A stretch of 56,825 nt of DNA, filler included, from Sluysia triapertura (taxonomy: Eukaryota), in NCBI GenBank assembly GCA_046118255.1. It is 4 parts of 4 records of this genome, joined end to end, with 100 filler letters (N's around TTAATTAATTAA, not from the genome) between each part and the next. Parts side by side here need not be neighbours in the genome. Positions count along the whole stretch, not along the records: positions 15,493 to 29,540 come from JBJNIA010007658.1; positions 29,641 to 45,048 come from JBJNIA010229123.1; 2 more parts are not named here. One strand, written 5' to 3'. The notes beneath the pieces are model-generated. The model ran no database searches, was not told the DNA's origin, and worked only from the letters and a program-made list of their open reading frames with translations. This document shows, in pieces, positions 1 through 56,825 of the stretch; the stretch's first letter is position 1; the number at the start of each line of letters is the position of its first letter. The position numbers and the translations under genes were made by a program.

Positions 1-169
1 TTAATTATGTGAAATAAAAAAAACGATTATTTATAACCTTTTTCTTTAATAAAAAACGCGCGTTAAGGGGTTAAATAGCTATTTAACGTTATATGATGGT
101 ATAACCTTTTATGTTAGTGATATTAATGAAGCTGAAGAATACTTCAATATTTCGTAACAGTTCGCAGCG

Positions 170-365
170 TTAGGTTGTCATCACAACCCTCTAAAATCAT
201 CACATTTCTTACCACAAATCATTTAAAATCGTCAATTTCCAAAAAATTAATTTTCGAAACAGGAAAAGTTATTTTCTAAAAAAGAAATCGAAAATTTTGA
301 TTGACTGATGACTAGTATATATGCTAGCACCTATTAAGTTTAAATTACAATTTAATAACACAATT
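170..365 (+). mobile_element. Non-autonomous interspersed repeat, family C, with terminal hairpin GGTTGT-CATC-ACAACC
   Basis: Homologous copies at about 6387-6700, 22690-23002 (reverse) and 54100-54320 share the terminal palindrome and/or a tgatgactag..atgctagca core. Confidence 0.65.
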
Positions 366-1041
366 TAATGATAATGCAACATAAAAAAATGAAATTAATT
401 ACTCATCATTTTCAGATTTTACAAGCCCTTTTTATCGAGCTATTTCTTCACATAACTTCTTCAATAAACATTCAATCAATTCAGTTATTAAGTATCAGTC
501 CCGGAAACTTTTGATTAATAAATTTAGTAAGTTATTTCTTGTAAGTTAATTTTGGCTTTTTTAGTCAAAACATTAAAATCATAGGCAAAATCATTTTTAG
601 TTTGATTTTCCCACCGCAATTTAATGAGGGAAAAAATTTATATTTAAATTTTAAAAAATAATAAAAAATATCTGAAAAGATTTTAATTACAAAATGACAA
701 TTACATTCTTACTTTTTTTATACTATTATCAAATCAACTTTAACTTTTTGTTATTAGTTTGAAGATAAGTTAATTCCCGATATTTTAAATAAAATTCATT
801 AAGAACAAGTTGGAATGAGATTATCTCTAATTATAAAAGTAAATCGATGCTATATTGTTTAGCAATGCAATTATTATTTTGTTACATTTTGATTTATATT
901 AAATTTGAAATTATTCTCCCAAGAATCTAATAATTTTCAAAGATTAAATTAAAAATTTAGAATAATATTTAATAAAAATATAATAATTAATTACTAAACA
1001 TTAAAAAAATAAAATACTAATAAATAAATTATAAAACTTAC

Positions 1042-1235
1042 TTTTTACTCATTATACAATAAATGATCGGATTAGTACAGCTGTGACTCATCGCGACAGC
1101 ATATGTAATTAAGAATATGGTCACTAAAACAGTTTCATTGCCATATGTAATTGTATTTAAAACTATGAAAAATGTTTGATAAGGTAACCAGCAAATTGCA
1201 AAAGTAATTATGATAGCTATTAACATTTTGACGAT
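1042..1235 (-). CDS. Internal exon of a class A (rhodopsin-like) neuropeptide GPCR, TM6-TM7; tachykinin/RYamide-luqin receptor-like
   Basis: Translates as IVKMLIAIIITFAICWLPY...AMSHSCTNPIIYCIMSK, with the CWxP and NPxxY motifs. It has a ttcag acceptor (ending at 1236) and a GTAAG donor at 1041. Other exons were not located. Confidence 0.88.
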
Positions 1236-2277
1236 CTGAATTAATTAATTAATTACTAACAACAAATTTTATTAATTCGGCTAATTCGAAGTGGAAAAGC
1301 TAAGAAAATATTGAATTATTCAAACAGCAGATGTTATATAAAACTATCCGTGCATGACAATTTATTTCATAATAAATTAATGTAAGATTAATCAGACTGT
1401 ATTGCATATGATTTATAATTTGAATTATTGTACAACTTTTAATTTCTAAGTGTAATTTAATAATAGAGTGATTATTTCTAAATGAATAAATATTAGAAGA
1501 AATAATTTCTACCGAAAGTATTTTTTTTGTTACACACTAAAGTTATTTTTTTAATTTATATATAAAAGCAAAGCATTTTTCTTTTTGTCTTGTGCCATTT
1601 AAATAATTTTTGTTAATATTAAATAAACAACTATTTTGAAAAATTATTTGTGGCGATTAATTCTAAAACTTTTATTAGTTAAACTTATTAAAATGGAAGT
1701 TAGTTCAGAATAGCTTCTCTTGGTAAATGTAGAATTACAGTTAGTAATAGTAATTTGAAATTATACAAAATTTCGCTATACTACATTCAATACAAAAAAA
1801 TTAAACTCGTTAAAATATTATGCAAAAATATCATTTTTAATTGAAAAGAAGACGACCCATAATAAATTTGATTTATTTTTATTTTATTCAAATATCGCAT
1901 ATGATTAATTAATTAACGCCAAATACAAATTTAATGTAATACTCGCTCGCAAGGAAGTGCGGACATTTCTATCTATAGTCAGGAGATTATTAATTATTTA
2001 TTAGTACTTAATACATTAATAGTAGACAATTACCATAAATTTTGATTTTTGTAATTTGAAAAGTGTAATTAAAATATTAATTCATGTTTATTTTAGAAAT
2101 TAAATATATAAAGTGAAAACAAATTAACTTCGAAGTGTCTCTTAAAATAATATAATTAGACGTTCATTTATTATATGCAAAACGTCAAATTTTTTAACTA
2201 GAAAATAATCGGATTTTATTTGATATGCATTAAAGTATGTTTAAATACATTCAGGGTTATCATATGTACTTTTTTAT

Positions 2278-2632
2278 CATGTTCCCAAACTTTTTCCTCT
2301 CGTAGATCCCTTGTCATGTTTTTCAATTTTAAATAGAACCCCCTGCTATTCACTTTGAAAGATTTAAATTTCTAACAGCAGTGATTCCCAAAGTAGTCGT
2401 AATATGGAGCGAGTGACACGCACATAAAATGCTCCAAGATCAAGTGAAAGTAGTATTACACAGAGGATATTATTATATTAATATTATATTTTTGTAATTT
2501 TTTAATGTCAAAATTGTGTCAGTTATACTGTTTTTTGCAATTTTTGAAATTTCTTGCCATTGACCCCAATTTTTTTCACTTAGGTAGACCACTTGCAGGT
2601 TTTCATCAAACCATAGGGTCGATGAATCACTG
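2278..2632 (+). mobile_element. hAT-type MITE (CAGTGATTCCCAAAGT ends)
   Basis: Closely similar to 35505-35828. CAGTGATTCCCAAAGT at about 2379 and GAATCACTG at about 2624-2632. Confidence 0.65.
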
Positions 2633-3350
2633 TATTAATATTAGGATCCCACATAAACTCTAAATAAAATTAACCTCGCTAATTAGCGGATTTCAATCCA
2701 CAACCTAACATTCTTTGATCTCCATAAAACTTTCATTATCATCTTTTGCTGACATCATAGGGGACTCAAACAAAAAATAAAAAGTAAAATATATTTAACA
2801 GTATTAAAGATTTCTCGCAAATTTATACGAAAAATCACTAATAATTTTTTGAACTACTTTAAACTACCTTTAAAATCAATTTCTATATTAAGTGATATTA
2901 ACGTTTATATACTTTTCGTTGTTGTAATGAACCTTTTCTTATTCTTGCATTTTGATATTTATATTCTTAAAATCGAGATAAACTTAGCTTCAAAATATTT
3001 ATTATTATTCTCATATTATTTTAAAACCTTGTATATATTATAAATATTAGTTTGTGTTAATATACCTTCACTGTGTCAAGTTATTTAATTTAATCATTAT
3101 TTAAGACCCCTAGTTATTTAACATTGTTTATCTATAGATTCACCTGTGTTTCATAATCAAATATTTTGCATGTAAGTTACGAAACAACGTAGCGGATGAA
3201 TAAGACTAAGTTTTTAAATGACTTTGACCACAAACAAAATCGACAGTGTAATTAAAAATCATGACTTTTAGATTTAAAAATTATATTTTGATTTCATTAT
3301 TATTTTGTAATTGAGTTTTTAGTTTATATGATGGCTGAATATTAATTTAA

Positions 3351-4031
3351 CCCATTACGTAGTATCACATCAGGTTGGAAAGAAAGCCTACGAAAATTTT
3401 TTATACATATTTAAAAATTGAATACCTCAAAAATTTAGGAGTTGCGAATGGTGAGTTTCTTAGGTCAACTAACTGAACCGACCCATCAAACTCAAAAAAA
3501 ATGTCTTGCGTATTTAATGAGATATGACTAAAGTCATTGAAAATTAGTGATGGGTATAAACCGTCAGCAATTCAAGTTTGGTCATCACTGATCATTGCGA
3601 ATTATGTAATTTTGCATCGTGACATTGCAAGTCATTTCAGGTGTATTTTCAAAATTTTATTAGGAAATTCTGCCATAACCCGGAACAAATCTACCAGATT
3701 ACCAAAGAATTCGATTGCAAATAGGAAGATATTTAGAGAAGTTACTATCAAGATAAGTGTAGTAGACTGATTATTCCTTTAACTAAAATATTTTGAATTT
3801 ATAAATACATGTAACTTTTTTAATCTCATTTTTCAGCCTAATATTTGAAACAATCACAATTTTATTTTAAGAAATAAATTTTTTTGAAAACGACGAACTA
3901 AATTCGCCAATGTGCATAAATATATTTATTTTATTTAAACAAATCAAAAAATATAATCAGATCACATCAATAAACAAAGTTGTACATAAAATTGTAAGTG
4001 TTTCAAATGTATAACACTGGTAAGTAATTGG
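3351..4031. mobile_element. piggyBac-like non-autonomous element
   Basis: TTAA|CCCATTACGTA ... TAAGTAATTGG|TTAA gives a 9/11 TIR match with a TTAA target duplication. Confidence 0.55.
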
Positions 4032-4159
4032 TTAATAAAATGCGAAAGTTATGCTGTGATTTTTATGTAGAAAAGACCTAACGAGCAAAATAAGTAAGAT
4101 TTGGAGATGAGTTCGGATAATTAGATACGCTTTATATCGAAATGAAGACGCTCTAATTA

Positions 4160-4505
4160 GGCTTTCTTAATGGCAGTTAGAAAGAATGGTGTTAAGATAA
4201 TTGTTTTGTATTCAATTAACAAAATTAGCAAGTTAATATAGCCTTTTTACGGTCTGATCAATAATTCTGTAATTTTAATTAATAAAATCTTAACGGCGTG
4301 AAGTTAGATTAATAACAAAAAAGTAAATATATATCTTACAGATAACAAAAAATTGTATAAACACAAATTATATAATAATATAAATTTACAACCTCAGGTT
4401 TAAGGCTTAGGCGGTTTAAAAAATTGAAATTTAAAGTTACAAATTTACCTAGCCTTATTACGGTGTAGGAAATAAAATAATATATTACGTAGGATTTTAA
4501 ATACC
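4160..4505. repeat. Interspersed repeat with reiterated TAGCCTTWTTACGGT motif
   Basis: Motif at about 4239 and 4450. A homologous cluster of four copies lies at 21450-21750, and a variant at about 14048. Confidence 0.5.
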
Positions 4506-6386
4506 CCTATTGTTTTAAAATTAGGACTTTTAATAAACTTAACCAATAGAAATATACTCATGCATGGAATATGTTTAAAAAATTTGTAGCTGGAACGATA
4601 ACAAATCTTCAATCCGGAACAATAACGATTTTAAGCCAGGATGATAATAATTTGTTTCGACGAAGTACCTTCAATCCAGAACGATAGTAGTTTAATTAAC
4701 TCCAAATATATAATTATTCCATTTAAACAATTTGTTTAGTATTTTTTAAATAATTCGTTCCATTTAATATTTTAAGTAGTTTAATATTTTTAAATATAAT
4801 AATGATAATATTTACATACACAATAAAATAACAATTAATAACAATCAAACCAAATTAATTATAAAATCAAATATTAAATAAGGTCAAATATAAAAATCGA
4901 TCATCACTCATTAAAATCAATATCAGCTTCCACCTTCAACAAAATTAAGTATAGTAATTTTATATTTATTTATTTACCATTATGTTATTAAACATTAAAG
5001 TCTTAAAATGATAAATTATAATTAAAATTACAGGAAGAAAAAAATAGTCAACACAATCTATATTATACAAAATAATGTGAAAAATTTTGTATTAACGACT
5101 AAGAACAAAAATTGAACCATATAAATGATTTAAACGAAATGATTGTGAACAAAACTACAGGGTAACATCATACATAAAAATTAGTGGTAAGTATTCCTAT
5201 CAACTGCGACTTTCAGTTAATAAGTAATTTTTTAAAAGATAAATACATCATATAATAAGTAGAACATATATACTCACAAACTATTATTAATTAAAACTGT
5301 TATAAAAATAGTCACGTAATAGAGATATAGAATAATGTAATTTATCGTATATTGTTAGCAGTAATAATGATACATGGTAAGACTTGTACTACAATTGTCA
5401 AAGAAAATCCGCATATAAAATCATAGGTAAAACAATAAGAAAGTAATATTTGACAACACATTAATGTTTTTATGAATTGTCAATATACATATATTATATG
5501 TCATGTATGTTAGTTTATGTATTATTTATTTATTAGCAAGTATATTAGTACATTAGTATAATGTTGTTCATGATCTTAATGTAATTATTTAATTTTATTT
5601 ATATTTACTGTATTATATTTGCTGTATAATCAAATAATGACTATTTAAAAATAATTTAATTACCAAATTTAAATTAATGATTATTAAAAAATCACCAAAT
5701 AATTTAACTAAATTAAAAACAAAATCTTTGATTACTTTAATTTAAACATATTATTAATTAAAGTATATCTCATTATTTTAAAAACTTAATAAATTATAAA
5801 AGTACATTTTATTAATTTTGAAGATTAGATGAATCATAATTAGACCTTTTTAAGGTCAAAATAAGTATATAAATACAAATTCTTTTTTCATTATAAGCAC
5901 ACAGAATTTTGATTTTATAAACTTACAAAATTTTTGACTTTATAATAGTTTCATTTTTAATCAAAGATTAATTTTTTATTTTCAAAAAGTGGTATCAATA
6001 TTTGATTACGAGATTTACAAGTTACTATTCTGGTTGTTGTCTCTCTGCAGATTCTCAAGTTTTCGACTAAACTCAATTCTATTCTACGGAATTTAGTTTT
6101 ATTTAATTAAGCTTTTATCACGAATTTAAACGTAGTGAAAATAAAGTACAAGAAACGTTTTTCGTTATACATAAATAATTGTCGAGCAACTATTGCCAAG
6201 TAAACTTTTAATTTAAAGTATATTAAACAAAGATCATTATTTATTATAATAATAATCTCTGTAAAATAATTATTACAGTATATCTTTGTAAGGTAATAGT
6301 CATTATTTTTACGTTTTATTTGAGTTTTTATCTCAGTTTGTATTTCTTTAATAAAAATTAATAATTTCATAGAGTTCTTAAGTTTG

Positions 6387-6700
6387 TTAGGTTGTCAACA
6401 CAACCCATTAAAATCGCGAAAAAATACTTTTGATTATTTAAGAATCAATTAAAATCCTTTATAAATTTTTAAAATCACTTAAAAAGTAATTATTTTTCAA
6501 CAAAGAAATTTATTTTCCAAAAGGGAAATTATTCCAAAAAAGGAAAGAAAATTTCTTAAAAAGAAAATTAGCTTCTAAAAATAGATAGAAGCTTTCAGAA
6601 TGTTCTAGAACATTCCATCATTTTCAATGGCTGATGATAGCATGTAAGCTAGCATCAGTATAATGAAAATCGCCATTTTGGATTTTGTACTGTTTTGCAA
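6387..6700 (+). mobile_element. Family C repeat copy
   Basis: Starts TAGGTTGTCAACACAACCC and is colinear with the reverse complement of 22690-23002. Confidence 0.65.
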
Positions 6701-7169
6701 TTCATCTAGTGGACAATCTTCAAATTTTATACAAAATTCAATGTTTAAAGTAATTTATTTTTATTAAGTAGACATTAATTTCGTGTAAGGAAATTAATAT
6801 CATAACATCCACATAAAATCAAAATCTCTTTAACAAAGTGTAAGGTTTCCCTGATATATTGAGGGGCAAATACGGGAAAAAAATCATTTATAAGTTAAAT
6901 ACTAATTATTATCATTAACTCTAACTAATTTTTATTAAATTTAATATTCATCTTAACTTTGTCATTTTCTTAATTTTGTAAGCAATTTATATTAATAAAT
7001 TTTTTGTAATAAATTTAGTTCCGTTTTTTGTAGGATAATTGAGCCCTTACTAAGTTTCTAGACCCTTTATCATTAAAATTGTCAAATAGTGTTCTTTTAA
7101 GATAAATGTTAATATAAATTGTCAAATAGTTAACCGGACCCTGCTCAAAAATATTTTGCCGTAGGTTAA

Positions 7170-7572
7170 TGTTAGTGAAACCACCTTTTATTGGTTCTTT
7201 AAACTACATCAAAAATAAAATAATAGACATTCATAGTTGTAATATTCACTAAAATCCACATTTTAAAATCGCATTGTATTAAAGGTTCTATTTATAAGGA
7301 ACCTGAGTAAAATTATATTTCTTGAAGGTTCTATTTCACAAAATCTATTAATGATTAACTCGCGCAATTTAGAGAAAAATTGAGTTGAGGACCAAATTAA
7401 TTTAATCTCGCTCTAAAGCGGACCACGAATTTAAAGCCTTTACAATTTAATACTTAGCAACCTTAATCAAGTCTGCATTTTAGTAATTGACCTCCAACAA
7501 TTTTATTCATATGCTTTAAAATCCTACGGACTAGGCGTAATTCGTAAGACTAGGATCGTAGGTGAACTAACA
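7170..7572 (+). mobile_element. Solo-LTR-like element, family B (TGTTAG...CTAACA), with 3' nested hairpin
   Basis: TG..CA ends with a 6-bp inverted terminus. Internal homology to the reverse complement of 20895-21316. No TSD visible. Confidence 0.55.
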
Positions 7573-8866
7573 ACATAAATTTCATTTATTGTTAAGAAAA
7601 AACAGAAAATATCCATCAGTATTGAGTTGAAAGAAAGGGATGTATGAAAAATAGATAAAAAATTGAGAATAGATATTGTTGTTGCTTTTGTAGAAAATGT
7701 ATTATTTTGTATTTAGGTTAAATGAATTATGATTAATATATTGTGTGAAAGCAGTTTAATGAAAAGGTTTTCTCTTTTGTGTATGTATTAAAACGACTAT
7801 AAAACCACTACATTTATATTTTTATTAACTTTAAATTCTTCACTGTCATGCATTTGAATGACATGTCACATAATGTGTTAAAAACAAAGATATTTCTTTG
7901 CTTCTACTTAATTTTGCATATATGAAATTAATTTTATACCCTTCAATTCTTTAGATTAATTAGAAATAGTTACAAAATTTAAATTCGTAGTGATAATAAT
8001 CGTTTTTCTTTAATTTCAAACGAAGCTTCGTTTGATATATAAACAAATAAAACTTCTAATATATAATTTAATTCCAACAATTATCAATACAATAAAAATA
8101 TAAATTTTGAAAGTTGTAAAACGTAAAAATTCGGATAGTATAATCATAATTCAAAGATAATATTTGTTCTTAAAATATGGCATCACGTTCCAATCCCAAC
8201 ATATCAATAGTGACAGATAAATGTTGGTATGTAATAATAATAGAGATAGGTATTACAATGTGGGTAATGATAGTTATTTGCTTATTAATGATAGTGATAA
8301 AATGTTGCTAATAGAATTTATAGTGAATGACATCGGTATTAAGTACTGGTTTAATAATATTACAAACTACATATCGGACAAATTATGTAAGTTAATGTAG
8401 AAATAAATAAAGGAAAAAACAATGCAACTAAGTTAATGGAACAATGTTTAGAATTTTTTCGAGTGAATTTATTTGTTGGACGATTATCAATTAAATAATC
8501 TAGTTGGACGATTAAAAACTAATTATTTATTTGGCCAATTTAAAATTTTATTTTTTATTATTCATTTGAACAATTAAAAGCAGATCAAGTTAATTAACCT
8601 ATTAACTTAAATTAAAATTTTTTATTTCTGAAGCTAAAAGTTGTGTCTAAATTCTAATAATTATCCTAATCGTATCCAAATAATTTGTGTAATAAATAGT
8701 TTGTTTTGTTTTAGAAGAGAGTAGAAAAAGAATTTACATTAAAGGTTCACTTAAAGATAAAGCGACACATTCCATCTCTTAAATCAGAGACGAGTTCCAC
8801 TCCAACTACCAGACAAAAATAAAAATAGAAATAAATTTAAATATTACAATAATAATAATAACCTAC

Positions 8867-9320
8867 TTTAGCAATATCAACTATTTCATCATCAGTCATT
8901 TGAAATTCTTTATCAACTGGAACGAAATTTGATCGATATCGTGATTCATTTTCAGCACAGTTGATTAACTTGTAAGGCAGAGGACAGACATCTACTGAAG
9001 TATCTTCACAATATTCACCATATTCGATTTTGTATACAAATTTCTTTTTATTGTTGCTTTCATTATCATTAGTTAAATTTTTACAAGTACTGTCACTAAT
9101 ATCATTATCACCATCATTACTCTCCTCATCGCTCTCATCACCATTATTTTCATTAACATTAGCATTTGATTGATCCAAAATACATTTTCTGAATTGATCA
9201 ATACGAGCTAGTAATTCATCATTTTCAGTTTCCATGAATTCCTCATATTTGTCTATCATAAGCTCTATCAGCAATTCGGAATCGATATTTTTACCGGAAT
9301 CAATAATTTTTCGTAAATCA
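8867..9320 (-). CDS. Acidic exon, probably the middle region of the BRF1-like gene
   Basis: Open frame DLRKIIDSGKNID...MTDDEIVDIAK with a ttaag acceptor and a GTAGGT donor. The phase-2 acceptor fits the phase-2 donor of exon 11312-11570. The BRF1 assignment rests mainly on this join. Confidence 0.55.
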
Positions 9321-11311
9321 CTTAATAAAATAATTTAAAAATAATCATTATATATATATATATTAAAAATGGATATACTTCAGCGTAAAAATGGTTCTAT
9401 TTACATAGAGAAGTACAAGTCAGTATCCACGAGAAGAGAATAAATTCAGAGATTAAAGTTTAATCATTCTGAATGGCAACATCATCCAAAAATTTAAAGA
9501 ATCAGGATATTTCATAATTAGGTAGACCGTCTTTTTATGATGAAAAATTAGGGTAATATCAGAGGATTTTAATCAAAGTTTACAGTCTTCTATCAGAAAA
9601 TTAACAATTCGCAACAATATTTTAATAAATAACTTGAAAATACGAACCCGGAAATTTCAAATAACTAAAAAGTTCTATAAAGATTGTGCACTTACATATT
9701 TTACTTGAAACTTTGCTTAGAACGATTAAGATTTACTTAAAATACATTAGTCTCTCATGAGTCCGCATTTTTTTCTTAACAGCTTAGTAAATAGATATAT
9801 CTACGAAAACATTTGATAAGTTACAGTCAAGTGCCTAATTAATGCTTGCATGGCAATTTCTTTTAACAGAGTTTATGGTCACTTTTCTATTGAAGTAAAA
9901 TTACAAGAGCGTGATATCTCGATATGTTAAAAAGGTAGGTTTTGAAGACTTAAAATTGTGTGTTATAATAAAAAATTAAAGTTTAAAACACCTAAGATTA
10001 CCATGCATTATGGGCGCATATTATGAGGTGTCGTATTAAAATATCTTAAAATAAATAAAGAACCCGCACAGTGTCGACAATGATTTGCAATATTTGTCTG
10101 TTTTTAATTTTTAGTGAATCATATTTTACAAAATATGTCGAGTTACTCTGAATAAGACATTAATCTGGGTCTTTGTCCATTAAATTCTAAGTTAGCCTTG
10201 TGATAATGCTCTTATCACATTACAGTTTGAAGAACACTACTTACTCTGAAATAGCATTTAACATTGTGTAGAAAAAATTTAATTTATTTAATTTCATTGA
10301 CTAAAACTAATAACAAAAAATAATTGAGATGAGAAAATTTTATTTCAGGAAAATAATGATCATATATCAACACTGTACAAGAACGCAATTGATACTAAAA
10401 ATACCTCCTTTAATATGTTCACATATTCGGAACGAGGAATTAAATTATCAACGGCTGCTTTGTTTCCACTGGTTTCTGGTGGATCATTATGATAATATTT
10501 TGCCAGCAAGTACTAGCATGATTTGTTTAGAATTTTCATAATTGACTAATGAGAAATAAGAAATTAAAATTGTGTTTTTATGAGATACACTCTAACAAAC
10601 AGCAAACTATTCATTACAAACAAGTAAACACATAAAATAGTGATAAAATTAATAAGATTGAAAAAATTAACATCTACGTAGTCATAATTACTTGGCTATT
10701 GTAAACACAATAAGAAACTCATATCCGGACAGTCAAGTTAAGTAAAATTAATGTTACATTCAACGCATTAAAATATGATATACTTACAGTTTAATGTAAT
10801 ATTAATTGGGTCTTTTAAAGTTAATATTTAATGAATCCAATGAGATAAAATAGATTGAAATTATTTCCTTATTCTGTCGATTTTTATTGATGAATTAATC
10901 ATTTAATTTAAGAAATTATAACATATTTCACAGGTTCCAGCTTTTAGTTCATAAAATTCTTGACCGCTTTACAGTAAATATATGCTTTCTGAGTAAAGTG
11001 AAATTTTTATATATGGTTTTATAGAAAACCTTTTGAACCTTTGTTAGCGATCTTTGGTATTTTATTGTTAAAATGTATCATGATTGAAACAATGTGTTCT
11101 AATTGTATTTAAAATAGAAGATTGCCGGTAACACTGATCAGTTACAAAATCAGTAAAAATAATATTATCATAAAGCATGACACTTTCGTTTTCACTCCGT
11201 TAGATATGTAATAAAAAGTGTTTTAGGTGACATATTTTTTAGCTTTAAATAATATATATTATATTAAAAATTTTTAGCATATTTACTTTTAATTGATATA
11301 AAAAATTTTAC

Positions 11312-11570
11312 ACAGTATGTAGTTTGTGCAACTTCGGATTTTCTAATTCTTTCATAATATCTTCCAGTTCCTGCTCTAATTGTTCACTGTCACCAATACT
11401 TGGGGTATTATCATTATTATTAGATTCAGATTCATTTTTATCGGAAAATGACGGTGGATTACATTCTTCAACGAGATCAAGACTTGTCAATTCCTCCATT
11501 GTTAATTTGGCCGTTGGCGTTTGAAGAAATTCACGGACTCGCTTTACAATAGTCAATTTGCTAACACCAC
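11312..11570 (-). CDS. BRF1: Exon of TFIIIB 90 kDa subunit (BRF1)-like gene
   Basis: VSKLTIVKRVREFLQTPTAKLTMEELTSLDLVEECNPPSF matches the BRF1 block [40 protein letters not shown]. cttag acceptor and GTAAAA donor. Confidence 0.8.
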
Positions 11571-12442
11571 CTAAGTGTAAAATTTATATCTTAAAAGAAA
11601 ATAAAACACAAAAGATACCACTATTATGATAACCCATTATAGATCCAGTTTTTTTATTTTTCTATTTAATCTCATATATTTTATGGGTTAGAGGAAGAAG
11701 AAAGTAAGCATACTGATGCATACATTTCAACTTTATTACCGTGTGTTTAACAGTTAACGAGATTTTTATATTTATAATGTTTTGAAAGACCCAGAAATAT
11801 ATAATGAAATTTTAAAACACAATTTTTTAAAGACGTACTGTATAAAATAAAAACCGATGCTACGTAACTGAGTAGAAAAATTAGAAACTACTTAATTTTC
11901 AATTTAATACGGTAACTAAATTCTCGTGAATTTCTATAGCGATTCTGTTATTGTCAGGGCGCACGCATACTAAACTATAATTGATAACAAAAATAATAAG
12001 AGTACAATAATAATAATAATAAATTTCTATTAAATTAGAAAACTTCTACCAAATAAATTTTTACTACCATAAAATACTTAAAGTGTGTTCGCCTGTGATA
12101 TAAGACTTACACACTTAAGGGCTTATCTACAAGCTTTTAGAATAATTTCAAATCACTAATAGTATGAAGATCTATAATAATGAATATTGATTCGTAGATA
12201 ATTAAAGTCTATATTCAATAATCACTGAAAATTAATTTTAAATTATTTAGACTTTAGTAATGATTTTAACCACATTTTAAAATGATATTAAATAAAATGG
12301 TTTTACCGTTTTCTTAAACAGGAGGCAAAACCGTAAAGATTTTAAATGATTTTTATTTGTCATTTAATTAAACCTTAGATTTGAATTCTGTCTCAAAATG
12401 GAATGAACGCCATTTAGAGGGATTGTAAAATAATGAAATCTC

Positions 12443-12519
12443 TTAATCCCTTAATGCACAATTTTTTAAAAAAACCGTGCACGCCCGTGTTAATACGTTT
12501 CTGCGCGTTAAGTGGTTAA
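12443..12519. mobile_element. Tiny piggyBac-like MITE
   Basis: TTAA-TCCCTTAATGCACA ... TGCGCGTTAAGTGG-TTAA. The same right end occurs at 57-74 and about 51695-51709. Confidence 0.5.
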
Positions 12520-13431
12520 TCACCGAAAGCCATTATTTTAATCACAGGTGAAACACATATGTATATAATAATTAGTAAAATTAGGATAAAACGAGTATTA
12601 ACAGAGTTAATTAATCTAAAATTCAATTCAGCATAAACACAAGTAACAAAATAATTTAATTTAAACAACACTTAATATGTTCGTTTCATTATTTATTAAT
12701 AAAAATTAAATGTAAGTGAAACTACAATTTTCATTTATTAATTAGCAAAAATTAATATTAAAAATATATTTAATCGAAATTTGTTTGCGAGTCCTGCTTT
12801 AAAGTGACTAAATAATATCTAAACATTGGTATTAATGAAAGTAAAGTTGGTGTTTTACTGCAGTTAATTACATAAGTTACACAAAGACTTAAAGGAAAAA
12901 CATTTAAATTCAGTTAATTTCAGTTAATTCATTTAATATTACTATTGTTTTATAATTACAATTATTTAACAAAAAATATTAAATAATGATTATCAACCAT
13001 ACTGAATTTTGTATTATATTTATGAAATGAAGTGCTTTTTTGATTTTGATTTATTTTCAAATATAAGACCGTTTAACATTATATTTGTTAAAATCATTAA
13101 CTTAACTCAATGTAAACAGCTTCAATTTATTAATACTATAAGTTTTATTCCCCACTGCATAGTATTATTCTCCGAAATTGTCTTTGTTTCGTTTCACTGG
13201 TGGCCAATCTTTTGTTCCAAGATCAAAATTATATCTGTTTATCCTACACAAAGCCCATTTATTTATAGGCAACAAACGAGTTACTCACGCGATACCTGAC
13301 TATGTATAGTGGTTGATCCCCGTCTACTATGGGTCAGATCGGTTCCTTCCGTAGTTTTTGCTTGATAAAGTACTAATCTAATGTATTTTTTGGTAATATA
13401 TAATATTGTACATTTTTATTTTTATACCATA

Positions 13432-13810
13432 TGTGGTGGCCAACCCACAATTTAAGATTAAAAATAACTGTATTAAATAACCTTAACCACAACCATACTC
13501 ATTAACTATAACCATCACACAATTCGATTCATAAAACAACAATACACAATCATAACACTTTTCCAACTTACATTCACCAACGAAACAAACAAAGGTGTAA
13601 ATATCAACTAAAGAAAACATCAAATGTTTGGAACACAAATAAATAAATTAATTACTTATTATTATAACAACATATATTTTAACAATTCATATAAAAATTA
13701 TAAATTAAAAAAATAAAATATTTTTGTTTTAAAAATATAATTTAACTAAATAAATTGCGCCAAATTTTTAAACAAAAATGGTAAAGGTGTTTTTAAAAGG
13801 TCACCCACCA
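13432..13810 (+). mobile_element. Family A terminal repeat (TGTGGTGGCCAACC plus CA-rich tract), short copy
   Basis: Same 14-bp terminus as 16468, 27101 (rc) and 30575 (rc), with a one-mismatch version at 38632 (rc). Possible imperfect opposite end GGTCACCCACCA at about 13799-13810. Confidence 0.55.
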
Positions 13811-15259
13811 ATGACTATATAGCACAAAGACATTCTTATGTGCGCGTTTTGGTGGTACAATACACTTATCGATTAAAAGTTGTCAAACCAATTTATGAAA
13901 GTGTATTTTTATTTTGAAAATAAATTTTTGTAAATTTTAAATTTATTGTAAATTATTTTTTGTTTTAGGTAAATTTAGGTAATTTTTTAAAAAAGGAAGG
14001 AAAAATGTTAATTATGATGTTAAGGCTTTCTTGTTACAAGTTTTAAATCCTTATTACGGTCCTTAATTATATCAACAATTGTTAATAAAATTTTTGTATA
14101 TTAAAAATTATAATAAACTTTGATTTGATTTATCTTAATTATTTTGTTTTTATCATTTAAGTAAATTTATTAAATCGATCCAGTTTAGAGTGGATCATAC
14201 GTAACTTATATATTTGTAAACTAATTACCTGTTGAATTTTAAGCCAATTTTTGCAAATCGGATTTGTAAATTATAAAATGTTTGATCCTGTTTAAATACG
14301 ATTATATGTAAAAAATTTGTTAGAATAAACTCATTACGGAATATCTAAATTAGCTATGTAATTACACAAGCCTTGAAATTTCAATTATCTAATTCCTATC
14401 GTTAATATCACCACTAGGAAAAAGATTTTCTCTTTAACCTCCATATTAAAATTTTCTAAAATCCTACGGACTAGCCGTAACACGTAAGTCTAGGGTCGTA
14501 AACTCAAAAACATTTTGTTTGCACTCAATATAAATATTATTCAATAATAATATGAATATAAACATAATGCTCATTTTAATTTCCATCATCTTAAAATTAC
14601 GCTAATAAAAATAATTTTGATTTTCATTAATAATGAATGATAATGTTTTTATAGAATAACTATTTTAAATTGAGATTACACAGAGGTAATATAAATTCAA
14701 AATTTAGTAACAAATAATAATCATTATAAATCGAATCAATTTAAATTAAGATTGTATAAAGATAACATGAAATCAAAATTTATAAACATAAACCTTACTA
14801 TTACAGTTAATTAAATAAAAATCATTTTAAATTAGGATTTGATAGAAATATGAAATTAAAATTTAAAAGTATAACATCCTATCAGAATCTTAAAAACAAG
14901 ATTCAGAATATTTTGTTAAGTAAAATAAAACCATGTTAAAGTATGATTAAATGGAGATATGTAATCGAAATTTGGGTAGAATTGGGTAAACTAAGTAGAA
15001 TAGATAGTTAAATAAACGAGAATGAATGTGGTATTTATTATTTTAAGACTATAAATTATACTATAATTTATTTGTAATTGCATTTATAGACTATTCATGT
15101 TGTAATTCGAAAATATTAATTCGTGTTAATAGCGTACTATAATTTGTAAATATTATAACATAATTTGTGAATACTATTGGATTAAAATGACGTCAGTGTG
15201 ATAAGTTTAAATATCACTGGTTATAAATACGAAATTACCGTATTATTAAACATTTAAAC

Positions 15260-15392
15260 CATGGATTCCCAAAGTGGGCGCTACCGCCTCCTGGTAGGCG
15301 CTGCAAGGATCCATAGGGCGGTGGTGAATACAAGTTCATTTAGGGGCGATAACACGATAATACTATATTAAATATTTTGTAATAAAATAAGC
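15260..15392 (+). mobile_element. hAT (Charlie-like) element end truncated by a gap
   Basis: CATGGATTCCCAAAGTGGGCGCTACCGCC, a GC-rich terminus related to the CAGTGATTCCCAAAGTGG TIRs. Confidence 0.5.
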
Positions 15393-15492
15393 NNNNNNNN
15401 NNNNNNNNNNNNNNNNNNNNNNNNNNNNNNNNNNNNTTAATTAATTAANNNNNNNNNNNNNNNNNNNNNNNNNNNNNNNNNNNNNNNNNNNN
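15393..15492. other. Artificial contig linker
   Basis: N44-TTAATTAATTAA-N44, a six-frame-stop spacer identical to the spacers at 29541 and 45049. Confidence 0.95.
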
Positions 15493-15536
15493 AAACGAGA
15501 GAAAATTATTTTATCAAACCCATTACATTTTTTAGA

Positions 15537-15990
15537 TGGTATAAACAATCAATTGATTGCTTTTACAGCATAATTCAAATGGCTGAACTCGATTTTAATA
15601 ATCCAGAGTCTATATATTCGAACTACACCAGAACGGAGCGAGAGAAGGACTACATGTATGAACGCAAAATCAACCTTCATCGTTCGTATGAAAGATTCAT
15701 TACAACATCGGATGTCTGAAAAAGAAACATTCCGAGTCAAGGAAATGAATTTAAATGTTTTTTGAAGTGCAAACCAAAAACAAAGAGGTTAACTTCTAAA
15801 TCTCTGTCCGAATTCAAGTTACGCATTACCGATTTCAAATCTAATCGCGATTCCAGCATCCCTATGAGTGTCGGACCAATGTGTTACGCTGCCGAAAAGT
15901 CAAGTGCTGAAGATAATTATGTTCGTTGAGAGCTAGGTCATAACAATGTCAAGATACACTTCACAGACTATGCCGTCTAAAAGTGTTTTT
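15537..15990 (+). pseudogene. Degenerate exon-like coding segment of unknown identity
   Basis: Follows a tttttag acceptor. About 150 codons read in one frame (YKQSIDCFYSIIQMAELDFNNPE...KIHFTDYAV) with only a few stops, and GC is higher than the flanks. Confidence 0.35.
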
Positions 15991-17970
15991 TGGCCTCGTG
16001 TATTTTATAATAACGTTTCAAAAATGATTATAGTTATAATTTGCTATTACTCTAATAAAATGTTTTCATGTTATTTTTATTTTACTAGCCCTCAGAGGCA
16101 TATGAACAATATTTTAGTGTGCCTTAAGCACCAAATTTCCAATTATGTTAAATATAAAAGTTAATAATAGTTTTAATTTTTGTAAATTTTATAAATTAAA
16201 TAAAAACTTGTTTTTAATAAACGGAAACTTTATAGTAAATCAATCAATATTTAATTCAACAATAAAGGTATAAAATTATTTATAATTTTACGAGAATTAA
16301 TACTTATTAATTCCGAAATTTTAATATTTTAAAAAAGCTGATTTTGGAGGCTTCTTTAAAATAGCACATGAAAAATGGTAATTAAGGATCTTGTCTCTGC
16401 AAACATGAATCAAATTTTTCTAATCTATATAATATCTGAGATTGAATAGTTCGAAATAAGAATCGAGTGTGGTGGCCAACCTATTATCTTAATAAAATTT
16501 ATTAAAAATTTATTTAAATATATCTTAAATATTTTATACATTCTTTTTACATAAGTCATCAATATAACATGCAACCCAAGATCAACAACTTACATTTCTA
16601 AATTCACAATTTAATTCACTATAACTAAGATCATATCCTTTTGAACACCACACAACAACTGTTAAATTCTTCACAACCATTTTTATATCTTGTTTCTTTT
16701 TATATCCAACGAAATTAACTTCTATTTTGCAAAACATTTCAAATCTACCATTTACATTCAAAAATTAACATAAAACAATATTAAACTAAATCAACACATT
16801 CTACACAAAACCATACTCTCAGACATTTTAACATTCTCAGATTTACCTCTGCATTCATCCGCTAAAGTCAATTTAAATCTACAACCTTATAACATATAAG
16901 CCACGGTGACATTCAATATCATCAAATTATATTAAAAATTCATCCAAAATATTTTATTTTTCATCTCTGAACAATTCATTCAGAGTCACATTCGAAATTA
17001 ACTAACATACATCTTCAAAGCAATCCAAACATTCTAAATTCACGATCTTTTATTATTAAATTTTAACAACCAAACATGACCTTTTTTCAAAACACCAATG
17101 CACATTCATCACTCATTTTAACATTTATACTATCCTAAATTATTTAAGTCATAACCTTCTATACTATATTAACATCTTAAAACAATTTCATTTTTAGCAT
17201 TTTTAGTAATTAAATTTAATATGTCGAGAATAAAGGGAGAAGTTAAGAAAGATCGTGTGAATTTTTAGAAATCAAGACTTTGTGTTTTTGTTATTATTAT
17301 TATCACCCTTTTTATTTTTAATTTATTGTATTTTTCATTATTTTGATCAACTGAGTAGCTGCCATAATCAGCAATGACATTTTGATTTACATTTATAATT
17401 TCATGTCACCGTTGATGATGGTTTGTCATCACTGTGTATTTTAGTCGGCTGTAATTGTTATTGTCCTTTCGTTTATTACTATTGGTCATCCAACCAGAAC
17501 TAACATGACTGTTATCATTTTAACACCTCTGGTTGGATGACCAATCAAGAATTACAAGTAGTAGCGTTGAAAATTTGTATACTCAAATTAATCAAGAATT
17601 ATTTACTACCAAAAAAAATTTTAGAAAAATTACAGAATAAAATTTTGTATAATTTGCTTAGAAATAAAACTGATACAATAAATAATCAATTATTATGGAT
17701 ATCTCTACGTCTTCATGCATTTCTGACTATGATTGTTCTGAAAATAATAAAGATTATGATTACAAAGCTGACGATTATGAAGATTATGATTACAAAGCTA
17801 ACAATTATAAAGATGATGATTGTAAAGTTAACAATAACAAAAATGAAATAACCGTTGATTGCTCTGATGAAGTAATTAAAAATGTCGAATTAGTTAAAGA
17901 AGTTAAAGTTGAAGATGTTACCCTAGAACCAGTCAATGATTTGATTATTAATGACGAAGAAACGTTTAGT

Positions 17971-18125
17971 TTAATGGAAACAGATTTACATCGTATAATA
18001 TCATTCAAACAAGAATTCTCTGATGATCAAATTCGTTATTTTATGTATCAAATATTTTGTGGCTTTAATTACATTTATCCGTCTGCAATGATACGCGAGT
18101 ACTTGAAACCTGCTAAGATTTTGGA
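17971..18125 (+). pseudogene. MAP kinase (ERK/p38-type) subdomain V-VIb fragment embedded in an element ORF
   Basis: LMETDLHRIISFKQEFSDDQIRYFMYQIFCGFNYIYPSAMIREYLKPAKIL aligns with MAPK LMETDL..II..Q.LSDDH..YF.YQILRGLKYIHSA.V.HRDLKPSNLL. The catalytic HRD is lost. Confidence 0.85.
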
Positions 18126-18192
18126 ATGTCAAGGTCTGTTGAACAAATGAATCCAATACGGGTTTTATTATATACTTCAAGATGTTCTAAAG

Positions 18193-18726
18193 ATGGTACA
18201 TGAATTCCGACAATTAAAAAGGTTATTGCGTAATAATCCTATTTATAATATTAACGTTAAAGAACATATGTTTTTAGTAACCTTGAAAGCCTTCCAAGAA
18301 ATTATTTATATGTTAATTGGCGTAATCAGAAAAAGGTACAACGTATGCAGAATCAAATTGATAAAGTCTTCCTTTTACGAACAATCAGAGAACGACGATC
18401 AGAATGGTGATGTTAGTGACAAGTTTAATCATAGTTTTGAATGTATAATGCACGAATCCCAAATGTTATTAATAACACGTTTATTTAATCTGACTCTTTA
18501 TTCATTAAATAAATTAAATTGTTATGCAACAATAAAGAGTAACACTCTGAAAAATCATACTCCATCCAATGTATACTTGTTTCATAAAGGTAATATGACT
18601 CCTAAAGGTTTTATATTATGCATCCAAAATATCAACGAATTGTTTAAATTTAAAGAAGTTGATAAAAATAATGATTACGAACTTAACGATTATAAAATTA
18701 ATGACTATGAAGCTAACTATAACTAA
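18193..18726 (+). CDS. 177-aa ORF of unknown function within family A copy 1
   Basis: Long open frame for such AT-rich DNA, in series with ORFs 17695 and 18748. Probably part of a disrupted longer ORF. Confidence 0.35.
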   Translation: MVHEFRQLKRLLRNNPIYNINVKEHMFLVTLKAFQEIIYMLIGVIRKRYNVCRIKLIKSSFYEQSENDDQNGDVSDKFNHSFECIMHESQMLLITRLFNLTLYSLNKLNCYATIKSNTLKNHTPSNVYLFHKGNMTPKGFILCIQNINELFKFKEVDKNNDYELNDYKINDYEANYN

Positions 18727-18747
18727 TGTGATGATTACGAAACTAAC

Positions 18748-19305
18748 ATGATTGCCTTTTGTCCATTCGCCACAGTTAAATATGGCATATGTGTAAAGAA
18801 TGCAAGTCATTGCTGTTACGCCCACACAGTCTGCGAATTGAGGTCCACCAAGGAAAACGATTCAAGCTACAACTATCATTCTCTTAGAATTACCAATATC
18901 TTAAGTAGCCTCAAAGTAATTATTTATTATCCTTTTTACAATAACATTAATTTTCGTGATTTTTATTTAGGTGACGAACTAGTTGGATCAAGAGTTGGCA
19001 CATTCAGGATAAAATTAATAAACTTTGAATGTAATTTTAATAAATTTTTATGTGATTATCGTTCGTTTATAAATTTTTTTCTATGTCAAAATTCTCATCA
19101 CAACAAAGAATTAAGAAATGATAATTTGATTAAGATTTCAAATTTTCTTTTTAAATTCTATTTAAAATTATTTAAGAGTTCAATTATAACTCAAAATATA
19201 ATTAATCACAATAAACCACAACATCGAGTAGAAAATATTTTGAAGAATATTAATTTTATTGTGACCTTGAATAAAGAAATTGTCGGACAGTGTGATGTTA
19301 TTTGA
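18748..19305 (+). CDS. ORF with atypical CCCH zinc finger (C-x9-C-x6-C-x3-H)
   Basis: CPFATVKYGICVKNASHCCYAHTVCELR. It is in frame with ORF 18193 across one stop. Paralogous motifs occur at 25195-25260 and 34911-34976. Confidence 0.55.
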   Translation: MIAFCPFATVKYGICVKNASHCCYAHTVCELRSTKENDSSYNYHSLRITNILSSLKVIIYYPFYNNINFRDFYLGDELVGSRVGTFRIKLINFECNFNKFLCDYRSFINFFLCQNSHHNKELRNDNLIKISNFLFKFYLKLFKSSIITQNIINHNKPQHRVENILKNINFIVTLNKEIVGQCDVI

Positions 19306-19446
19306 AAGATGATCTTTTACAGAAATTTCTCAAGTTTTCTGTGTGTGATTATGCATTTTATTATTTATCTATGCATTCGATAGTTTTGTATGTTTATGAA
19401 TTATTAAATACTACTTTAAATGCAGTTACTAAGGGATTTCAAACTA

Positions 19447-19946
19447 TTGGGTTGGTGCATAAATTCGTACGGTTTTACTAGTTGCAAAGAAAACACAACA
19501 ACTTCTTGTTTCAACTGATTTGATTTATATTCATTCAGCTGAATTATCTATTTAAATCATTTTAGACTAACTTTCAATTTAATTACCCTCATTAAAATGG
19601 AATGTCATGTAGATAAAAATTAGCATTCCGGCATCTACTTCTTTTATATTTCCGTTCAATGTCGAACCATCTTTCTGGTCTCACATTTGAAAACGAAGAA
19701 GCAATAACATAAATTGAAGAATTTTTCGACCAAAAATGACCAACTTCTTCAAAAGTGGGATTGACAAACTGCCTGAACATGGAAGGAAGTGATCGATTGT
19801 GGCGAATAATATCTCACCGATTGAGACAGATATTTGTTTTTGCTAATGATTTAATAAATTCATTTTGTTATCTGGAATTTTTTGCATTGTTTTTATTCTT
19901 GATCAGTATGCATTTTTCATATTTGTAAAAAACCGCACCAACTTAA
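19447..19946 (+). mobile_element. Internally deleted mariner element
   Basis: TA|TTGGGTTGGTGC...GCACCAACTTAA|TA. The transposase start (MECHVDKN..RHLLLLYF) is fused directly to the C-terminus (RSMSNHLSGLTFENEE...FFKSGIDKLPE.WKEVID). Confidence 0.85.
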
Positions 19947-20894
19947 TATTTTTGAGATTCAAGGATTCCACAAACTTGAGGACATTCAATTAACAAATTA
20001 GAACAAATTTTTGAAGAAGTATTACAATAAAATATTATATCATTTCAGATAAAACTTAACTATGTCTAACCAAGAAGCACGGTCATGATTATATTTTATT
20101 ATTATTACTATTATTATAATAATTAATATTATTATTATCTCTTTGGCTTATTACATACACTTTGTGCATTTGCTAGATATTTTATTACTCTTATCTGCAC
20201 AATGAATGTGTTCGCCTATAGAATTAGCACACGGTTTGTACCTGTGTGATTTCTGAAGTATATTAGTATTGTCTGTGTGTCTATCTTATTCTTTAGTGAT
20301 TACTGTTATAAAATCTTATTAATCTTTATATTACTCAAATAGTTCGTGTCTAATAATCATTTTGGATTCTTAAATTATTTATGAAAGAACAAACACAAAG
20401 ACTCTTTGAAATTTATTACTCAAATGTAAAGATATTAAAATATACAAAATCAGATTCGAATAAAAATATCGAAATAAAATAAGAATGTTAAACCCAGATT
20501 TAAGGTATGTACAAAAGTGATATATTTTACCTCTATTTTAAGACAAATAAATCTTATTGTTTAAAAATGCGATGAAATCGGATAAGTTCCACAATAGTTT
20601 TCCTTTTAATCCACTTGATGATTAATTTGCCAAAAAAATTAATCACGTCGATCGTATTATATAACTTGAGAATTAATAAATAAATCGATTTCGACATCCT
20701 TTTATAATTTTAGTGAGCAGAAGCACTTCGTATAAATATTGATATTATTTAATTAAATAAATCACTTAATTTCAATTTTTAAAATAAACGTTTAAATAAA
20801 GTAATTAATTTAATAAAATAAACATACATTTGATTTTTTCATTTCCGCTATTACAAATATGTTTTGATTAATCAGTAAAATATTTTATATAATG

Positions 20895-21316
20895 TGTTAG
20901 TTTACCTACGATCCTAGATTTACGACTAGTCCGTAGGATTTGAATGTAAAGCAAAAATTTGCATGAGGTTATCTGTACTTATCTCGGTAATAGTTTTAAA
21001 CTTATTTATAAACTATACAGTATTTATAATTTTATAATTTTCTTTTATTCAGAATAGGATTAAAATGCAATAATTAATTCACAAATTAATTTTCCACTAT
21101 TAAAGTGAGGTAAGTCAAGTCGTTTATTTAAACAGAATTTTACTGAGATTCCTTATCCATGGAGCCTTTTATAATTTTGATTATAGTGGTAGATTTAGCA
21201 TAAGTAAAAATATATAATTTTATAACGTAATTAAATACTTAAAGTTTTCAATTAAGTTGCGAGGTTTTTATCCTCGAAATGCAAAATGATAATTCTGGAG
21301 AAGAGTTCACCTAACA
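20895..21316 (-). mobile_element. Family B solo-LTR-like copy
   Basis: On the minus strand it starts TGTTAGGTGAAC and ends with the CCTACG..CGTAGG hairpin followed by TAAACTAACA. Confidence 0.55.
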
Positions 21317-22689
21317 GAGACGTCTTTTATCTGGTCTATTAGGATTTTAAAATTTAGTCACGTAGTACTTAAAAGTGAACTATGATCACTCACGTAATCC
21401 CCAATTTAGGTTGGAATAAAAATCAAATTTAGATATTTTATAATATTTTGAGTTAGCCTTTTTACGGTATAACTTAGAATTTCGGATTTTAAATTAGCCT
21501 TTACGGTCTAATTATATCTTTTGATATTTTAAGATTTTTAGCTAGCCTTATTGCGGTCTAGCGTGGAAAATAATAATTTTATTTATTCACAAGAATAAAA
21601 TGATTCAACCTCAAAGTATATTACTAAACAATTATACAAAGAGTTATAAAAAGAAAAATTTATAATATAAATAAACAATTTACCAACTTAAATCAATATG
21701 ATTTAGTGGATTAAATTTTAAATGTATTTTAACTTAGCCTGTTACGGTTTAAGTAAAAGATTATCTAGTTTAAGTTAATTTTATATTCTCCCGGTTACTG
21801 TGAGAATAATAAAACCTATACAAAATATCTTACTTTCATGGGCATTGAAGAATTGTCGACGATTATATGGTTTCTAAAAATCTCACTAAAATTCAACACT
21901 TATATAGTGAATTTTTAGTCACCATATTTATTTTTCTTTTTTCTTTTTTAATCTAATGAAACAAATATATTTATTAATATTTTATAATTTAATTTATTTG
22001 AAACATTTATAATTAAAATAACATTATTATTGATTATTTATTTTTATTTAATTTATTTTATAATTTAGTTTTTTACTTAATTTAATTTTATAATTTATTT
22101 ATCAATTTGCTGTGGTTTTTACTGATGCCTAAATCTAAACCTTCGACAAAATGGAAAATTGAGCAGAGTCCGGTTACAGTAATCGTCATGTCTTAAAGAG
22201 GGCACTTTTGTAACAATATAAGTTAAGTAGAACGTATTAACCTAAACTGATAATTTAAATATGACAGGGTCCAAATTATAATGATTTAAGGTTCAATTAT
22301 TATGTATCAAATAAAATCACAAACGTCTAATAAAATTTTATTTCAAAATTACAAAAATTAAGTAACTAAAGTTGTTTATAAAATAAAAGATACAAAAAAA
22401 CAGAAGGATCAAAAATTACAATAGTTTAATATATCGTTAAAATTGACTAAATGTAATATTAATTTAAGTAGATTTTAGGATATTAACTTCCTTAAATAAA
22501 GTTAATATCAATATTAAAACAAACAAATTACTTTATTTATGGACATAAAATTGAATCTTGATCGTTGTCTCCAAATTCTAAAAAATTCCAAGATGCTCCT
22601 GTCGAATAGGTTTCCAAAATTGAATTATGGTGACGATTGATAGATTAAAAATGATGTTCCAAAAACTGCTGCACAATGATTTTAAAAAT

Positions 22690-23002
22690 TAGGATAATTT
22701 CAAAATGGCGATTTTCATTGTATTGATGCTAGTTTATATACTAGTCATCATCCAATGAAAATCGATGGAATGTTCTAGAATCTTCTATACTATTTTTAGA
22801 AGCTAATTTTATTTTTTAGAAATTTTATTTTCTTTTTTGGAAAATAATTGTTTTTAATGTAATTTTAAAGATTAACAAATGATTTTAAAACATTTTCCAT
22901 GATTTTATTTAATTTTCTGATAATTTTATATAGTTTTAAATAATTTTAAGGTGTCATTATGACATCTTAAAATTATTTTGTAGGGTTGTGATGACAACCT
23001 AA
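22690..23002 (-). mobile_element. Family C repeat copy
   Basis: Reverse-complement homolog of 6387-6700, ending TAGGGTTGTGATGACAACCTAA. Confidence 0.65.
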
Positions 23003-23865
23003 CTAATTAAAGATATTAATATAATATAATATAATAATTTAAAATAAAATCAAAAATAAAATTTTAACATCAAAAAGTTAGAATCCAATTCTCACAAAAT
23101 AATGGATTTATTGTCCGTTATCAGATCAAGATTATGAATTGTTTATCATGGATCATTTTACAATTTAATTAGTACACTGAATTTTAATGAAATTGAAACT
23201 ATACATGTTTTACGTTAGATCTATATTATAAAGCTCGATAAAAAGCAGTTCTAAAAATTATAACATATCAAACTAATTAATTCTATAAAAATCTGTTATG
23301 ACCTTTTTTTAAAAATATTTTTCAACAAAATATATAATAATGACTATTATAACGAATTTTACTAACGATCTTTTCTTGTATGATTTGTTTAAAGATTTTA
23401 CTATGATTGCATTTACTATTATAAATATGTAGAACTAATTCGAACTAATTTGAATTTGTGAATAAATCTTAAAATTCGATTAAACTAAAGATAATTGTAA
23501 GAATGAGTTTAATGCAGTAGCAATAGAATTCGAAAATTATTTTTCCCAAAAATCAATATCGATAAATTAATAATTCGAAGTTAAAACGATATTAGATTTA
23601 AAGGTTAATAAACTGAATAACCAAAATTATATTCAAAAATCGTATATTTATTTCTTAGTTTGTGTGATCTATTTATATAATTTATTGGGTTGACCTTGTA
23701 AAGGTCTTAATTAAATAAATTATATAAAACATAACTATTTGTTTTACGTTTATTTTATAAATCTTTAAATTATAAATTTTACATAAATCTTATTTGGCAA
23801 AAATGTTTTAAATTATAAATATAATCTTTAATTTTTATGAACATTACATATTTTACACATTTTAC

Positions 23866-23867
<2 letters not shown>

Positions 23868-23913
<46 letters not shown>

Positions 23914-23984
23914 TTTATTTTTATTATTAATTTTGAACTCTGAGAAATAATAATTATTATTTAAACGTTGAAATTTTATTTTGA

Positions 23985-24036
<52 letters not shown>

Positions 24037-24129
24037 ATTATTATTTGTTTAGACTTTGAACTCTGACAAAATTATTTTTTAGACTGAACTCTGACACATT
24101 GGACACATCTTGACTACTACTACTACTAC

Positions 24130-24185
<56 letters not shown>

Positions 24186-24190
24186 TTTTC
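23868..24190. repeat. Compound (ATT)n/(ACT)n microsatellites interleaved with GAACTCTGA units
   Basis: Three long ATT runs and three gaactctga copies are visible. Confidence 0.9.
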
Positions 24191-24229
24191 ATTATGTAAA
24201 AATTAAAATTAAAAGTAGTTTTTTATAAA

Positions 24230-24540
24230 AGAATTGAATTACTTTGTATGCATTCTATATTTTATGCACTTCGTATTAGATTTAACTGAAGGTATAATCT
24301 TTCGTCAATATAAATCTTTTCTATTGACTTATTCTGTAAATATTATTTGTACTTTATCTATTACGTTTGTGTTATCTGGAAGTGTGAACTCGAATACTCG
24401 TCTCCGTTATTCGAGATAGAAGTGCTTAACGAGAATCATAATTCTTCAGAGTTTATTTATCTGAATTCTTGTATGTTTTTCCATACCATTGAAGAGATTT
24501 TATTTTGATTTATTAAACTTATTTAATTCGCTTTGTAAAA
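24230..24540. repeat. Interspersed repeat homologous to 39440-39720
   Basis: Shared block attacgttt..ttatctg.aagtgtgaa.tcgaatactcgtc.c.gttattcgagata. Confidence 0.7.
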
Positions 24541-24599
24541 TTTTAATTATAATTAAACATATTGTACTCGCAAAACAATGATTGTGACTTTATTTTAGG

Positions 24600-27101
24600 G
24601 GTAGCAGAAGCACAACTGAGAAATTTGATTAGTTTATTGTAGGGAGAAATGTGCGAAATATCGACCTAATTGTGGTGATAGTGTTATGTTTTTATAAATT
24701 GTATTGAAATTTAGCACGAAATTGTTATATTTAGATGAATTTATTAAAAGACTTAATTTATTAAAGTTTGATATCATTAGGAAGTTTTGGACTATAAAAA
24801 TGTAATCATATTTAATTAAATTACTTTCAACTTTATTAATTATCAAATAATTACAAAAATAAACACTTAATTGAACTTTATTGTTTACTAAAGAAATACA
24901 AAAATTTACAAGATTTACATTTAAATTTTGCCGAGGTTTAATCGTCTTCTGAGTATGCTTCACTATATCGAAAATTGATGTTTTTAAAGTCCTAAAAAGA
25001 TATAAGTAGTATAAATATAAGATTCGATTTATATAAGGACAAATTACATTAAAATCTAATATTACTTTAAAGTTCTGTTTGTTGCTCCAGTCCTATGGCG
25101 ATGATGTAATACTTAATAATAAGTTACTGATCCTTCGATGATGATCATTGAGATACGAAGTTAAACTAAACAGGTGTCTAATTTCGAAAGCTTCGTGACC
25201 ATAGATATAGTTTCTGCCATATCGGGAACACTCACCATTCTGCATTCTTCCGTATAAACATAAACCACTTTTATAATATTTGCATTCATGAGCATAAGTT
25301 TGTAAATATTTACACGAAGATATGTTGTTACTATAATAATGTTCTAAATTGTCAGTCTTTGTTTTTACTTTCGTCATGTCTTTTACTAATGGCATAATTT
25401 TGTTTGTAATGACATACTAGTCAACATCAATGGGTACATGTATACTTTCATCTATTTTAATCACTATATAACTTGGAGCATTAAGATGATTGGTATCTAA
25501 TCTTTTTATTTGAAAGTTATGAGATATCTCAATGAATTTTCTTGTATCATCTTGTTTTGCATTTTGTTTGCCTATTAATTTTAACATACAATTTGAAGGC
25601 AAAGGGCGAATTTCGATTCTATGATTGGTTCATTAATGAATTCTAATATTTTTAATACTAATTCATCATATTGTTCGATCAACACAAATTTTAACGAAAT
25701 ATTATCCAAAAGTTCATATTTAGATACCATAGTTTGCATAAATAATTACTTTATACTAAAATAAATTTAAAATTGATATAAGTTCTTAAAACTTTAATTC
25801 GGATTTGATAAAATAAAATATAACCTGAATTGTTTTTTTATTTTCACCATAAAACTTCTAATATTTTACCACAGAGTTAAATATTATAGTCTAAATATTC
25901 GCAAACAAAATTACAATTTTGTTTTTACCTAATGATAAGCATGACACTCGTTTAATAAAATTTTCTAATAAACATCAACTGAAATTGGTAAAATTAATTT
26001 GTTCAAGTAATGACTGTTAACAAATTATGAAAACGAGTTTTTCCATGATTGGGCGTCCAATTAGATGAGGCAAAAATATAAAGTAGAAAGGCAATTAATT
26101 GGACGTCCAATCAATTAAAGTAATCTACACATGGTAACTGTCACCAGTTGACAGTTTAATACAATATAATGATTTAGTTTAATACATCTGTCAACTGGTG
26201 AAGACAAGATTAGATAACTAATCACGAAAAAGATAATAGTACATAATAATGAATAAAATAAAATAACAATAATAATAATAATGATAAATTAAATAAAAAC
26301 ATAAATTTCTTTCTTTGATTATTAAACGAGCTTTCTATTTATATGTACTTTTATTTAATTATCATTCTTAATATAATATTAACTTAATAAAAATTTCTGT
26401 TTTTAGAAGTCATAGAAACTAAATGTTAAAGGATTGTAAACTTCAAATGCTCTGGATTAATCTTTCACGTTTTCTATAATACTTTAAGATATCATTGTGA
26501 TTCTAATGTTGTAAGGTAATGTTTAAAATGTTTTAGCTGAGTTTTAAAATGTAGATTGATAGTTTTGACTGAAGGCAAAATTTGGACGTTGAAAACTTGT
26601 GAATTGAGATGTTTCTAATAAGATTGTGGTTAGGATGTTAATAGATTGTGGATTTAAAATGTTTAAGATATTAAAAATGATTTCAGTAAATCTGAAAGAA
26701 ATGAAATATAGCAACGGTTTTGATACATTCTAAAAGGTAATTATACAATGTTAAAAATGTCCTTATGATTGTACTGTTATGGAACTATGAATAAAATGTT
26801 TTTCATGAATTTTTTAAATGTATGTTATTAATTCTGAAAGTGAATGTGATTTTAATATTATTATGTTATAAAATAGGAATGTTTTGAAAAGGTTAGAATA
26901 AGATTTTAGTGAATGTAAAGGAAATAAAACATGAAAACGGTTTTGATGAAAAAATTGGTTAAATGTTATAAAATATGATTTTATGTGCAAAATGTTGAAT
27001 TAAATTAACGATGTTTTGAGTTAATTTTTTAAATATATATTTGATGACTTGTGATGTTGATTATAATTTAATAAAATTTGTTAAATAGGTTGGCCACCAC
27101 A
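24600..27101 (-). mobile_element. Family A element copy 2
   Basis: Terminus at 27101, tract 26340-27080, hairpins at 26141-26201 and 26047-26112, then a disrupted ORF from the ATG at 25739. Confidence 0.55.
25093..25739 (-). pseudogene. Disrupted family A ORF (about 210 aa) with CCCH-like finger
   Basis: MQTMVSKYELLD... / ...YYKSGLCLYGRMQNGECSRYGRNYIYGHEAFEIRHLFSLTSYLNDHHRRISNLLLSIT, with one frameshift and one stop. Colinear with 34620-35070. Confidence 0.65.
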
Positions 27102-27409
27102 CTAATTAATCTGCTTAGTAATACGTATCAAGTTAAATTTACTGTCAAGTTCATTCTAACGGTTCTTAGTGTGTCGCGGTTTATTATAGAAGGTTTTAAT
27201 TACACTGCTATCGTTGACAAGCGATGTGCACTGGGCCATTCATCTCGCATTTTGTCTTGTCCAATTCAGAAGATTCAGAAATATTCATATTCTTATTTCA
27301 CAATTTAGTCATAATCATTAGGATTGTACTTACTAATCAATCCATATTGATTTTTATTACAATCAATGAATGAAATTTACCACTTTTACCACTAATTCAT
27401 TTATTTTAG

Positions 27410-27635
27410 AGCCTTAAAAGTCGGAGACCCTTTAAACACTGATACCTTCATGGGTCCTTTAGTTTCCAAGGAGCACATGGACAAGGTCTCATCATATCTA
27501 ACGAAAACAACGGGAAAAGTCGTGTGTGGATTCGGTGTGGATGATTTGTGTCTTTCTGAGGATTTACGAAAGGTTATTTTTTCAGACCTAAAATCTCTTC
27601 GCATTTAAAATAATCGAATGAGATATGTCAGAACT
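27410..27635 (+). pseudogene. Aldehyde dehydrogenase (ALDH8A1-like) fragment
   Basis: After a ttttag acceptor it reads ALKVGDPLNTDTFMGPLVSKEHMDKVSSYL...VVCGFGVDDLCLSEDLRK, then frameshifts into GYFFRPKISSHLK*SNEICQ. The ORF track lists only the antisense frame. Confidence 0.8.
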
Positions 27636-29469
27636 AAATCTAAATCTAACGTATAATAATAGTTCCAGTAATAATGTAGGAATGATATATTAATGATATA
27701 GTAATAATACATCAGCTCCGATACCTTCGTCAACCAAACTTTAACTTTTAAAATAATAAATTCATTAATTATTTAAGTAATTGTAAATTATTATTATCAT
27801 TGTAATTTTTAATTTCTTTCAAATATTAAAACTGACAGCTGTCATCATTGTTATTAAATTTTATCTTTATTATTTTTAATTATTATCAATATTTATTATT
27901 ATTGTTAATTTTTATAATTTTTGTTATTTTTTATTATTATTTTATTACTTATTAATAATTTATTTGTGGACAGTTTAAATATTGAAAGAAATTTTACATT
28001 AAACCTGATGAATAACGTTATTAACGAATAAAAAAATGATGAATTCTTCATAAAAGATATGCATGTTAATGAAGTCTAATGTTCTACGTCAATGTGTCAT
28101 TCAGTTATTTGTAGAACTGCTTATGATATTCTTAACTTTCACACAGAAGACCTCAAATTAATAAAAGAGATAGTGAAGTCGACACTGTAACACTTTTTAA
28201 TCAGCCATTGTGGTTAATGCCAGATATTAAAACAAGATAATAAACAAGAAATACATCGAGGTTCAACGTATGCAGTGCAAATAGTAAACGTGTCGTAAAA
28301 TGGCTTTAATTTATGATACGAACAAAGAGTTAACTCGACACTCGATAATTTTGATGCTTTTCACCGACGAACTCACTAAGATTTTGAGTTATTCGATTTA
28401 CGATCATACGATTATTAATATGGTTCACAAAATTTTAAAAAGTAGACGAATATTCTCTACGAGGAGTGAAAACTATTTGAAATATTATTTCGCGAATTTT
28501 TCGGTGGATAATGTTTTCTATTGGTCCATTATCTTCATTATTTTCTGAATCGACAAAGCCACTTGGATATCTACTATCAAGGAGGGGATTAGAGTTAGGG
28601 TTTCCCAGTAACACTAGCTCTATTTGACACTGCTTTACATTTGCCACAACATGTGTATAGTTTCCTAGGTAAGCTTTTATTAAGATTATATCTAAATTAA
28701 TTCGAACTTTGCTTCTAATAATGATCGAGTTTCATCAATTCTCATCCTAACCTTGATGTTTGTAAGTCCACAACATTGTGAGGTAATTGATATATTTTAC
28801 TTCTGCTGCTTTGTAACCATGACTACGCAATTGTATTGAGTCTGAGTATTTGTGGAAGTTATGGCCGACTCATAATCATCATGACAAATATATTTAATAT
28901 TTACCAAAATTGATTTTAGAGAGATTAATTGATATAAAAATTACTCTGACGTTATTCGATAAATCAGGGAGGATGAAACAAAGAGAACGAGAATAACACA
29001 AAATTTTACAGAAGAAAAGAGTAAATCACAAAAGGAGATAATTTATCAGCAATTCTTACTTTGATTTTTTGTAATCTGCTCCGGCAAGGTATACATGTTC
29101 GGCTTGGCATCTTCAATTGGTTAGGGTTAGATCACTATTGTCATGCATGATGTTTGTTGATTTAATTGAATAGCATAGCTTTACATTGTCATTGAGTACA
29201 TTTGACTTATATTCATCAATGGCACGATCCGATTGGTCATTGAATCTTTCATACATTTCGATAGAAAATTTTTGATTTTTGAAAATTTTTCATTTGCATC
29301 TTTGTGTAGTATTACTCATTATATATATTGAAAGAAACTATGTATTGACATCTTACGATACAGTATTTTGTAAATTTTTATATTATACTTATGACAATAC
29401 TAACTATTTTTATTATTATCATTATCATTATTTATATTTTCATTTAATAATTGTTACAGAGGTACCGAA

Positions 29470-29540
<71 letters not shown>
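29470..29540. repeat. (AAT)n microsatellite at a contig end
   Basis: Pure AAT run up to the gap. Confidence 0.95.
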
Positions 29541-29640
29541 NNNNNNNNNNNNNNNNNNNNNNNNNNNNNNNNNNNNNNNNNNNNTTAATTAATTAANNNN
29601 NNNNNNNNNNNNNNNNNNNNNNNNNNNNNNNNNNNNNNNN
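29541..29640. other. Artificial contig linker
   Basis: N-TTAATTAATTAA-N, 100 bp. Confidence 0.95.
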
Positions 29641-29985
29641 TCTTTAATCTGTTATTTTGATTTAGATCCAAATCGTGTATTTTATTTAATGCTTGATGTG
29701 TTAGAATGGCCCCTAGAATATACACAGATATTTATTGATTACCTTAAAACTAATAGACAAGATATATGCGCCCTAATTCGAAACAAATCAACTATAGATT
29801 GCCCACCTAAACTATTTTATAAATTAAATCGTATTTTTGTTATGAACAATCTAATAAAACTTAATAATATTTGTGAGTATTTACTACCAACTGAGCAAGA
29901 AACTAAGAGAAAGCTCAACAATATTTTAATTCTTTTAAAAGAACCCACTACACCCTTATGTAACCTCTTAATGGTAAAAAATTAA
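29641..29985 (+). pseudogene. THOC2: THO complex subunit 2 N-terminal region fragment
   Basis: SLICYFDLDPNRVFYLMLDVLE...PPKLFYKL...NLIKLNNICEYLLP matches THOC2 [22 protein letters not shown]...TPSSLY...NLIDLDDLYVHLLP. It is cut by the gap on the 5' side and abuts the family A tract on the 3' side. It could instead be a true exon. Confidence 0.72.
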
Positions 29986-29989
29986 AAGC

Positions 29990-30575
29990 AAGTGTAATTT
30001 TAAATGTTACTTGATATTTTTAAGTGAAGTAATGCTTTTGTCTGAAGATAAGCTTAAGTAATGAAAAGTTATGATTTACTTCTTTCGAAATAACATTGAT
30101 GTTTGAAGTGGATTGTAAATGTATACTGGTGTTTGAATGAAAAAAATGTTTAGTTGTTAGGATTTAATGATAAAAGATTGTGAATTTATAATGTTTGGAT
30201 TGCTTTGAAAATGTCTGTTGATTAATTTCGAATGTGATTGTGATTGAACTGTTAAGAAATGAAGAATAAAATGTTTTAGATGAATTTTTAAATGTAATTT
30301 AATGTTTTTGAATGTACTTGTGGTTTGAATGTTATGAGATTGTGGGTTTAATTGATTTTAACGGGTGAAGATGTTTTGGTGGATGTAAAAGAGATAAATA
30401 TGGGAATGTTAAAATGTTTAAGAGTGTGGTTTTATGTACAATGTGTTAATTTAGTTTAATGCTGTTTTCTGTTGATTCTTGAATGTGATTTGTAGATTTT
30501 GAGAATGATTATTAGGTTATCGAAAGTTTATGTAATTTTTATAAAACTCATTAGGGAAATAGGTTGGCCACCACA
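29990..30575 (-). mobile_element. Family A terminal tract copy
   Basis: Ends AGGTTGGCCACCACA and aligns in reverse with 16468-17100 (for example tttggattgctttgaa vs ttcaaagcaatccaaa). Confidence 0.65.
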
Positions 30576-31089
30576 AATTCGATCACCTAAATTCAAGTCA
30601 AAGCAGTAGTTCGTCTGGCGTTCAATCCAATCAAATCCCAAACCAGGTCCAGAAATCCCGGTATGAAACCTTCGGCTTTTCGTTTTCCAATACTCCTCCA
30701 GTTCAAAAATCCATGATTAAATGTACTCTGCGCATTCGTGATGGACGCATTGGCAGAACAGTGGGAAGTTCCAAATTACTCAGAACGAAAACCCACGTGC
30801 CTCAGCCCGAACCTCTACCTAAACTGGCCACAGCACGATATCTGGGAAATACAACCAGGATTTCAAAACACACAAATAGGTCTTAAATCATCTAAAGTGT
30901 AAATAATAAATCTTAAAGAAAAATAATATGTATATTAATAAATAAATAATAATCGTAAGAAAAATTCAGTAATTTTGTAAATTTTTGTAAATTTATTTAA
31001 TAAAAGTAATAATAATTGTAAAAAATATAATAAATTAATCTTTATGTAAAAATGAATATTTATATTTAAATTATAAACCATAATAAATT

Positions 31090-31245
31090 AATCGTCATTA
31101 AATAAAACGGATGTACATTAAATTGGAATATTTATATTATAATTTATAAATAATTATTTTGTTTATAATCAAAATCGTCATTAAATAGAACGGATGTACA
31201 TTAAATTAGAATATTTATATTATAATTTATGAATAATTATTTTAT
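31090..31245. repeat. About 83-bp tandem duplication
   Basis: aatcgtcattaaata.aacggatgtacattaaatt.gaatatttatattataatttat occurs twice. Confidence 0.85.
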
Positions 31246-31425
31246 TTAATAACGAAAAAGGATATTGTGATTGTTTATTAAAAACTAAACGGATATTTGT
31301 ATTACCAAAGTGTACAACGAGAAAAAGATATATAAAGGTTTGAAAAAATATTAATAACGATAATAAGAATTTTTAGACTTATTTTAACGCACAATTATTA
31401 GTTGTTGAAAAATTTTAGTCAATAA

Positions 31426-31584
31426 TTCGATTTTGGTAAAGATATTTCAATTTTGGTAAAGATATTTCAATTTTGGTAAAGATATTTCGATTTTGGTAAA
31501 GATATTTCGATTTTGGTAAAGATATTCCGATTTGGTAAAGATATTTCGATTTTGGTAAAGATATTCCGATTTGGTAAAGATATT
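31426..31584. repeat. 19-20 bp minisatellite (TCGATTTTGGTAAAGATATT) x8
   Basis: Head-to-tail units with no spacers. Confidence 0.92.
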
Positions 31585-32639
31585 GGTGAAACAAATTATT
31601 CGGTTACACGACTCGATCTACTCAATTTCGGATACTCTAATATTCAAACAAAGATTACGTAAGCTATTTAGTTATAAGATTTATGACCCTATTCTTCACG
31701 GTCTTAATATCTGACGTAAAATCTAAATAGACATTTTTTAATAGGACACCCACAAGTACTTTCTGGGTTAAAATCTTACTTAAATTTGTAATATATATAT
31801 TATTATTATCATTAAATTGCTCATATTATTTAAAATTTTTATTGTTCCTAAAATTTTATTGTTGTTTTATACCTTTTTATATTTAATAATAAAAATTCCC
31901 ACACTCAGTGTTTTGTTGTATTATTGAATAAGAAATTTGTAAAATTTAGCTGAGAGAAAAATAATAATTGTGATAAACTTAGACATTAAATAAAAGTTTT
32001 TATTTTTAAAAGATTAGAAGTCAATTAAAGAAAGTTAAAGAATTTTTTGAATTTGTTAATAGTTGTAAAAATATAAAAGATTTAAAAAAGGAGTAAAGAT
32101 ATTTAAGTACTAATAAGGATATAGTTTAGAATTAATTATTTTCTTTTGAATACATTATCAGACTAAAATATTAGATAAAAGTTTAACCTCAAAAAATACA
32201 AAAACATTCTAACATCAGAGCATACAGTACTGACCCTCTTTAATTCATTTGACAAAGCTTTAAAATCCTACGCAAACGTCCATTATAGGTAAACAGTTTA
32301 GCGTAGGCGGACCCAAAATATAAATTTAATATTTTTTATAATTGTTCGAAGAGTTAAGGAAAACCGAACACAACTTATACAATATTATAACCAACAATTA
32401 TATAATGACAAATGGATAATCAGAGCAACAATAATTTATCGTCACACTACTAAGCAAAATTGAAACAAATGAAATATCAAATACTAAAAATTTTTGAATA
32501 TATTTTAAATTAAATTATCCCCTCGCATACGCACGAGGGCAAAACATTTAGTTCAGAAAATTTTACGGGCCGAAAACAAAAAATATATATGTATTTCATT
32601 TTTTATTTGTTTTATTGCACAAACTGATTAAAAAAAGTA

Positions 32640-33375
32640 CAAAAATTTAATATTGTTTCGACGAACACTAACTAATTTCATAATGTCAAGTCTTATGTTT
32701 TGAGATAATGATGTTCTTAATGTTAACCTTGATCTATGTGACGATTTATTGATTTTTAGCAAAGAAAAAAGCTGCTCGCACAAATAAGTACATCCGAACG
32801 TCCTATAAATTTTTGAAGCAAACAGTCCATTTCATTAAAGTTTTCAGGAAAATACGAATAAAACTCGGGTACCTACTTCGTTATATTTTTCTTGTAGTGC
32901 CGCATTGCATTGAATTTCTACCAACTCTATGTGCACTTTGCTTCTTGCTTTTTCAGCATTATACGAAAATGGGGCATTGAACAACAAAGAATCTTTTTCA
33001 CACGCTTGAAAGCTGTGAAATCTTATTTCAATTTGTAACAACAGATCGTCAAAATATGAAGTATATTTGACAAAATTACAATTAATATTCCATTCTTTAT
33101 AACCTTTACAAGCGGGAAAATGAACTAAATCACAATTTTTTAGTTGTTTTTTCCAAATTGCGAGTTCCAATTGAAATGCCTTAATAAACTCTCACATTTG
33201 TGTGACAGCTATATTTAGACTCTAAAGTTTTAAATTTAACTCATTTAAATGCCGCGTAATATCGGTTATAAAACTTAACTCCTGCATCCAATTTTTATCT
33301 TTAAATTATTCAACTGACTGATCTTTCATTTCTAAGAACGTTTTGATTTCATTACGAAGTTCCCAGAACCGCATC
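32640..33375 (-). mobile_element. Degenerate hAT transposase C-terminal half (Buster/SPIN/GTF2IRD2-like)
   Basis: RFWELRNEIKTFL...FITDITRHLNELNLKL...HFPAC...IELVEIQC...FGCTYLCEQLFSLLKINKSSHRSRLT, including the hAT dimerisation motif, with stops and frameshifts. Confidence 0.88.
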
Positions 33376-33654
33376 ATTTTTTTGTTGCTGTGGTCATTAA
33401 TTTTAAATCAAACTGCCAGCGGTTGACAGTTAATTAAACAAAGTAGTATCAATAGTATTTACTGATAGCTGGTTATCGTTATTACTAACTCTGTGCTTCC
33501 ATTGGTTGTCCAACCAGAATTAACATTGCTATCTTGTCTCACTTTCTGATTGAACGATTGATTTTCATTAGAGAGCTATTTTTAGAATTATTTTATTATT
33601 TAGACAACATTTTGTAAAAATTTTTATAGATTTAGATTATTATATTTTGAACAG

Positions 33655-34515
33655 GTGTTGAAAATAAAAATAAAACTACAATAGTAACTGATGAAATCAT
33701 TGATATAGTTCAAGAAGAATGTAATAGATTAAATAATTCTACCGTTGTTAAGAGGCGCAGTGTTATAGATGGATTATTAAGAGAAATTTTCGAATTTATT
33801 GAGCAAGAATGGGCAAAATTACGGCAAATCAGTGATCTAAAACCTTTTATAGAAAAAGTTTGTTTTCTTAAATTTTATATTGAATATAATGATGTTGAAA
33901 TTAAAAGCAATAATAAATTATATCGTAGTTGTGTAAAATTATTAAATCATGCTGTAAAACGTCCAGATATGTTTAGTTGGACTCATTTACAACACAATTT
34001 TTGCGTGGAAGATGAAACTGCATTAACAAATATTCTTTACATGGGTGATGAGCATGATGTAAAATTTTTTGATGAATTTTTAAATAATTACGATGGTAAA
34101 TTGCACGGAAATTTTCCTTTTAATTTTGATGAAAGATTATTTAGTGTTGTAATCTTAATGATAACCATGATTGGAAAAAATTATTAAATTGTAAAGTATT
34201 AGATCGAAATACTACTGAATGTCCAACTATAATATATAAAACTGTTGCAGAGGTATTTGGTCATGAACATGATTATGGCAAATTAATAAATCGTTATTTA
34301 GATACTTTTAGTTCAAATGAACACGTTGCAGACAAAGTGACACCGAATTTTGATAATGAGTCAGAAATGACGAAGTTAGATGTAAAATTTAAAGATAACA
34401 TAAAAGTATCGAATACCGTAGTAAGTAGTAAAACATTAGGGCACAGTCGTGATGAAATAACCCATAGATTCCGATCATTACTCTATCGTCGCCGTTTTAA
34501 GTACGTATCCATGCA
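33655..34515 (+). pseudogene. EZH2: Enhancer of zeste (EZH1/2) N-terminal half, frameshifted, no CXC/SET domain
   Basis: Open frame from 33657 (..IEQEWAKLR..VKLLNHAVKRPDMFSWTHLQHNFCVEDETALTNILYMGDE..NYDGKLHG). A shifted frame follows with a SANT1-like segment, TPNFD and THRFRSLLYRRRFKY (compare SLHSFHTLFCRRCFKY). Confidence 0.85.
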
Positions 34516-34599
34516 GAACACCGTGTTCAATGTATAATAAGCCATCCTATTGTCATACAGTTATAGTTATCAATGAATGTTGTATAAACCACAAAGAGA

Positions 34600-35075
34600 C
34601 AAAAATATCAAATAAACAAATGATTGAAGCTTGCGAATTATTAGATGCAATTCAAGAATTATCGATGAAAGTCGGACTGGATCAGGAAATTAGTAATAGA
34701 GAAATGAAGTTAAATTCTACAATTCCTTTTCGTACAAGCCTCAAAAATTAGATTTAGAATCTCAAACTTTTACTCTGATAAAGTTGCACAAACAGCTAGA
34801 CTTCATCTTTGATCTTGATGTTTTTACAACCAGAATTCAAATGATTCCATCAGTGTTGTACACAACAAAAATGGACAACAATCTTCAATCTTATGATTAA
34901 GTCCGGTTTATGTCTATGCGGTACGATCCAAAGTGGAAAGTGTTCAAGATTCGGCAGCACTTGTTTGTATTCACATGATGCGTGCGAATCGTAGATATTT
35001 TTGGTTGGACGTCAGACTTGATAAATCATCATCGTAGAATCCACGAATTGATATTATCTTTGACGATACTTCGGC
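34600..35075 (+). pseudogene. Disrupted family A ORF with C-x9-C-x6-C-x3-H finger
   Basis: QMIEACELLDAI..., KLDLESQTFTLIKL...DLD, KSGLCLCGTIQSGKCSRFGSTCLYSHDACE and FGWTSDLINHHRRIHELILSLT all align in order to 25093-25739. Confidence 0.65.
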
Positions 35076-35593
35076 TTACAATGCACCAAACATGCTTTTT
35101 TATTCTTCTATTGTTATTATTATTACTATAACTATTTATTTATATCCTTTATTTTTCTTTAGGAGTTCAAAAAGTCTATTAATGAGACATAATCAGGAAA
35201 TAATCGACGCAGAACAAAATTTAAGTTTACATGTTAATTTTTGTCTTTGTTTTATGTATTATAAAATAAAATTAAAAATAAAATATTAAAAATAAATGAT
35301 ACTAAAAAATTAGTATATAAATATCAAAGTAATTTAAAATTAAAATTTATAAATATTAATTCACAGCTGGTTTTGCAGAATTATGCAAGTCTACATTAGT
35401 GTTAACTGGTGTTGTTAAGAAAAATCAAACAATGAATACCAAATCAATGGTAGAGTTAATGTCTCAATGTAATGTGAACCACAACCACCGAGATTTTTCA
35501 GATTACCCCTTGTCATGTTTTCCAATTTTAGATAGAGCCCCTGCTATTCATTTTGAAAGATTTAAATTTCTGACAGTAGTGAAGTACCTATAG

Positions 35594-35828
35594 CAGTGAT
35601 TCCCAAAGTGGTCTATATCGAGCCCCAGGAGTCGCTCTATGGAGCGAGTGAGACGCATATAAAATGCTCCGAGATCAAATAAAAGCAGTTTTCGACCGAC
35701 GATATTAATTATATTAATAATATTATATTTTTATAATTTTTTTGCAATTTTTGAAATTTCTTGCCACTGACCCCCAATTTTTCTCACTTGCAGGTTTTCA
35801 TCGACATATACCACTTTGGGAATCACTG
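35594..35828. mobile_element. hAT-type MITE
   Basis: Perfect 18-bp TIR CAGTGATTCCCAAAGTGG / CCACTTTGGGAATCACTG. The 8-bp TSD is not preserved. Confidence 0.75.
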
Positions 35829-36899
35829 ATCCAGAATTAAAACTTCCGTCGTATATTTGTTGATAAGACAGTTAAATGTGTTCAACAGGAAAGTTTCAAT
35901 GGTTTGTTTTAGTAATTATTTCATTTACTGTCTACCATCGGTTTGTCGAGAATATAAAGGAAAAATTAAAGTTGAATTTATTTTTACATACTTTTGATGC
36001 GAGTTTAACGAATTAGATCAAATACATTTGTAGTATTTTTATTGTGACAACAGAAAATAAGGATTAATTATAACAAATTAAGTTTTTAAATTATACTTAA
36101 TAGAGATCGAATAAAATATATTTGGACAGAAGACAATAACAATAATTACAACATTGTATCGAAATCACACGTTTAAGAAATATATGTTAAAAACTTTAAA
36201 AATTTTAAAAACTATATAAATCTTTATTTACATTCTTCGTATATCGCTAAATGTGACGTTGAAATCAATCTACCCTGGTTTATATTATTTTTGATTGGAA
36301 CATTAACTTATTTTAATAACAAAACACGTTACTATAATTTTTCTAAATTTAGTATCACATTTTAAAATGTTACCAAATTAAAAAGTAATTGTAAGAAAAA
36401 AAACTACAAAAATAAAAATTCAATAGTGAAATGGAATAATAAAGTTAATTTATTTTAAATGAACTTCAATTATAAACAATTGAACAGTGTGCATTATTAA
36501 GAATTGTATAGAAAAAATTTAGCTTATTTGAATTAATATTTTTATTGTTTTGCAACAAGTAGTTATACGTATATATTTTAGGTAATGACAATAATTAAAA
36601 ATTTTAATAAATTTATCTATTAAATTTTTATGTATATAATGTCATGAATTTGTTGAAAAATACTATTTATATGTTTCAATATGAATGTTTTTAAGGTACT
36701 TATTTAAATCATATGATTACAATTAGTTCAAGGAATCATATCAATAAGGGGTTATGTAACCATCACAACATTTATTCAGCGATTTATTAAGTATTTTAGA
36801 ATTAATAAAACTATTATAGATAAGATTTAAATTTTTATTAAAGAGAATAAAATTGTTAAAAACTTCTGGTTTAGTTATTGCAAAATTTTTATACCTTAA

Positions 36900-38632
36900 T
36901 TTATTTAATAATAAATACATTTAAAGGAAAAATAACTAAAATAAGATCTAAGGCATATATTATAAACTAAATTTATTGATTTAATAAAAATTTTCTTCAT
37001 AAAATGAAATTCAAATGATAGCAAATGTTGATGCCGCATTGAAAATATTACGATCCGTACGCTAAAATGGTATTCAGACATATAAGGACACAATGAATAA
37101 AAAATGATAGTAATGAAATAATAAATACAAAAGACAAAGATATACCTTAAACGAGTAGACTCGTGGCGAATATGACGTATAACTGAGTTAGGCATAAACA
37201 TATTTGAACCAATTTAATGCGAGTGGTAGGTGATTGAAAAATCCACTGTTTGAAGGAATTTACTGGAAAGGATTGCATTATATAATAAATGGTGAGTTAT
37301 GTTATTGAACTAAATTATAATTACATGTATCGGCTGAACTGATATAATTGATGAAATAGTTTCATTAAATATATTGTTAAGATCCAATGTTAGAAAATCT
37401 GGAGAAGTTAGATAAGTATGTTAGTTTTTGGTTCAATATTCAGTGCAGAAGATGCTTTTCTAAATATCATATAACTAATAAAATCGTCATCATTTGCTTT
37501 CTAAGCATTGGTTTTACAGTTATTACATTGTTCTTGATCTACATTATGTCCACATTTATTTGTTTGAAATGATTTATATTCACTTTGATGTTTTTTAACT
37601 ACGATATCTTTTAATACATTAGTTCTTCGAGAAATATTATCAAAATCTTTTCTTAATTCAATGAAATCAGTGGAACAATTCTTTAAATCATGAGAAATGG
37701 CTTTATAGCTACTACTGGATACTTCATTGATTTATTATTCATGATATTTAATCGATCGAGTATATGACTAATGCTTTGTTCGATTTTATAAATGAATTCT
37801 GACATTAGTTTTTTTGTTAATCTAATTTTATCATTGGTTTTTAAGCTACTAATTTTTAATTTACTGTACGTATATGATGATTCCCAAAATTTTGTAGTAA
37901 TAATAGTTTTCTGATAGTTTTTGTGTACAAAATTTTTAAAAGTGATTATTATTGTGGCATACAAATTGTGATCAATTTTTATTGGCCAATCAAAGCAACT
38001 TCTTGTTGTTGCACCACTTTAATTAAAATTTTTGGTGTACAGTCAGAGTATCAGTGAATGATACACTGACTAATTATAAGATGTCATTTGTTGACAGAAA
38101 AAAATTTTAAATAATGACAAACTGTCCAGACTGACAGTTAAAATAAATGTTAATAATATATTAATAATTAATAATGATAATAATAAAATGTAATAATGTA
38201 AATAATAATAATAATAAAATAAAATAACAATGGCAATAATAATAAAATAAAATAAAAATGACATAAATTTCTTTCTAAATATTATTTCTTAATATAACAA
38301 TAATAATAATTATGAAATAGAAATAAAAATTCATAAATTCATATCTTTTTCTTTACTTTTCCTTTAGATAATTTTCTTTTATTCTTGAAGTTCAAGAAGG
38401 AGATGTAAAGGTTAAGTGAGAATGTAACGAAGATTGTGAAGAAGTATAAAAGGAGAGTAACAATGTAGTTAAAAGTGTTAAAAGAAATTTCAATTAGTTT
38501 ACTGCTTTAAACTAGATTTAAAATGCAAATTTAATTATTTTTGATGTTATGAATGTTTTAAGTGTTGTAAAAATGTGATTTTTAGTGTAAAGTAATGAAT
38601 TAAAATTTTGAATGATAAAGTTGGCTACCACA
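36900..38632 (-). mobile_element. Family A element copy 3 with degenerate unknown ORF
   Basis: Terminus TGTGGTAGCCAAC at 38632, then a tract, an agaaagaaatttatgt block and ctgtca/tgacag hairpins at about 38040-38140. Long but disrupted frames follow at about 37200-37980. Confidence 0.5.
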
Positions 38633-41099
38633 CCATCAAATGTACGTTCAGAATTTGATTCAGAATTTAGTGATATTTACAATATTTTAAAATTTGAAGC
38701 TAACATTAATATAAGACAATAACAGATGCTTGACAAGGTCACCAAATTAGGAATTATAATGACACTAGCTTACATAATGTTGACTCACATAACAGTTTTA
38801 ATGGTGGAAGTTCTGCATTCTTTTATAATATTGTATAAAAGCACATGTTTACTTTTTATCAATAAAGTTGTCGCATGATTTTCTCGAAGTTCAGGGATGA
38901 TAACTTGTATATAAATATTAATAACCTTCACTTTTAGATGCATGACAGTTTTCACAGTAAAAATGCATTCAATATTATTGTCATTCATTTCATGAATGAT
39001 AATTAAATGGGTCTAATGCATAAATTTACTAGTTATCGTTGCCATAATAAAAATCACAATTGTTCACAAATAATTTTAGTATTTTAAAAGAAATGTTCAG
39101 AATTTTCAAAAAAACGTCCGAAACAGGATGGTCTGCCAATCATAACCAGGATGAAATTTAATCATTACTTGGTTGTCATTAACAACAAAATTTTTATGCA
39201 GTGAAAATAATGCAATAACTTTCAATAATAAATATTTTACATTTATTGATTTTCTTTTACATTCTTATCTAGCATTTCACGTGGAACTAAAATTAAAGTA
39301 AAAAACCGACAATCATAAATGAAACAATTAAATCAATGAGTTCACCTGTGGCTAGTACGCTAGATTTTAGAGGTCAATTATAAAACTTTATAAATTTTGA
39401 GTGTGTTTGAATGAAATATTAATCTCTGGCAAGAGTTTAAACTTCTTTAATGTTGTTTTCACTTTATATTATTACTTATATTTATCTGGAGGTACAATCT
39501 TTCATTAATGTAAATTTCCTCTATTTACTAATTCTGCAAGTAAAATCTATACTTTGTCTATTACGTTTACCTTATCTGAAAGTGTGAATTCGAATACTCG
39601 TCACAGTTATTCGAGATACAAGTGTGCAATAAAAGTTCTAAAGTTTATTAATTTGAATTCTTGTATATGCTTTAATATTATTGGAAGATACTTTATTTTC
39701 TTCTATTAAACTCGATTTGTCTGATATTAATTCAACTTTAAACTCTTCAGTGCACTTTATAAGAATTTTTAAAACGTTTTTTTCTTTCTTAGTTTTAACT
39801 TAACTTTATAGTATATATCTAATTTTTAACTCTATTAAATTTTATTTTAAGCTATTAAATTCTTTTATAAAAGTACTTAATTCCACCCTATGTCTCTACT
39901 TTCAATCTTCTCTTTTCCTTTATTATAAAGAATAAAAACATACGATTATTTATTAAACGAACTATAGAATAATGAAATTAATATAATTAATGTTATAAAA
40001 ATTTATTTTTATTTTAGTTAAAATTAGATTATACATAAAAAATTAATTTTATTTTACTTTAGACTGGAAATAATTTTCACCTGTTGTATACAATTAGATT
40101 TCAATATCTCCAGGATTGTTGTCGTTGTGAAAATGTCTCAGTGTTTTCTCAAAATTAACAGTATCGTTATTACGAATCAGCAATAATTTCAGAGTTCTTA
40201 GCGTAGTTGTTACGAATTGACAATATTTCAGAGTTATTTGTGTTGTTATAAATTAGCAATAACCTCAAAATTATCAGCGTCGTTTTTTTTACCTTGAAAT
40301 TAGTATTTACATATATTTTACTACGCAGCTGTTACTACAAAATTATATAATAATTATTTCCAGTCAACATTATTAATCTAGAATTACCGTATAATAATAT
40401 ATCACAAAATTATTTACTAAATTATATCAACATTAAATTCACAAAATAGTCACAAAATTATATGTAATTCACTTATAATAATCACGAAATAGTTGTTTAT
40501 AAATAAAAATTATAATAATTATTGATAAAAATTAATTCCAATCAATATTATTTTATCGTAATCTTTAATTTAAGCCAATTTTGTTCGATAATAATGTTAA
40601 TTTTTAATTACATACTAGTTCTATTCAATCTCAATTTAATGTAATTTTATCGTACATATAATATAATATAATGCTCTTAAAGTTTGATATTATATTATTG
40701 TTATTGATTCTTATTTTAAAATAATTCCATTAACTATAATAGTGAGGTTTGATGTTTATAAATTTTAATTTCATATTGTCTTTATTGAATCTTACTCTAA
40801 AATGATTATTTAAACAATTTCAATTTAAATTAGATTGCTATTTGTTATTAAATTTTGAATTTATATTAACTGTATGTAATTTCATTTTAAATTGATACAT
40901 TATAATCTGAGTAATTATTTTGAGTATTATTTTTAAAAATTATTTTAACATTGTTTTATGATTATTTTAGAATTAAAATACATATGAATGATAATTATTT
41001 TAATATTATTCTTATAAAAATGATTATTATTTTTAAAATATGGACATTATTTTACAAAATGAGTATTGCAAAATATTACAGATTGGCTATAAAGGTATT

Positions 41100-41800
41100 A
41101 TGAAATGAACTCATTTAATGCTCTGAAGATTATCGTATATACATGTTACTCAGGCTATGATTCGTTAAAACTTTGCTTCCGAAAATTTTATTTTTCATTG
41201 ACTTTAAGTCATTATTTAGTTTACGAGATTATTTAAAATCTCTTCAAATTTTCTTGTAACTTTGACAATGAAGTACTATATTCCCCATGAAGCATGATTC
41301 CACATGTAATTGATCGGTTGTCTTTCATTCAAATTAATTCATCACTCACACATAATCATAAGGTTATTATGTCTCAATGAAATTTTTTATTATTTCTAAA
41401 AGATTTCAGGACTTCTGTAATCTAAGCATTTGTAAATTATTGTCATTATTTTGAATACTATTCTTGTTTTTATTGGAAACTAATATAATTCCTTAAGATA
41501 AGGTGTTACGTGAGATCTTCGTTCCACTTGGAAAATTAGTCTTGCTGCTTGATTAATTATTAATTGTAATTTTTCACTTTTCTACGTGAAATTGAGTACA
41601 ACAAACCATTGTCAAAATCTATGTTGCTAGTTATCAATGAATGAACAATAAGTTTAGCTATTTCTTCATTAATAAATTTTAGAATACGCAATATTTTATT
41701 TACACTTTTTGACAAAACAATTAAAATTTTTGAATCCATATAACAACCTATATTTCGTACTTTTTTTCGTACTTCGCATCTAGTGTCGTGCCACCTATAA
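41100..41800 (-). mobile_element. Non-LTR retrotransposon (L2/CR1/Crack-like) ORF2 3' remnant
   Basis: VRNIGCYMDS...KLIVHSLITSNIDFDNGLL...HVTPYLKELY*FPIKTRIVFKIMTIIYKCL resembles LVHALI.SRLDYCNSLL...HITP.LK.LHWLPI..RI.FKI. Confidence 0.75.
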
Positions 41801-41994
41801 TTAACTTTGTTTCATTTATTTTGGTATTGTCGCTATTTTTATCACTGAAGATTATAAATGACTTTTCCTCACTGATTTCCAAGAATATATTTCCAAACCA
41901 TTTTATCAATTGAGATACTGATTCTTTTGTTCTTTAAATAGGTTTTTCTATGTTTTTCATTTCATTATTATTTTATTCTTATATTTACTGCTGC

Positions 41995-42041
<47 letters not shown>

Positions 42042-42426
42042 TAATATTATTATCATTATTATATCATTTCCACTGTTACTATTATTGTGTTAGTTTTTTA
42101 TTTTTAATTTATAAAATCTATACTTGACAATTAAAATATCAACCAATACTTAGTATTGATAATTAAAATCAATTTCGGTATTATTTTAGTGCTAATCACA
42201 CTATCGAGTATTCCATTTTTATATGCAAGTATTTTCAAAAAGACAGTTATGATCAAGAATTTCGTAAGTGTCCCATAAAATTAAACTAAATCACAATGAA
42301 TATTAACATAATGATAGGTAAATATTCTTATTTAATTCATAATATATTTGAATTCCAATTTATGCAAATAAATTACAGAAAGAAATCGTACTTGTGCATT
42401 AGAAACATAAAGTTGCTTTATTTAAA

Positions 42427-42562
42427 NNNNNNNNNNNNNNNNNNNNNNNNNNNNNNNNNNNNNNNNNNNNNNNNNNNNNNNNNNNNNNNNNNNNNNNNNN
42501 NNNNNNNNNNNNNNNNNNNNNNNNNNNNNNNNNNNNNNNNNNNNNNNNNNNNNNNNNNNNNN
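42427..42562. other. Scaffold gap
   Basis: Plain N run. Confidence 0.95.
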
Positions 42563-43330
42563 GAGAATGTGACCGAATAAACGTATTAGAATTGTATTCC
42601 GTAATTCTGACAATTGATTGGTTGGCACTATTAGTTTGATATAATTTTTCTGAAATCGCTCGACTTCTCATCAAACACCGACCATTTTCTTTGTCAATCC
42701 ATAATCGCCGAAGAAAAATATACTCTCTATTAATTATAATTATAAGTTTAATAAAGGTATTGATTTGTATATCATTGTAAGAGTTTCGTTTAAATAAAGG
42801 TTATCGAATTAAGCAAAAATTAAATAAATTATTTCCTTTATCGTTTTTATTCGTTTCTCACTCAACAAAATATTAACATATTTTATGTACCACAAAATAG
42901 TATTAAACCTTTCCAGTTCACCTTTCCTTAGAATATTGAACCGAAATAAACTACTAATGTGGATAACTATAAAATACTTCTTCATAAAGGTAATATCAAA
43001 CGTACAACTCCGAATTTCTTTTTAATTATGCTTACATTATGCTTTCACTTTCTACATTAATTTATCGTCTAACATAGGTATTTATATCAGATTAGGGAGG
43101 CGTTTGTGGAGCGCGTGATGTATGTTGTATAAGAGTTGTAATAAGAATGGAGTTTGTAGATAATTTGAATCAATCAACAAACAAATTCACATTAAAATGC
43201 ATATCTAAAACAGGTGATTCCTAAATGGATAAGCCAGTGACATTGTCTTACATATGAAACGACAAGGAGTTTAGGAGAGTGTGCCTTTTTACGAATTTAA
43301 GCCTGCTCTAAGGAGTATTCTTTTGTTCTT
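42563..43330 (-). mobile_element. Highly degenerate LINE reverse-transcriptase remnant
   Basis: NLFVD*FKL (like LFADD), VERFQKNYIKLI and IRLFGHIL occur in the expected order. Confidence 0.45.
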
Positions 43331-44881
43331 AACGATATTGTAAAATAGCATTGTTGTTAATAATAATAATAGCAATAACAATACTAAGTCTTAAATATTG
43401 TTTATATTTCATATTAAATAAAAACAATTTAGTCTGCAATTAAATATCTACAAATTCATTTATTAATTAATTTAACTTATCAAATTGAATGTATAACTTA
43501 AACAATAGAGTTTGGATGTAGTCAATACTTTAAATTATCAGTCTTAAAATGGGGCATTGTTTACAATGAAATTTACATAAAATCAATAATTTATACCTAT
43601 TTCTAATTTTCTGAAAATCAATTAAAAGAAAAGATTATATTAGTAAAGTAAATCATATATTTATATAAAGTTGTGATAAAATGTTATTAAAATAAAATTA
43701 ACATCTAATGAGTTAACCCTGTTATCTAAAGTTCGATATTTTTGCAAAGTTAGGTTATAAATATTCTATGTGAATATACTATTTATTGACGGACAAATGG
43801 ACCGATTTAGTATCAATGCAACTTAAATTATAAAATGTCAGCTATTTAAATAAATGTGACTCAATATTAATTGTACAACAAATACCTTTAACTCGAACAG
43901 CAATTGAATATCTTCGATGAATAACTTCTTCAATAAATAATCGAATACCAAAATGATATTCGAATCGATACTTGTAACCAAATTAAATACTTGAAACCAA
44001 ATCTATTCCTTGTAAGAATGTGTTGATAAAACCCATCTATTTATATTTGATTTTTCCATAATAATGACATTTTCCAATTTTTATAGTACAGTAATATATA
44101 GTAAAATTACTTTTTTGATATTATTTCATTTACACTATAGTTTGTTATTATTTTATAGTATATATGTTATTATTTTTCTTTCTTACTTTTAATTACTTTT
44201 ATTTTATTCACTTTGTTGTTTACTATTATGTATGTTATTACTTTTTGACTTAATTTTTAATTTAATTTATCTTAATTTTTACATTTTTAGCATTTTTGTA
44301 AAAGAACTTTTCATTTTGAAAATATAAACAAATCTTAATTTTAATATTGCATGTATAAAATTAACATTTAATTACAGAGATTTGATAAACATTGTTAATA
44401 TCTAGATCATCTTTAGAGTTACTTTAGCTTTCTTGTTGAAGAAAAAATTAAATTACACAACTTCAAAATTTGTCAAAAAATTTTATGTAAATAATAAATT
44501 TGTAACCCTTTATACTAAATTTAAAATTTTATTAATCGATAATCTTTTTTGATTAAATTTAAACTTTCAGAAATCAATCTCGTTAATCTTAGCGGAACAC
44601 TAATCAAAAGTTATCCAAAGACATTTTTTCGTTATCCTCCAGTTATTCCAATTTACTTTCGACGCTGACATCTATGCATCGGCCCTTCAATGTGTAAGTC
44701 CGGTGTCATAGAGAACTCACGAGTGTAAACACAGAGAAGTAAAAAATAAAAAATTAAAAGTTTTAATTATTTTAATTTTCCAAAACTCATTCTCACAAAT
44801 ATAATAATCATAATAAATATAATACTGAAAATAAAATTGAAATATTATTTAAATAATACACAAAAACGATATTAACCAAAC

Positions 44882-45048
44882 CTTTTCGACAAAGGATATG
44901 GATATTCGGCAATCCAATGGACAACATCTGTTTTTGTTTTTGATTCTGTTTCTAAGACATCAATCTCACTGACATTATCATCCCATATTACTCTATATTT
45001 AGAATCAACTTGACATTCGATAAATGATTTAGCTGAGACATCATTGTA
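44882..45048 (-). CDS. STARD7: START-domain lipid-transfer protein exon (STARD7/PCTP-like)
   Basis: YNDVSAKSFIECQVDSKYRVIWDDNVSEIDVLETESKTKTDVVHWIAEYPYPLSKR vs STARD7 YTDVTPRQFFNVQLDTEYRKKWD..V.....E......EVLHW...FPYPMYSR. AG|GT donor at 44881. Cut by the gap and absent from the ORF track. Confidence 0.8.
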
Positions 45049-45148
45049 NNNNNNNNNNNNNNNNNNNNNNNNNNNNNNNNNNNNNNNNNNNNTTAATTAA
45101 TTAANNNNNNNNNNNNNNNNNNNNNNNNNNNNNNNNNNNNNNNNNNNN
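45049..45148. other. Artificial contig linker
   Basis: N-TTAATTAATTAA-N, 100 bp. Confidence 0.95.
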
Positions 45149-45400
45149 TGGTTGCCAATAAAAGCAAGAATAGAATTCAAAATCATGACAATAATTTACA
45201 AATGCGCTTACATTACGGAAGTCCTCAGTATCTCTTAGAAATAATAAAAAATATTTCATTGAGACATAATAATAATCTAAACAGTATCCACAGTGATAAT
45301 AAGCGTTAGGTGATAGGTTATATTTTTCAAAAATATACAACCAGTACCACCAGATAATCTCAAATTGCTGGAAGATTATGAATTATTTAAGAAAAAGGAA
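45149..45400 (+). mobile_element. L2-like LINE 3' fragment, paralog of 41100-41500
   Basis: WLPIKARIEFKIMTIIYKC, with reverse-complement nucleotide similarity to 41370-41480. Confidence 0.72.
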
Positions 45401-46223
45401 AAGTTCTTTCTGTTGAGAAATATTTATTCAGTGAATGATTAATTTTATGCTGAGTACTTACTTTGTAGCAGATATGAGCGCAATATAAATTAATATATTA
45501 TCATTATTATTATGTAAAAATTTTTTTGTTAATTAATAATTATACCAATAATTTTTCTGAAAAATCGTGTATCTTTTTTAGTCGGTTCTACATTGTATTC
45601 GTAATCTAGAAGCACAGCCTATTCAAAAATCGTGAAATATTATTCGATCATAAAGATGAAAATATATCTTTCAAATGTAGATTTAATAGTGAAAATGAAA
45701 GTGATGGATGCATTCATTAACAATGCAGAGCATTCATTCCCCTTTCTACGAAAATAAAACCAGGTTGTTGTTGCCACAAGCCTTACCAAAGTACATTGTA
45801 TTCGGAGAAAGTTTAAGTACTTGACTTAACATGAAACCTCTTACAGGATATATCATCTCTAAGTATAGCATTTCAATCTGTATTAGGATATCACAATTAC
45901 GACTACCGAAAAGCGTTGCATAAAGCCAGAGAGACAAGTTTCTTTACATCTCAAATATTAGTTCCAATTCGTATTCGTTAAATTACCACTTTGTAACGTC
46001 CTTCGAGTTATGTAAAAATTTACTTTTCACGTCGAAACACGTCTTATTGTTAAATTGATGTTCGAAATAGTGTCTAAAGAACCAAGCAAAATGATTCATA
46101 TTGTAATTTGATTTTTGAAATGCGGTTAAGCAACTGAATGGCCTGAATAATAATGAATAATGTGAAGTCAAATGAGGTATTTGTAAAGCATGGAGTTCTC
46201 TATTTGGTGGTCCTCTTACATAG

Positions 46224-46980
46224 ACAGTGTTTCAAGTATAATTGAATTATAAATACCAAAAGTAATCGAACCGCAAATTTAAATAAAAATTAGATATCAA
46301 AAACAACAAATGTAATTTCCAATTTGTCATTTTATGTTATCTCCGCTACTATTGTTGCATGATCTTATTGATTTTGTTCTGACGTCATTGCTTGATTTTT
46401 GTTCAGCGTACGCTTCTGGACCCTCATTCTTAAAAATGCAGCGAAGGACTGAATAGGCAGGAAATCATATACAATTGTGTTTATTGCGACCTTGAGAATT
46501 CCATCACATTATTGAAACAAAAATCAATTTTCCTCGAATCAATCTAGGCTGGAACGTTACCTTGATATCTGAAGGCTAAAATGTTTCTTATTGTTAATGA
46601 GTTCCTCCATTTCGTTGATCTTCATTTTCAAGAAGATGGAGCAAACAAAGATGTTCGAAAATGGCTTGATGAAACATTTCCTGGACGTTGGATTGGACAA
46701 GGGGGACCAATCGAATGGCCTGGCAGATCCCCGGATATGACACCGCCTGATTATTTTCTATGGGGAGTTCTATAGAACGCAGTTTATGCTAAAAAGCCTA
46801 GGACAATTGATCAAATAAAACAAAGTATTCAGCATGAATGTCGCAGTGTTGTCAAAAGATGTCGTGCTTGTATTAAACTTCAAGGTGGACATTTTGAACA
46901 TTTGTAAATACTAATTATATCTAATAAATTTGTCGTTTTTGATATCTAATTTCTATTTAAGTTTGCGGTTCGGTTACTAA
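46224..46980 (+). mobile_element. Internally deleted Tc1/mariner-superfamily element
   Basis: FQEDGA..VRKWLDETFPGRWIG..GPIEWPGRSPDMTPPDYFLWG...GGHFEHL, with inverted repeats at about 46261-46315 and 46925-46978. Confidence 0.88.
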
Positions 46981-47001
46981 TTATATACATATATTAGCGT
47001 A

Positions 47002-47950
47002 GTACTCCCTCTGTCCGAAAATATGGTATACATTTGCTAAAATGTAAACTAAAATTTAACATAAAAATTATATTATATGTATTTTAAAACAAAATATAAT
47101 TAAATACAAATAATTTTATTATTATACAAATTTAATTAAAATAAGATTTAACCCTATTGAAGCTTCTTCGGAACATAAATATTTTTCAGTTAATGGACCC
47201 TCTCGATGATGTTTTGTCTTAGTTATATGAGGAATTTTATAAGAATTGTCTCCACTCGTTAGCATAATTGATTTCACGCGTGTGTTATCACGAGTATTTA
47301 TTTCTAATTTATTAAATCAATTTTGAACACAATCAATCAATTCATGTTGCAAATCAAGTAGATTTAAATCAGAGTTATTTGGAAGTTGTGATTTAAATTT
47401 AATATTCCAACAATATCTCCTTCTTCATTATCAGAGAAATGCGGTTTTGCATTATTTTGCTGTACATAAATTGATTTGTTGTTATAGGTTTTCGAAATTT
47501 TCATTTAATTGCTGTAATAACATTTTCTACAATCATTTTTTTTCAGATTGCACTTTTTTCGTTATTATGTTCTTTTAGGTCTGTTCTTAGCGGTTCTTGA
47601 CATACGAAGGGCCATATTGCAATTGTAGTGTCAAAATAATGCTTTCAATGTGTATCTCATAGCGTGGTCGAACCACAGCAGCCAAGAATATCACTTTAAT
47701 GATAAATCTTTTGCTGTTGCAGTTTCTGCCCGGTTCTTCTTCGTCTAGCATTAGGTCGATTTGAACGTAGTCGCATACATCATCAAAAAGAAAATCTCCG
47801 TTATCTTTCCAATTTATGTTTATCCGTTCAAGCAGGTTTAACTTTAGGAGATATTCGATTAATACAAAGTGATTTTGGAATATTAATTGCGACAGAAAGA
47901 CTGCGAATCGATCCTCGACTCATTCGAATGGTGTATTATTTATTTGGTCT
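47002..47950 (-). mobile_element. Degenerate DD39D (plant-type mariner, Stowaway-associated) element
   Basis: TA|CTCCCTCTGTCC end. The minus strand reads SIRSLSVAINIPKS, SKRFIIKVIFLAAVVRPRY, IAIWPFV, IYVQQNNAKPH and QLPNNSDLNLLDL. Confidence 0.8.
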
Positions 47951-48147
47951 GTGATTTAAGTGAAATGTGTTTATTGAAAAATATAAAATACAAATATCGT
48001 AAATTTGTGTCATTTTTTGAAGATTGGGAATTTGAGAAGACTTGGCAGACTTAATCTAATTTAGTTTGAATAATGAGTGTCAGTTTCAGAGAGTGCAAAT
48101 TGTGTTATTTGTTAATTACAGATTTTAGGGATAAATAGTTATTTAAT

Positions 48148-51100
48148 GTAAAGAAGTAGAAAAAGGAATCAGAGAGGTGAAGGTGAAAACATCTAGAGCC
48201 TCCTGAATAAATAAATAACTTTAGAACCTCAATGAAACCTTTAATATGTTTAAAGATTAAATAAGATTAAGTCTAAAAATAGATTACTTAATTAAAATCT
48301 TAATTAATACCATTAAGAAAAAGCACTATTTTGTGAATAATGTTGGAATGCGAAATGCTATGTTAAATTTGAAACTGCGTTTGTATTTGTTTTAAAAAGA
48401 TCTTTCGGTGAAGATATGTTTGACAGAGTTCATGCCAGGAAAGTCTTAATATTGAGCAAAGTCAAATTTTAATTAATTCTTAATTATGGAATGTTGGATT
48501 ATTTTTATCTTAGGATGATGCAAATATGAATTGAATATGAGATGATTGTCATGAAAGAGGAGAATATAGAATTGAATTTGAGAATGACAGCCTTAAACAT
48601 TGCGTGTGAAAAATTAAAAATCAATTGAATTATAGATACAAAAATTAAATTTATTATTTTTATATATGTTAATAATGTTAGTGTTTTTTATTTTGATGTG
48701 GGAAATAATTGAAGTAAAAATGAAAAAAAGTAATAAATGAACAAATTAATGTTTGACAGAACGTACTGTGCAATTGTTAGAATTGTTATTGTCGGTCTAA
48801 TTCTCACAGAATGTTCTGATGATTTGTATGAGAGAATGTTAGATTGTTGGATGATGAGAAAGTAATATAATAACAGTTATGTTCATGTATGAGTAATTTT
48901 ATATATTATTTTATTTTATTTAAAAATAATAATCAATAAATCGATAATAATTTTGATTTTTAGAGACTCCATGCCCAAGTTATGTTTTTGATAAAATCAT
49001 TAAATATTTAACTGAGTGATTTTGAGTCGATAACATTAAAATTAAGAATCAATCAACAATGGTTTATTGATTAAACTCTTGGCATTGTTAGTATTATCAT
49101 AAAATCACCGTTAACTAATTGATATTAATCACAGTTTATAGACATCTCGATATTTGATTGCTAACTGTGAGATTAGTTACATTTAGTTAGTTCATTAGTG
49201 TAATTGTAATAATCGTATCTCATTGAATCTGTTTTACCTTAACAAATTTATTTCTATTATTGTTAAAGAAGAGACTGATAGTGATTTTGTGATTTCGTGG
49301 AGATCTCAGTTAAATTAATTATTGTTACGTAATTAAAATAGGTGAAACAGAATCAAAATATATTTCCAATAATCACTGTAAGTAAAAAACAAAAGCTCTA
49401 TTCCATAATTTTATTAAAACCTTCAAATGATTCTCTTGTGACCAGGATTTTTATTTCGAATAGCTGCTTTTCATAGATTTTAATCAATATTTCCTCACAA
49501 ACTTAGAACATTATTATTATCATCATCATCATTATTATCACTATTATTATTATTATCATCGCAATTATTATTATCATTATCATCGTAATTATTATTATCA
49601 TTATTATCTTCGTTATTATCACTATTATTATTATTATGATTATGATTATGAATAATGTCCTAAGTTAATAGGTTTTAGTTATACTTATTTTTGAAATTTA
49701 TCTTCTTTTCTCGCGTAACCCAATCAAAATGAAGATTACCTTGGGTTGGAACCAATGATTGAAAACAAAAATAATAATTACTGGATGAACTGACAGAGCA
49801 TAGAGCCACTTGTAAGCGTCAAAAAGCGACACGCTAATTAATTATGCTCCAGATTTGTCAGTTCATCCATGTCGATCTTGTTTAATATCGCAATGCTAAC
49901 GAATACTAACGAATTATCTCAATGTCGAATAGGATTACATCGAGTCCACACAGATTCGCACATTGTGCATTAAGCAATTTATCAATGGTTTCAACAAGTT
50001 TGAACCTGAAACCCAAAGATTTTATAATTCGATTATTATTATTAGTATCATCATTATTATTCCCACCACCACCTCCACCACCACCAGTATCATCATTATT
50101 AATATTATTACTATTAGTAACAGATGATGCTGCTTCATAGTTATAATTGCTGCTACCACTGCTGTCCGCAGAGTACAATTTCAGTTGCAACTTAATCATA
50201 TGATTAATCGAATAATTGGTCCAATAGTTCGCAATAACTCGTACGGAAAATTTAGCTGATAATTTATGAGATGTAACTGTGTTGATGATAATACTGAAAT
50301 TAAATTAATTATTTATCTACTATCTACTATTTATTACAGTGAGTAGATTAAAATTGATAATATTTGTAATTAAATAAGCATTTCTTTATTTTCATAAATA
50401 AAAACTTGAGTAAATCTCACTTTATGTAGAACCGTTGGGTCGGTGTTTTAATAATCGAGTATTGAACAAATAGAAAAATCGTTGCAGAGTTTTGAGTTAC
50501 ATAAAATGAAATTTAGAAACTTATGGCATTATTTAAATTCGAATTTTTTGAAATTTATATTGTTAGTTTTCACAAAAATGATACCAAAAAAAAATTTCGA
50601 CTCTTTCTTCATTTTAGTGCACTCTTTAGCTTTATTGTTATCTTGTATAATTGTGTATTAGTTATTGTGTTGTAATATTTTCAAATATTTCCGTCTATAC
50701 TTTCTCATTACCCAATCAAATGTTGAGTTTCGCAAGAAAACACTCTCTTCCACAAATCATCAGAAGATCCTTTGAGGATTAAAAGGACATTAGTAACTTT
50801 GACAATTACGTTTAAGGCCCGTCAAGCTTTATAAAAATGCCAATAAAATATCAATAACTAGTATTGTTGACATACATAACAATAATGAATTTAACTTTAG
50901 TTTTTAGAAGTCAATTGATTTTTAGTTTTTCATACTCAATTTTCTAATGGAAAACCACTTCTAGATTCTCCTCTCTCATAACAATAATCTCATATTCAAT
51001 TCATTATATTTGCATCATTCTAAGTATAAAAATTCAACTTTCCATAATTAAGAATTAATTAAAATTTGACTTTGCTCAATATTAAGACTTTATTAAGGTT

Positions 51101-51178
51101 CTAAAGTTGTTTAGTACTTCATAAGGCTCTAGATACTTTCACATTCACTACTCTGAATGCTTTTTCTACTTCTTTATG
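48148..51178. repeat. Large diverged inverted repeat (arms about 48148-48600 and 50900-51178)
   Basis: aagtcttaatattgagcaaagtcaaattttaattaattcttaattatggaa at about 48441 is the exact reverse complement of about 51040-51090. Further colinear blocks are present. Confidence 0.75.
49510..49655. repeat. Degenerate (ATT/ATC)n microsatellite
   Basis: Visible trinucleotide run. Confidence 0.85.
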
Positions 51179-51885
51179 TCGATTAAAGTATATAATTTAA
51201 AATGATTTAAATGTTTACAAAATCTCAAATTTAAGGGTACTTTAATTCTCAAAAACATTTTCCAAGTTTTTATTCGATTTTAAAAAATAAAACTAACAAG
51301 AAAAGATATTCTTCGTTTCGAACATGATGTTTTAATGGAAGGCCATACAGTTCATTGTCATTGGTCAATCCTATCCAATCATCGTCAGACACTTTCACCA
51401 TATCTTAGAAATAAATTAGAACTATATAAACAATACAAAATATAATAATTGTTATAATGATAATAACCACTTTACGCATGATTTTTTTCGACAAGACCGT
51501 GAAGAAATGATTACGTTTTTAACCTAGATTTATAAAAAGTCACAAAAATTAAAAGAAAAGTATTTTGAGATTAAAAAATGGGAAATTTAATATTAATTGA
51601 ATAAAAAACTTTATTTGCTAATTTTTATTGATAATATATAACATATAATTAAATATTTTCGTTATGACCCATGCCCGAGTTAACTCGGGCTTATGTGTTA
51701 AGTGGTTAAGCAGTACATTTACAGTTAATTTTTGTTTGCATTTGTGAATTATGAAATTCCAAAATGCAAACAAATATCACAAATTTAGTTACGTAATCAA
51801 AATTAATTAGTTATTGGTTTAATGTATAATTTAAAGCAGGTATTTTTACAAAAAAATTAAAAAGTAGTTTTTTTCCAAAATTTAG

Positions 51886-52578
51886 ATATTGGTCGACACG
51901 GTGTGGGCTTTGTCTTATTTAACCGATGGTGGAAATGATCAGATACAAATGGTTATTGATGCTGATATAGTAAAGTTTTTGGTACCATTATTAAGTCACA
52001 ACGATGTGAAAGTACAAACTGCTGCTCTTAGAGCAGTTGGAAACATTGTTACTGGTACTGATGAACAAACACAGTATGTATTAAATTACGAAGCTCTTTA
52101 TCATTTTCCACAATTACTACAACATTCTAAAGAAAAAATTAACAAAGAGGCTGTTTGGTTTTTATCCAACATTACTGCAGGAAACCAAGAACAAGTACAG
52201 GCTGTTATTAATGCCAATTTAATACCACTTATTATTCGACATTTGGACAAAGGGGATTTTCAGACTCAGAAAGAAGCTGCCTGGGTAATATCAAATTTGA
52301 CAATAAGTGGAACTCCAGCACAAGTTGCATATGTGGTACAATTGGGTGTGATTCCACCATTCTGCCGTATGCTTACAGTAAGAGATGCTCAAGTAGTTCA
52401 AGTTGTATTGGACGGTATATTAAACATTTTGAAGGTCGCCAGTGATCAAGCTGATGTTGTCTGCAACATGATTGAAGAATGTGGTGGATTAGATTTAATA
52501 GAGCAATTGCAACATCACGAAAATGGTGAAATTTACAAACTCGCGTTTGATATTATCGATAATTTTTTTAACGATGAG
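51886..52578 (+). CDS. KPNA3: Importin subunit alpha (alpha-3/alpha-4 clade), ARM-repeat exon
   Basis: [25 protein letters not shown]...[18 protein letters not shown]...[14 protein letters not shown]...QKEAAW..SN...[17 protein letters not shown]. tttag acceptor and GAG|GT donor. KPNA3 and KPNA4 cannot be told apart here. Confidence 0.95.
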
Positions 52579-52612
52579 GTAATTTTATAAATTTCCTTTA
52601 ATATTTTCTTAG

Positions 52613-52717
52613 ATGAACGGTTCTGAAGAAAATGGAGTTGAAATGCATCCTCTGCCAGAATCAGGAACAGATGTGGATGTGTTACAGAAAAATAATACTG
52701 GGGGATTTAATTTTTAA
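52613..52717 (+). CDS. KPNA3: Importin alpha terminal exon
   Basis: After a 34-bp GT-AG intron (52579-52612) it reads MNGSEENG...NNTGGFNF*, ending in the typical importin-alpha GFNF. Confidence 0.88.
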   Translation: MNGSEENGVEMHPLPESGTDVDVLQKNNTGGFNF

Positions 52718-54884
52718 TTGCAATATTTCTGATGAGATTTTGATGAAACAATTTAAACAGTTTGATTATTGTGATGATGATACCATAATGATGATGGCTT
52801 TATGATGAAAAATTGATGATGATTATGATGTAAAGAGATTGTTTGTGGTGCTTCTCGTTTTTGCCTTTTTATTTTTCATTCGGGATTGGATTATACATTT
52901 ACTGTTAGGCCTTATACTAAAAATAACCTGCAAAACGTAATCAACACAAACAAACAAAAAATGCTTGGTACTTAGTGATGCATTTATTTGATTGTATAAT
53001 TGTGTCCGAGTTCTTTCAGATATTTTCTCGTTCTCTTGTAATATCTTTTTTGAGAATAGAATGCTCATGTTTTAAATCCGATCTATTGTTCCTACACAGT
53101 GTTAACATGTAGACATACTTAAAGATGTATGATATATTCAGAAGTTTTGATTTCCATTTATGCTGAATTTCTTTTATTTTATCCGTTGTCTTTCTTTTTT
53201 CATGAATTTTAATCTTTTTTTGTATGATATTTTGTTGCCTGAGTATTATGTCAAGATTAAATGTGTGGTTTGGTGTATTATATAAATGAAAATATATCTA
53301 GGTTAATTTCATTGGATCTGAAATAAAACAAATTAAGTTGCATGATTGTCTTTTAAGTTTTGTTTTGCATAATGCATCAAGCCTTTAGGTAGCGTTGTTA
53401 TATGTGCTGTTAATATACATATATCAAAGTATTGGAAAAGTCTAAATATTTATTTAATATTAATATAAAATTTACATTTCAATTGGTGTAAATATAAATA
53501 ATTTCTATTTAATTCTATTAATATACAGTTTTAAAAGATAAACCTAAATGAAATAATTAAGATTAACAAAATTATACTTTTGGTCGAGGAAACACTTTTA
53601 GCTGAGGCCATATTTTGTATTCTATTTTCTTGTATATTTCAATTAAACAGAATATAGTCCATTTTCTGTACAACAATTCTTTGTGATTTATAAACTGAAT
53701 AGTAAGTTAAAATTGCAGGTTAATTTAATAATATGACAAATACGTGCCCTAATTCGGTGATGTAAATTTAAATCCTTATGTAAAATTCAATATGACTATT
53801 GGAATTTAATGTTTTTAAGGTATGTGGGAATTTTATGTACAATTAATTTTAATGTAAAATGTATGCATTTATAAATAATCTAGATGTAAATGTTGAGTCA
53901 ACTTTTATTTACAATCGTGTAAATGTTTCAATAATTACTTTTATAATACCTGCGAAGTTCAATAGATGAAATCTATTACTTTTCTTAAAAGTAATATTTA
54001 AGAAAAGTTTATCGATGAAATTTAGAAAATTAATAGAATACTTTCCAAGGAATAAATGGCATTACTTCAGAAATACCTTATTAAAATTATTGTATTTTCA
54101 GGTAATTACAAACACTAAAATAAAAACTTCAAGAAAGTAAGCCATTCAAAACGAAAATGATTTACTATAAAAATTTCAATTTCTATAATAAAATAAGTTT
54201 CCAAAAAAAGAAAATAGTTACGATGAAACCAAAAATTCTGGAATTTCCATTGATTTTGATTGGTTGATGACTAGTGTATTCGCTGGCATCATAATCGTTT
54301 AAAATCTAAATTTAATAACACAACTTTGTATCATTTTATTTTAACACAATAAGATTTATTTATTATTAGCCATTTTGAAAATTGAAAAAAATTCGTGTTA
54401 GTAAGTTATTTAATTTATAAGGTAATTTTGACTCGGAGTCGAAATTTTAAAATCCACTTAAATCATTATTTTAATACATTTTTCTCAATCTCGATTTAGT
54501 GAAGAAAAATTCATATTTAAAATCTTTAAAACTTAAATTAAATATCCAAATGGCTTTAATTTTAAGTTAATTATTTTCATCGCTTTCTATTACATAACTT
54601 ATAGCTGTTATATTGAGTTCTTTATTTGTAAAATTTTGTTTAATATAACTTAAAATTCGACTTTTATTTTAAAGTTGTTTTTTTGTGACAGAGTTGAAAT
54701 AAGTAAGTAATTTAAAAATTAATAGAAATTAGGTAGATCTATGCATATCTAGGCTTAAACTGAGAAATTAAAGGTATGCGTACTCCATGACCCTATGATT
54801 GACAATTGTTTATATATATTAAATTTTGAGCATTTAAACATTCATATTGATTATTTTCAAGTTCTTATATTAAAAATACTTTAA

Positions 54885-55026
54885 TAGGTTCGCTACTAGC
54901 GTCGCATATATGTGACGTCGAAAATGTGTAATGTGACTAACTTATCAGTTTTCGATATTTTTTATCCAATGCCGTTTAAAGCCATTTCACATCCATGAGA
55001 TGTTAATATATCCGGTAGCGAATATG
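54885..55026. mobile_element. piggyBac-like MITE
   Basis: TTAA|TAGGTTCGCTAC ... GTAGCGAATATG|TTAA. Confidence 0.55.
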
Positions 55027-56825
55027 TTAAATATAACTTAGAAAGTAAAACAATAGTAGATCGTACATTGTATTTAAAAATGGGAGAAATACAAACCATT
55101 TATAACAAAGTCTAAGGAGACGAATTTTCTGATTTATATATCTGTTTGGGAGTTTACCTTGTTCTGTAATCATGAAATCTTTTCTTTATGTGTTTATATT
55201 GAAGGTGTACAAAAAGTATACAAAAAAAACTTTTCACAAAATTATCATTTGTATTAACTAACTATCTAATACACTGCATTCTCACCTGATGTCACCATTT
55301 CTTCTTCGTCATTTTGTTCTTGTCATCATCACCTTCGTCTTCAATAATTTACTCTTTCCTAACTTTCTTAGGTAATACATGCTGCTAGCATACCGCCCAT
55401 TTTTTGAATCAATTAGGACAATTAAGGCAAAAATTTAACATTATAATATAGTTATGTTAGTGATAATGATGATAGGGACAGGGACTGCGACATGAATAAA
55501 ATTTATTTTAATATTGAAAATGATCATTATGATTTTAATGTTAGTAATTTCGATGCAAAATTTGTAATTTGTGTTGGATCTAGTAAGATGATAATGTAGA
55601 GCATGAATTTAATGTAGATGAACGGTACAAGATTACTAGAGATGACTGGGACACCACAGTAAAAATGTGTGAAAAATAAAAGTATGTATCCATAATTTAA
55701 ATAATTTTAAAATATTATTTTTTAATAATATTATTCAATATTTTATTTAAACGCTAAACATCACTATTTAAATATCGCTTATTTAAACATCACTCATAGA
55801 GTAAATTTTATTTTAAAGCATTTATGTGAGTTTATCTCTAATCAAGAGGTCAGATTAATTTTATAAATATATACTTATTGTTTGGATTAACAACAGTTGA
55901 GTAAGAAATGAGTAAGGAAAATGTGGAATTAAAAAATACAGGAAAAAGTGAAATAAAATAATGGTAAAACATAAAACATTGTTGAAGAAGGAATGATAAA
56001 GACAAAGCCACCTGTAATCATTTTGAAAATCGAAAAGGCCTTCGAGTTCCAAAGCTTCTTTTAAGGTGTTCAGACCATTGAGATGGGCTTGAAAAACGTT
56101 TTGAAGCATAAAGTACAATTGAATTTGTGTACCTTAAAACATTTGACATCATATCAATCTTTAAGAATCCTTGAAACAAATTAGATACACACAGACCTTG
56201 ACTTTAGAGCATTTGTAAACTTAAGTAAAAATTAAGATATTTTCCTTCAGTGAAATCCTTTCAAATATAGAAAAAATCTAACGGCTAGCCCTAACTGGTA
56301 AGCCTGGTACGTTGGTGAATTCATGTTAAAATCCTACTTTATTCTATCTTATCTCTACTTATTACCACATAATTTATAATTTGTATAAAATTTCTTTTTA
56401 TGTGAATGAATAATTATTTTTATTATAATAAATTTAAAATAAAATAAATTTTAATTTAAAATAAAATTTAAATTTTAAAAATATAAATTCTAAAATTGCA
56501 TAAAATTTCTTTATTAAAATTTTAAAATGCGAATTTTAATAAAATAAAATTTTGTTTAAATAAATCAAAATTATTTATTTATTTTTCTTTAAATGAATCA
56601 ATTTAATAAATAGAAGACATCAATTTTATATAAATAGGTAAGTTTCTAACATAAAAACACAAATTTTTAGACCAAATTTTTATAAAGTTCTTTCGGAGAA
56701 AATTTCAGATTGTTCTTAATCGATAGTGTAATAAACTTATAAAATCATTCTGTTGGGGCAAAAAGGCCTAAAAAGTGCCAAGTAGTATAATTGAATATAT
56801 TGAAAATGAAAAAGTTAGACGGGGC

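Follow-up and report, generated by a model that had tools for sequence, protein, structure and literature searches.

Six loci of a family of related units (65–77% identity) lie in the window analysed here, a 56,825-nt stretch of Sluysia triapertura DNA (copies A to F; Table 1). The host is a long-branched animal, probably a spiralian. The units combine a conserved side, made up of a terminus, a skewed tract, a spacer and hairpins, with a variable side carrying one long reading frame. An exact 14-mer terminus occurs at 13432 and 16468 on the plus strand and at 27101 and 30575 on the minus strand, where about 7e-6 exact copies are expected by base composition; a fifth terminus, at 38632 on the minus strand, has 2 mismatches. 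All five are followed by a tract with C in excess over G (skew 0.48–0.76 over 300 nt). Homology links the tracts of A, B and D (local-alignment z of 30 for A–D, 11.5 for B–D and 5.0 for A–B; 0 of 200 shuffles each), and their alignments gave identities of 77% (A–D) and 68%. The order of terminus, tract, spacer, hairpins, ORF and finger put forward in the original prediction is complete in A and B and incomplete elsewhere, and stands for 2 of the 6 loci in total. Two termini thought to be bare are not: the one at 30575 carries a full tract homologous to those of A and B, followed by an antisense THOC2 fragment and an assembly gap, and the one at 13432 has a tract of about 250 nt, though it cannot be aligned to other copies.

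Table 1. Features of the repeat units and their cargo (positions in the window)
Feature	Position	Strand	Remarks
Copy A, complete unit	16468..19223	+	2756 bp; TG...CA, 7-of-8 terminal inverted repeat
Copy A left target-site duplication	16463..16467	+	TCGAG
Copy A right target-site duplication	19224..19228	+	TCGAG
Copy A conserved terminus	16468..16481	+	14 nt
Copy A tract	16482..17200	+	C/A-rich, G-poor (opposite strand G/T-rich); homologous to B, D
Copy A spacer	17200..17340	+	purine run, then T-rich/(TTA)n
Copy A hairpin module	17345..17560	+	CCAAT motifs
Copy A chimeric single-frame ORF	17695..19305	+	internal stops 18148, 18724
Copy A Asp/Tyr-rich repeat	17747..17841	+	second copy 18662-18736
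Copy A MAPK fragment	17872..18123	+	in frame; catalytic-loop HRD not kept; best E-value 4.2e-10
Copy A middle segment	18151..18723	+	191 aa; no Pfam, Atlas or significant PDB match
Copy A CCCH finger	18754..18849	+	Unkempt finger 3-like
Copy A candidate GT...AG intron	18916..18970	+	55 nt; also open in frame
Copy B, complete unit	24671..27101	-	2431 bp; TG...CA, perfect 7-nt terminal inverted repeat
Copy B target-site duplication, near end	27102..27106	-	ATTAG
Copy B target-site duplication, far end	24666..24670	-	ATTAG
Copy B C/A-rich tract	26420..27087	-	
Copy B double hairpin	26046..26200	-	
Copy B ORF frame	24634..25629	-	internal stops 25419, 25095
Copy B finger region	25177..25290	-	Unkempt finger 3-like; third Cys position not kept
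Copy B counterpart of candidate intron	25065-24992	-	74 nt
Copy C, probable distant member	36029..38632	-	terminus (2 mismatches), 16-mer as in B; short tract, own hairpins
Copy D	30000..30575	-	terminus and full tract (77% to A), no hairpin module
THOC2 fragment by D tract	29641..29898	+	cargo or unrelated flank; E-value 0.003
Copy E, near end lost	33405..35487	+	hairpin module, frameshifted ORF; far end approximate, by alignment to A, B
Copy E E(z)/EZH N-terminal fragment	33780..34139	+	about residues 50-170; EZH1 E-value 2.5e-16
Copy E weak MCSS match	34445-34504	+	E-value 0.093
Copy E finger	34899..34979	+	Unkempt-like
Copy F	13432..13700	+	exact terminus, short skewed tract

Definition of the far ends and target-site duplications, a check proposed earlier, was achieved for A and B, and revealed perfect 5-bp duplications that the original prediction had missed in both. 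In a test devised only after the match had been noticed, the combination of duplication and terminal repeat arose in 3 of 20,000 shuffles for A and 32 of 20,000 for B; as a base rate, 9 other such spans were found among 1107 TGT starts, versus 2 of the 5 family termini. The TG...CA ends, 7-of-8 terminal inverted repeats and perfect 5-bp duplications constitute an integrase footprint. A and B were each inserted by an enzyme that joined TG...CA ends and duplicated 5 bp. Homology ends at the termini, and the flanks are not common to different copies. Neither A nor B contains a long terminal inverted repeat (TIR), the repeat being only 7–8 nt and the two ends asymmetric, and no internal LTR pair or terminal direct repeats were found within either. 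Termini C, D and F yielded no far end flanked by a duplication. A Pack-MULE or Pack-TIR with the 14-mers as paired TIRs was rejected, since none of the 6 inverted pairs has a perfect duplication; the best pair, 13432/38632, agrees at 4 of 5 positions.

A, B and E also have homologous hairpin modules (z 4.1–8.0; 0–1 of 200 shuffles). In A an 18-bp perfect inverted repeat forms the second stem (17481-17498 / 17528-17545), and in B the arms measure 13 bp (26200-26188 / 26154-26142) and 18 bp (26113-26096 / 26063-26046). Folding z-scores were -3.3 for A, -5.3 for B, -2.85 for C and a non-significant +0.8 for E. The claim that copy E keeps both module and ORF is thus upheld as to homology of the module, with a frameshifted ORF, but its hairpins as a whole do not fold significantly. 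In hairpin 2, 90.7% of 54 cells stay paired, with 3 two-sided changes, a weak covariation signal (36 of 500 shuffles; 3 sequences). Hairpin 2 of A and of E carries in its arms a motif, TGGT..CCAACC, that resembles the terminus. From its CCAAT motifs we infer that the module is promoter-like.

The remaining loci are less complete. Copy C, predicted to be a full copy, has the terminus, a similar layout and a 16-mer shared with B at the start of the spacer, which occurs twice in the window (0 of 300 shuffles); this is only a weak link to the other copies, as its tract, hairpins and far part gave no significant alignment with A, B or E, and a Pfam scan found no CCCH finger. Its far end at 36029 is tentative (TIR 6/8, flank 3/5, not significant). 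The remainder of D was lost at or before a gap at 29541-29640, and the THOC2 fragment is antisense to the orientation of the D tract.

The frames of A and B pass open through the far terminus and stop in the flank, at 19303 and 24636, respectively. The open stretch to the terminus starts at 18916 in A (308 nt) and at 25065 in B (395 nt); such openness was seen in a fraction of 0.0004 (A) and 0 (B) of 5,000 dinucleotide shuffles, and the terminal CA lies in the same codon phase in both (1-in-3 by chance). Over their whole length the frames hold 3 stops, whereas 2,000 shuffles never gave fewer than 24 and 11, respectively. With a reading frame that crosses the far terminus without a stop, the unit appears to have been cut out of a longer sequence. 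The frame of copy E closes about 200 nt short of the estimated end, and over the stretch leading to that end its openness does not exceed that of shuffles (P 0.37).

The cargo consists of host-gene fragments. The MAPK fragment predicted in A is real, and the pair of Asp/Tyr-rich repeats brackets it together with the unassigned middle segment. What had been taken for half of E(z) in copy E is real for about residues 50–170, with a weak MCSS match; the rest was not borne out, the next piece of frame having no PDB match, and the Pfam scan gave no SET match in this copy. The N-terminal motifs present are what we take to be the end of E(z) that serves PRC2 assembly. In copy B no cargo could be identified apart from the finger.

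CCCH-like fingers had been predicted in A, B and E, and Pfam located all three (zf-CCCH_UNK, PF25427; E-values 1.9e-6, 1.6e-4 and 2.8e-3, each of the three below the curated cut-off). The best PDB match was finger 3 of Unkempt (UNK; 5ELH), with E-values of 0.043 for A, 0.043 for B and 1.2e-5 for an A+B profile; the next family scored 0.021. Unlike Unkempt, the copies have only one recognisable finger, and B lacks one Cys position. The expected alignment of B with E runs from the finger into the downstream segment (66% nucleotide identity over 584 columns). Codon-position comparison shows the Unkempt-derived finger to be under purifying selection, with B and E identical at 79 of 109 first and second positions and 26 of 56 third positions (p 0.0012). 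The finger, originally regarded as the element's own, is captured host sequence.

As predicted, the family is devoid of recognisable gag/pol, DDE transposase or RepHel genes: a Pfam scan of 264 of the 361 stop-to-stop frames of at least 40 aa, with low sensitivity to decayed pieces, gave no reverse transcriptase (RT), integrase, gag, RNase H, Rep/helicase or SET match. The sole transposase-type match in the window is weak and lies outside the family (49909-50304, E-value 0.009). No Rfam ribozyme matched at E ≤ 1 and no tRNA was matched; one miRNA family matched weakly (E-value 0.076). No PBS- or PPT-like flank was seen at the five near termini or two defined far ends, except a 5–6-nt TGG start at F, and no direct pair of units surrounds an internal domain within the window. 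A full-length LTR retrotransposon, LARD or TRIM was rejected, A and B having no paired LTRs, PBS or PPT and the scanned frames no gag, PR, RT, RH or IN match. Penelope, Terminon and retrozyme identities were rejected for lack of a hammerhead ribozyme at Rfam E ≤ 1 and, in the scanned frames, of RT. Helitrons make no target-site duplication, have TC...CTRR ends and encode Rep/helicase; a Helitron or Helentron was rejected, as A and B have 5-bp duplications and TG...CA ends and the scanned frames gave no Rep/helicase match.

Our preferred reading, with a probability of about 0.6, is that several related large-LTR retrotransposon families gave rise to A and B as solo LTRs and to D, E and, probably, C and F as broken ones. 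The TG...CA ends, 7-of-8 repeat, 5-bp duplication and lack of a long TIR make an LTR-like identity a better fit than a classical Pack-type one, and an ORF that leaves through the far terminus is expected of a solo LTR, so the unit is probably no free-standing element. The original idea of a non-autonomous gene-capturing element thus survives in part: the units are TG-ended, integrase-inserted and carry chimeric ORFs, but they are probably not free-standing and their finger is host-derived. With no internal domain, PBS, PPT or paired LTR at the five near termini or two far ends, the parent retrotransposon is unobserved.

Under the solo-LTR reading, a full element (LTR-internal-LTR) would integrate, and LTR-LTR recombination would delete the internal domain, leaving a single LTR between the halves of the duplication. 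The ORF would begin inside the LTR, with the hairpin/CCAAT module acting as its promoter, and in the full element would run on into the internal region. A stretch of unkempt may have been acquired by an ancestor, and MAPK or E(z) pieces joined later in individual families; the simplest route would be RT template switching to co-packaged mRNA. The few stops would have arisen after insertion. There is a slightly better than even chance that the ORF is sense to the genomic RNA, located in R/U5 and heading towards gag, in which case the three main cargoes would all be sense, the arrangement that template switching predicts. At a little under even odds, the ORF would be an antisense gene in U3, with the tract a long G/T-rich U5 and the spacer holding the poly(A) signal; both the G/T-rich stretch and the AATAAA motif suit the strand opposite to the ORF, although at 25% GC this motif is frequent on either strand.

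MMTV sag and HIV nef are sense ORFs overlapping U3. Antisense accessory ORFs are described in Grande, RIRE2 and Retand, and an antisense promoter in the 3′ LTR of HTLV (PMC7264820). The units share with all of these, as far as described, an accessory ORF at an LTR border that is possibly LTR-driven; those of Grande, RIRE2 and Retand lie between pol and the 3′ LTR and are described without host homologues, whereas ours lie in the repeat and form a host-gene mosaic. LTR ends carry a repeat of about 7 bp with consensus TGTTRNR...YNYAACA (PMC3601003). Solo LTRs of Ty3/Gypsy or BEL/Pao elements, in the accounts of PMC3601003 and PMC3532108, likewise have TG...CA ends, a terminal inverted repeat of about 7 bp, a short duplication, no mobility coding and a G/T-rich stretch at one end, which here is on the strand opposite the ORF; the present units differ in measuring 2.4–2.8 kb, with about 1–1.6 kb of selected frame and host-gene fragments inside the repeat. 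Plant Ogre LTRs reach 1.9–6.5 kb, the rice Retrosat2 LTR exceeds 3.2 kb in an element with ORF0, and planarian Burro has many host-like domains (PMC6431247, PMC3485330). Compared by these descriptions, our units resemble them in LTR size class, a fast-evolving extra ORF and, for Burro, host-like domains, but their ORFs are internal and none is described there with an Unkempt finger or E(z)/MAPK. Template-switch capture by LTR elements is documented in animals, partial host mRNAs, sometimes of several genes, being fused into the element (PMC5131818); the cargo described there is young and replaces internal ORFs between LTRs, whereas here it is strongly diverged and within the TG...CA unit.

Several observations were counted against the solo-LTR reading: just 2 of 6 loci are complete; the candidate intron occupies matching positions in A and B and would suit transposition at the DNA level no less well; the THOC2 piece of D runs opposite to the other cargoes; the frame of copy E is not open to the end; and the captures in PMC5131818 replace internal, not LTR, sequence. 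The alternative that survives best, though unlikely, is a non-autonomous DNA transposon, complete in itself and with very short TIRs, mobilised by an integrase-like (Ginger/Tdd- or IS3-like) transposase, with Pack-like capture of host DNA. It would accommodate the candidate intron and the lack of an internal LTR domain, and a transposase might recognise the TGGT..CCAACC motif in hairpin 2 of A and E. Tdd-4/5 also yield TG...CA ends and 5-bp duplications (PMC2836005), and GingerRoot elements carry intron-containing gene fragments and often lose the transposase (PMC6839031). TGT ends, sizes of 2.6–7 kb, introns and captured gene fragments are described for Ginger1, Ginger2/Tdd, GingerRoot and Pack-TIRs (PMC2836005, PMC6839031, PMC8277862). 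However, the TIRs described measure 40–270 bp in Ginger1, 50–180 bp in Ginger2 and 100–150 bp in GingerRoot (PMC2836005, PMC6839031), all at least 40 bp against 7–8 bp here, which led us to reject these three. Duplications are 4 bp in animal Ginger, 5 bp in Tdd and 6 bp in GingerRoot (PMC2836005, PMC6839031), and the 5 bp of A and B agree with Tdd only, among the Ginger groups compared. No ORF crosses the end in the Ginger groups as described; a frame kept open through the terminus would be useless to a self-contained element, and the two ends are asymmetric.

Other mobile or viral DNA, such as split-repeat (DIRS/Ngaro), Penelope/Terminon or Helitron-type elements or the end fragment of an integrase-using endogenous DNA virus, is improbable: hairpins, (TAA)n tracts and gene capture are known in such groups (in part PMC6431247), but two copies have TG...CA ends with perfect 5-bp duplications, and no Rfam ribozyme or tRNA and, in the scanned frames, no recombinase, Rep/helicase or RT was matched. 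An unkempt-derived host gene family expanded by segmental duplication, with incidental termini, would account for the selected finger, CCAAT motifs and candidate intron, but is largely refuted by the different 5-bp duplications of A and B and is highly improbable, given that homology stops at the termini, flanks differ, a single Unkempt finger of several is recognisable and the N-terminal cargo varies from copy to copy.

Captured genes inside a 2.4–2.8 kb LTR-like unit would be an unusual location for retrotransposon cargo, as capture known so far places host sequence between LTRs. If the units are solo LTRs, capture inside the repeat would double the cargo in each full element, outlast the recombination that normally erases the element, and open a way for new chimeric genes to arise complete with a promoter. 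Selection has preserved an RNA-binding finger between families that differ by 35%, which points towards an accessory role in the element, and the presence of E(z) sequence lacking the catalytic domain suggests an anti-silencing decoy. A more speculative and rather unlikely extension is that in an animal retrotransposon clade the LTR serves as a gene-capture cassette, in which a border-crossing ORF built on the Unkempt finger plus a family-specific, non-catalytic host fragment would be selected as a decoy or regulator of host silencing and signalling, each solo LTR spreading a promoter and a chimeric gene. If the units are instead self-mobile, they would represent a short-TIR, integrase-type Pack element unlike the Ginger groups as those are described. 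In annotation, such copies will be mistaken for host MAPK, E(z) or unkempt genes.

The conserved 14-nt terminus occurs four times exactly in the window and once more with two mismatches, against an expectation of ~7e-6, and a tract skewed towards C over G lies downstream of all five. Two complete copies (A and B) and four partial or probable further copies (C to F) are listed in the table. Homology beyond composition was found among the tracts of A, B and D and among the hairpin modules (two hairpins beyond the spacer) of A, B and E; between B and E it reaches the far end, in keeping with the proposal that E keeps the module and its ORF. Sequence identity among homologous parts of the copies is 65-77%. 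The module order first described for A, B and C is complete in A and B, whose tracts and hairpins are homologous. Neither C nor F gave a significant alignment with other copies past the terminus; one 16-mer is common to C and B. The termini of F and D, at first described as bare, are both followed by a skewed tract, which in D is homologous to those of A and B. The hairpins of A, B and C fold better than shuffles and those of E do not. In the second stem 90.7% of 54 cells stay paired, with three two-sided changes, a weak signal from only three sequences (12 and 36 of 500 shuffles).

Coordinates of element copies, gaps and host exons
Feature	Position	Strand	Remark
Copy F	13432	+	
Copy A	16468	+	
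Copy B	27101	-	
Copy D	30575	-	
Copy E	33405	+	without near end
Copy C	38632	-	
100-bp gap	15393-15492		six-frame stop spacer
100-bp gap	29541-29640		six-frame stop spacer
100-bp gap	45049-45148		six-frame stop spacer
Importin alpha-3 exon	51886-52587	+	then ~35-nt candidate intron; first half absent from the window
Rhodopsin-family GPCR host exon	1041-1244	-	
Myb-like (PF15963) host exon	15495-15716	+	
START host exon	44875-45048	-	
Host gene without assignment	8837-11583	-	

Profile searches of the window returned no further copies. Hairpins at 49690-49880 were rejected as a family member for lack of significant hairpin homology, as were tracts at 31850-32200 (no homology) and 47950-48900 (z of 2.7-3.7 with A and D, judged insufficient). 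An Rfam MIR827 match on hairpin 2 of A was weak (31 bits against a cut-off of 65) and was taken as a generic hairpin, and a tRNA search found none. A single 25-kb stretch of the window contains all six loci and the other 31 kb contain none; the family either is clustered locally or has a very high copy number. Hairpin 2 carries in its arms (17483-17545, 33503-33512, 26050-26109) a TGG...CCAA(C/T) motif, noticed post hoc, that resembles the 14-nt terminus; one protein might bind both, or the arms might pair with the terminus. A second partial terminus at 13196-13209 (+), with 10/10 central bases, lies 236 bp upstream of F within a stretch of 40% GC (13150-13360). Reading outward from terminus F, TGGTAT comes after 2 nt and resembles the start of a PBS, but it is too short to be taken as one. 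Adjoining terminus D is a block of 44% GC (30576-30886) with an open frame of 107 codons that matches nothing in Pfam; D may have inserted there into another element.

Far ends were sought by taking the sequence just upstream of each terminus and searching for it on the downstream side. Copy A ends at 19223 with ...CCACAACA and then TCGAG, five bases also present immediately before the copy; copy B ends at 24671 with ...TCACCACA and then ATTAG, its own upstream flank. Equally good matches arose in 3 (A) and 32 (B) of 20,000 block shuffles. The same rule, applied to the 1107 TGT starts in the window, passes 11 spans of 1-6 kb, two of them A and B; flanks of the other nine are A/T-only in eight. 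The far ends of A and B occupy equivalent positions downstream of the finger, an Unkempt-like CCCH zinc finger found in A, B and E. The terminal inverted repeat of A and B is only 7-8 nt; TG...CA ends with a repeat of ~7 bp are described as the LTR integrase signal in excerpts of PMC3601003. Nothing significant came from the downstream flank search for C, D and F, and the sequences flanking A and B have no empty-site paralogue in the window. The right flank of E enters a separate repeat that recurs at ~2290-2580; the missing near end of E was not recovered. The 14-mers were rejected as paired TIRs of large elements and are not long-range TIR partners, because a perfect target-site duplication (TSD) occurs in 0/6 inverted pairs. 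Also rejected were D with B, or A with F, as the two LTRs of a single element: their divergence is too great, and B is flanked by a TSD of its own.

A single reading frame spans 540 codons in A and 332 in B, each with 3 stops (shuffles have at least 24 and 11, respectively). No stop interrupts it between 18916 (A) or 25065 (B) and the terminus (0.0004 and 0 of 5,000 dinucleotide shuffles). Both copies share the codon phase in which the frame passes through the terminus, and it ends ~26 (A) and ~12 (B) codons inside the flank. A frame held open across the end would be of no use to a self-contained element, but does make sense in a fragment of a longer one. In E, which has several frameshifts, 198 nt are open (P 0.005), and the frame to the estimated end is not open beyond chance (P 0.37). 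At the same place A and B contain a GT...AG segment (55 and 74 nt) that is intron-like, yet open in frame; identities by codon position after its acceptor (29/46, 34/46 and 28/46) favour neither an intron nor coding sequence.

We interpret A, B and their kin as solo LTRs of related large-LTR retrotransposon families, with a probability of about 0.6. Both act like a solo LTR, whose class membership depends on a parent element unseen in the window. Integration of the full element would have produced the TSD, and recombination between its LTRs would have left a single one, which is how the solo LTR is defined in the relevant part of PMC3532108. The ORF would start inside the LTR and continue into an internal region that is now lost. 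Precedents for LTRs of 1.9-6.5 kb and for accessory ORFs rich in host domains exist in Ogre and Burro (PMC6431247) and in Retrosat2 (PMC3485330); capture by template switching, multi-gene chimeras included, is documented in animals, but between LTRs (PMC5131818).

The strongest competitor, a short-TIR DNA element of integrase type, would account for the candidate intron and the missing internal domain; GingerRoot elements are described as carrying gene fragments (PMC6839031, in part), and Pack-TIRs as present in animals (PMC8277862, in part). However, it failed the TIR-length test and leaves the run-through frame unexplained; we consider it unlikely. Ginger transposons have the TGT ends too, with TIRs of at least 40 bp and TSDs of 4 bp in animals and 5 bp in Tdd (PMC2836005, in part). 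Other element classes fit poorly with the TSDs and are improbable. A duplicated host gene family, for which the fit with the TSDs is likewise poor, is highly improbable.

For the proposed solo LTRs, the direction of the ORF can be argued both ways. Most transduced genes run sense to gag-pol, while accessory ORFs and LTR promoters in antisense are known as well (PMC7264820, in part). The usual direction would favour an ORF sense to the genomic RNA; the long G/T-rich end and the THOC2 direction favour antisense. Neither a PBS nor a PPT that would fix orientation was found in the flanks. CCAAT motifs (background 1.8 per kb) make the hairpin module a putative promoter.

The finger matched Pfam zf-CCCH_UNK in 3/3 copies, below the cut-off, in agreement with the CCCH-like finger first noted in A, B and E. 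In PDB, the fingers of A and B and an A/B profile all match finger 3 of mammalian Unkempt best (5ELH; E 1.2e-5 for the profile against 0.021 for the next family), and the finger is therefore host-derived and not, as initially supposed, the element's own. In the comparison of B with E, identity is 79/109 at codon positions 1+2 and 26/56 at position 3 (p 0.0012): the finger evolved under purifying selection as these lineages separated. As for cargo, the predicted MAPK fragment was confirmed in A, in frame and without the HRD motif, and the predicted half of E(z) was narrowed in E to residues ~50-170 and a weak MCSS match. Beside MAPK in A, a 191-aa segment (18151-18723) has no Pfam or Atlas match and no significant PDB match; a duplicated Asp/Tyr-rich repeat brackets both. 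Frame pieces of E (34145-34534, 34461-34748, 34751-34897) matched nothing in PDB. A THOC2 fragment adjoins the D tract in the opposite direction, and no cargo was identified in B or C. The window contains none of the E(z), MAPK and unkempt genes of the host itself. An isolated aldehyde dehydrogenase fragment at 27396-27605 (+; Pfam E 6.9e-7), between B and D, is an exon or a captured piece.

As first noted for gag/pol and RepHel, no Pfam match to RT, integrase, gag, RNase H or Rep/helicase was obtained among the 264 of 361 frames of at least 40 aa that were scanned, a scan poorly sensitive to decayed pieces because it missed transposase remnants recognised by eye. The 97 unscanned frames are mostly low-complexity tract or microsatellite, importin-overlapping, or 40-44-aa frames outside 12.5-42.5 kb. 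Homologue searches returned 0/311 candidates for the E(z) fragment, 0/319 for the finger alignment and no match to the B finger ORF among 1.84 billion representatives, and the Atlas protein search gave no usable match for 2/2 queries; these blanks are weak evidence of absent relatives.

The window is 25% GC, with three N44-TTAATTAATTAA-N44 gaps and one N136 gap. Order and orientation across the 100-bp gaps may be unreal, affecting copy D. The importin alpha-3 exon is 70-78% identical to most animal proteins among the matches listed, and in a tree of 23 rows it forms a long branch beside molluscs, at a fork left open in the tree (88/97); on this basis the host may be a bilaterian and probably a spiralian. 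Adjoining E, a decayed transposase-like frame without a Pfam match (32844-33400, -), which we take by eye to be hAT/Buster, probably truncated that copy. Small repeats with CAGTGATTCCC-like ends (2278-2632, 35494-35829, 15262-15340; 2308-2581 and 35507-35789 are 70% identical) are presumably hAT-type. Stretches at 46261-46978 and 47590-47919, without Pfam matches and with a 54-bp inverted repeat (46261-46314 / 46925-46978), were assumed by eye to be Tc1/mariner-like remnants. An inverted pair (48149-48900 / 50700-51176, ~81% identical) encloses an (ATT)n tract (49510-49650), the strong-looking hairpins at 49690-49880 and an ORF (49906-50304, -) that weakly matches DDE and HTH families in Pfam (E 0.009, 0.03), and is possibly a long-TIR element. 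Unclassified repeats outside the family lie at 14530-15186 / 40330-41100, 6527-6680 / 22701-22849 and 24276-24519 / 39476-39712, the last rejected as a family part, being outside B and unrelated; a 20-bp tandem array at 31422-31584 is also outside the family.

Extra ORFs in animal LTR elements are already known, as an excerpt of PMC5408684 records. No host-gene mosaic or Unkempt finger inside an LTR repeat appeared among the results listed by searches of open-access main text, though TE catalogues in supplements or Repbase Reports may hold this family, and the exact 14-mer was not found in open-access literature text, where only 12-mer matches under unrelated titles appeared. It is conceivable, if doubtful, that the LTR itself serves as a gene-capture cassette with selected decoy proteins.

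Follow-up and report, generated by a model that had tools for sequence, protein, structure and literature searches.

An Unkempt-like zinc finger behind host-gene fragments in a multi-copy mobile element of Sluysia triapertura

Capture of host genes by animal transposons is already known, the cargo being mostly small single-copy fragments or pieces placed between LTR parts. In LTR capture as published, the cargo lies between the LTR parts and not within one LTR (PMC5131818), and 5-bp duplications together with TG...CA ends are typical of most LTR elements (PMC6839031). The protein Unkempt combines a RING domain with two clusters totalling six tandem fingers, fingers 1–3 forming the cluster that binds A/U-rich RNA (Kd about 5 uM; PMC4358403, PMC12136788). 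Here we describe a stretch of 56,825 nucleotides from Sluysia triapertura (the window; parts of four records of GenBank assembly GCA_046118255.1, joined with filler), the less ordinary feature of which is that a CCCH finger follows host-gene fragments within a mobile element present in multiple copies in this animal genome.

The finger is encoded at three sites, and the translations given for them in the original prediction were reproduced: 18760–18825 (plus strand, finger 1) and 34911–34976 (plus strand, finger 2) are exact C-x9-C-x6-C-x3-H motifs with all four ligands intact, and 25195–25260 (minus strand, finger 3) has its third Cys replaced by Tyr, as first read. Six-frame translation of the whole window revealed no other motif with 9-6-3 spacing and none with 8-5-3 spacing, and a search of the window with DNA and protein profiles built from these copies gave no fourth finger. 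In third-order Markov simulations of the window, one 9-6-3 motif occurred in 2 of 150 and two motifs in 0 of 150 (mean 0.013). The flanking residues said to be shared by the copies are so only in part: the lead-in YKSGLC is complete in finger 3 alone, finger 2 reading IKSGLC and finger 1 MIAFC, and two of the three copies keep the E(L/I)R tail in frame, finger 2 meeting a stop five codons past its His (34992–34994) with homology 3' of the finger going on in another frame. Finger 3 lies within a 107-codon stretch without stops (25096–25416).

The 9-6-3 spacing, described before as atypical, is shared with Unkempt finger 3, and the proposed relationship to TIS11/ZFP36 was not upheld, the match to Unkempt being gapless and the TIS11 matches worse. 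Finger 1 aligns without gaps to residues 99–130 of PDB 5ELH (13 of 32 identical), and 10 of its 22 residues from first Cys to His are identical to Unkempt finger 3. When the three-copy profile was compared with PDB, the top match was Unkempt (5ELH, E 3.6e-4), followed by TIS11d (1RGO, E 0.023), and only the Unkempt alignment was gap-free between the ligands. In the comparison with Pfam that had been proposed, zf-CCCH_UNK (PF25427) matches finger 1 (30.5 bits, E 3.5e-7), finger 2 (E 2.8e-3) and finger 3 (E 1.6e-4), and copies 1 and 3 do not match PF00642 even at a threshold of E 10. It should be noted that the PF25427 scores of these decayed copies (30.5, 21.9, and 18.0 bits) are all below the curated cut-off of 31.1 bits. 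Among 22 library matches, the 9-6-3 finger of the Unkempt-like P0126 is the top single domain (25.6 bits), and the profile aligns the finger 3 lead-in with the end of the preceding finger of P0126 (hhalign 89.8%); three of the 22 (P0136, P0139, and P0142) are repetitive and non-CCCH and were judged spurious. A YYK-x-G lead-in in copy 3 and an LRS tail in copy 1 also resemble Unkempt finger 3, and other copies in the genome differ from finger 1 at 18776 (70 contigs, all depth) and 18803 (58 contigs, 98% of depth), the codon reading in each case giving the residue of Unkempt. As judged from these alignments, the repeated finger likely derives from Unkempt finger 3.

It is very improbable that the finger is instead a new type that arose from TIS11/ZFP36 with both loops lengthened. 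Its tail is similar to those of TIS11d (E 0.023) and tristetraprolin (E 3.4), generic multi-CCCH proteins make up 18 of the other 21 library matches, and the Atlas leads for copy 1 are PF00642 clusters, every one below 0.9; however, the TIS11 alignments are gapped and cover half of the finger, whereas Unkempt spans the whole finger gap-free, the absence of PF00642 from copies 1 and 3 counts against such an origin, and the generic proteins score through many repeats, whereas per domain the 9-6-3 Unkempt-like finger leads. As the finger is already known, the proposed new finger type falls away. Word-index protein searches were negative for the finger profile among longer proteins (170 candidates) and for the P0126 finger region, the Atlas gave no usable match for copy 3, and among 34 and 124 pattern matches in viral and metagenome contigs, respectively, none was confirmed as a relative.

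The survival of the spacing between diverged copies had been taken to suggest past selection. Hints of this are seen, but the codon-position tests are weak (p = 0.12, 0.30, and 0.056), and tests of the ligands against other residues (p = 0.0096 and 0.024) were not counted because they are biased, the motif having been picked by its ligands. Variants inside finger 1 comprise four nonsynonymous and three synonymous changes (among 40 of 61 listed). Past protein-level selection is no more than suggested.

The three fingers are found one per copy in a larger element. The first of these (u1, 16468–19223, plus strand, 2756 bp) has TGT...ACA ends, with six of seven terminal bases inverted, and is enclosed by the target-site duplication TCGAG (16463–16467 and 19224–19228); AATAAA starts 14 nt before its right end. 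The element with finger 3 (u3, 24671–27101, minus strand, 2431 bp) has TGT...ACA ends with a perfect 7-bp inverted end and is flanked on both sides by the 5-bp duplication ATTAG. It is homologous to u1 at both ends and, around the finger, to the element with finger 2 (u2, 33400–35490, plus strand, right end approximate), which has several frameshifts and lacks its left end; neither the left-end motif nor a matching duplication was found for u2, which is homologous to the hairpin region of u1 and the 3' half of u3 (E 9e-28). A C-rich, G-poor segment at the left end of u1 (16468–17170, plus strand) is common to u3 and to a fourth copy (u4), truncated at a contig break, whose left-end segment at 30000–30575 (minus strand) has 75% identity to u1 over 486 bp. 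Left-end motifs also occur at 13432–13449 (u5, plus strand) and at 38615–38632 (u6, minus strand), the latter with hairpins (z = -4.4) and an intron-like stretch; no finger was found with either.

Of the five left-end motifs in 57 kb, two are paired with a right end and a 5-bp duplication, the chance expectations of these two perfect duplications per 3 kb being 3e-5 and 1e-4; for the other three, of which two lie close to contig breaks, the downstream sequence contains no matching duplication. The inverted end comprises 7 bp only, with identity dropping to 8/15 and 13/30 further in. Positions 16468 and 27101 were also considered as the two ends of a single large element; this reading was dropped, since a separate right end and a separate duplication belong to each position. 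The original prediction mentions neither where the elements end nor their target duplications, nor the MAPK and EZH cargo described below.

In the contigs of one public run, summed depth at the left end of u1 is 291–17,755 in bins within the element or spanning its end versus 26–32 just outside; on the right, it drops to 36 beyond 19227. Unrelated loose ends precede 16468 in 81 contigs. Many more copies of the element exist in the genome, and the view that a CCCH finger is carried by a repeat is borne out. A reading of the left motif as a tRNA primer site was rejected because the flanks are unrelated in the 81 contigs (agreement 0.43).

Within u1, a perfect inverted repeat of 18 bp whose outer ends carry ATTGG/CCAAT (17481–17545; fold z = -4.8, with none of 200 shuffles equally stable) likely marks a putative promoter region. 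Related segments are present in u2 and u3, that of u3 including a hairpin with paired ATTGG/CCAAT (26046–26113; z = -5.0) and that of u2 folding no better than shuffles (z 0.02). Rfam had no matches in the window, so the hairpins fit no known RNA family. A putative 55-nt GT-AG intron of u1 (18916–18970, plus strand) is in phase 0 to the finger frame, as is a putative 74-nt GT-AG intron of u3 (24992–25065, minus strand).

The host cargo, upstream of the finger and on its strand, differs per copy, being from a MAPK in u1 and from EZH1/2 in u2. Cargo and finger share one frame in u1, where a chimeric frame of 407 codons (17695–18915, plus strand) comprises, in order, acidic repeats, the MAPK piece, a second cargo piece, acidic repeats, and the finger; it contains two stops (18148–18150 and 18724–18726), compared with 17 or more in the best of the three frames of each of 2000 base shuffles. 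The captured and decayed MAP-kinase fragment (17872–18126, plus strand) matches MAPKs in PDB (E 4e-10) and Pfam Pkinase (E 1.6e-4), and its variants are present in 21–24 contigs. The second piece (18151–18654, plus strand) has a weak, nonsignificant resemblance to USP25 (E 0.87) and no Pfam match. In u2, a captured, frameshifted N-terminal fragment (33780–34507, plus strand) matches EZH1 (E 2.5e-16) and EZH2 (E 2.5e-15), with a weak match to Ezh2_MCSS (E 0.023) farther along. The two EZH matches are separated by 110 codons, a distance too short to accommodate introns provided that the MCSS domain starts near residue 257. Neither the upstream cargo of u3 nor the second and third EZH-like frames had a match in PDB. 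A decayed THOC2-like piece (29641–29898, plus strand; E 0.0034) adjoins u4 on the opposite strand.

All three copies in the window are broken; they are likely former fusion genes and are likely dead. We consider it quite improbable that the fingers are part of a functioning, lineage-specific family of host genes situated among repeats, or that the cargo came from local break repair without transposition. The copies do look gene-like in their long, nearly open frames, in putative introns of the same phase, and in hairpins that resemble promoters, and a reading of loose-end letters gives 14 contigs with a different stop-free stretch at the pre-finger stop of u1; however, stops or frameshifts are present in all three copies, the complete copies are sharply bounded, each with a 5-bp duplication of its own, and the cargo occurs in at least 20 contigs and therefore spread after capture.

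Our preferred explanation, for which we see about an even chance, is that a captured Unkempt finger 3 forms the constant end of a chimeric frame in a dispersed element of 2.4–2.8 kb, and that this element is a solo LTR. Two copies combine TG...CA ends with a target duplication in the 4–6-bp range of solo LTRs, and this reading is favored because of the 5-bp duplications, the TG...CA ends, the presence of only seven inverted bases, the AATAAA near the end of u1, and the close spacing of the two EZH matches. The copies would have been inserted by an integrase-type enzyme, with host mRNA pieces acquired via template switching and later amplified along with the element; the hairpin/CCAAT segment would have acted as the promoter, and the parent lineages may have produced a fusion protein whose finger is predicted to bind zinc and, probably weakly, AU-rich RNA. 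Paired LTRs, an internal region, a primer-binding site, and a clear purine tract were not found at the five left and two right ends, no gag-pol was seen in the window, and neither integrase nor reverse transcriptase was detected in 150 + 20 scanned frames; absence of paired LTRs and gag-pol from the window is expected for solo copies. The intron-like stretch kept on the finger's strand in u1 and u3 fits poorly with an RNA intermediate of the same polarity, and 2.5 kb is long for animal LTRs.

The main rival to a solo LTR retains the Unkempt-derived finger and its cargo and makes the carrier a nonautonomous Pack-type DNA transposon with a Ginger2/TDD-like, integrase-related transposase, which we regard as possible but doubtful. 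Such a DNA route tolerates the kept intron-like stretch, no LTR pair was seen, Ginger2/TDD show TGT ends and 4–5-bp duplications (PMC2836005, PMC10045372), and GingerRoot elements contain gene fragments, some from two genes, and have mostly lost their transposase (PMC6839031). Ginger inverted repeats, however, measure about 40–300 bp (PMC2836005) as opposed to 7 bp here, Ginger1 targets CCGG/CCGT, the duplications of animal Ginger2 and GingerRoot are 4 bp and 6 bp, respectively (PMC6839031, PMC2836005), and introns are retained in GingerRoot cargo (PMC6839031) but seem absent from the EZH cargo. No integrase-like DDE transposase was found in the window. A KolobokP solo LTDR was also considered and rejected, as it needs RR...YY termini and 11–18-bp inverted ends, whereas the ends here are TG...CA with 7 bp.

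Beyond the solo LTR with its likely dead copies, the family might constitute a mobile exon-shuffling cassette, in which host domains are swapped in frame ahead of a constant RNA-binding finger of the Unkempt type, promoter and 3' end being supplied by the element, and intact members are still translated; we hold this to be unlikely. If it were true, MAPK, EZH2, and perhaps ubiquitin protease domains would sit before the finger and be tethered to RNA. An element family of tens of copies that joins a 7-bp inverted end and a constant RNA-binding finger to interchangeable in-frame chromatin and signalling pieces would represent an unusual route to new fusion proteins. The element family could also supply small RNAs against the parent genes, and it offers a direct test for protein-level selection on transposon cargo.

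Compared with known systems, whole Unkempt has six fingers and a RING domain, whereas the elements here have a single finger, followed by a short segment without a library relative. TIS11/ZFP36 proteins (PDB 1RGO and 1M9O) share the CCCH class and a similar H...ELR tail but have 8-5-3 spacing and a tandem pair of fingers, and their match to the fingers here is weaker and gapped. Among carriers, the LTR-mediated animal retrocopies (Tan et al. 2016, PMC5131818) likewise contain host pieces, sometimes from at least two genes, that were re-amplified after capture, but their cargo is situated between LTR parts, whereas here it lies within one TG...CA unit with one duplication. Ginger2/TDD, GingerRoot, and animal Pack-TIRs are similar in their TG ends, short duplications, and captured fragments, and further in transposase loss and occasional multi-copy coding cargo (PMC2836005, PMC6839031, PMC8277862); the cargo of Pack-TIRs is small, with a median of 224 bp, and in most cases single-copy (PMC8277862), whereas in the elements described here a variable cargo precedes a constant finger.

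The three zinc-finger motifs of the original prediction are present at 18760-18825 and 34911-34976 on the plus strand and at 25195-25260 on the minus strand (copies 1, 2, and 3), and their translations agree. Two of the three hold C-x9-C-x6-C-x3-H exactly, and in the minus-strand copy the third Cys is replaced by Tyr; in Markov simulations of the window, whose GC is 20-31%, one such motif arose by chance in 2 of 150 and two in none of the 150. Homology between the copies reaches past the finger: the DNA can be aligned for ~300 bases downstream, a region that takes in the segment H-x-R-I-x-x-(I/L)-L as well as a GT-AG stretch placed in the same phase in the element copies u1 (16468-19223, plus strand) and u3 (24671-27101, minus strand).

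The finger is of a known kind. All three copies match the UNK-like CCCH family of Pfam (PF25427; 28.1, 21.9, and 18.0 bits, and 30.5 bits for copy 1 when trimmed), in every case below the cut-off of 31.1 bits; the proposed comparison with zf-CCCH (PF00642) gave no match for copies 1 and 3 at E values up to 10. Among nine PDB matches to a three-copy profile, Unkempt (5ELH, E = 3.6e-4) came ahead of TIS11d (1RGO, E = 0.023); the 9-6-3 spacing recurs in the Unkempt finger, whereas the alignments to TIS11 are gapped and partial, and the suggested kinship with TIS11 is thus not upheld. Copy 1 alone aligns gaplessly with residues 99-130 of 5ELH (13 of 32 identical, E = 0.02), which we take to be finger number 3, since three stretches of that chain were matched. 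Nor is the spacing atypical, as had been thought, since Unkempt shares it and published CCCH definitions span it (C-X4-15-C-X4-6-C-X3-H; PMC2478707). A search of 1.84 billion protein representatives returned 22 matches, none with E < 1e-10: 18 generic multi-CCCH proteins, three spurious repeats, and P0126, an Unkempt-like protein whose own 9-6-3 finger is the top single domain among them (25.6 bits). The segment after the window finger is absent from all 22, so that the protein of the element itself has no relative on record among these representatives.

That a repeat carries the finger was borne out. An 18-base motif starting TGTGG marks five left ends in the window, at 13432 and 16468 on the plus strand and at 27101, 30575, and 38632 on the minus strand; two of these, belonging to u1 and u3, have a matching right end with a perfect 5-bp duplication, and the other three have neither, two of them lying <2 kb from a contig break. 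The inverted end measures 7 bp; the element ends show no more extensive terminal repeat, whether inverted or direct. Contigs from one public run, matched at 80% likeness and possibly the window's own source, hence not independent of it, give a summed depth (which is not copy number) of 26-32 just outside u1 against 291-17,755 in bins inside it or across its end. Before 16468 the flanks are unrelated in 81 contigs, depth falls from 163 to 36 across 19227, coverage of u1 is deeper at the left end than at the right, and 58-70 contigs cover finger 1. The layout runs from a C-rich, G-poor left segment through ATTGG/CCAAT hairpins, host-gene cargo, and the finger to a putative intron and an AT-rich end. 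Hairpin fold z-scores are -4.8 in u1, -5.0 in u3, -4.4 in u6 (the copy at 38632), and 0.02 in u2 (33400-35490, plus strand), which has no left segment; no finger was found in u6 or in the copy at 13432.

The cargo of u1 comprises a MAP-kinase piece (E = 4e-10), present as variants in 21-24 contigs and therefore spread after capture, and a second piece with a weak, non-significant resemblance to USP25 (E = 0.87). The cargo of u3 gave no PDB match. That of u2 is an EZH1/2 piece (E = 2.5e-16; MCSS, E = 0.023), with two EZH matches separated by 110 codons; this agrees with their spacing in the protein and may point to an intron-free source. A decayed THOC2 piece (E = 0.0034) adjoining the copy at 30575 on the opposite strand is a possible cargo piece. 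In u1 a single 407-codon frame runs through the acidic repeats, the two cargo pieces, and the finger with two stops, where the best frame in 2000 shuffles contained 17 or more; the u3 frame of 189 codons likewise has two stops, where shuffles gave four or more. Openness inside each piece follows from its coding origin; the probability that two or three junctions all happen to preserve the frame is an estimated ~4-11%. Arrays of a 15-bp acidic repeat (17743-17846 and 18655-18748) flank the 0.83-kb cargo block of u1, and four contigs, with short sides that may be repeat artefacts, join across it, hinting that copies without this block exist.

The proposed past selection finds hints in the identity between fingers, which in each of the three pairs declines with codon position (15/11/8, 12/11/8, and 17/15/10 of 22), though the trends do not reach significance (p = 0.12, 0.30, and 0.056). 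Of the 40 difference rows listed (61 in total) for the u1 subfamily, seven lie within the finger and comprise four non-synonymous and three synonymous changes, numbers without statistical power; none affects a ligand codon, and at two of the seven sites the base of nearly all other copies encodes the Unkempt residue. Past selection is plausible from these sequences. The three copies in the window are all disrupted: u1 contains two stops, u2 has frameshifts together with a stop past the finger, and u3 has stops and lacks the third Cys.

The host is an animal, as indicated by a 234-codon importin-alpha-3/4 exon (51886-52590, plus strand) with 65-78% identity to animal proteins among the 120 matches listed of 2417, none of which is a close relative. 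Likely host exons also encode an aldehyde dehydrogenase (27396-27608, plus strand, E = 7e-7), a START domain (44875-45048, minus strand, E = 0.003), and an acidic 165-codon frame (8840-9334, minus strand). N runs at 15393-15492, 29541-29640, and 45049-45148 each enclose a 12-base AT-only spacer and resemble artificial contig joins, so neighbouring sequences on either side need not belong together; u1 and u3 lie on one joined piece, and u2, u6, and the copy at 30575 on another. A further N run occupies 42427-42562. To the right of u1, a very high-copy small element (19445-19945), with loose ends on both sides in 83-84 contigs, has ends that we take to be mariner-like. Where the left end of u2 would be expected sits a frame (32847-33191, minus strand) that resembles a hAT transposase remnant, without a Pfam match; just past u2 lies a small inverted-repeat element (35594-35830), with a second copy near 2308-2581. 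Long inverted repeats of ~80% identity (48149-48840 and 50739-51176) around a simple-repeat-rich stretch are probably another transposon, and a young tandem repeat with a 20-bp unit (8.2 copies, 93% matches) occupies 31422-31584.

The likeliest course of events is that part of an unkempt transcript was captured by an ancestral element, that other host pieces were gained upstream of the finger in later lineages, and that an integrase-type enzyme spread the units. The 5-bp duplications of u1 and u3 speak against break repair as an alternative origin. We consider the chances about even that the carrier is a solo LTR. LTR elements typically have TG...CA ends and 5-bp duplications (PMC6839031), those of animals are described as capturing and shuffling mRNAs via template switching (PMC5131818), and those of bdelloids as holding additional ORFs that are expressed through spliced mRNAs (PMC5408684). 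The window yielded no paired copy, primer site, or gag-pol, which counts against a solo LTR, as does the intron-like stretch retained in u1 and u3. A Ginger2/TDD-like DNA transposon, the main rival but a less likely carrier, would account for the same ends with duplications of 4-5 bp, but the inverted repeats described for this group span ~40-300 bp (PMC2836005, PMC10045372) rather than 7 bp. The termini described for KolobokP solo units differ from those of the window elements (PMC9587614). In Unkempt, A/U-rich RNA is bound by fingers 1-3 acting together as a cluster, and the affinity is micromolar (PMC4358403, PMC12136788), so RNA binding by a lone finger would be weak at best.

In a library that leaves out most subscription journals, we found no paper on capture of unkempt by a transposable element or on chimeric, non-autonomous elements that combine short ends with 5-bp sites; among the matches listed, no title fitted cargo within LTRs or CCCH fingers in retrotransposons, and supplementary family tables of transposon papers could contain a similar element. 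Gene capture by animal transposons is itself already known: 370 animal Pack-TIRs are described, mostly single-copy and with a median cargo of 224 bp (PMC8277862).

Follow-up and report, generated by a model that had tools for sequence, protein, structure and literature searches.

An intron-free, SET-less EZH fragment in Sluysia triapertura, probably a decayed partial retrocopy

Results and Discussion

Features of the locus

The window was a stretch of 56,825 nucleotides from the Sluysia triapertura assembly GCA_046118255.1, made of four parts joined by filler, and all features described here lie in the piece from record JBJNIA010229123.1 (29641–45048; Table 1). This piece was strongly AT-rich, with a GC content of about 0.23–0.30 and a background of 0.23 at 35100–41000. 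It held a fragment related to E(z)/EZH, for which all best protein matches came from Platyhelminthes. The THOC2-like exon at the left edge was aligned with residues 198–293 of human THOC2 (PDB 7znk_B, E 0.0034) and with Pfam THOC2_N (E 0.035). Its 3' end was a consensus donor (ATG/GTAAAA, with the slash at the exon end), and the ten plus-strand ORFs examined downstream contained no other THOC2 exon. Rfam and tRNA scans of 29641–45048 gave no matches.

Table 1. Coordinates of the features in the piece, counted along the window
Feature	Position	Strand	Evidence or remark
THOC2 (THO complex subunit 2) homolog exon	29641–29975	+	Incomplete at the left edge
Decayed transposase, presumably hAT-type (FAM200/GTF2IRD2-like), C-terminal half	32631–33440	-	Translation with in-frame stops
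TGA where the EZH start codon is expected	33648–33650	+	Alignment to the N-termini of Schmidtea EZH and L002
EZH segment 1, open frame of 178 codons	33651–34184	+	phmmer, tblastn, profile HMM
Frameshift	34134–34153	+	Lack of ~7 nt compared with residues 162–170 of Schmidtea EZH
EZH segment 2, SANT1L and MCSS start (residues 171–289), shifted frame without stop	34154–34504	+	tblastn, profile HMM
MCSS remnant	34478–34510	+	FRSLLYRRRFKYVS where Schmidtea has FRSLICRRCFKYDC
Downstream stretch beyond the EZH homology	34505–35100	+	ORF translations, many stops between open stretches
MITE-like palindrome, 235 bp, 28-nt inverted ends (CAGTGATTCCCAAAGTGG...)	35594–35828		Fold z -6.4
Two overlapping open stretches	41563–41933	-	No Pfam match
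Open stretch cut by the right edge	44875–45048	-	Weak START-domain match (Pfam E 0.0028)

Extent of the EZH homology

The fragment at 33678–34504 on the plus strand was collinear with EZH residues ~12–289, a span that begins with the SBD/EED-binding region, includes SANT1L and ends where the MCSS starts. In a phmmer search against PDB chains, the translation of 33654–34184 matched human EZH1/EZH2 structures with an E value of 2.5e-16, query residues 43–154 being aligned with residues 50–162 of EZH1. An exhaustive HMMER search covering 1.84 billion representatives returned the EZH of Schmidtea mediterranea (AFD29605.1, P0001; 777 residues) as the best match of the fragment, with an E value of 4e-35. 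With tblastn, residues 12–161 of this protein were placed at 33684–34133 with 44% identity and residues 171–289 at 34154–34504, in another frame, with 42% identity; both blocks together had a joint E value of 8e-57. A profile HMM was built from nine full-length EZHs and run on the six frames of 29641–45048, with stops written as X. Across these frames it matched 33678–34142 (model positions 10–177, iE 5e-32) and 34196–34504 (236–317, iE 1e-12) and nothing else. Pfam gave a weak Ezh2_MCSS match alone on the EZH pieces (E 0.093), so the homology is demonstrated by phmmer, tblastn and the custom profile. The E(z)/EZH homology is genuine and far above chance. The ~870 bp of E(z) sequence, from the EED-binding helix through SANT1 and the MCSS region, that the earlier note had described was confirmed.

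Segment 1 corresponded to EZH residues ~2–167 and comprised the SBD, EED-binding helix, BAM, SAL and SRM, its frame running past the frameshift to end in ...GKNY-stop. The N-terminal EED-binding/SAL/SRM region was present, with 18 of 22 near-universal columns kept. Collinearity over residues 12–289 was shared with Schmidtea EZH (AFD29605.1) and with the triclad EZH locus L002, and the flatworm-specific motifs HGNFPF, DYGKLI.RYL and VTPN.DNE were common to the copy and the planarian EZHs.

The EED-binding helix (33771–33830) of the copy reads 'EQEWAKLR', which is vertebrate-like; human EZH1 has 'NEEWKKLR'. The EW of this helix was absent from the EZHs of Schmidtea, L002 and the other flatworms examined, and the copy thus retains an ancestral feature lost from the planarian enzymes.

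CXC and SET were absent from both strands of the 15.4-kb piece in the six-frame profile HMM search and in tblastn with full-length EZHs, in agreement with the previous description of the fragment as SET-less. The span free of both domains comprised 10.5 kb downstream and 4 kb upstream of the fragment, and the same full-length tblastn and profile HMM searches gave no homology past residue 289. Judged by its sequence, the copy is an EZH-derived fragment that stands functionally outside the EZH enzyme family, as SET and CXC are lacking and the MCSS cysteines are replaced.

A continuation of EZH past 34504 by way of a second frameshift at FKY/YPC was considered, which would do away with the junction described in the earlier note. 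BLASTP gave an E value of 0.31 for it. The reading through 34506–34748 was collinear with the Schmidtea linker, with a shuffle P of only 0.05–0.07, and continuation was not demonstrated; it gave no alignment with 11 other EZHs and no profile HMM match.

Lesions in the copy

The EZH homology extended to one or two codons from the EZH start, where a TGA was found in place of the start codon. No ATG was present anywhere in 33400–33690, and the first in-frame ATG, at 33969, was the equivalent of Met106 in Schmidtea EZH. An AG at 33652–33653 lay directly before the open frame as a putative acceptor; used in this way, it would not continue the frame of the THOC2-like exon that opens the piece. The earlier note had named this AG as an acceptor and counted 179 open codons: the dinucleotide and the open stretch are there, but the acceptor role was without support and the length is 178 codons.

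One change of frame separates the two segments, as had been noted before. It was located neither at an intron position nor in a long homopolymer. An assembly error could account for it instead of a true lesion. The loss of MCSS cysteines was likewise confirmed. The motif C-x-x-C-x-K-Y-D-C was absent, CRRCFKYDC of Schmidtea being replaced by YRRRFKYVS in the copy, which has thereby lost the aspartate together with three cysteines (C to Y, C to R, D to V, C to S). Provable EZH homology stops at this remnant. The intact frame with a start codon that an EZH1-beta-like decoy calls for was not found, given the TGA at 33648, the ATG-free interval and the frameshift. The locus as assembled is not an intact gene.

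Comparison with flatworm EZH introns

Intron positions were taken from two flatworm EZH loci, L001 and L002, both from species other than the host. L002 is a Logan contig with a triclad EZH, the product of which was 73–93% identical to Schmidtea EZH. It had an intron of 70 nt after residue 100 (TAT/GTAAGA...CCAG/ATC) and a second one after residue 179 (AAG/GTGGGT). L001 is a more distant flatworm EZH locus with 42% GC and introns at about residue 176, within 230–262 (~240) and after ~322. The copy was continuous across every L001 and L002 intron position inside it (after residues 100, ~179 and ~240), in line with the claim that it is intronless. The frameshift precedes the residue 179/180 junction by 27 nt or more and is therefore not a splice remnant. 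The lack of introns at these proxy positions supports an origin from spliced RNA.

An intron near residues 176–179 was common to both flatworm loci. As it is present in two distant flatworm EZH genes, it is probably ancestral. The GC3 of L002 (1–1065) was ~0.6, compared with 0.13–0.22 in the copy, which places closely related EZH proteins in genomes of very different base composition.

Divergence and coding history

Conservation was scored on 26 real EZH N-terminal regions, in which 37 columns were at least 90% conserved. The copy kept 26 of these near-universal columns and had changed 11, three MCSS cysteines among them. Two universal prolines were altered (WAPLQ to WTHLQ and NIPYMG to NILYMG). 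Over both segments, no stop codon was found in 288 codons. When neutral, AT-biased substitution was roughly simulated, an absence of stops after this much change proved unlikely: about 11 of 37 changes required ~0.15 substitutions per site, and 0.07% of the runs stayed stop-free over 288 codons; without the six motif columns that had been used to pick sequences, the figures were ~7–8 changes and ~0.5% of the runs. The copy retained a strong compositional pattern by codon position: GC at positions 1/2/3 was 0.41/0.24/0.13 for segment 1 and 0.41/0.31/0.22 for segment 2, with a uniform background of 0.23.

For alignment and tree building, the two EZH segments were joined with X at the frameshift and the two L002 exon translations were placed end to end. 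In the maximum-likelihood tree, the copy was sister to the planarian EZHs (Schmidtea, L002 and an ENA fragment) with support of 100/99. Its end branch was 1.89, compared with 0.07–0.32 for the planarian EZHs. Strong divergence with an open frame is consistent with a SET-less paralog that was coding for a time and was disabled recently, and the copy probably stayed protein-coding for long before it broke. Two points weaken this reading. Should the host be only deeply related to planarians, its normal EZH would account for part, and perhaps much, of the long branch, and the coding-like composition of a young copy would come from its parent.

Origin of the copy

We consider the locus to be a partial, decayed EZH retrocopy that was once a coding N-terminal paralog and is now a startless, frameshifted pseudogene, with a probability of roughly 65%. 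A spliced EZH transcript would have been reverse-transcribed and inserted, giving an incomplete copy, free of introns and derived from an EZH gene of the planarian type, that covers the N-terminal PRC2-assembly region (residues ~2–289). The SANT2L-CXC-SET part, the 3' two-thirds, would have been lost by rearrangement or never have been present. The copy would then probably have been kept for some time as a coding SET-less EZH N-terminal paralog, and its disabling would be recent, unless it remains in use by way of an upstream exon. Several observations count against a retrocopy. Classic LINE-made copies keep the 3' end and poly(A), but the EZH copy kept the 5' end instead. No poly(A) was found after 34504, where the DNA near 35250–35350 was merely generally A/T-rich, and flanking direct repeats or a target-site duplication were not found beyond chance AT-rich matches. 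Intron loss was also judged against the EZH genes of two other flatworms and not against the host parent.

A stronger version of the retrocopy reading appears unlikely to us: a retro-derived gene for the EED/SUZ12-binding front part of EZH, long kept in a planarian-lineage flatworm and tuning PRC2 assembly, as a free-standing genomic equivalent of EZH1-beta in mammals. The locus may in this case be the gene itself, which would begin in an upstream exon and whose frameshift would be an assembly error or very recent, or else a freshly dead remnant.

It is similarly doubtful that the fragment is a live exon, either of a functional SET-less EZH-N paralog or of the host's own, very divergent EZH with distant downstream exons. 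An upstream exon joined at the AG of 33652–33653 would then supply the start, and faulty assembly would explain the frameshift. The stop-free 288 codons in spite of strong divergence, the coding-like composition with GC3 below background, the retained N-terminal residues (18 of 22) and the plausible pyrimidine-rich acceptor just before the frame all agree with a live exon. However, about 7 nt are missing at a frameshift outside any long homopolymer, no candidate upstream ATG exon was present within 250 bp, and universal prolines as well as zinc-ligand cysteines of the MCSS were altered. The 10.5 kb downstream held no CXC or SET, and the protein libraries searched gave no matching protein.

Host gene fragments that DNA transposons have captured (Pack-MULE, Helitron, hAT transduplication) sit between element ends, usually with introns. 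The earlier note had proposed a capture of this kind, in which the N-terminal half of EZH was taken up by a DNA element that carried a hairpin module as well as a zinc-finger ORF, the locus being its 'filled' state. We regard this as unlikely. As with captured fragments, the host gene fragment lies beside transposon remnants. The remnant upstream, which we take to be a hAT transposase of the FAM200/GTF2IRD2 kind, partly by motif recognition, had Atlas leads of 0.91–0.92 and no Pfam match, and it ends ~210 bp before the copy. The MITE-like palindrome, presumably hAT/Charlie-like by its ends, also favours an element, as do a CCCH-like motif at 34845–34991 and the 3' truncation of the copy, which is unusual for a plain retrocopy. 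The hAT-like remnant is, however, on the opposite strand and itself truncated. The palindrome was the sole strong hairpin near the copy and lies 1.1 kb downstream as a separate feature; its end motif occurred within the piece only at 35594 and 35828, and no matching 8-bp target-site duplication was seen at it. No inverted or direct repeats bracketing the EZH fragment were present in the piece, and unlike captured fragments the copy was intron-free. The hairpin module said to lie just upstream could not be recovered, since 33400–33660 folded no better than shuffled sequences (z 0.33). The zinc-finger ORF downstream fared no better. The CCCH-like motif was confined to a stretch of 49 codons with stops around it, its match to zf-CCCH_UNK (E 0.0028, 18 bits) fell below the Pfam cut-off of 31, and its cysteine spacing differed from that of CXC. 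The orphan open stretch at 34461–34748, in the place of the element's supposed own ORF, had no relatives in a word search or in the Atlas. The piece thus gives no support for capture by a mobile element, and the hAT-like remnant beside the copy reflects a transposon-rich neighbourhood, not capture. What stands of the proposal is a decayed, SET-less and intronless copy of the PRC2-assembly part.

Least probable of all is a DNA-level segmental duplicate of an intron-poor host EZH gene, later shortened by rearrangement without reverse transcription: a broken DNA duplicate would fit the complete 5' end and the absent 3' end, poly(A) and target-site duplications better than a LINE-made retrocopy does, but all three known intron positions are empty in the copy, including the one at 176–179 that two distant flatworm EZH genes share and that is probably ancestral.

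Relation to known systems

Compared with planarian EZHs, the decayed retrocopy that we favour is set apart by an identity of 42–44%, a very long branch and the lack of introns. It is without SANT2L/CXC/SET and a start codon, bears one frameshift and has altered MCSS cysteines and universal prolines. As in processed pseudogenes and retrogenes (PMC5408686), a multi-exon gene would have been copied without introns into transposon-rich DNA; unlike these, the copy has no 3' end, poly(A) or target-site duplications and kept its 5' end. It also differs from dead-on-arrival pseudogenes in its apparent signs of a long coding history.

By analogy, the SET-less N-terminal product of EZH that comes nearest in function is EZH1-beta. 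In the summary of Bodega et al. 2017 given in PMC11612306, this short cytoplasmic SET-less EZH1 isoform of mammals modulates the shuttling of EED to the nucleus and the assembly of PRC2-EZH1. EZH1-beta resembles the copy in being an EZH N-terminal part without SET and with the EED-binding region kept, and its control of nuclear EED is the kind of decoy role that had been proposed for the fragment. EZH1-beta is an alternative transcript of the normal gene with a proven protein, whereas the copy is a separate genomic locus, startless and frameshifted.

Should the locus be no more than a decayed partial retrocopy, it would count as ordinary genome debris with local annotation value, and the EZH fragment is worth flagging in annotation lest it be taken for an EZH gene. 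If the signal of a coding history is real, flatworms may possess a separately evolved EZH protein that lacks SET and competes for EED and SUZ12. Such a protein would be a natural, genetically separable PRC2 modulator in animals whose stem cells depend on chromatin regulators. We see a modest chance that the copy is or formerly was a SET-less PRC2 modulator.

Other features of the piece

Upstream of the transposase remnant, a tandem duplication of 83 bp was located at 31090–31255 and a tandem array of ~9 copies of a 20-bp unit (TTTTGGTAAAGATATTTCGA-like) at 31402–31592. A GC-richer island at 30540–30900, with a GC skew of 0.5 immediately before it, contained open stretches of 107 and 61 codons, neither of them matched in Pfam, and may represent a further transposon fragment. 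On the minus strand, the translation of 41563–41933 resembles what we assume to be the region just past the reverse-transcriptase domain of a non-LTR (LINE) element. The open stretch at the right edge may be an exon of a lipid-transfer gene.
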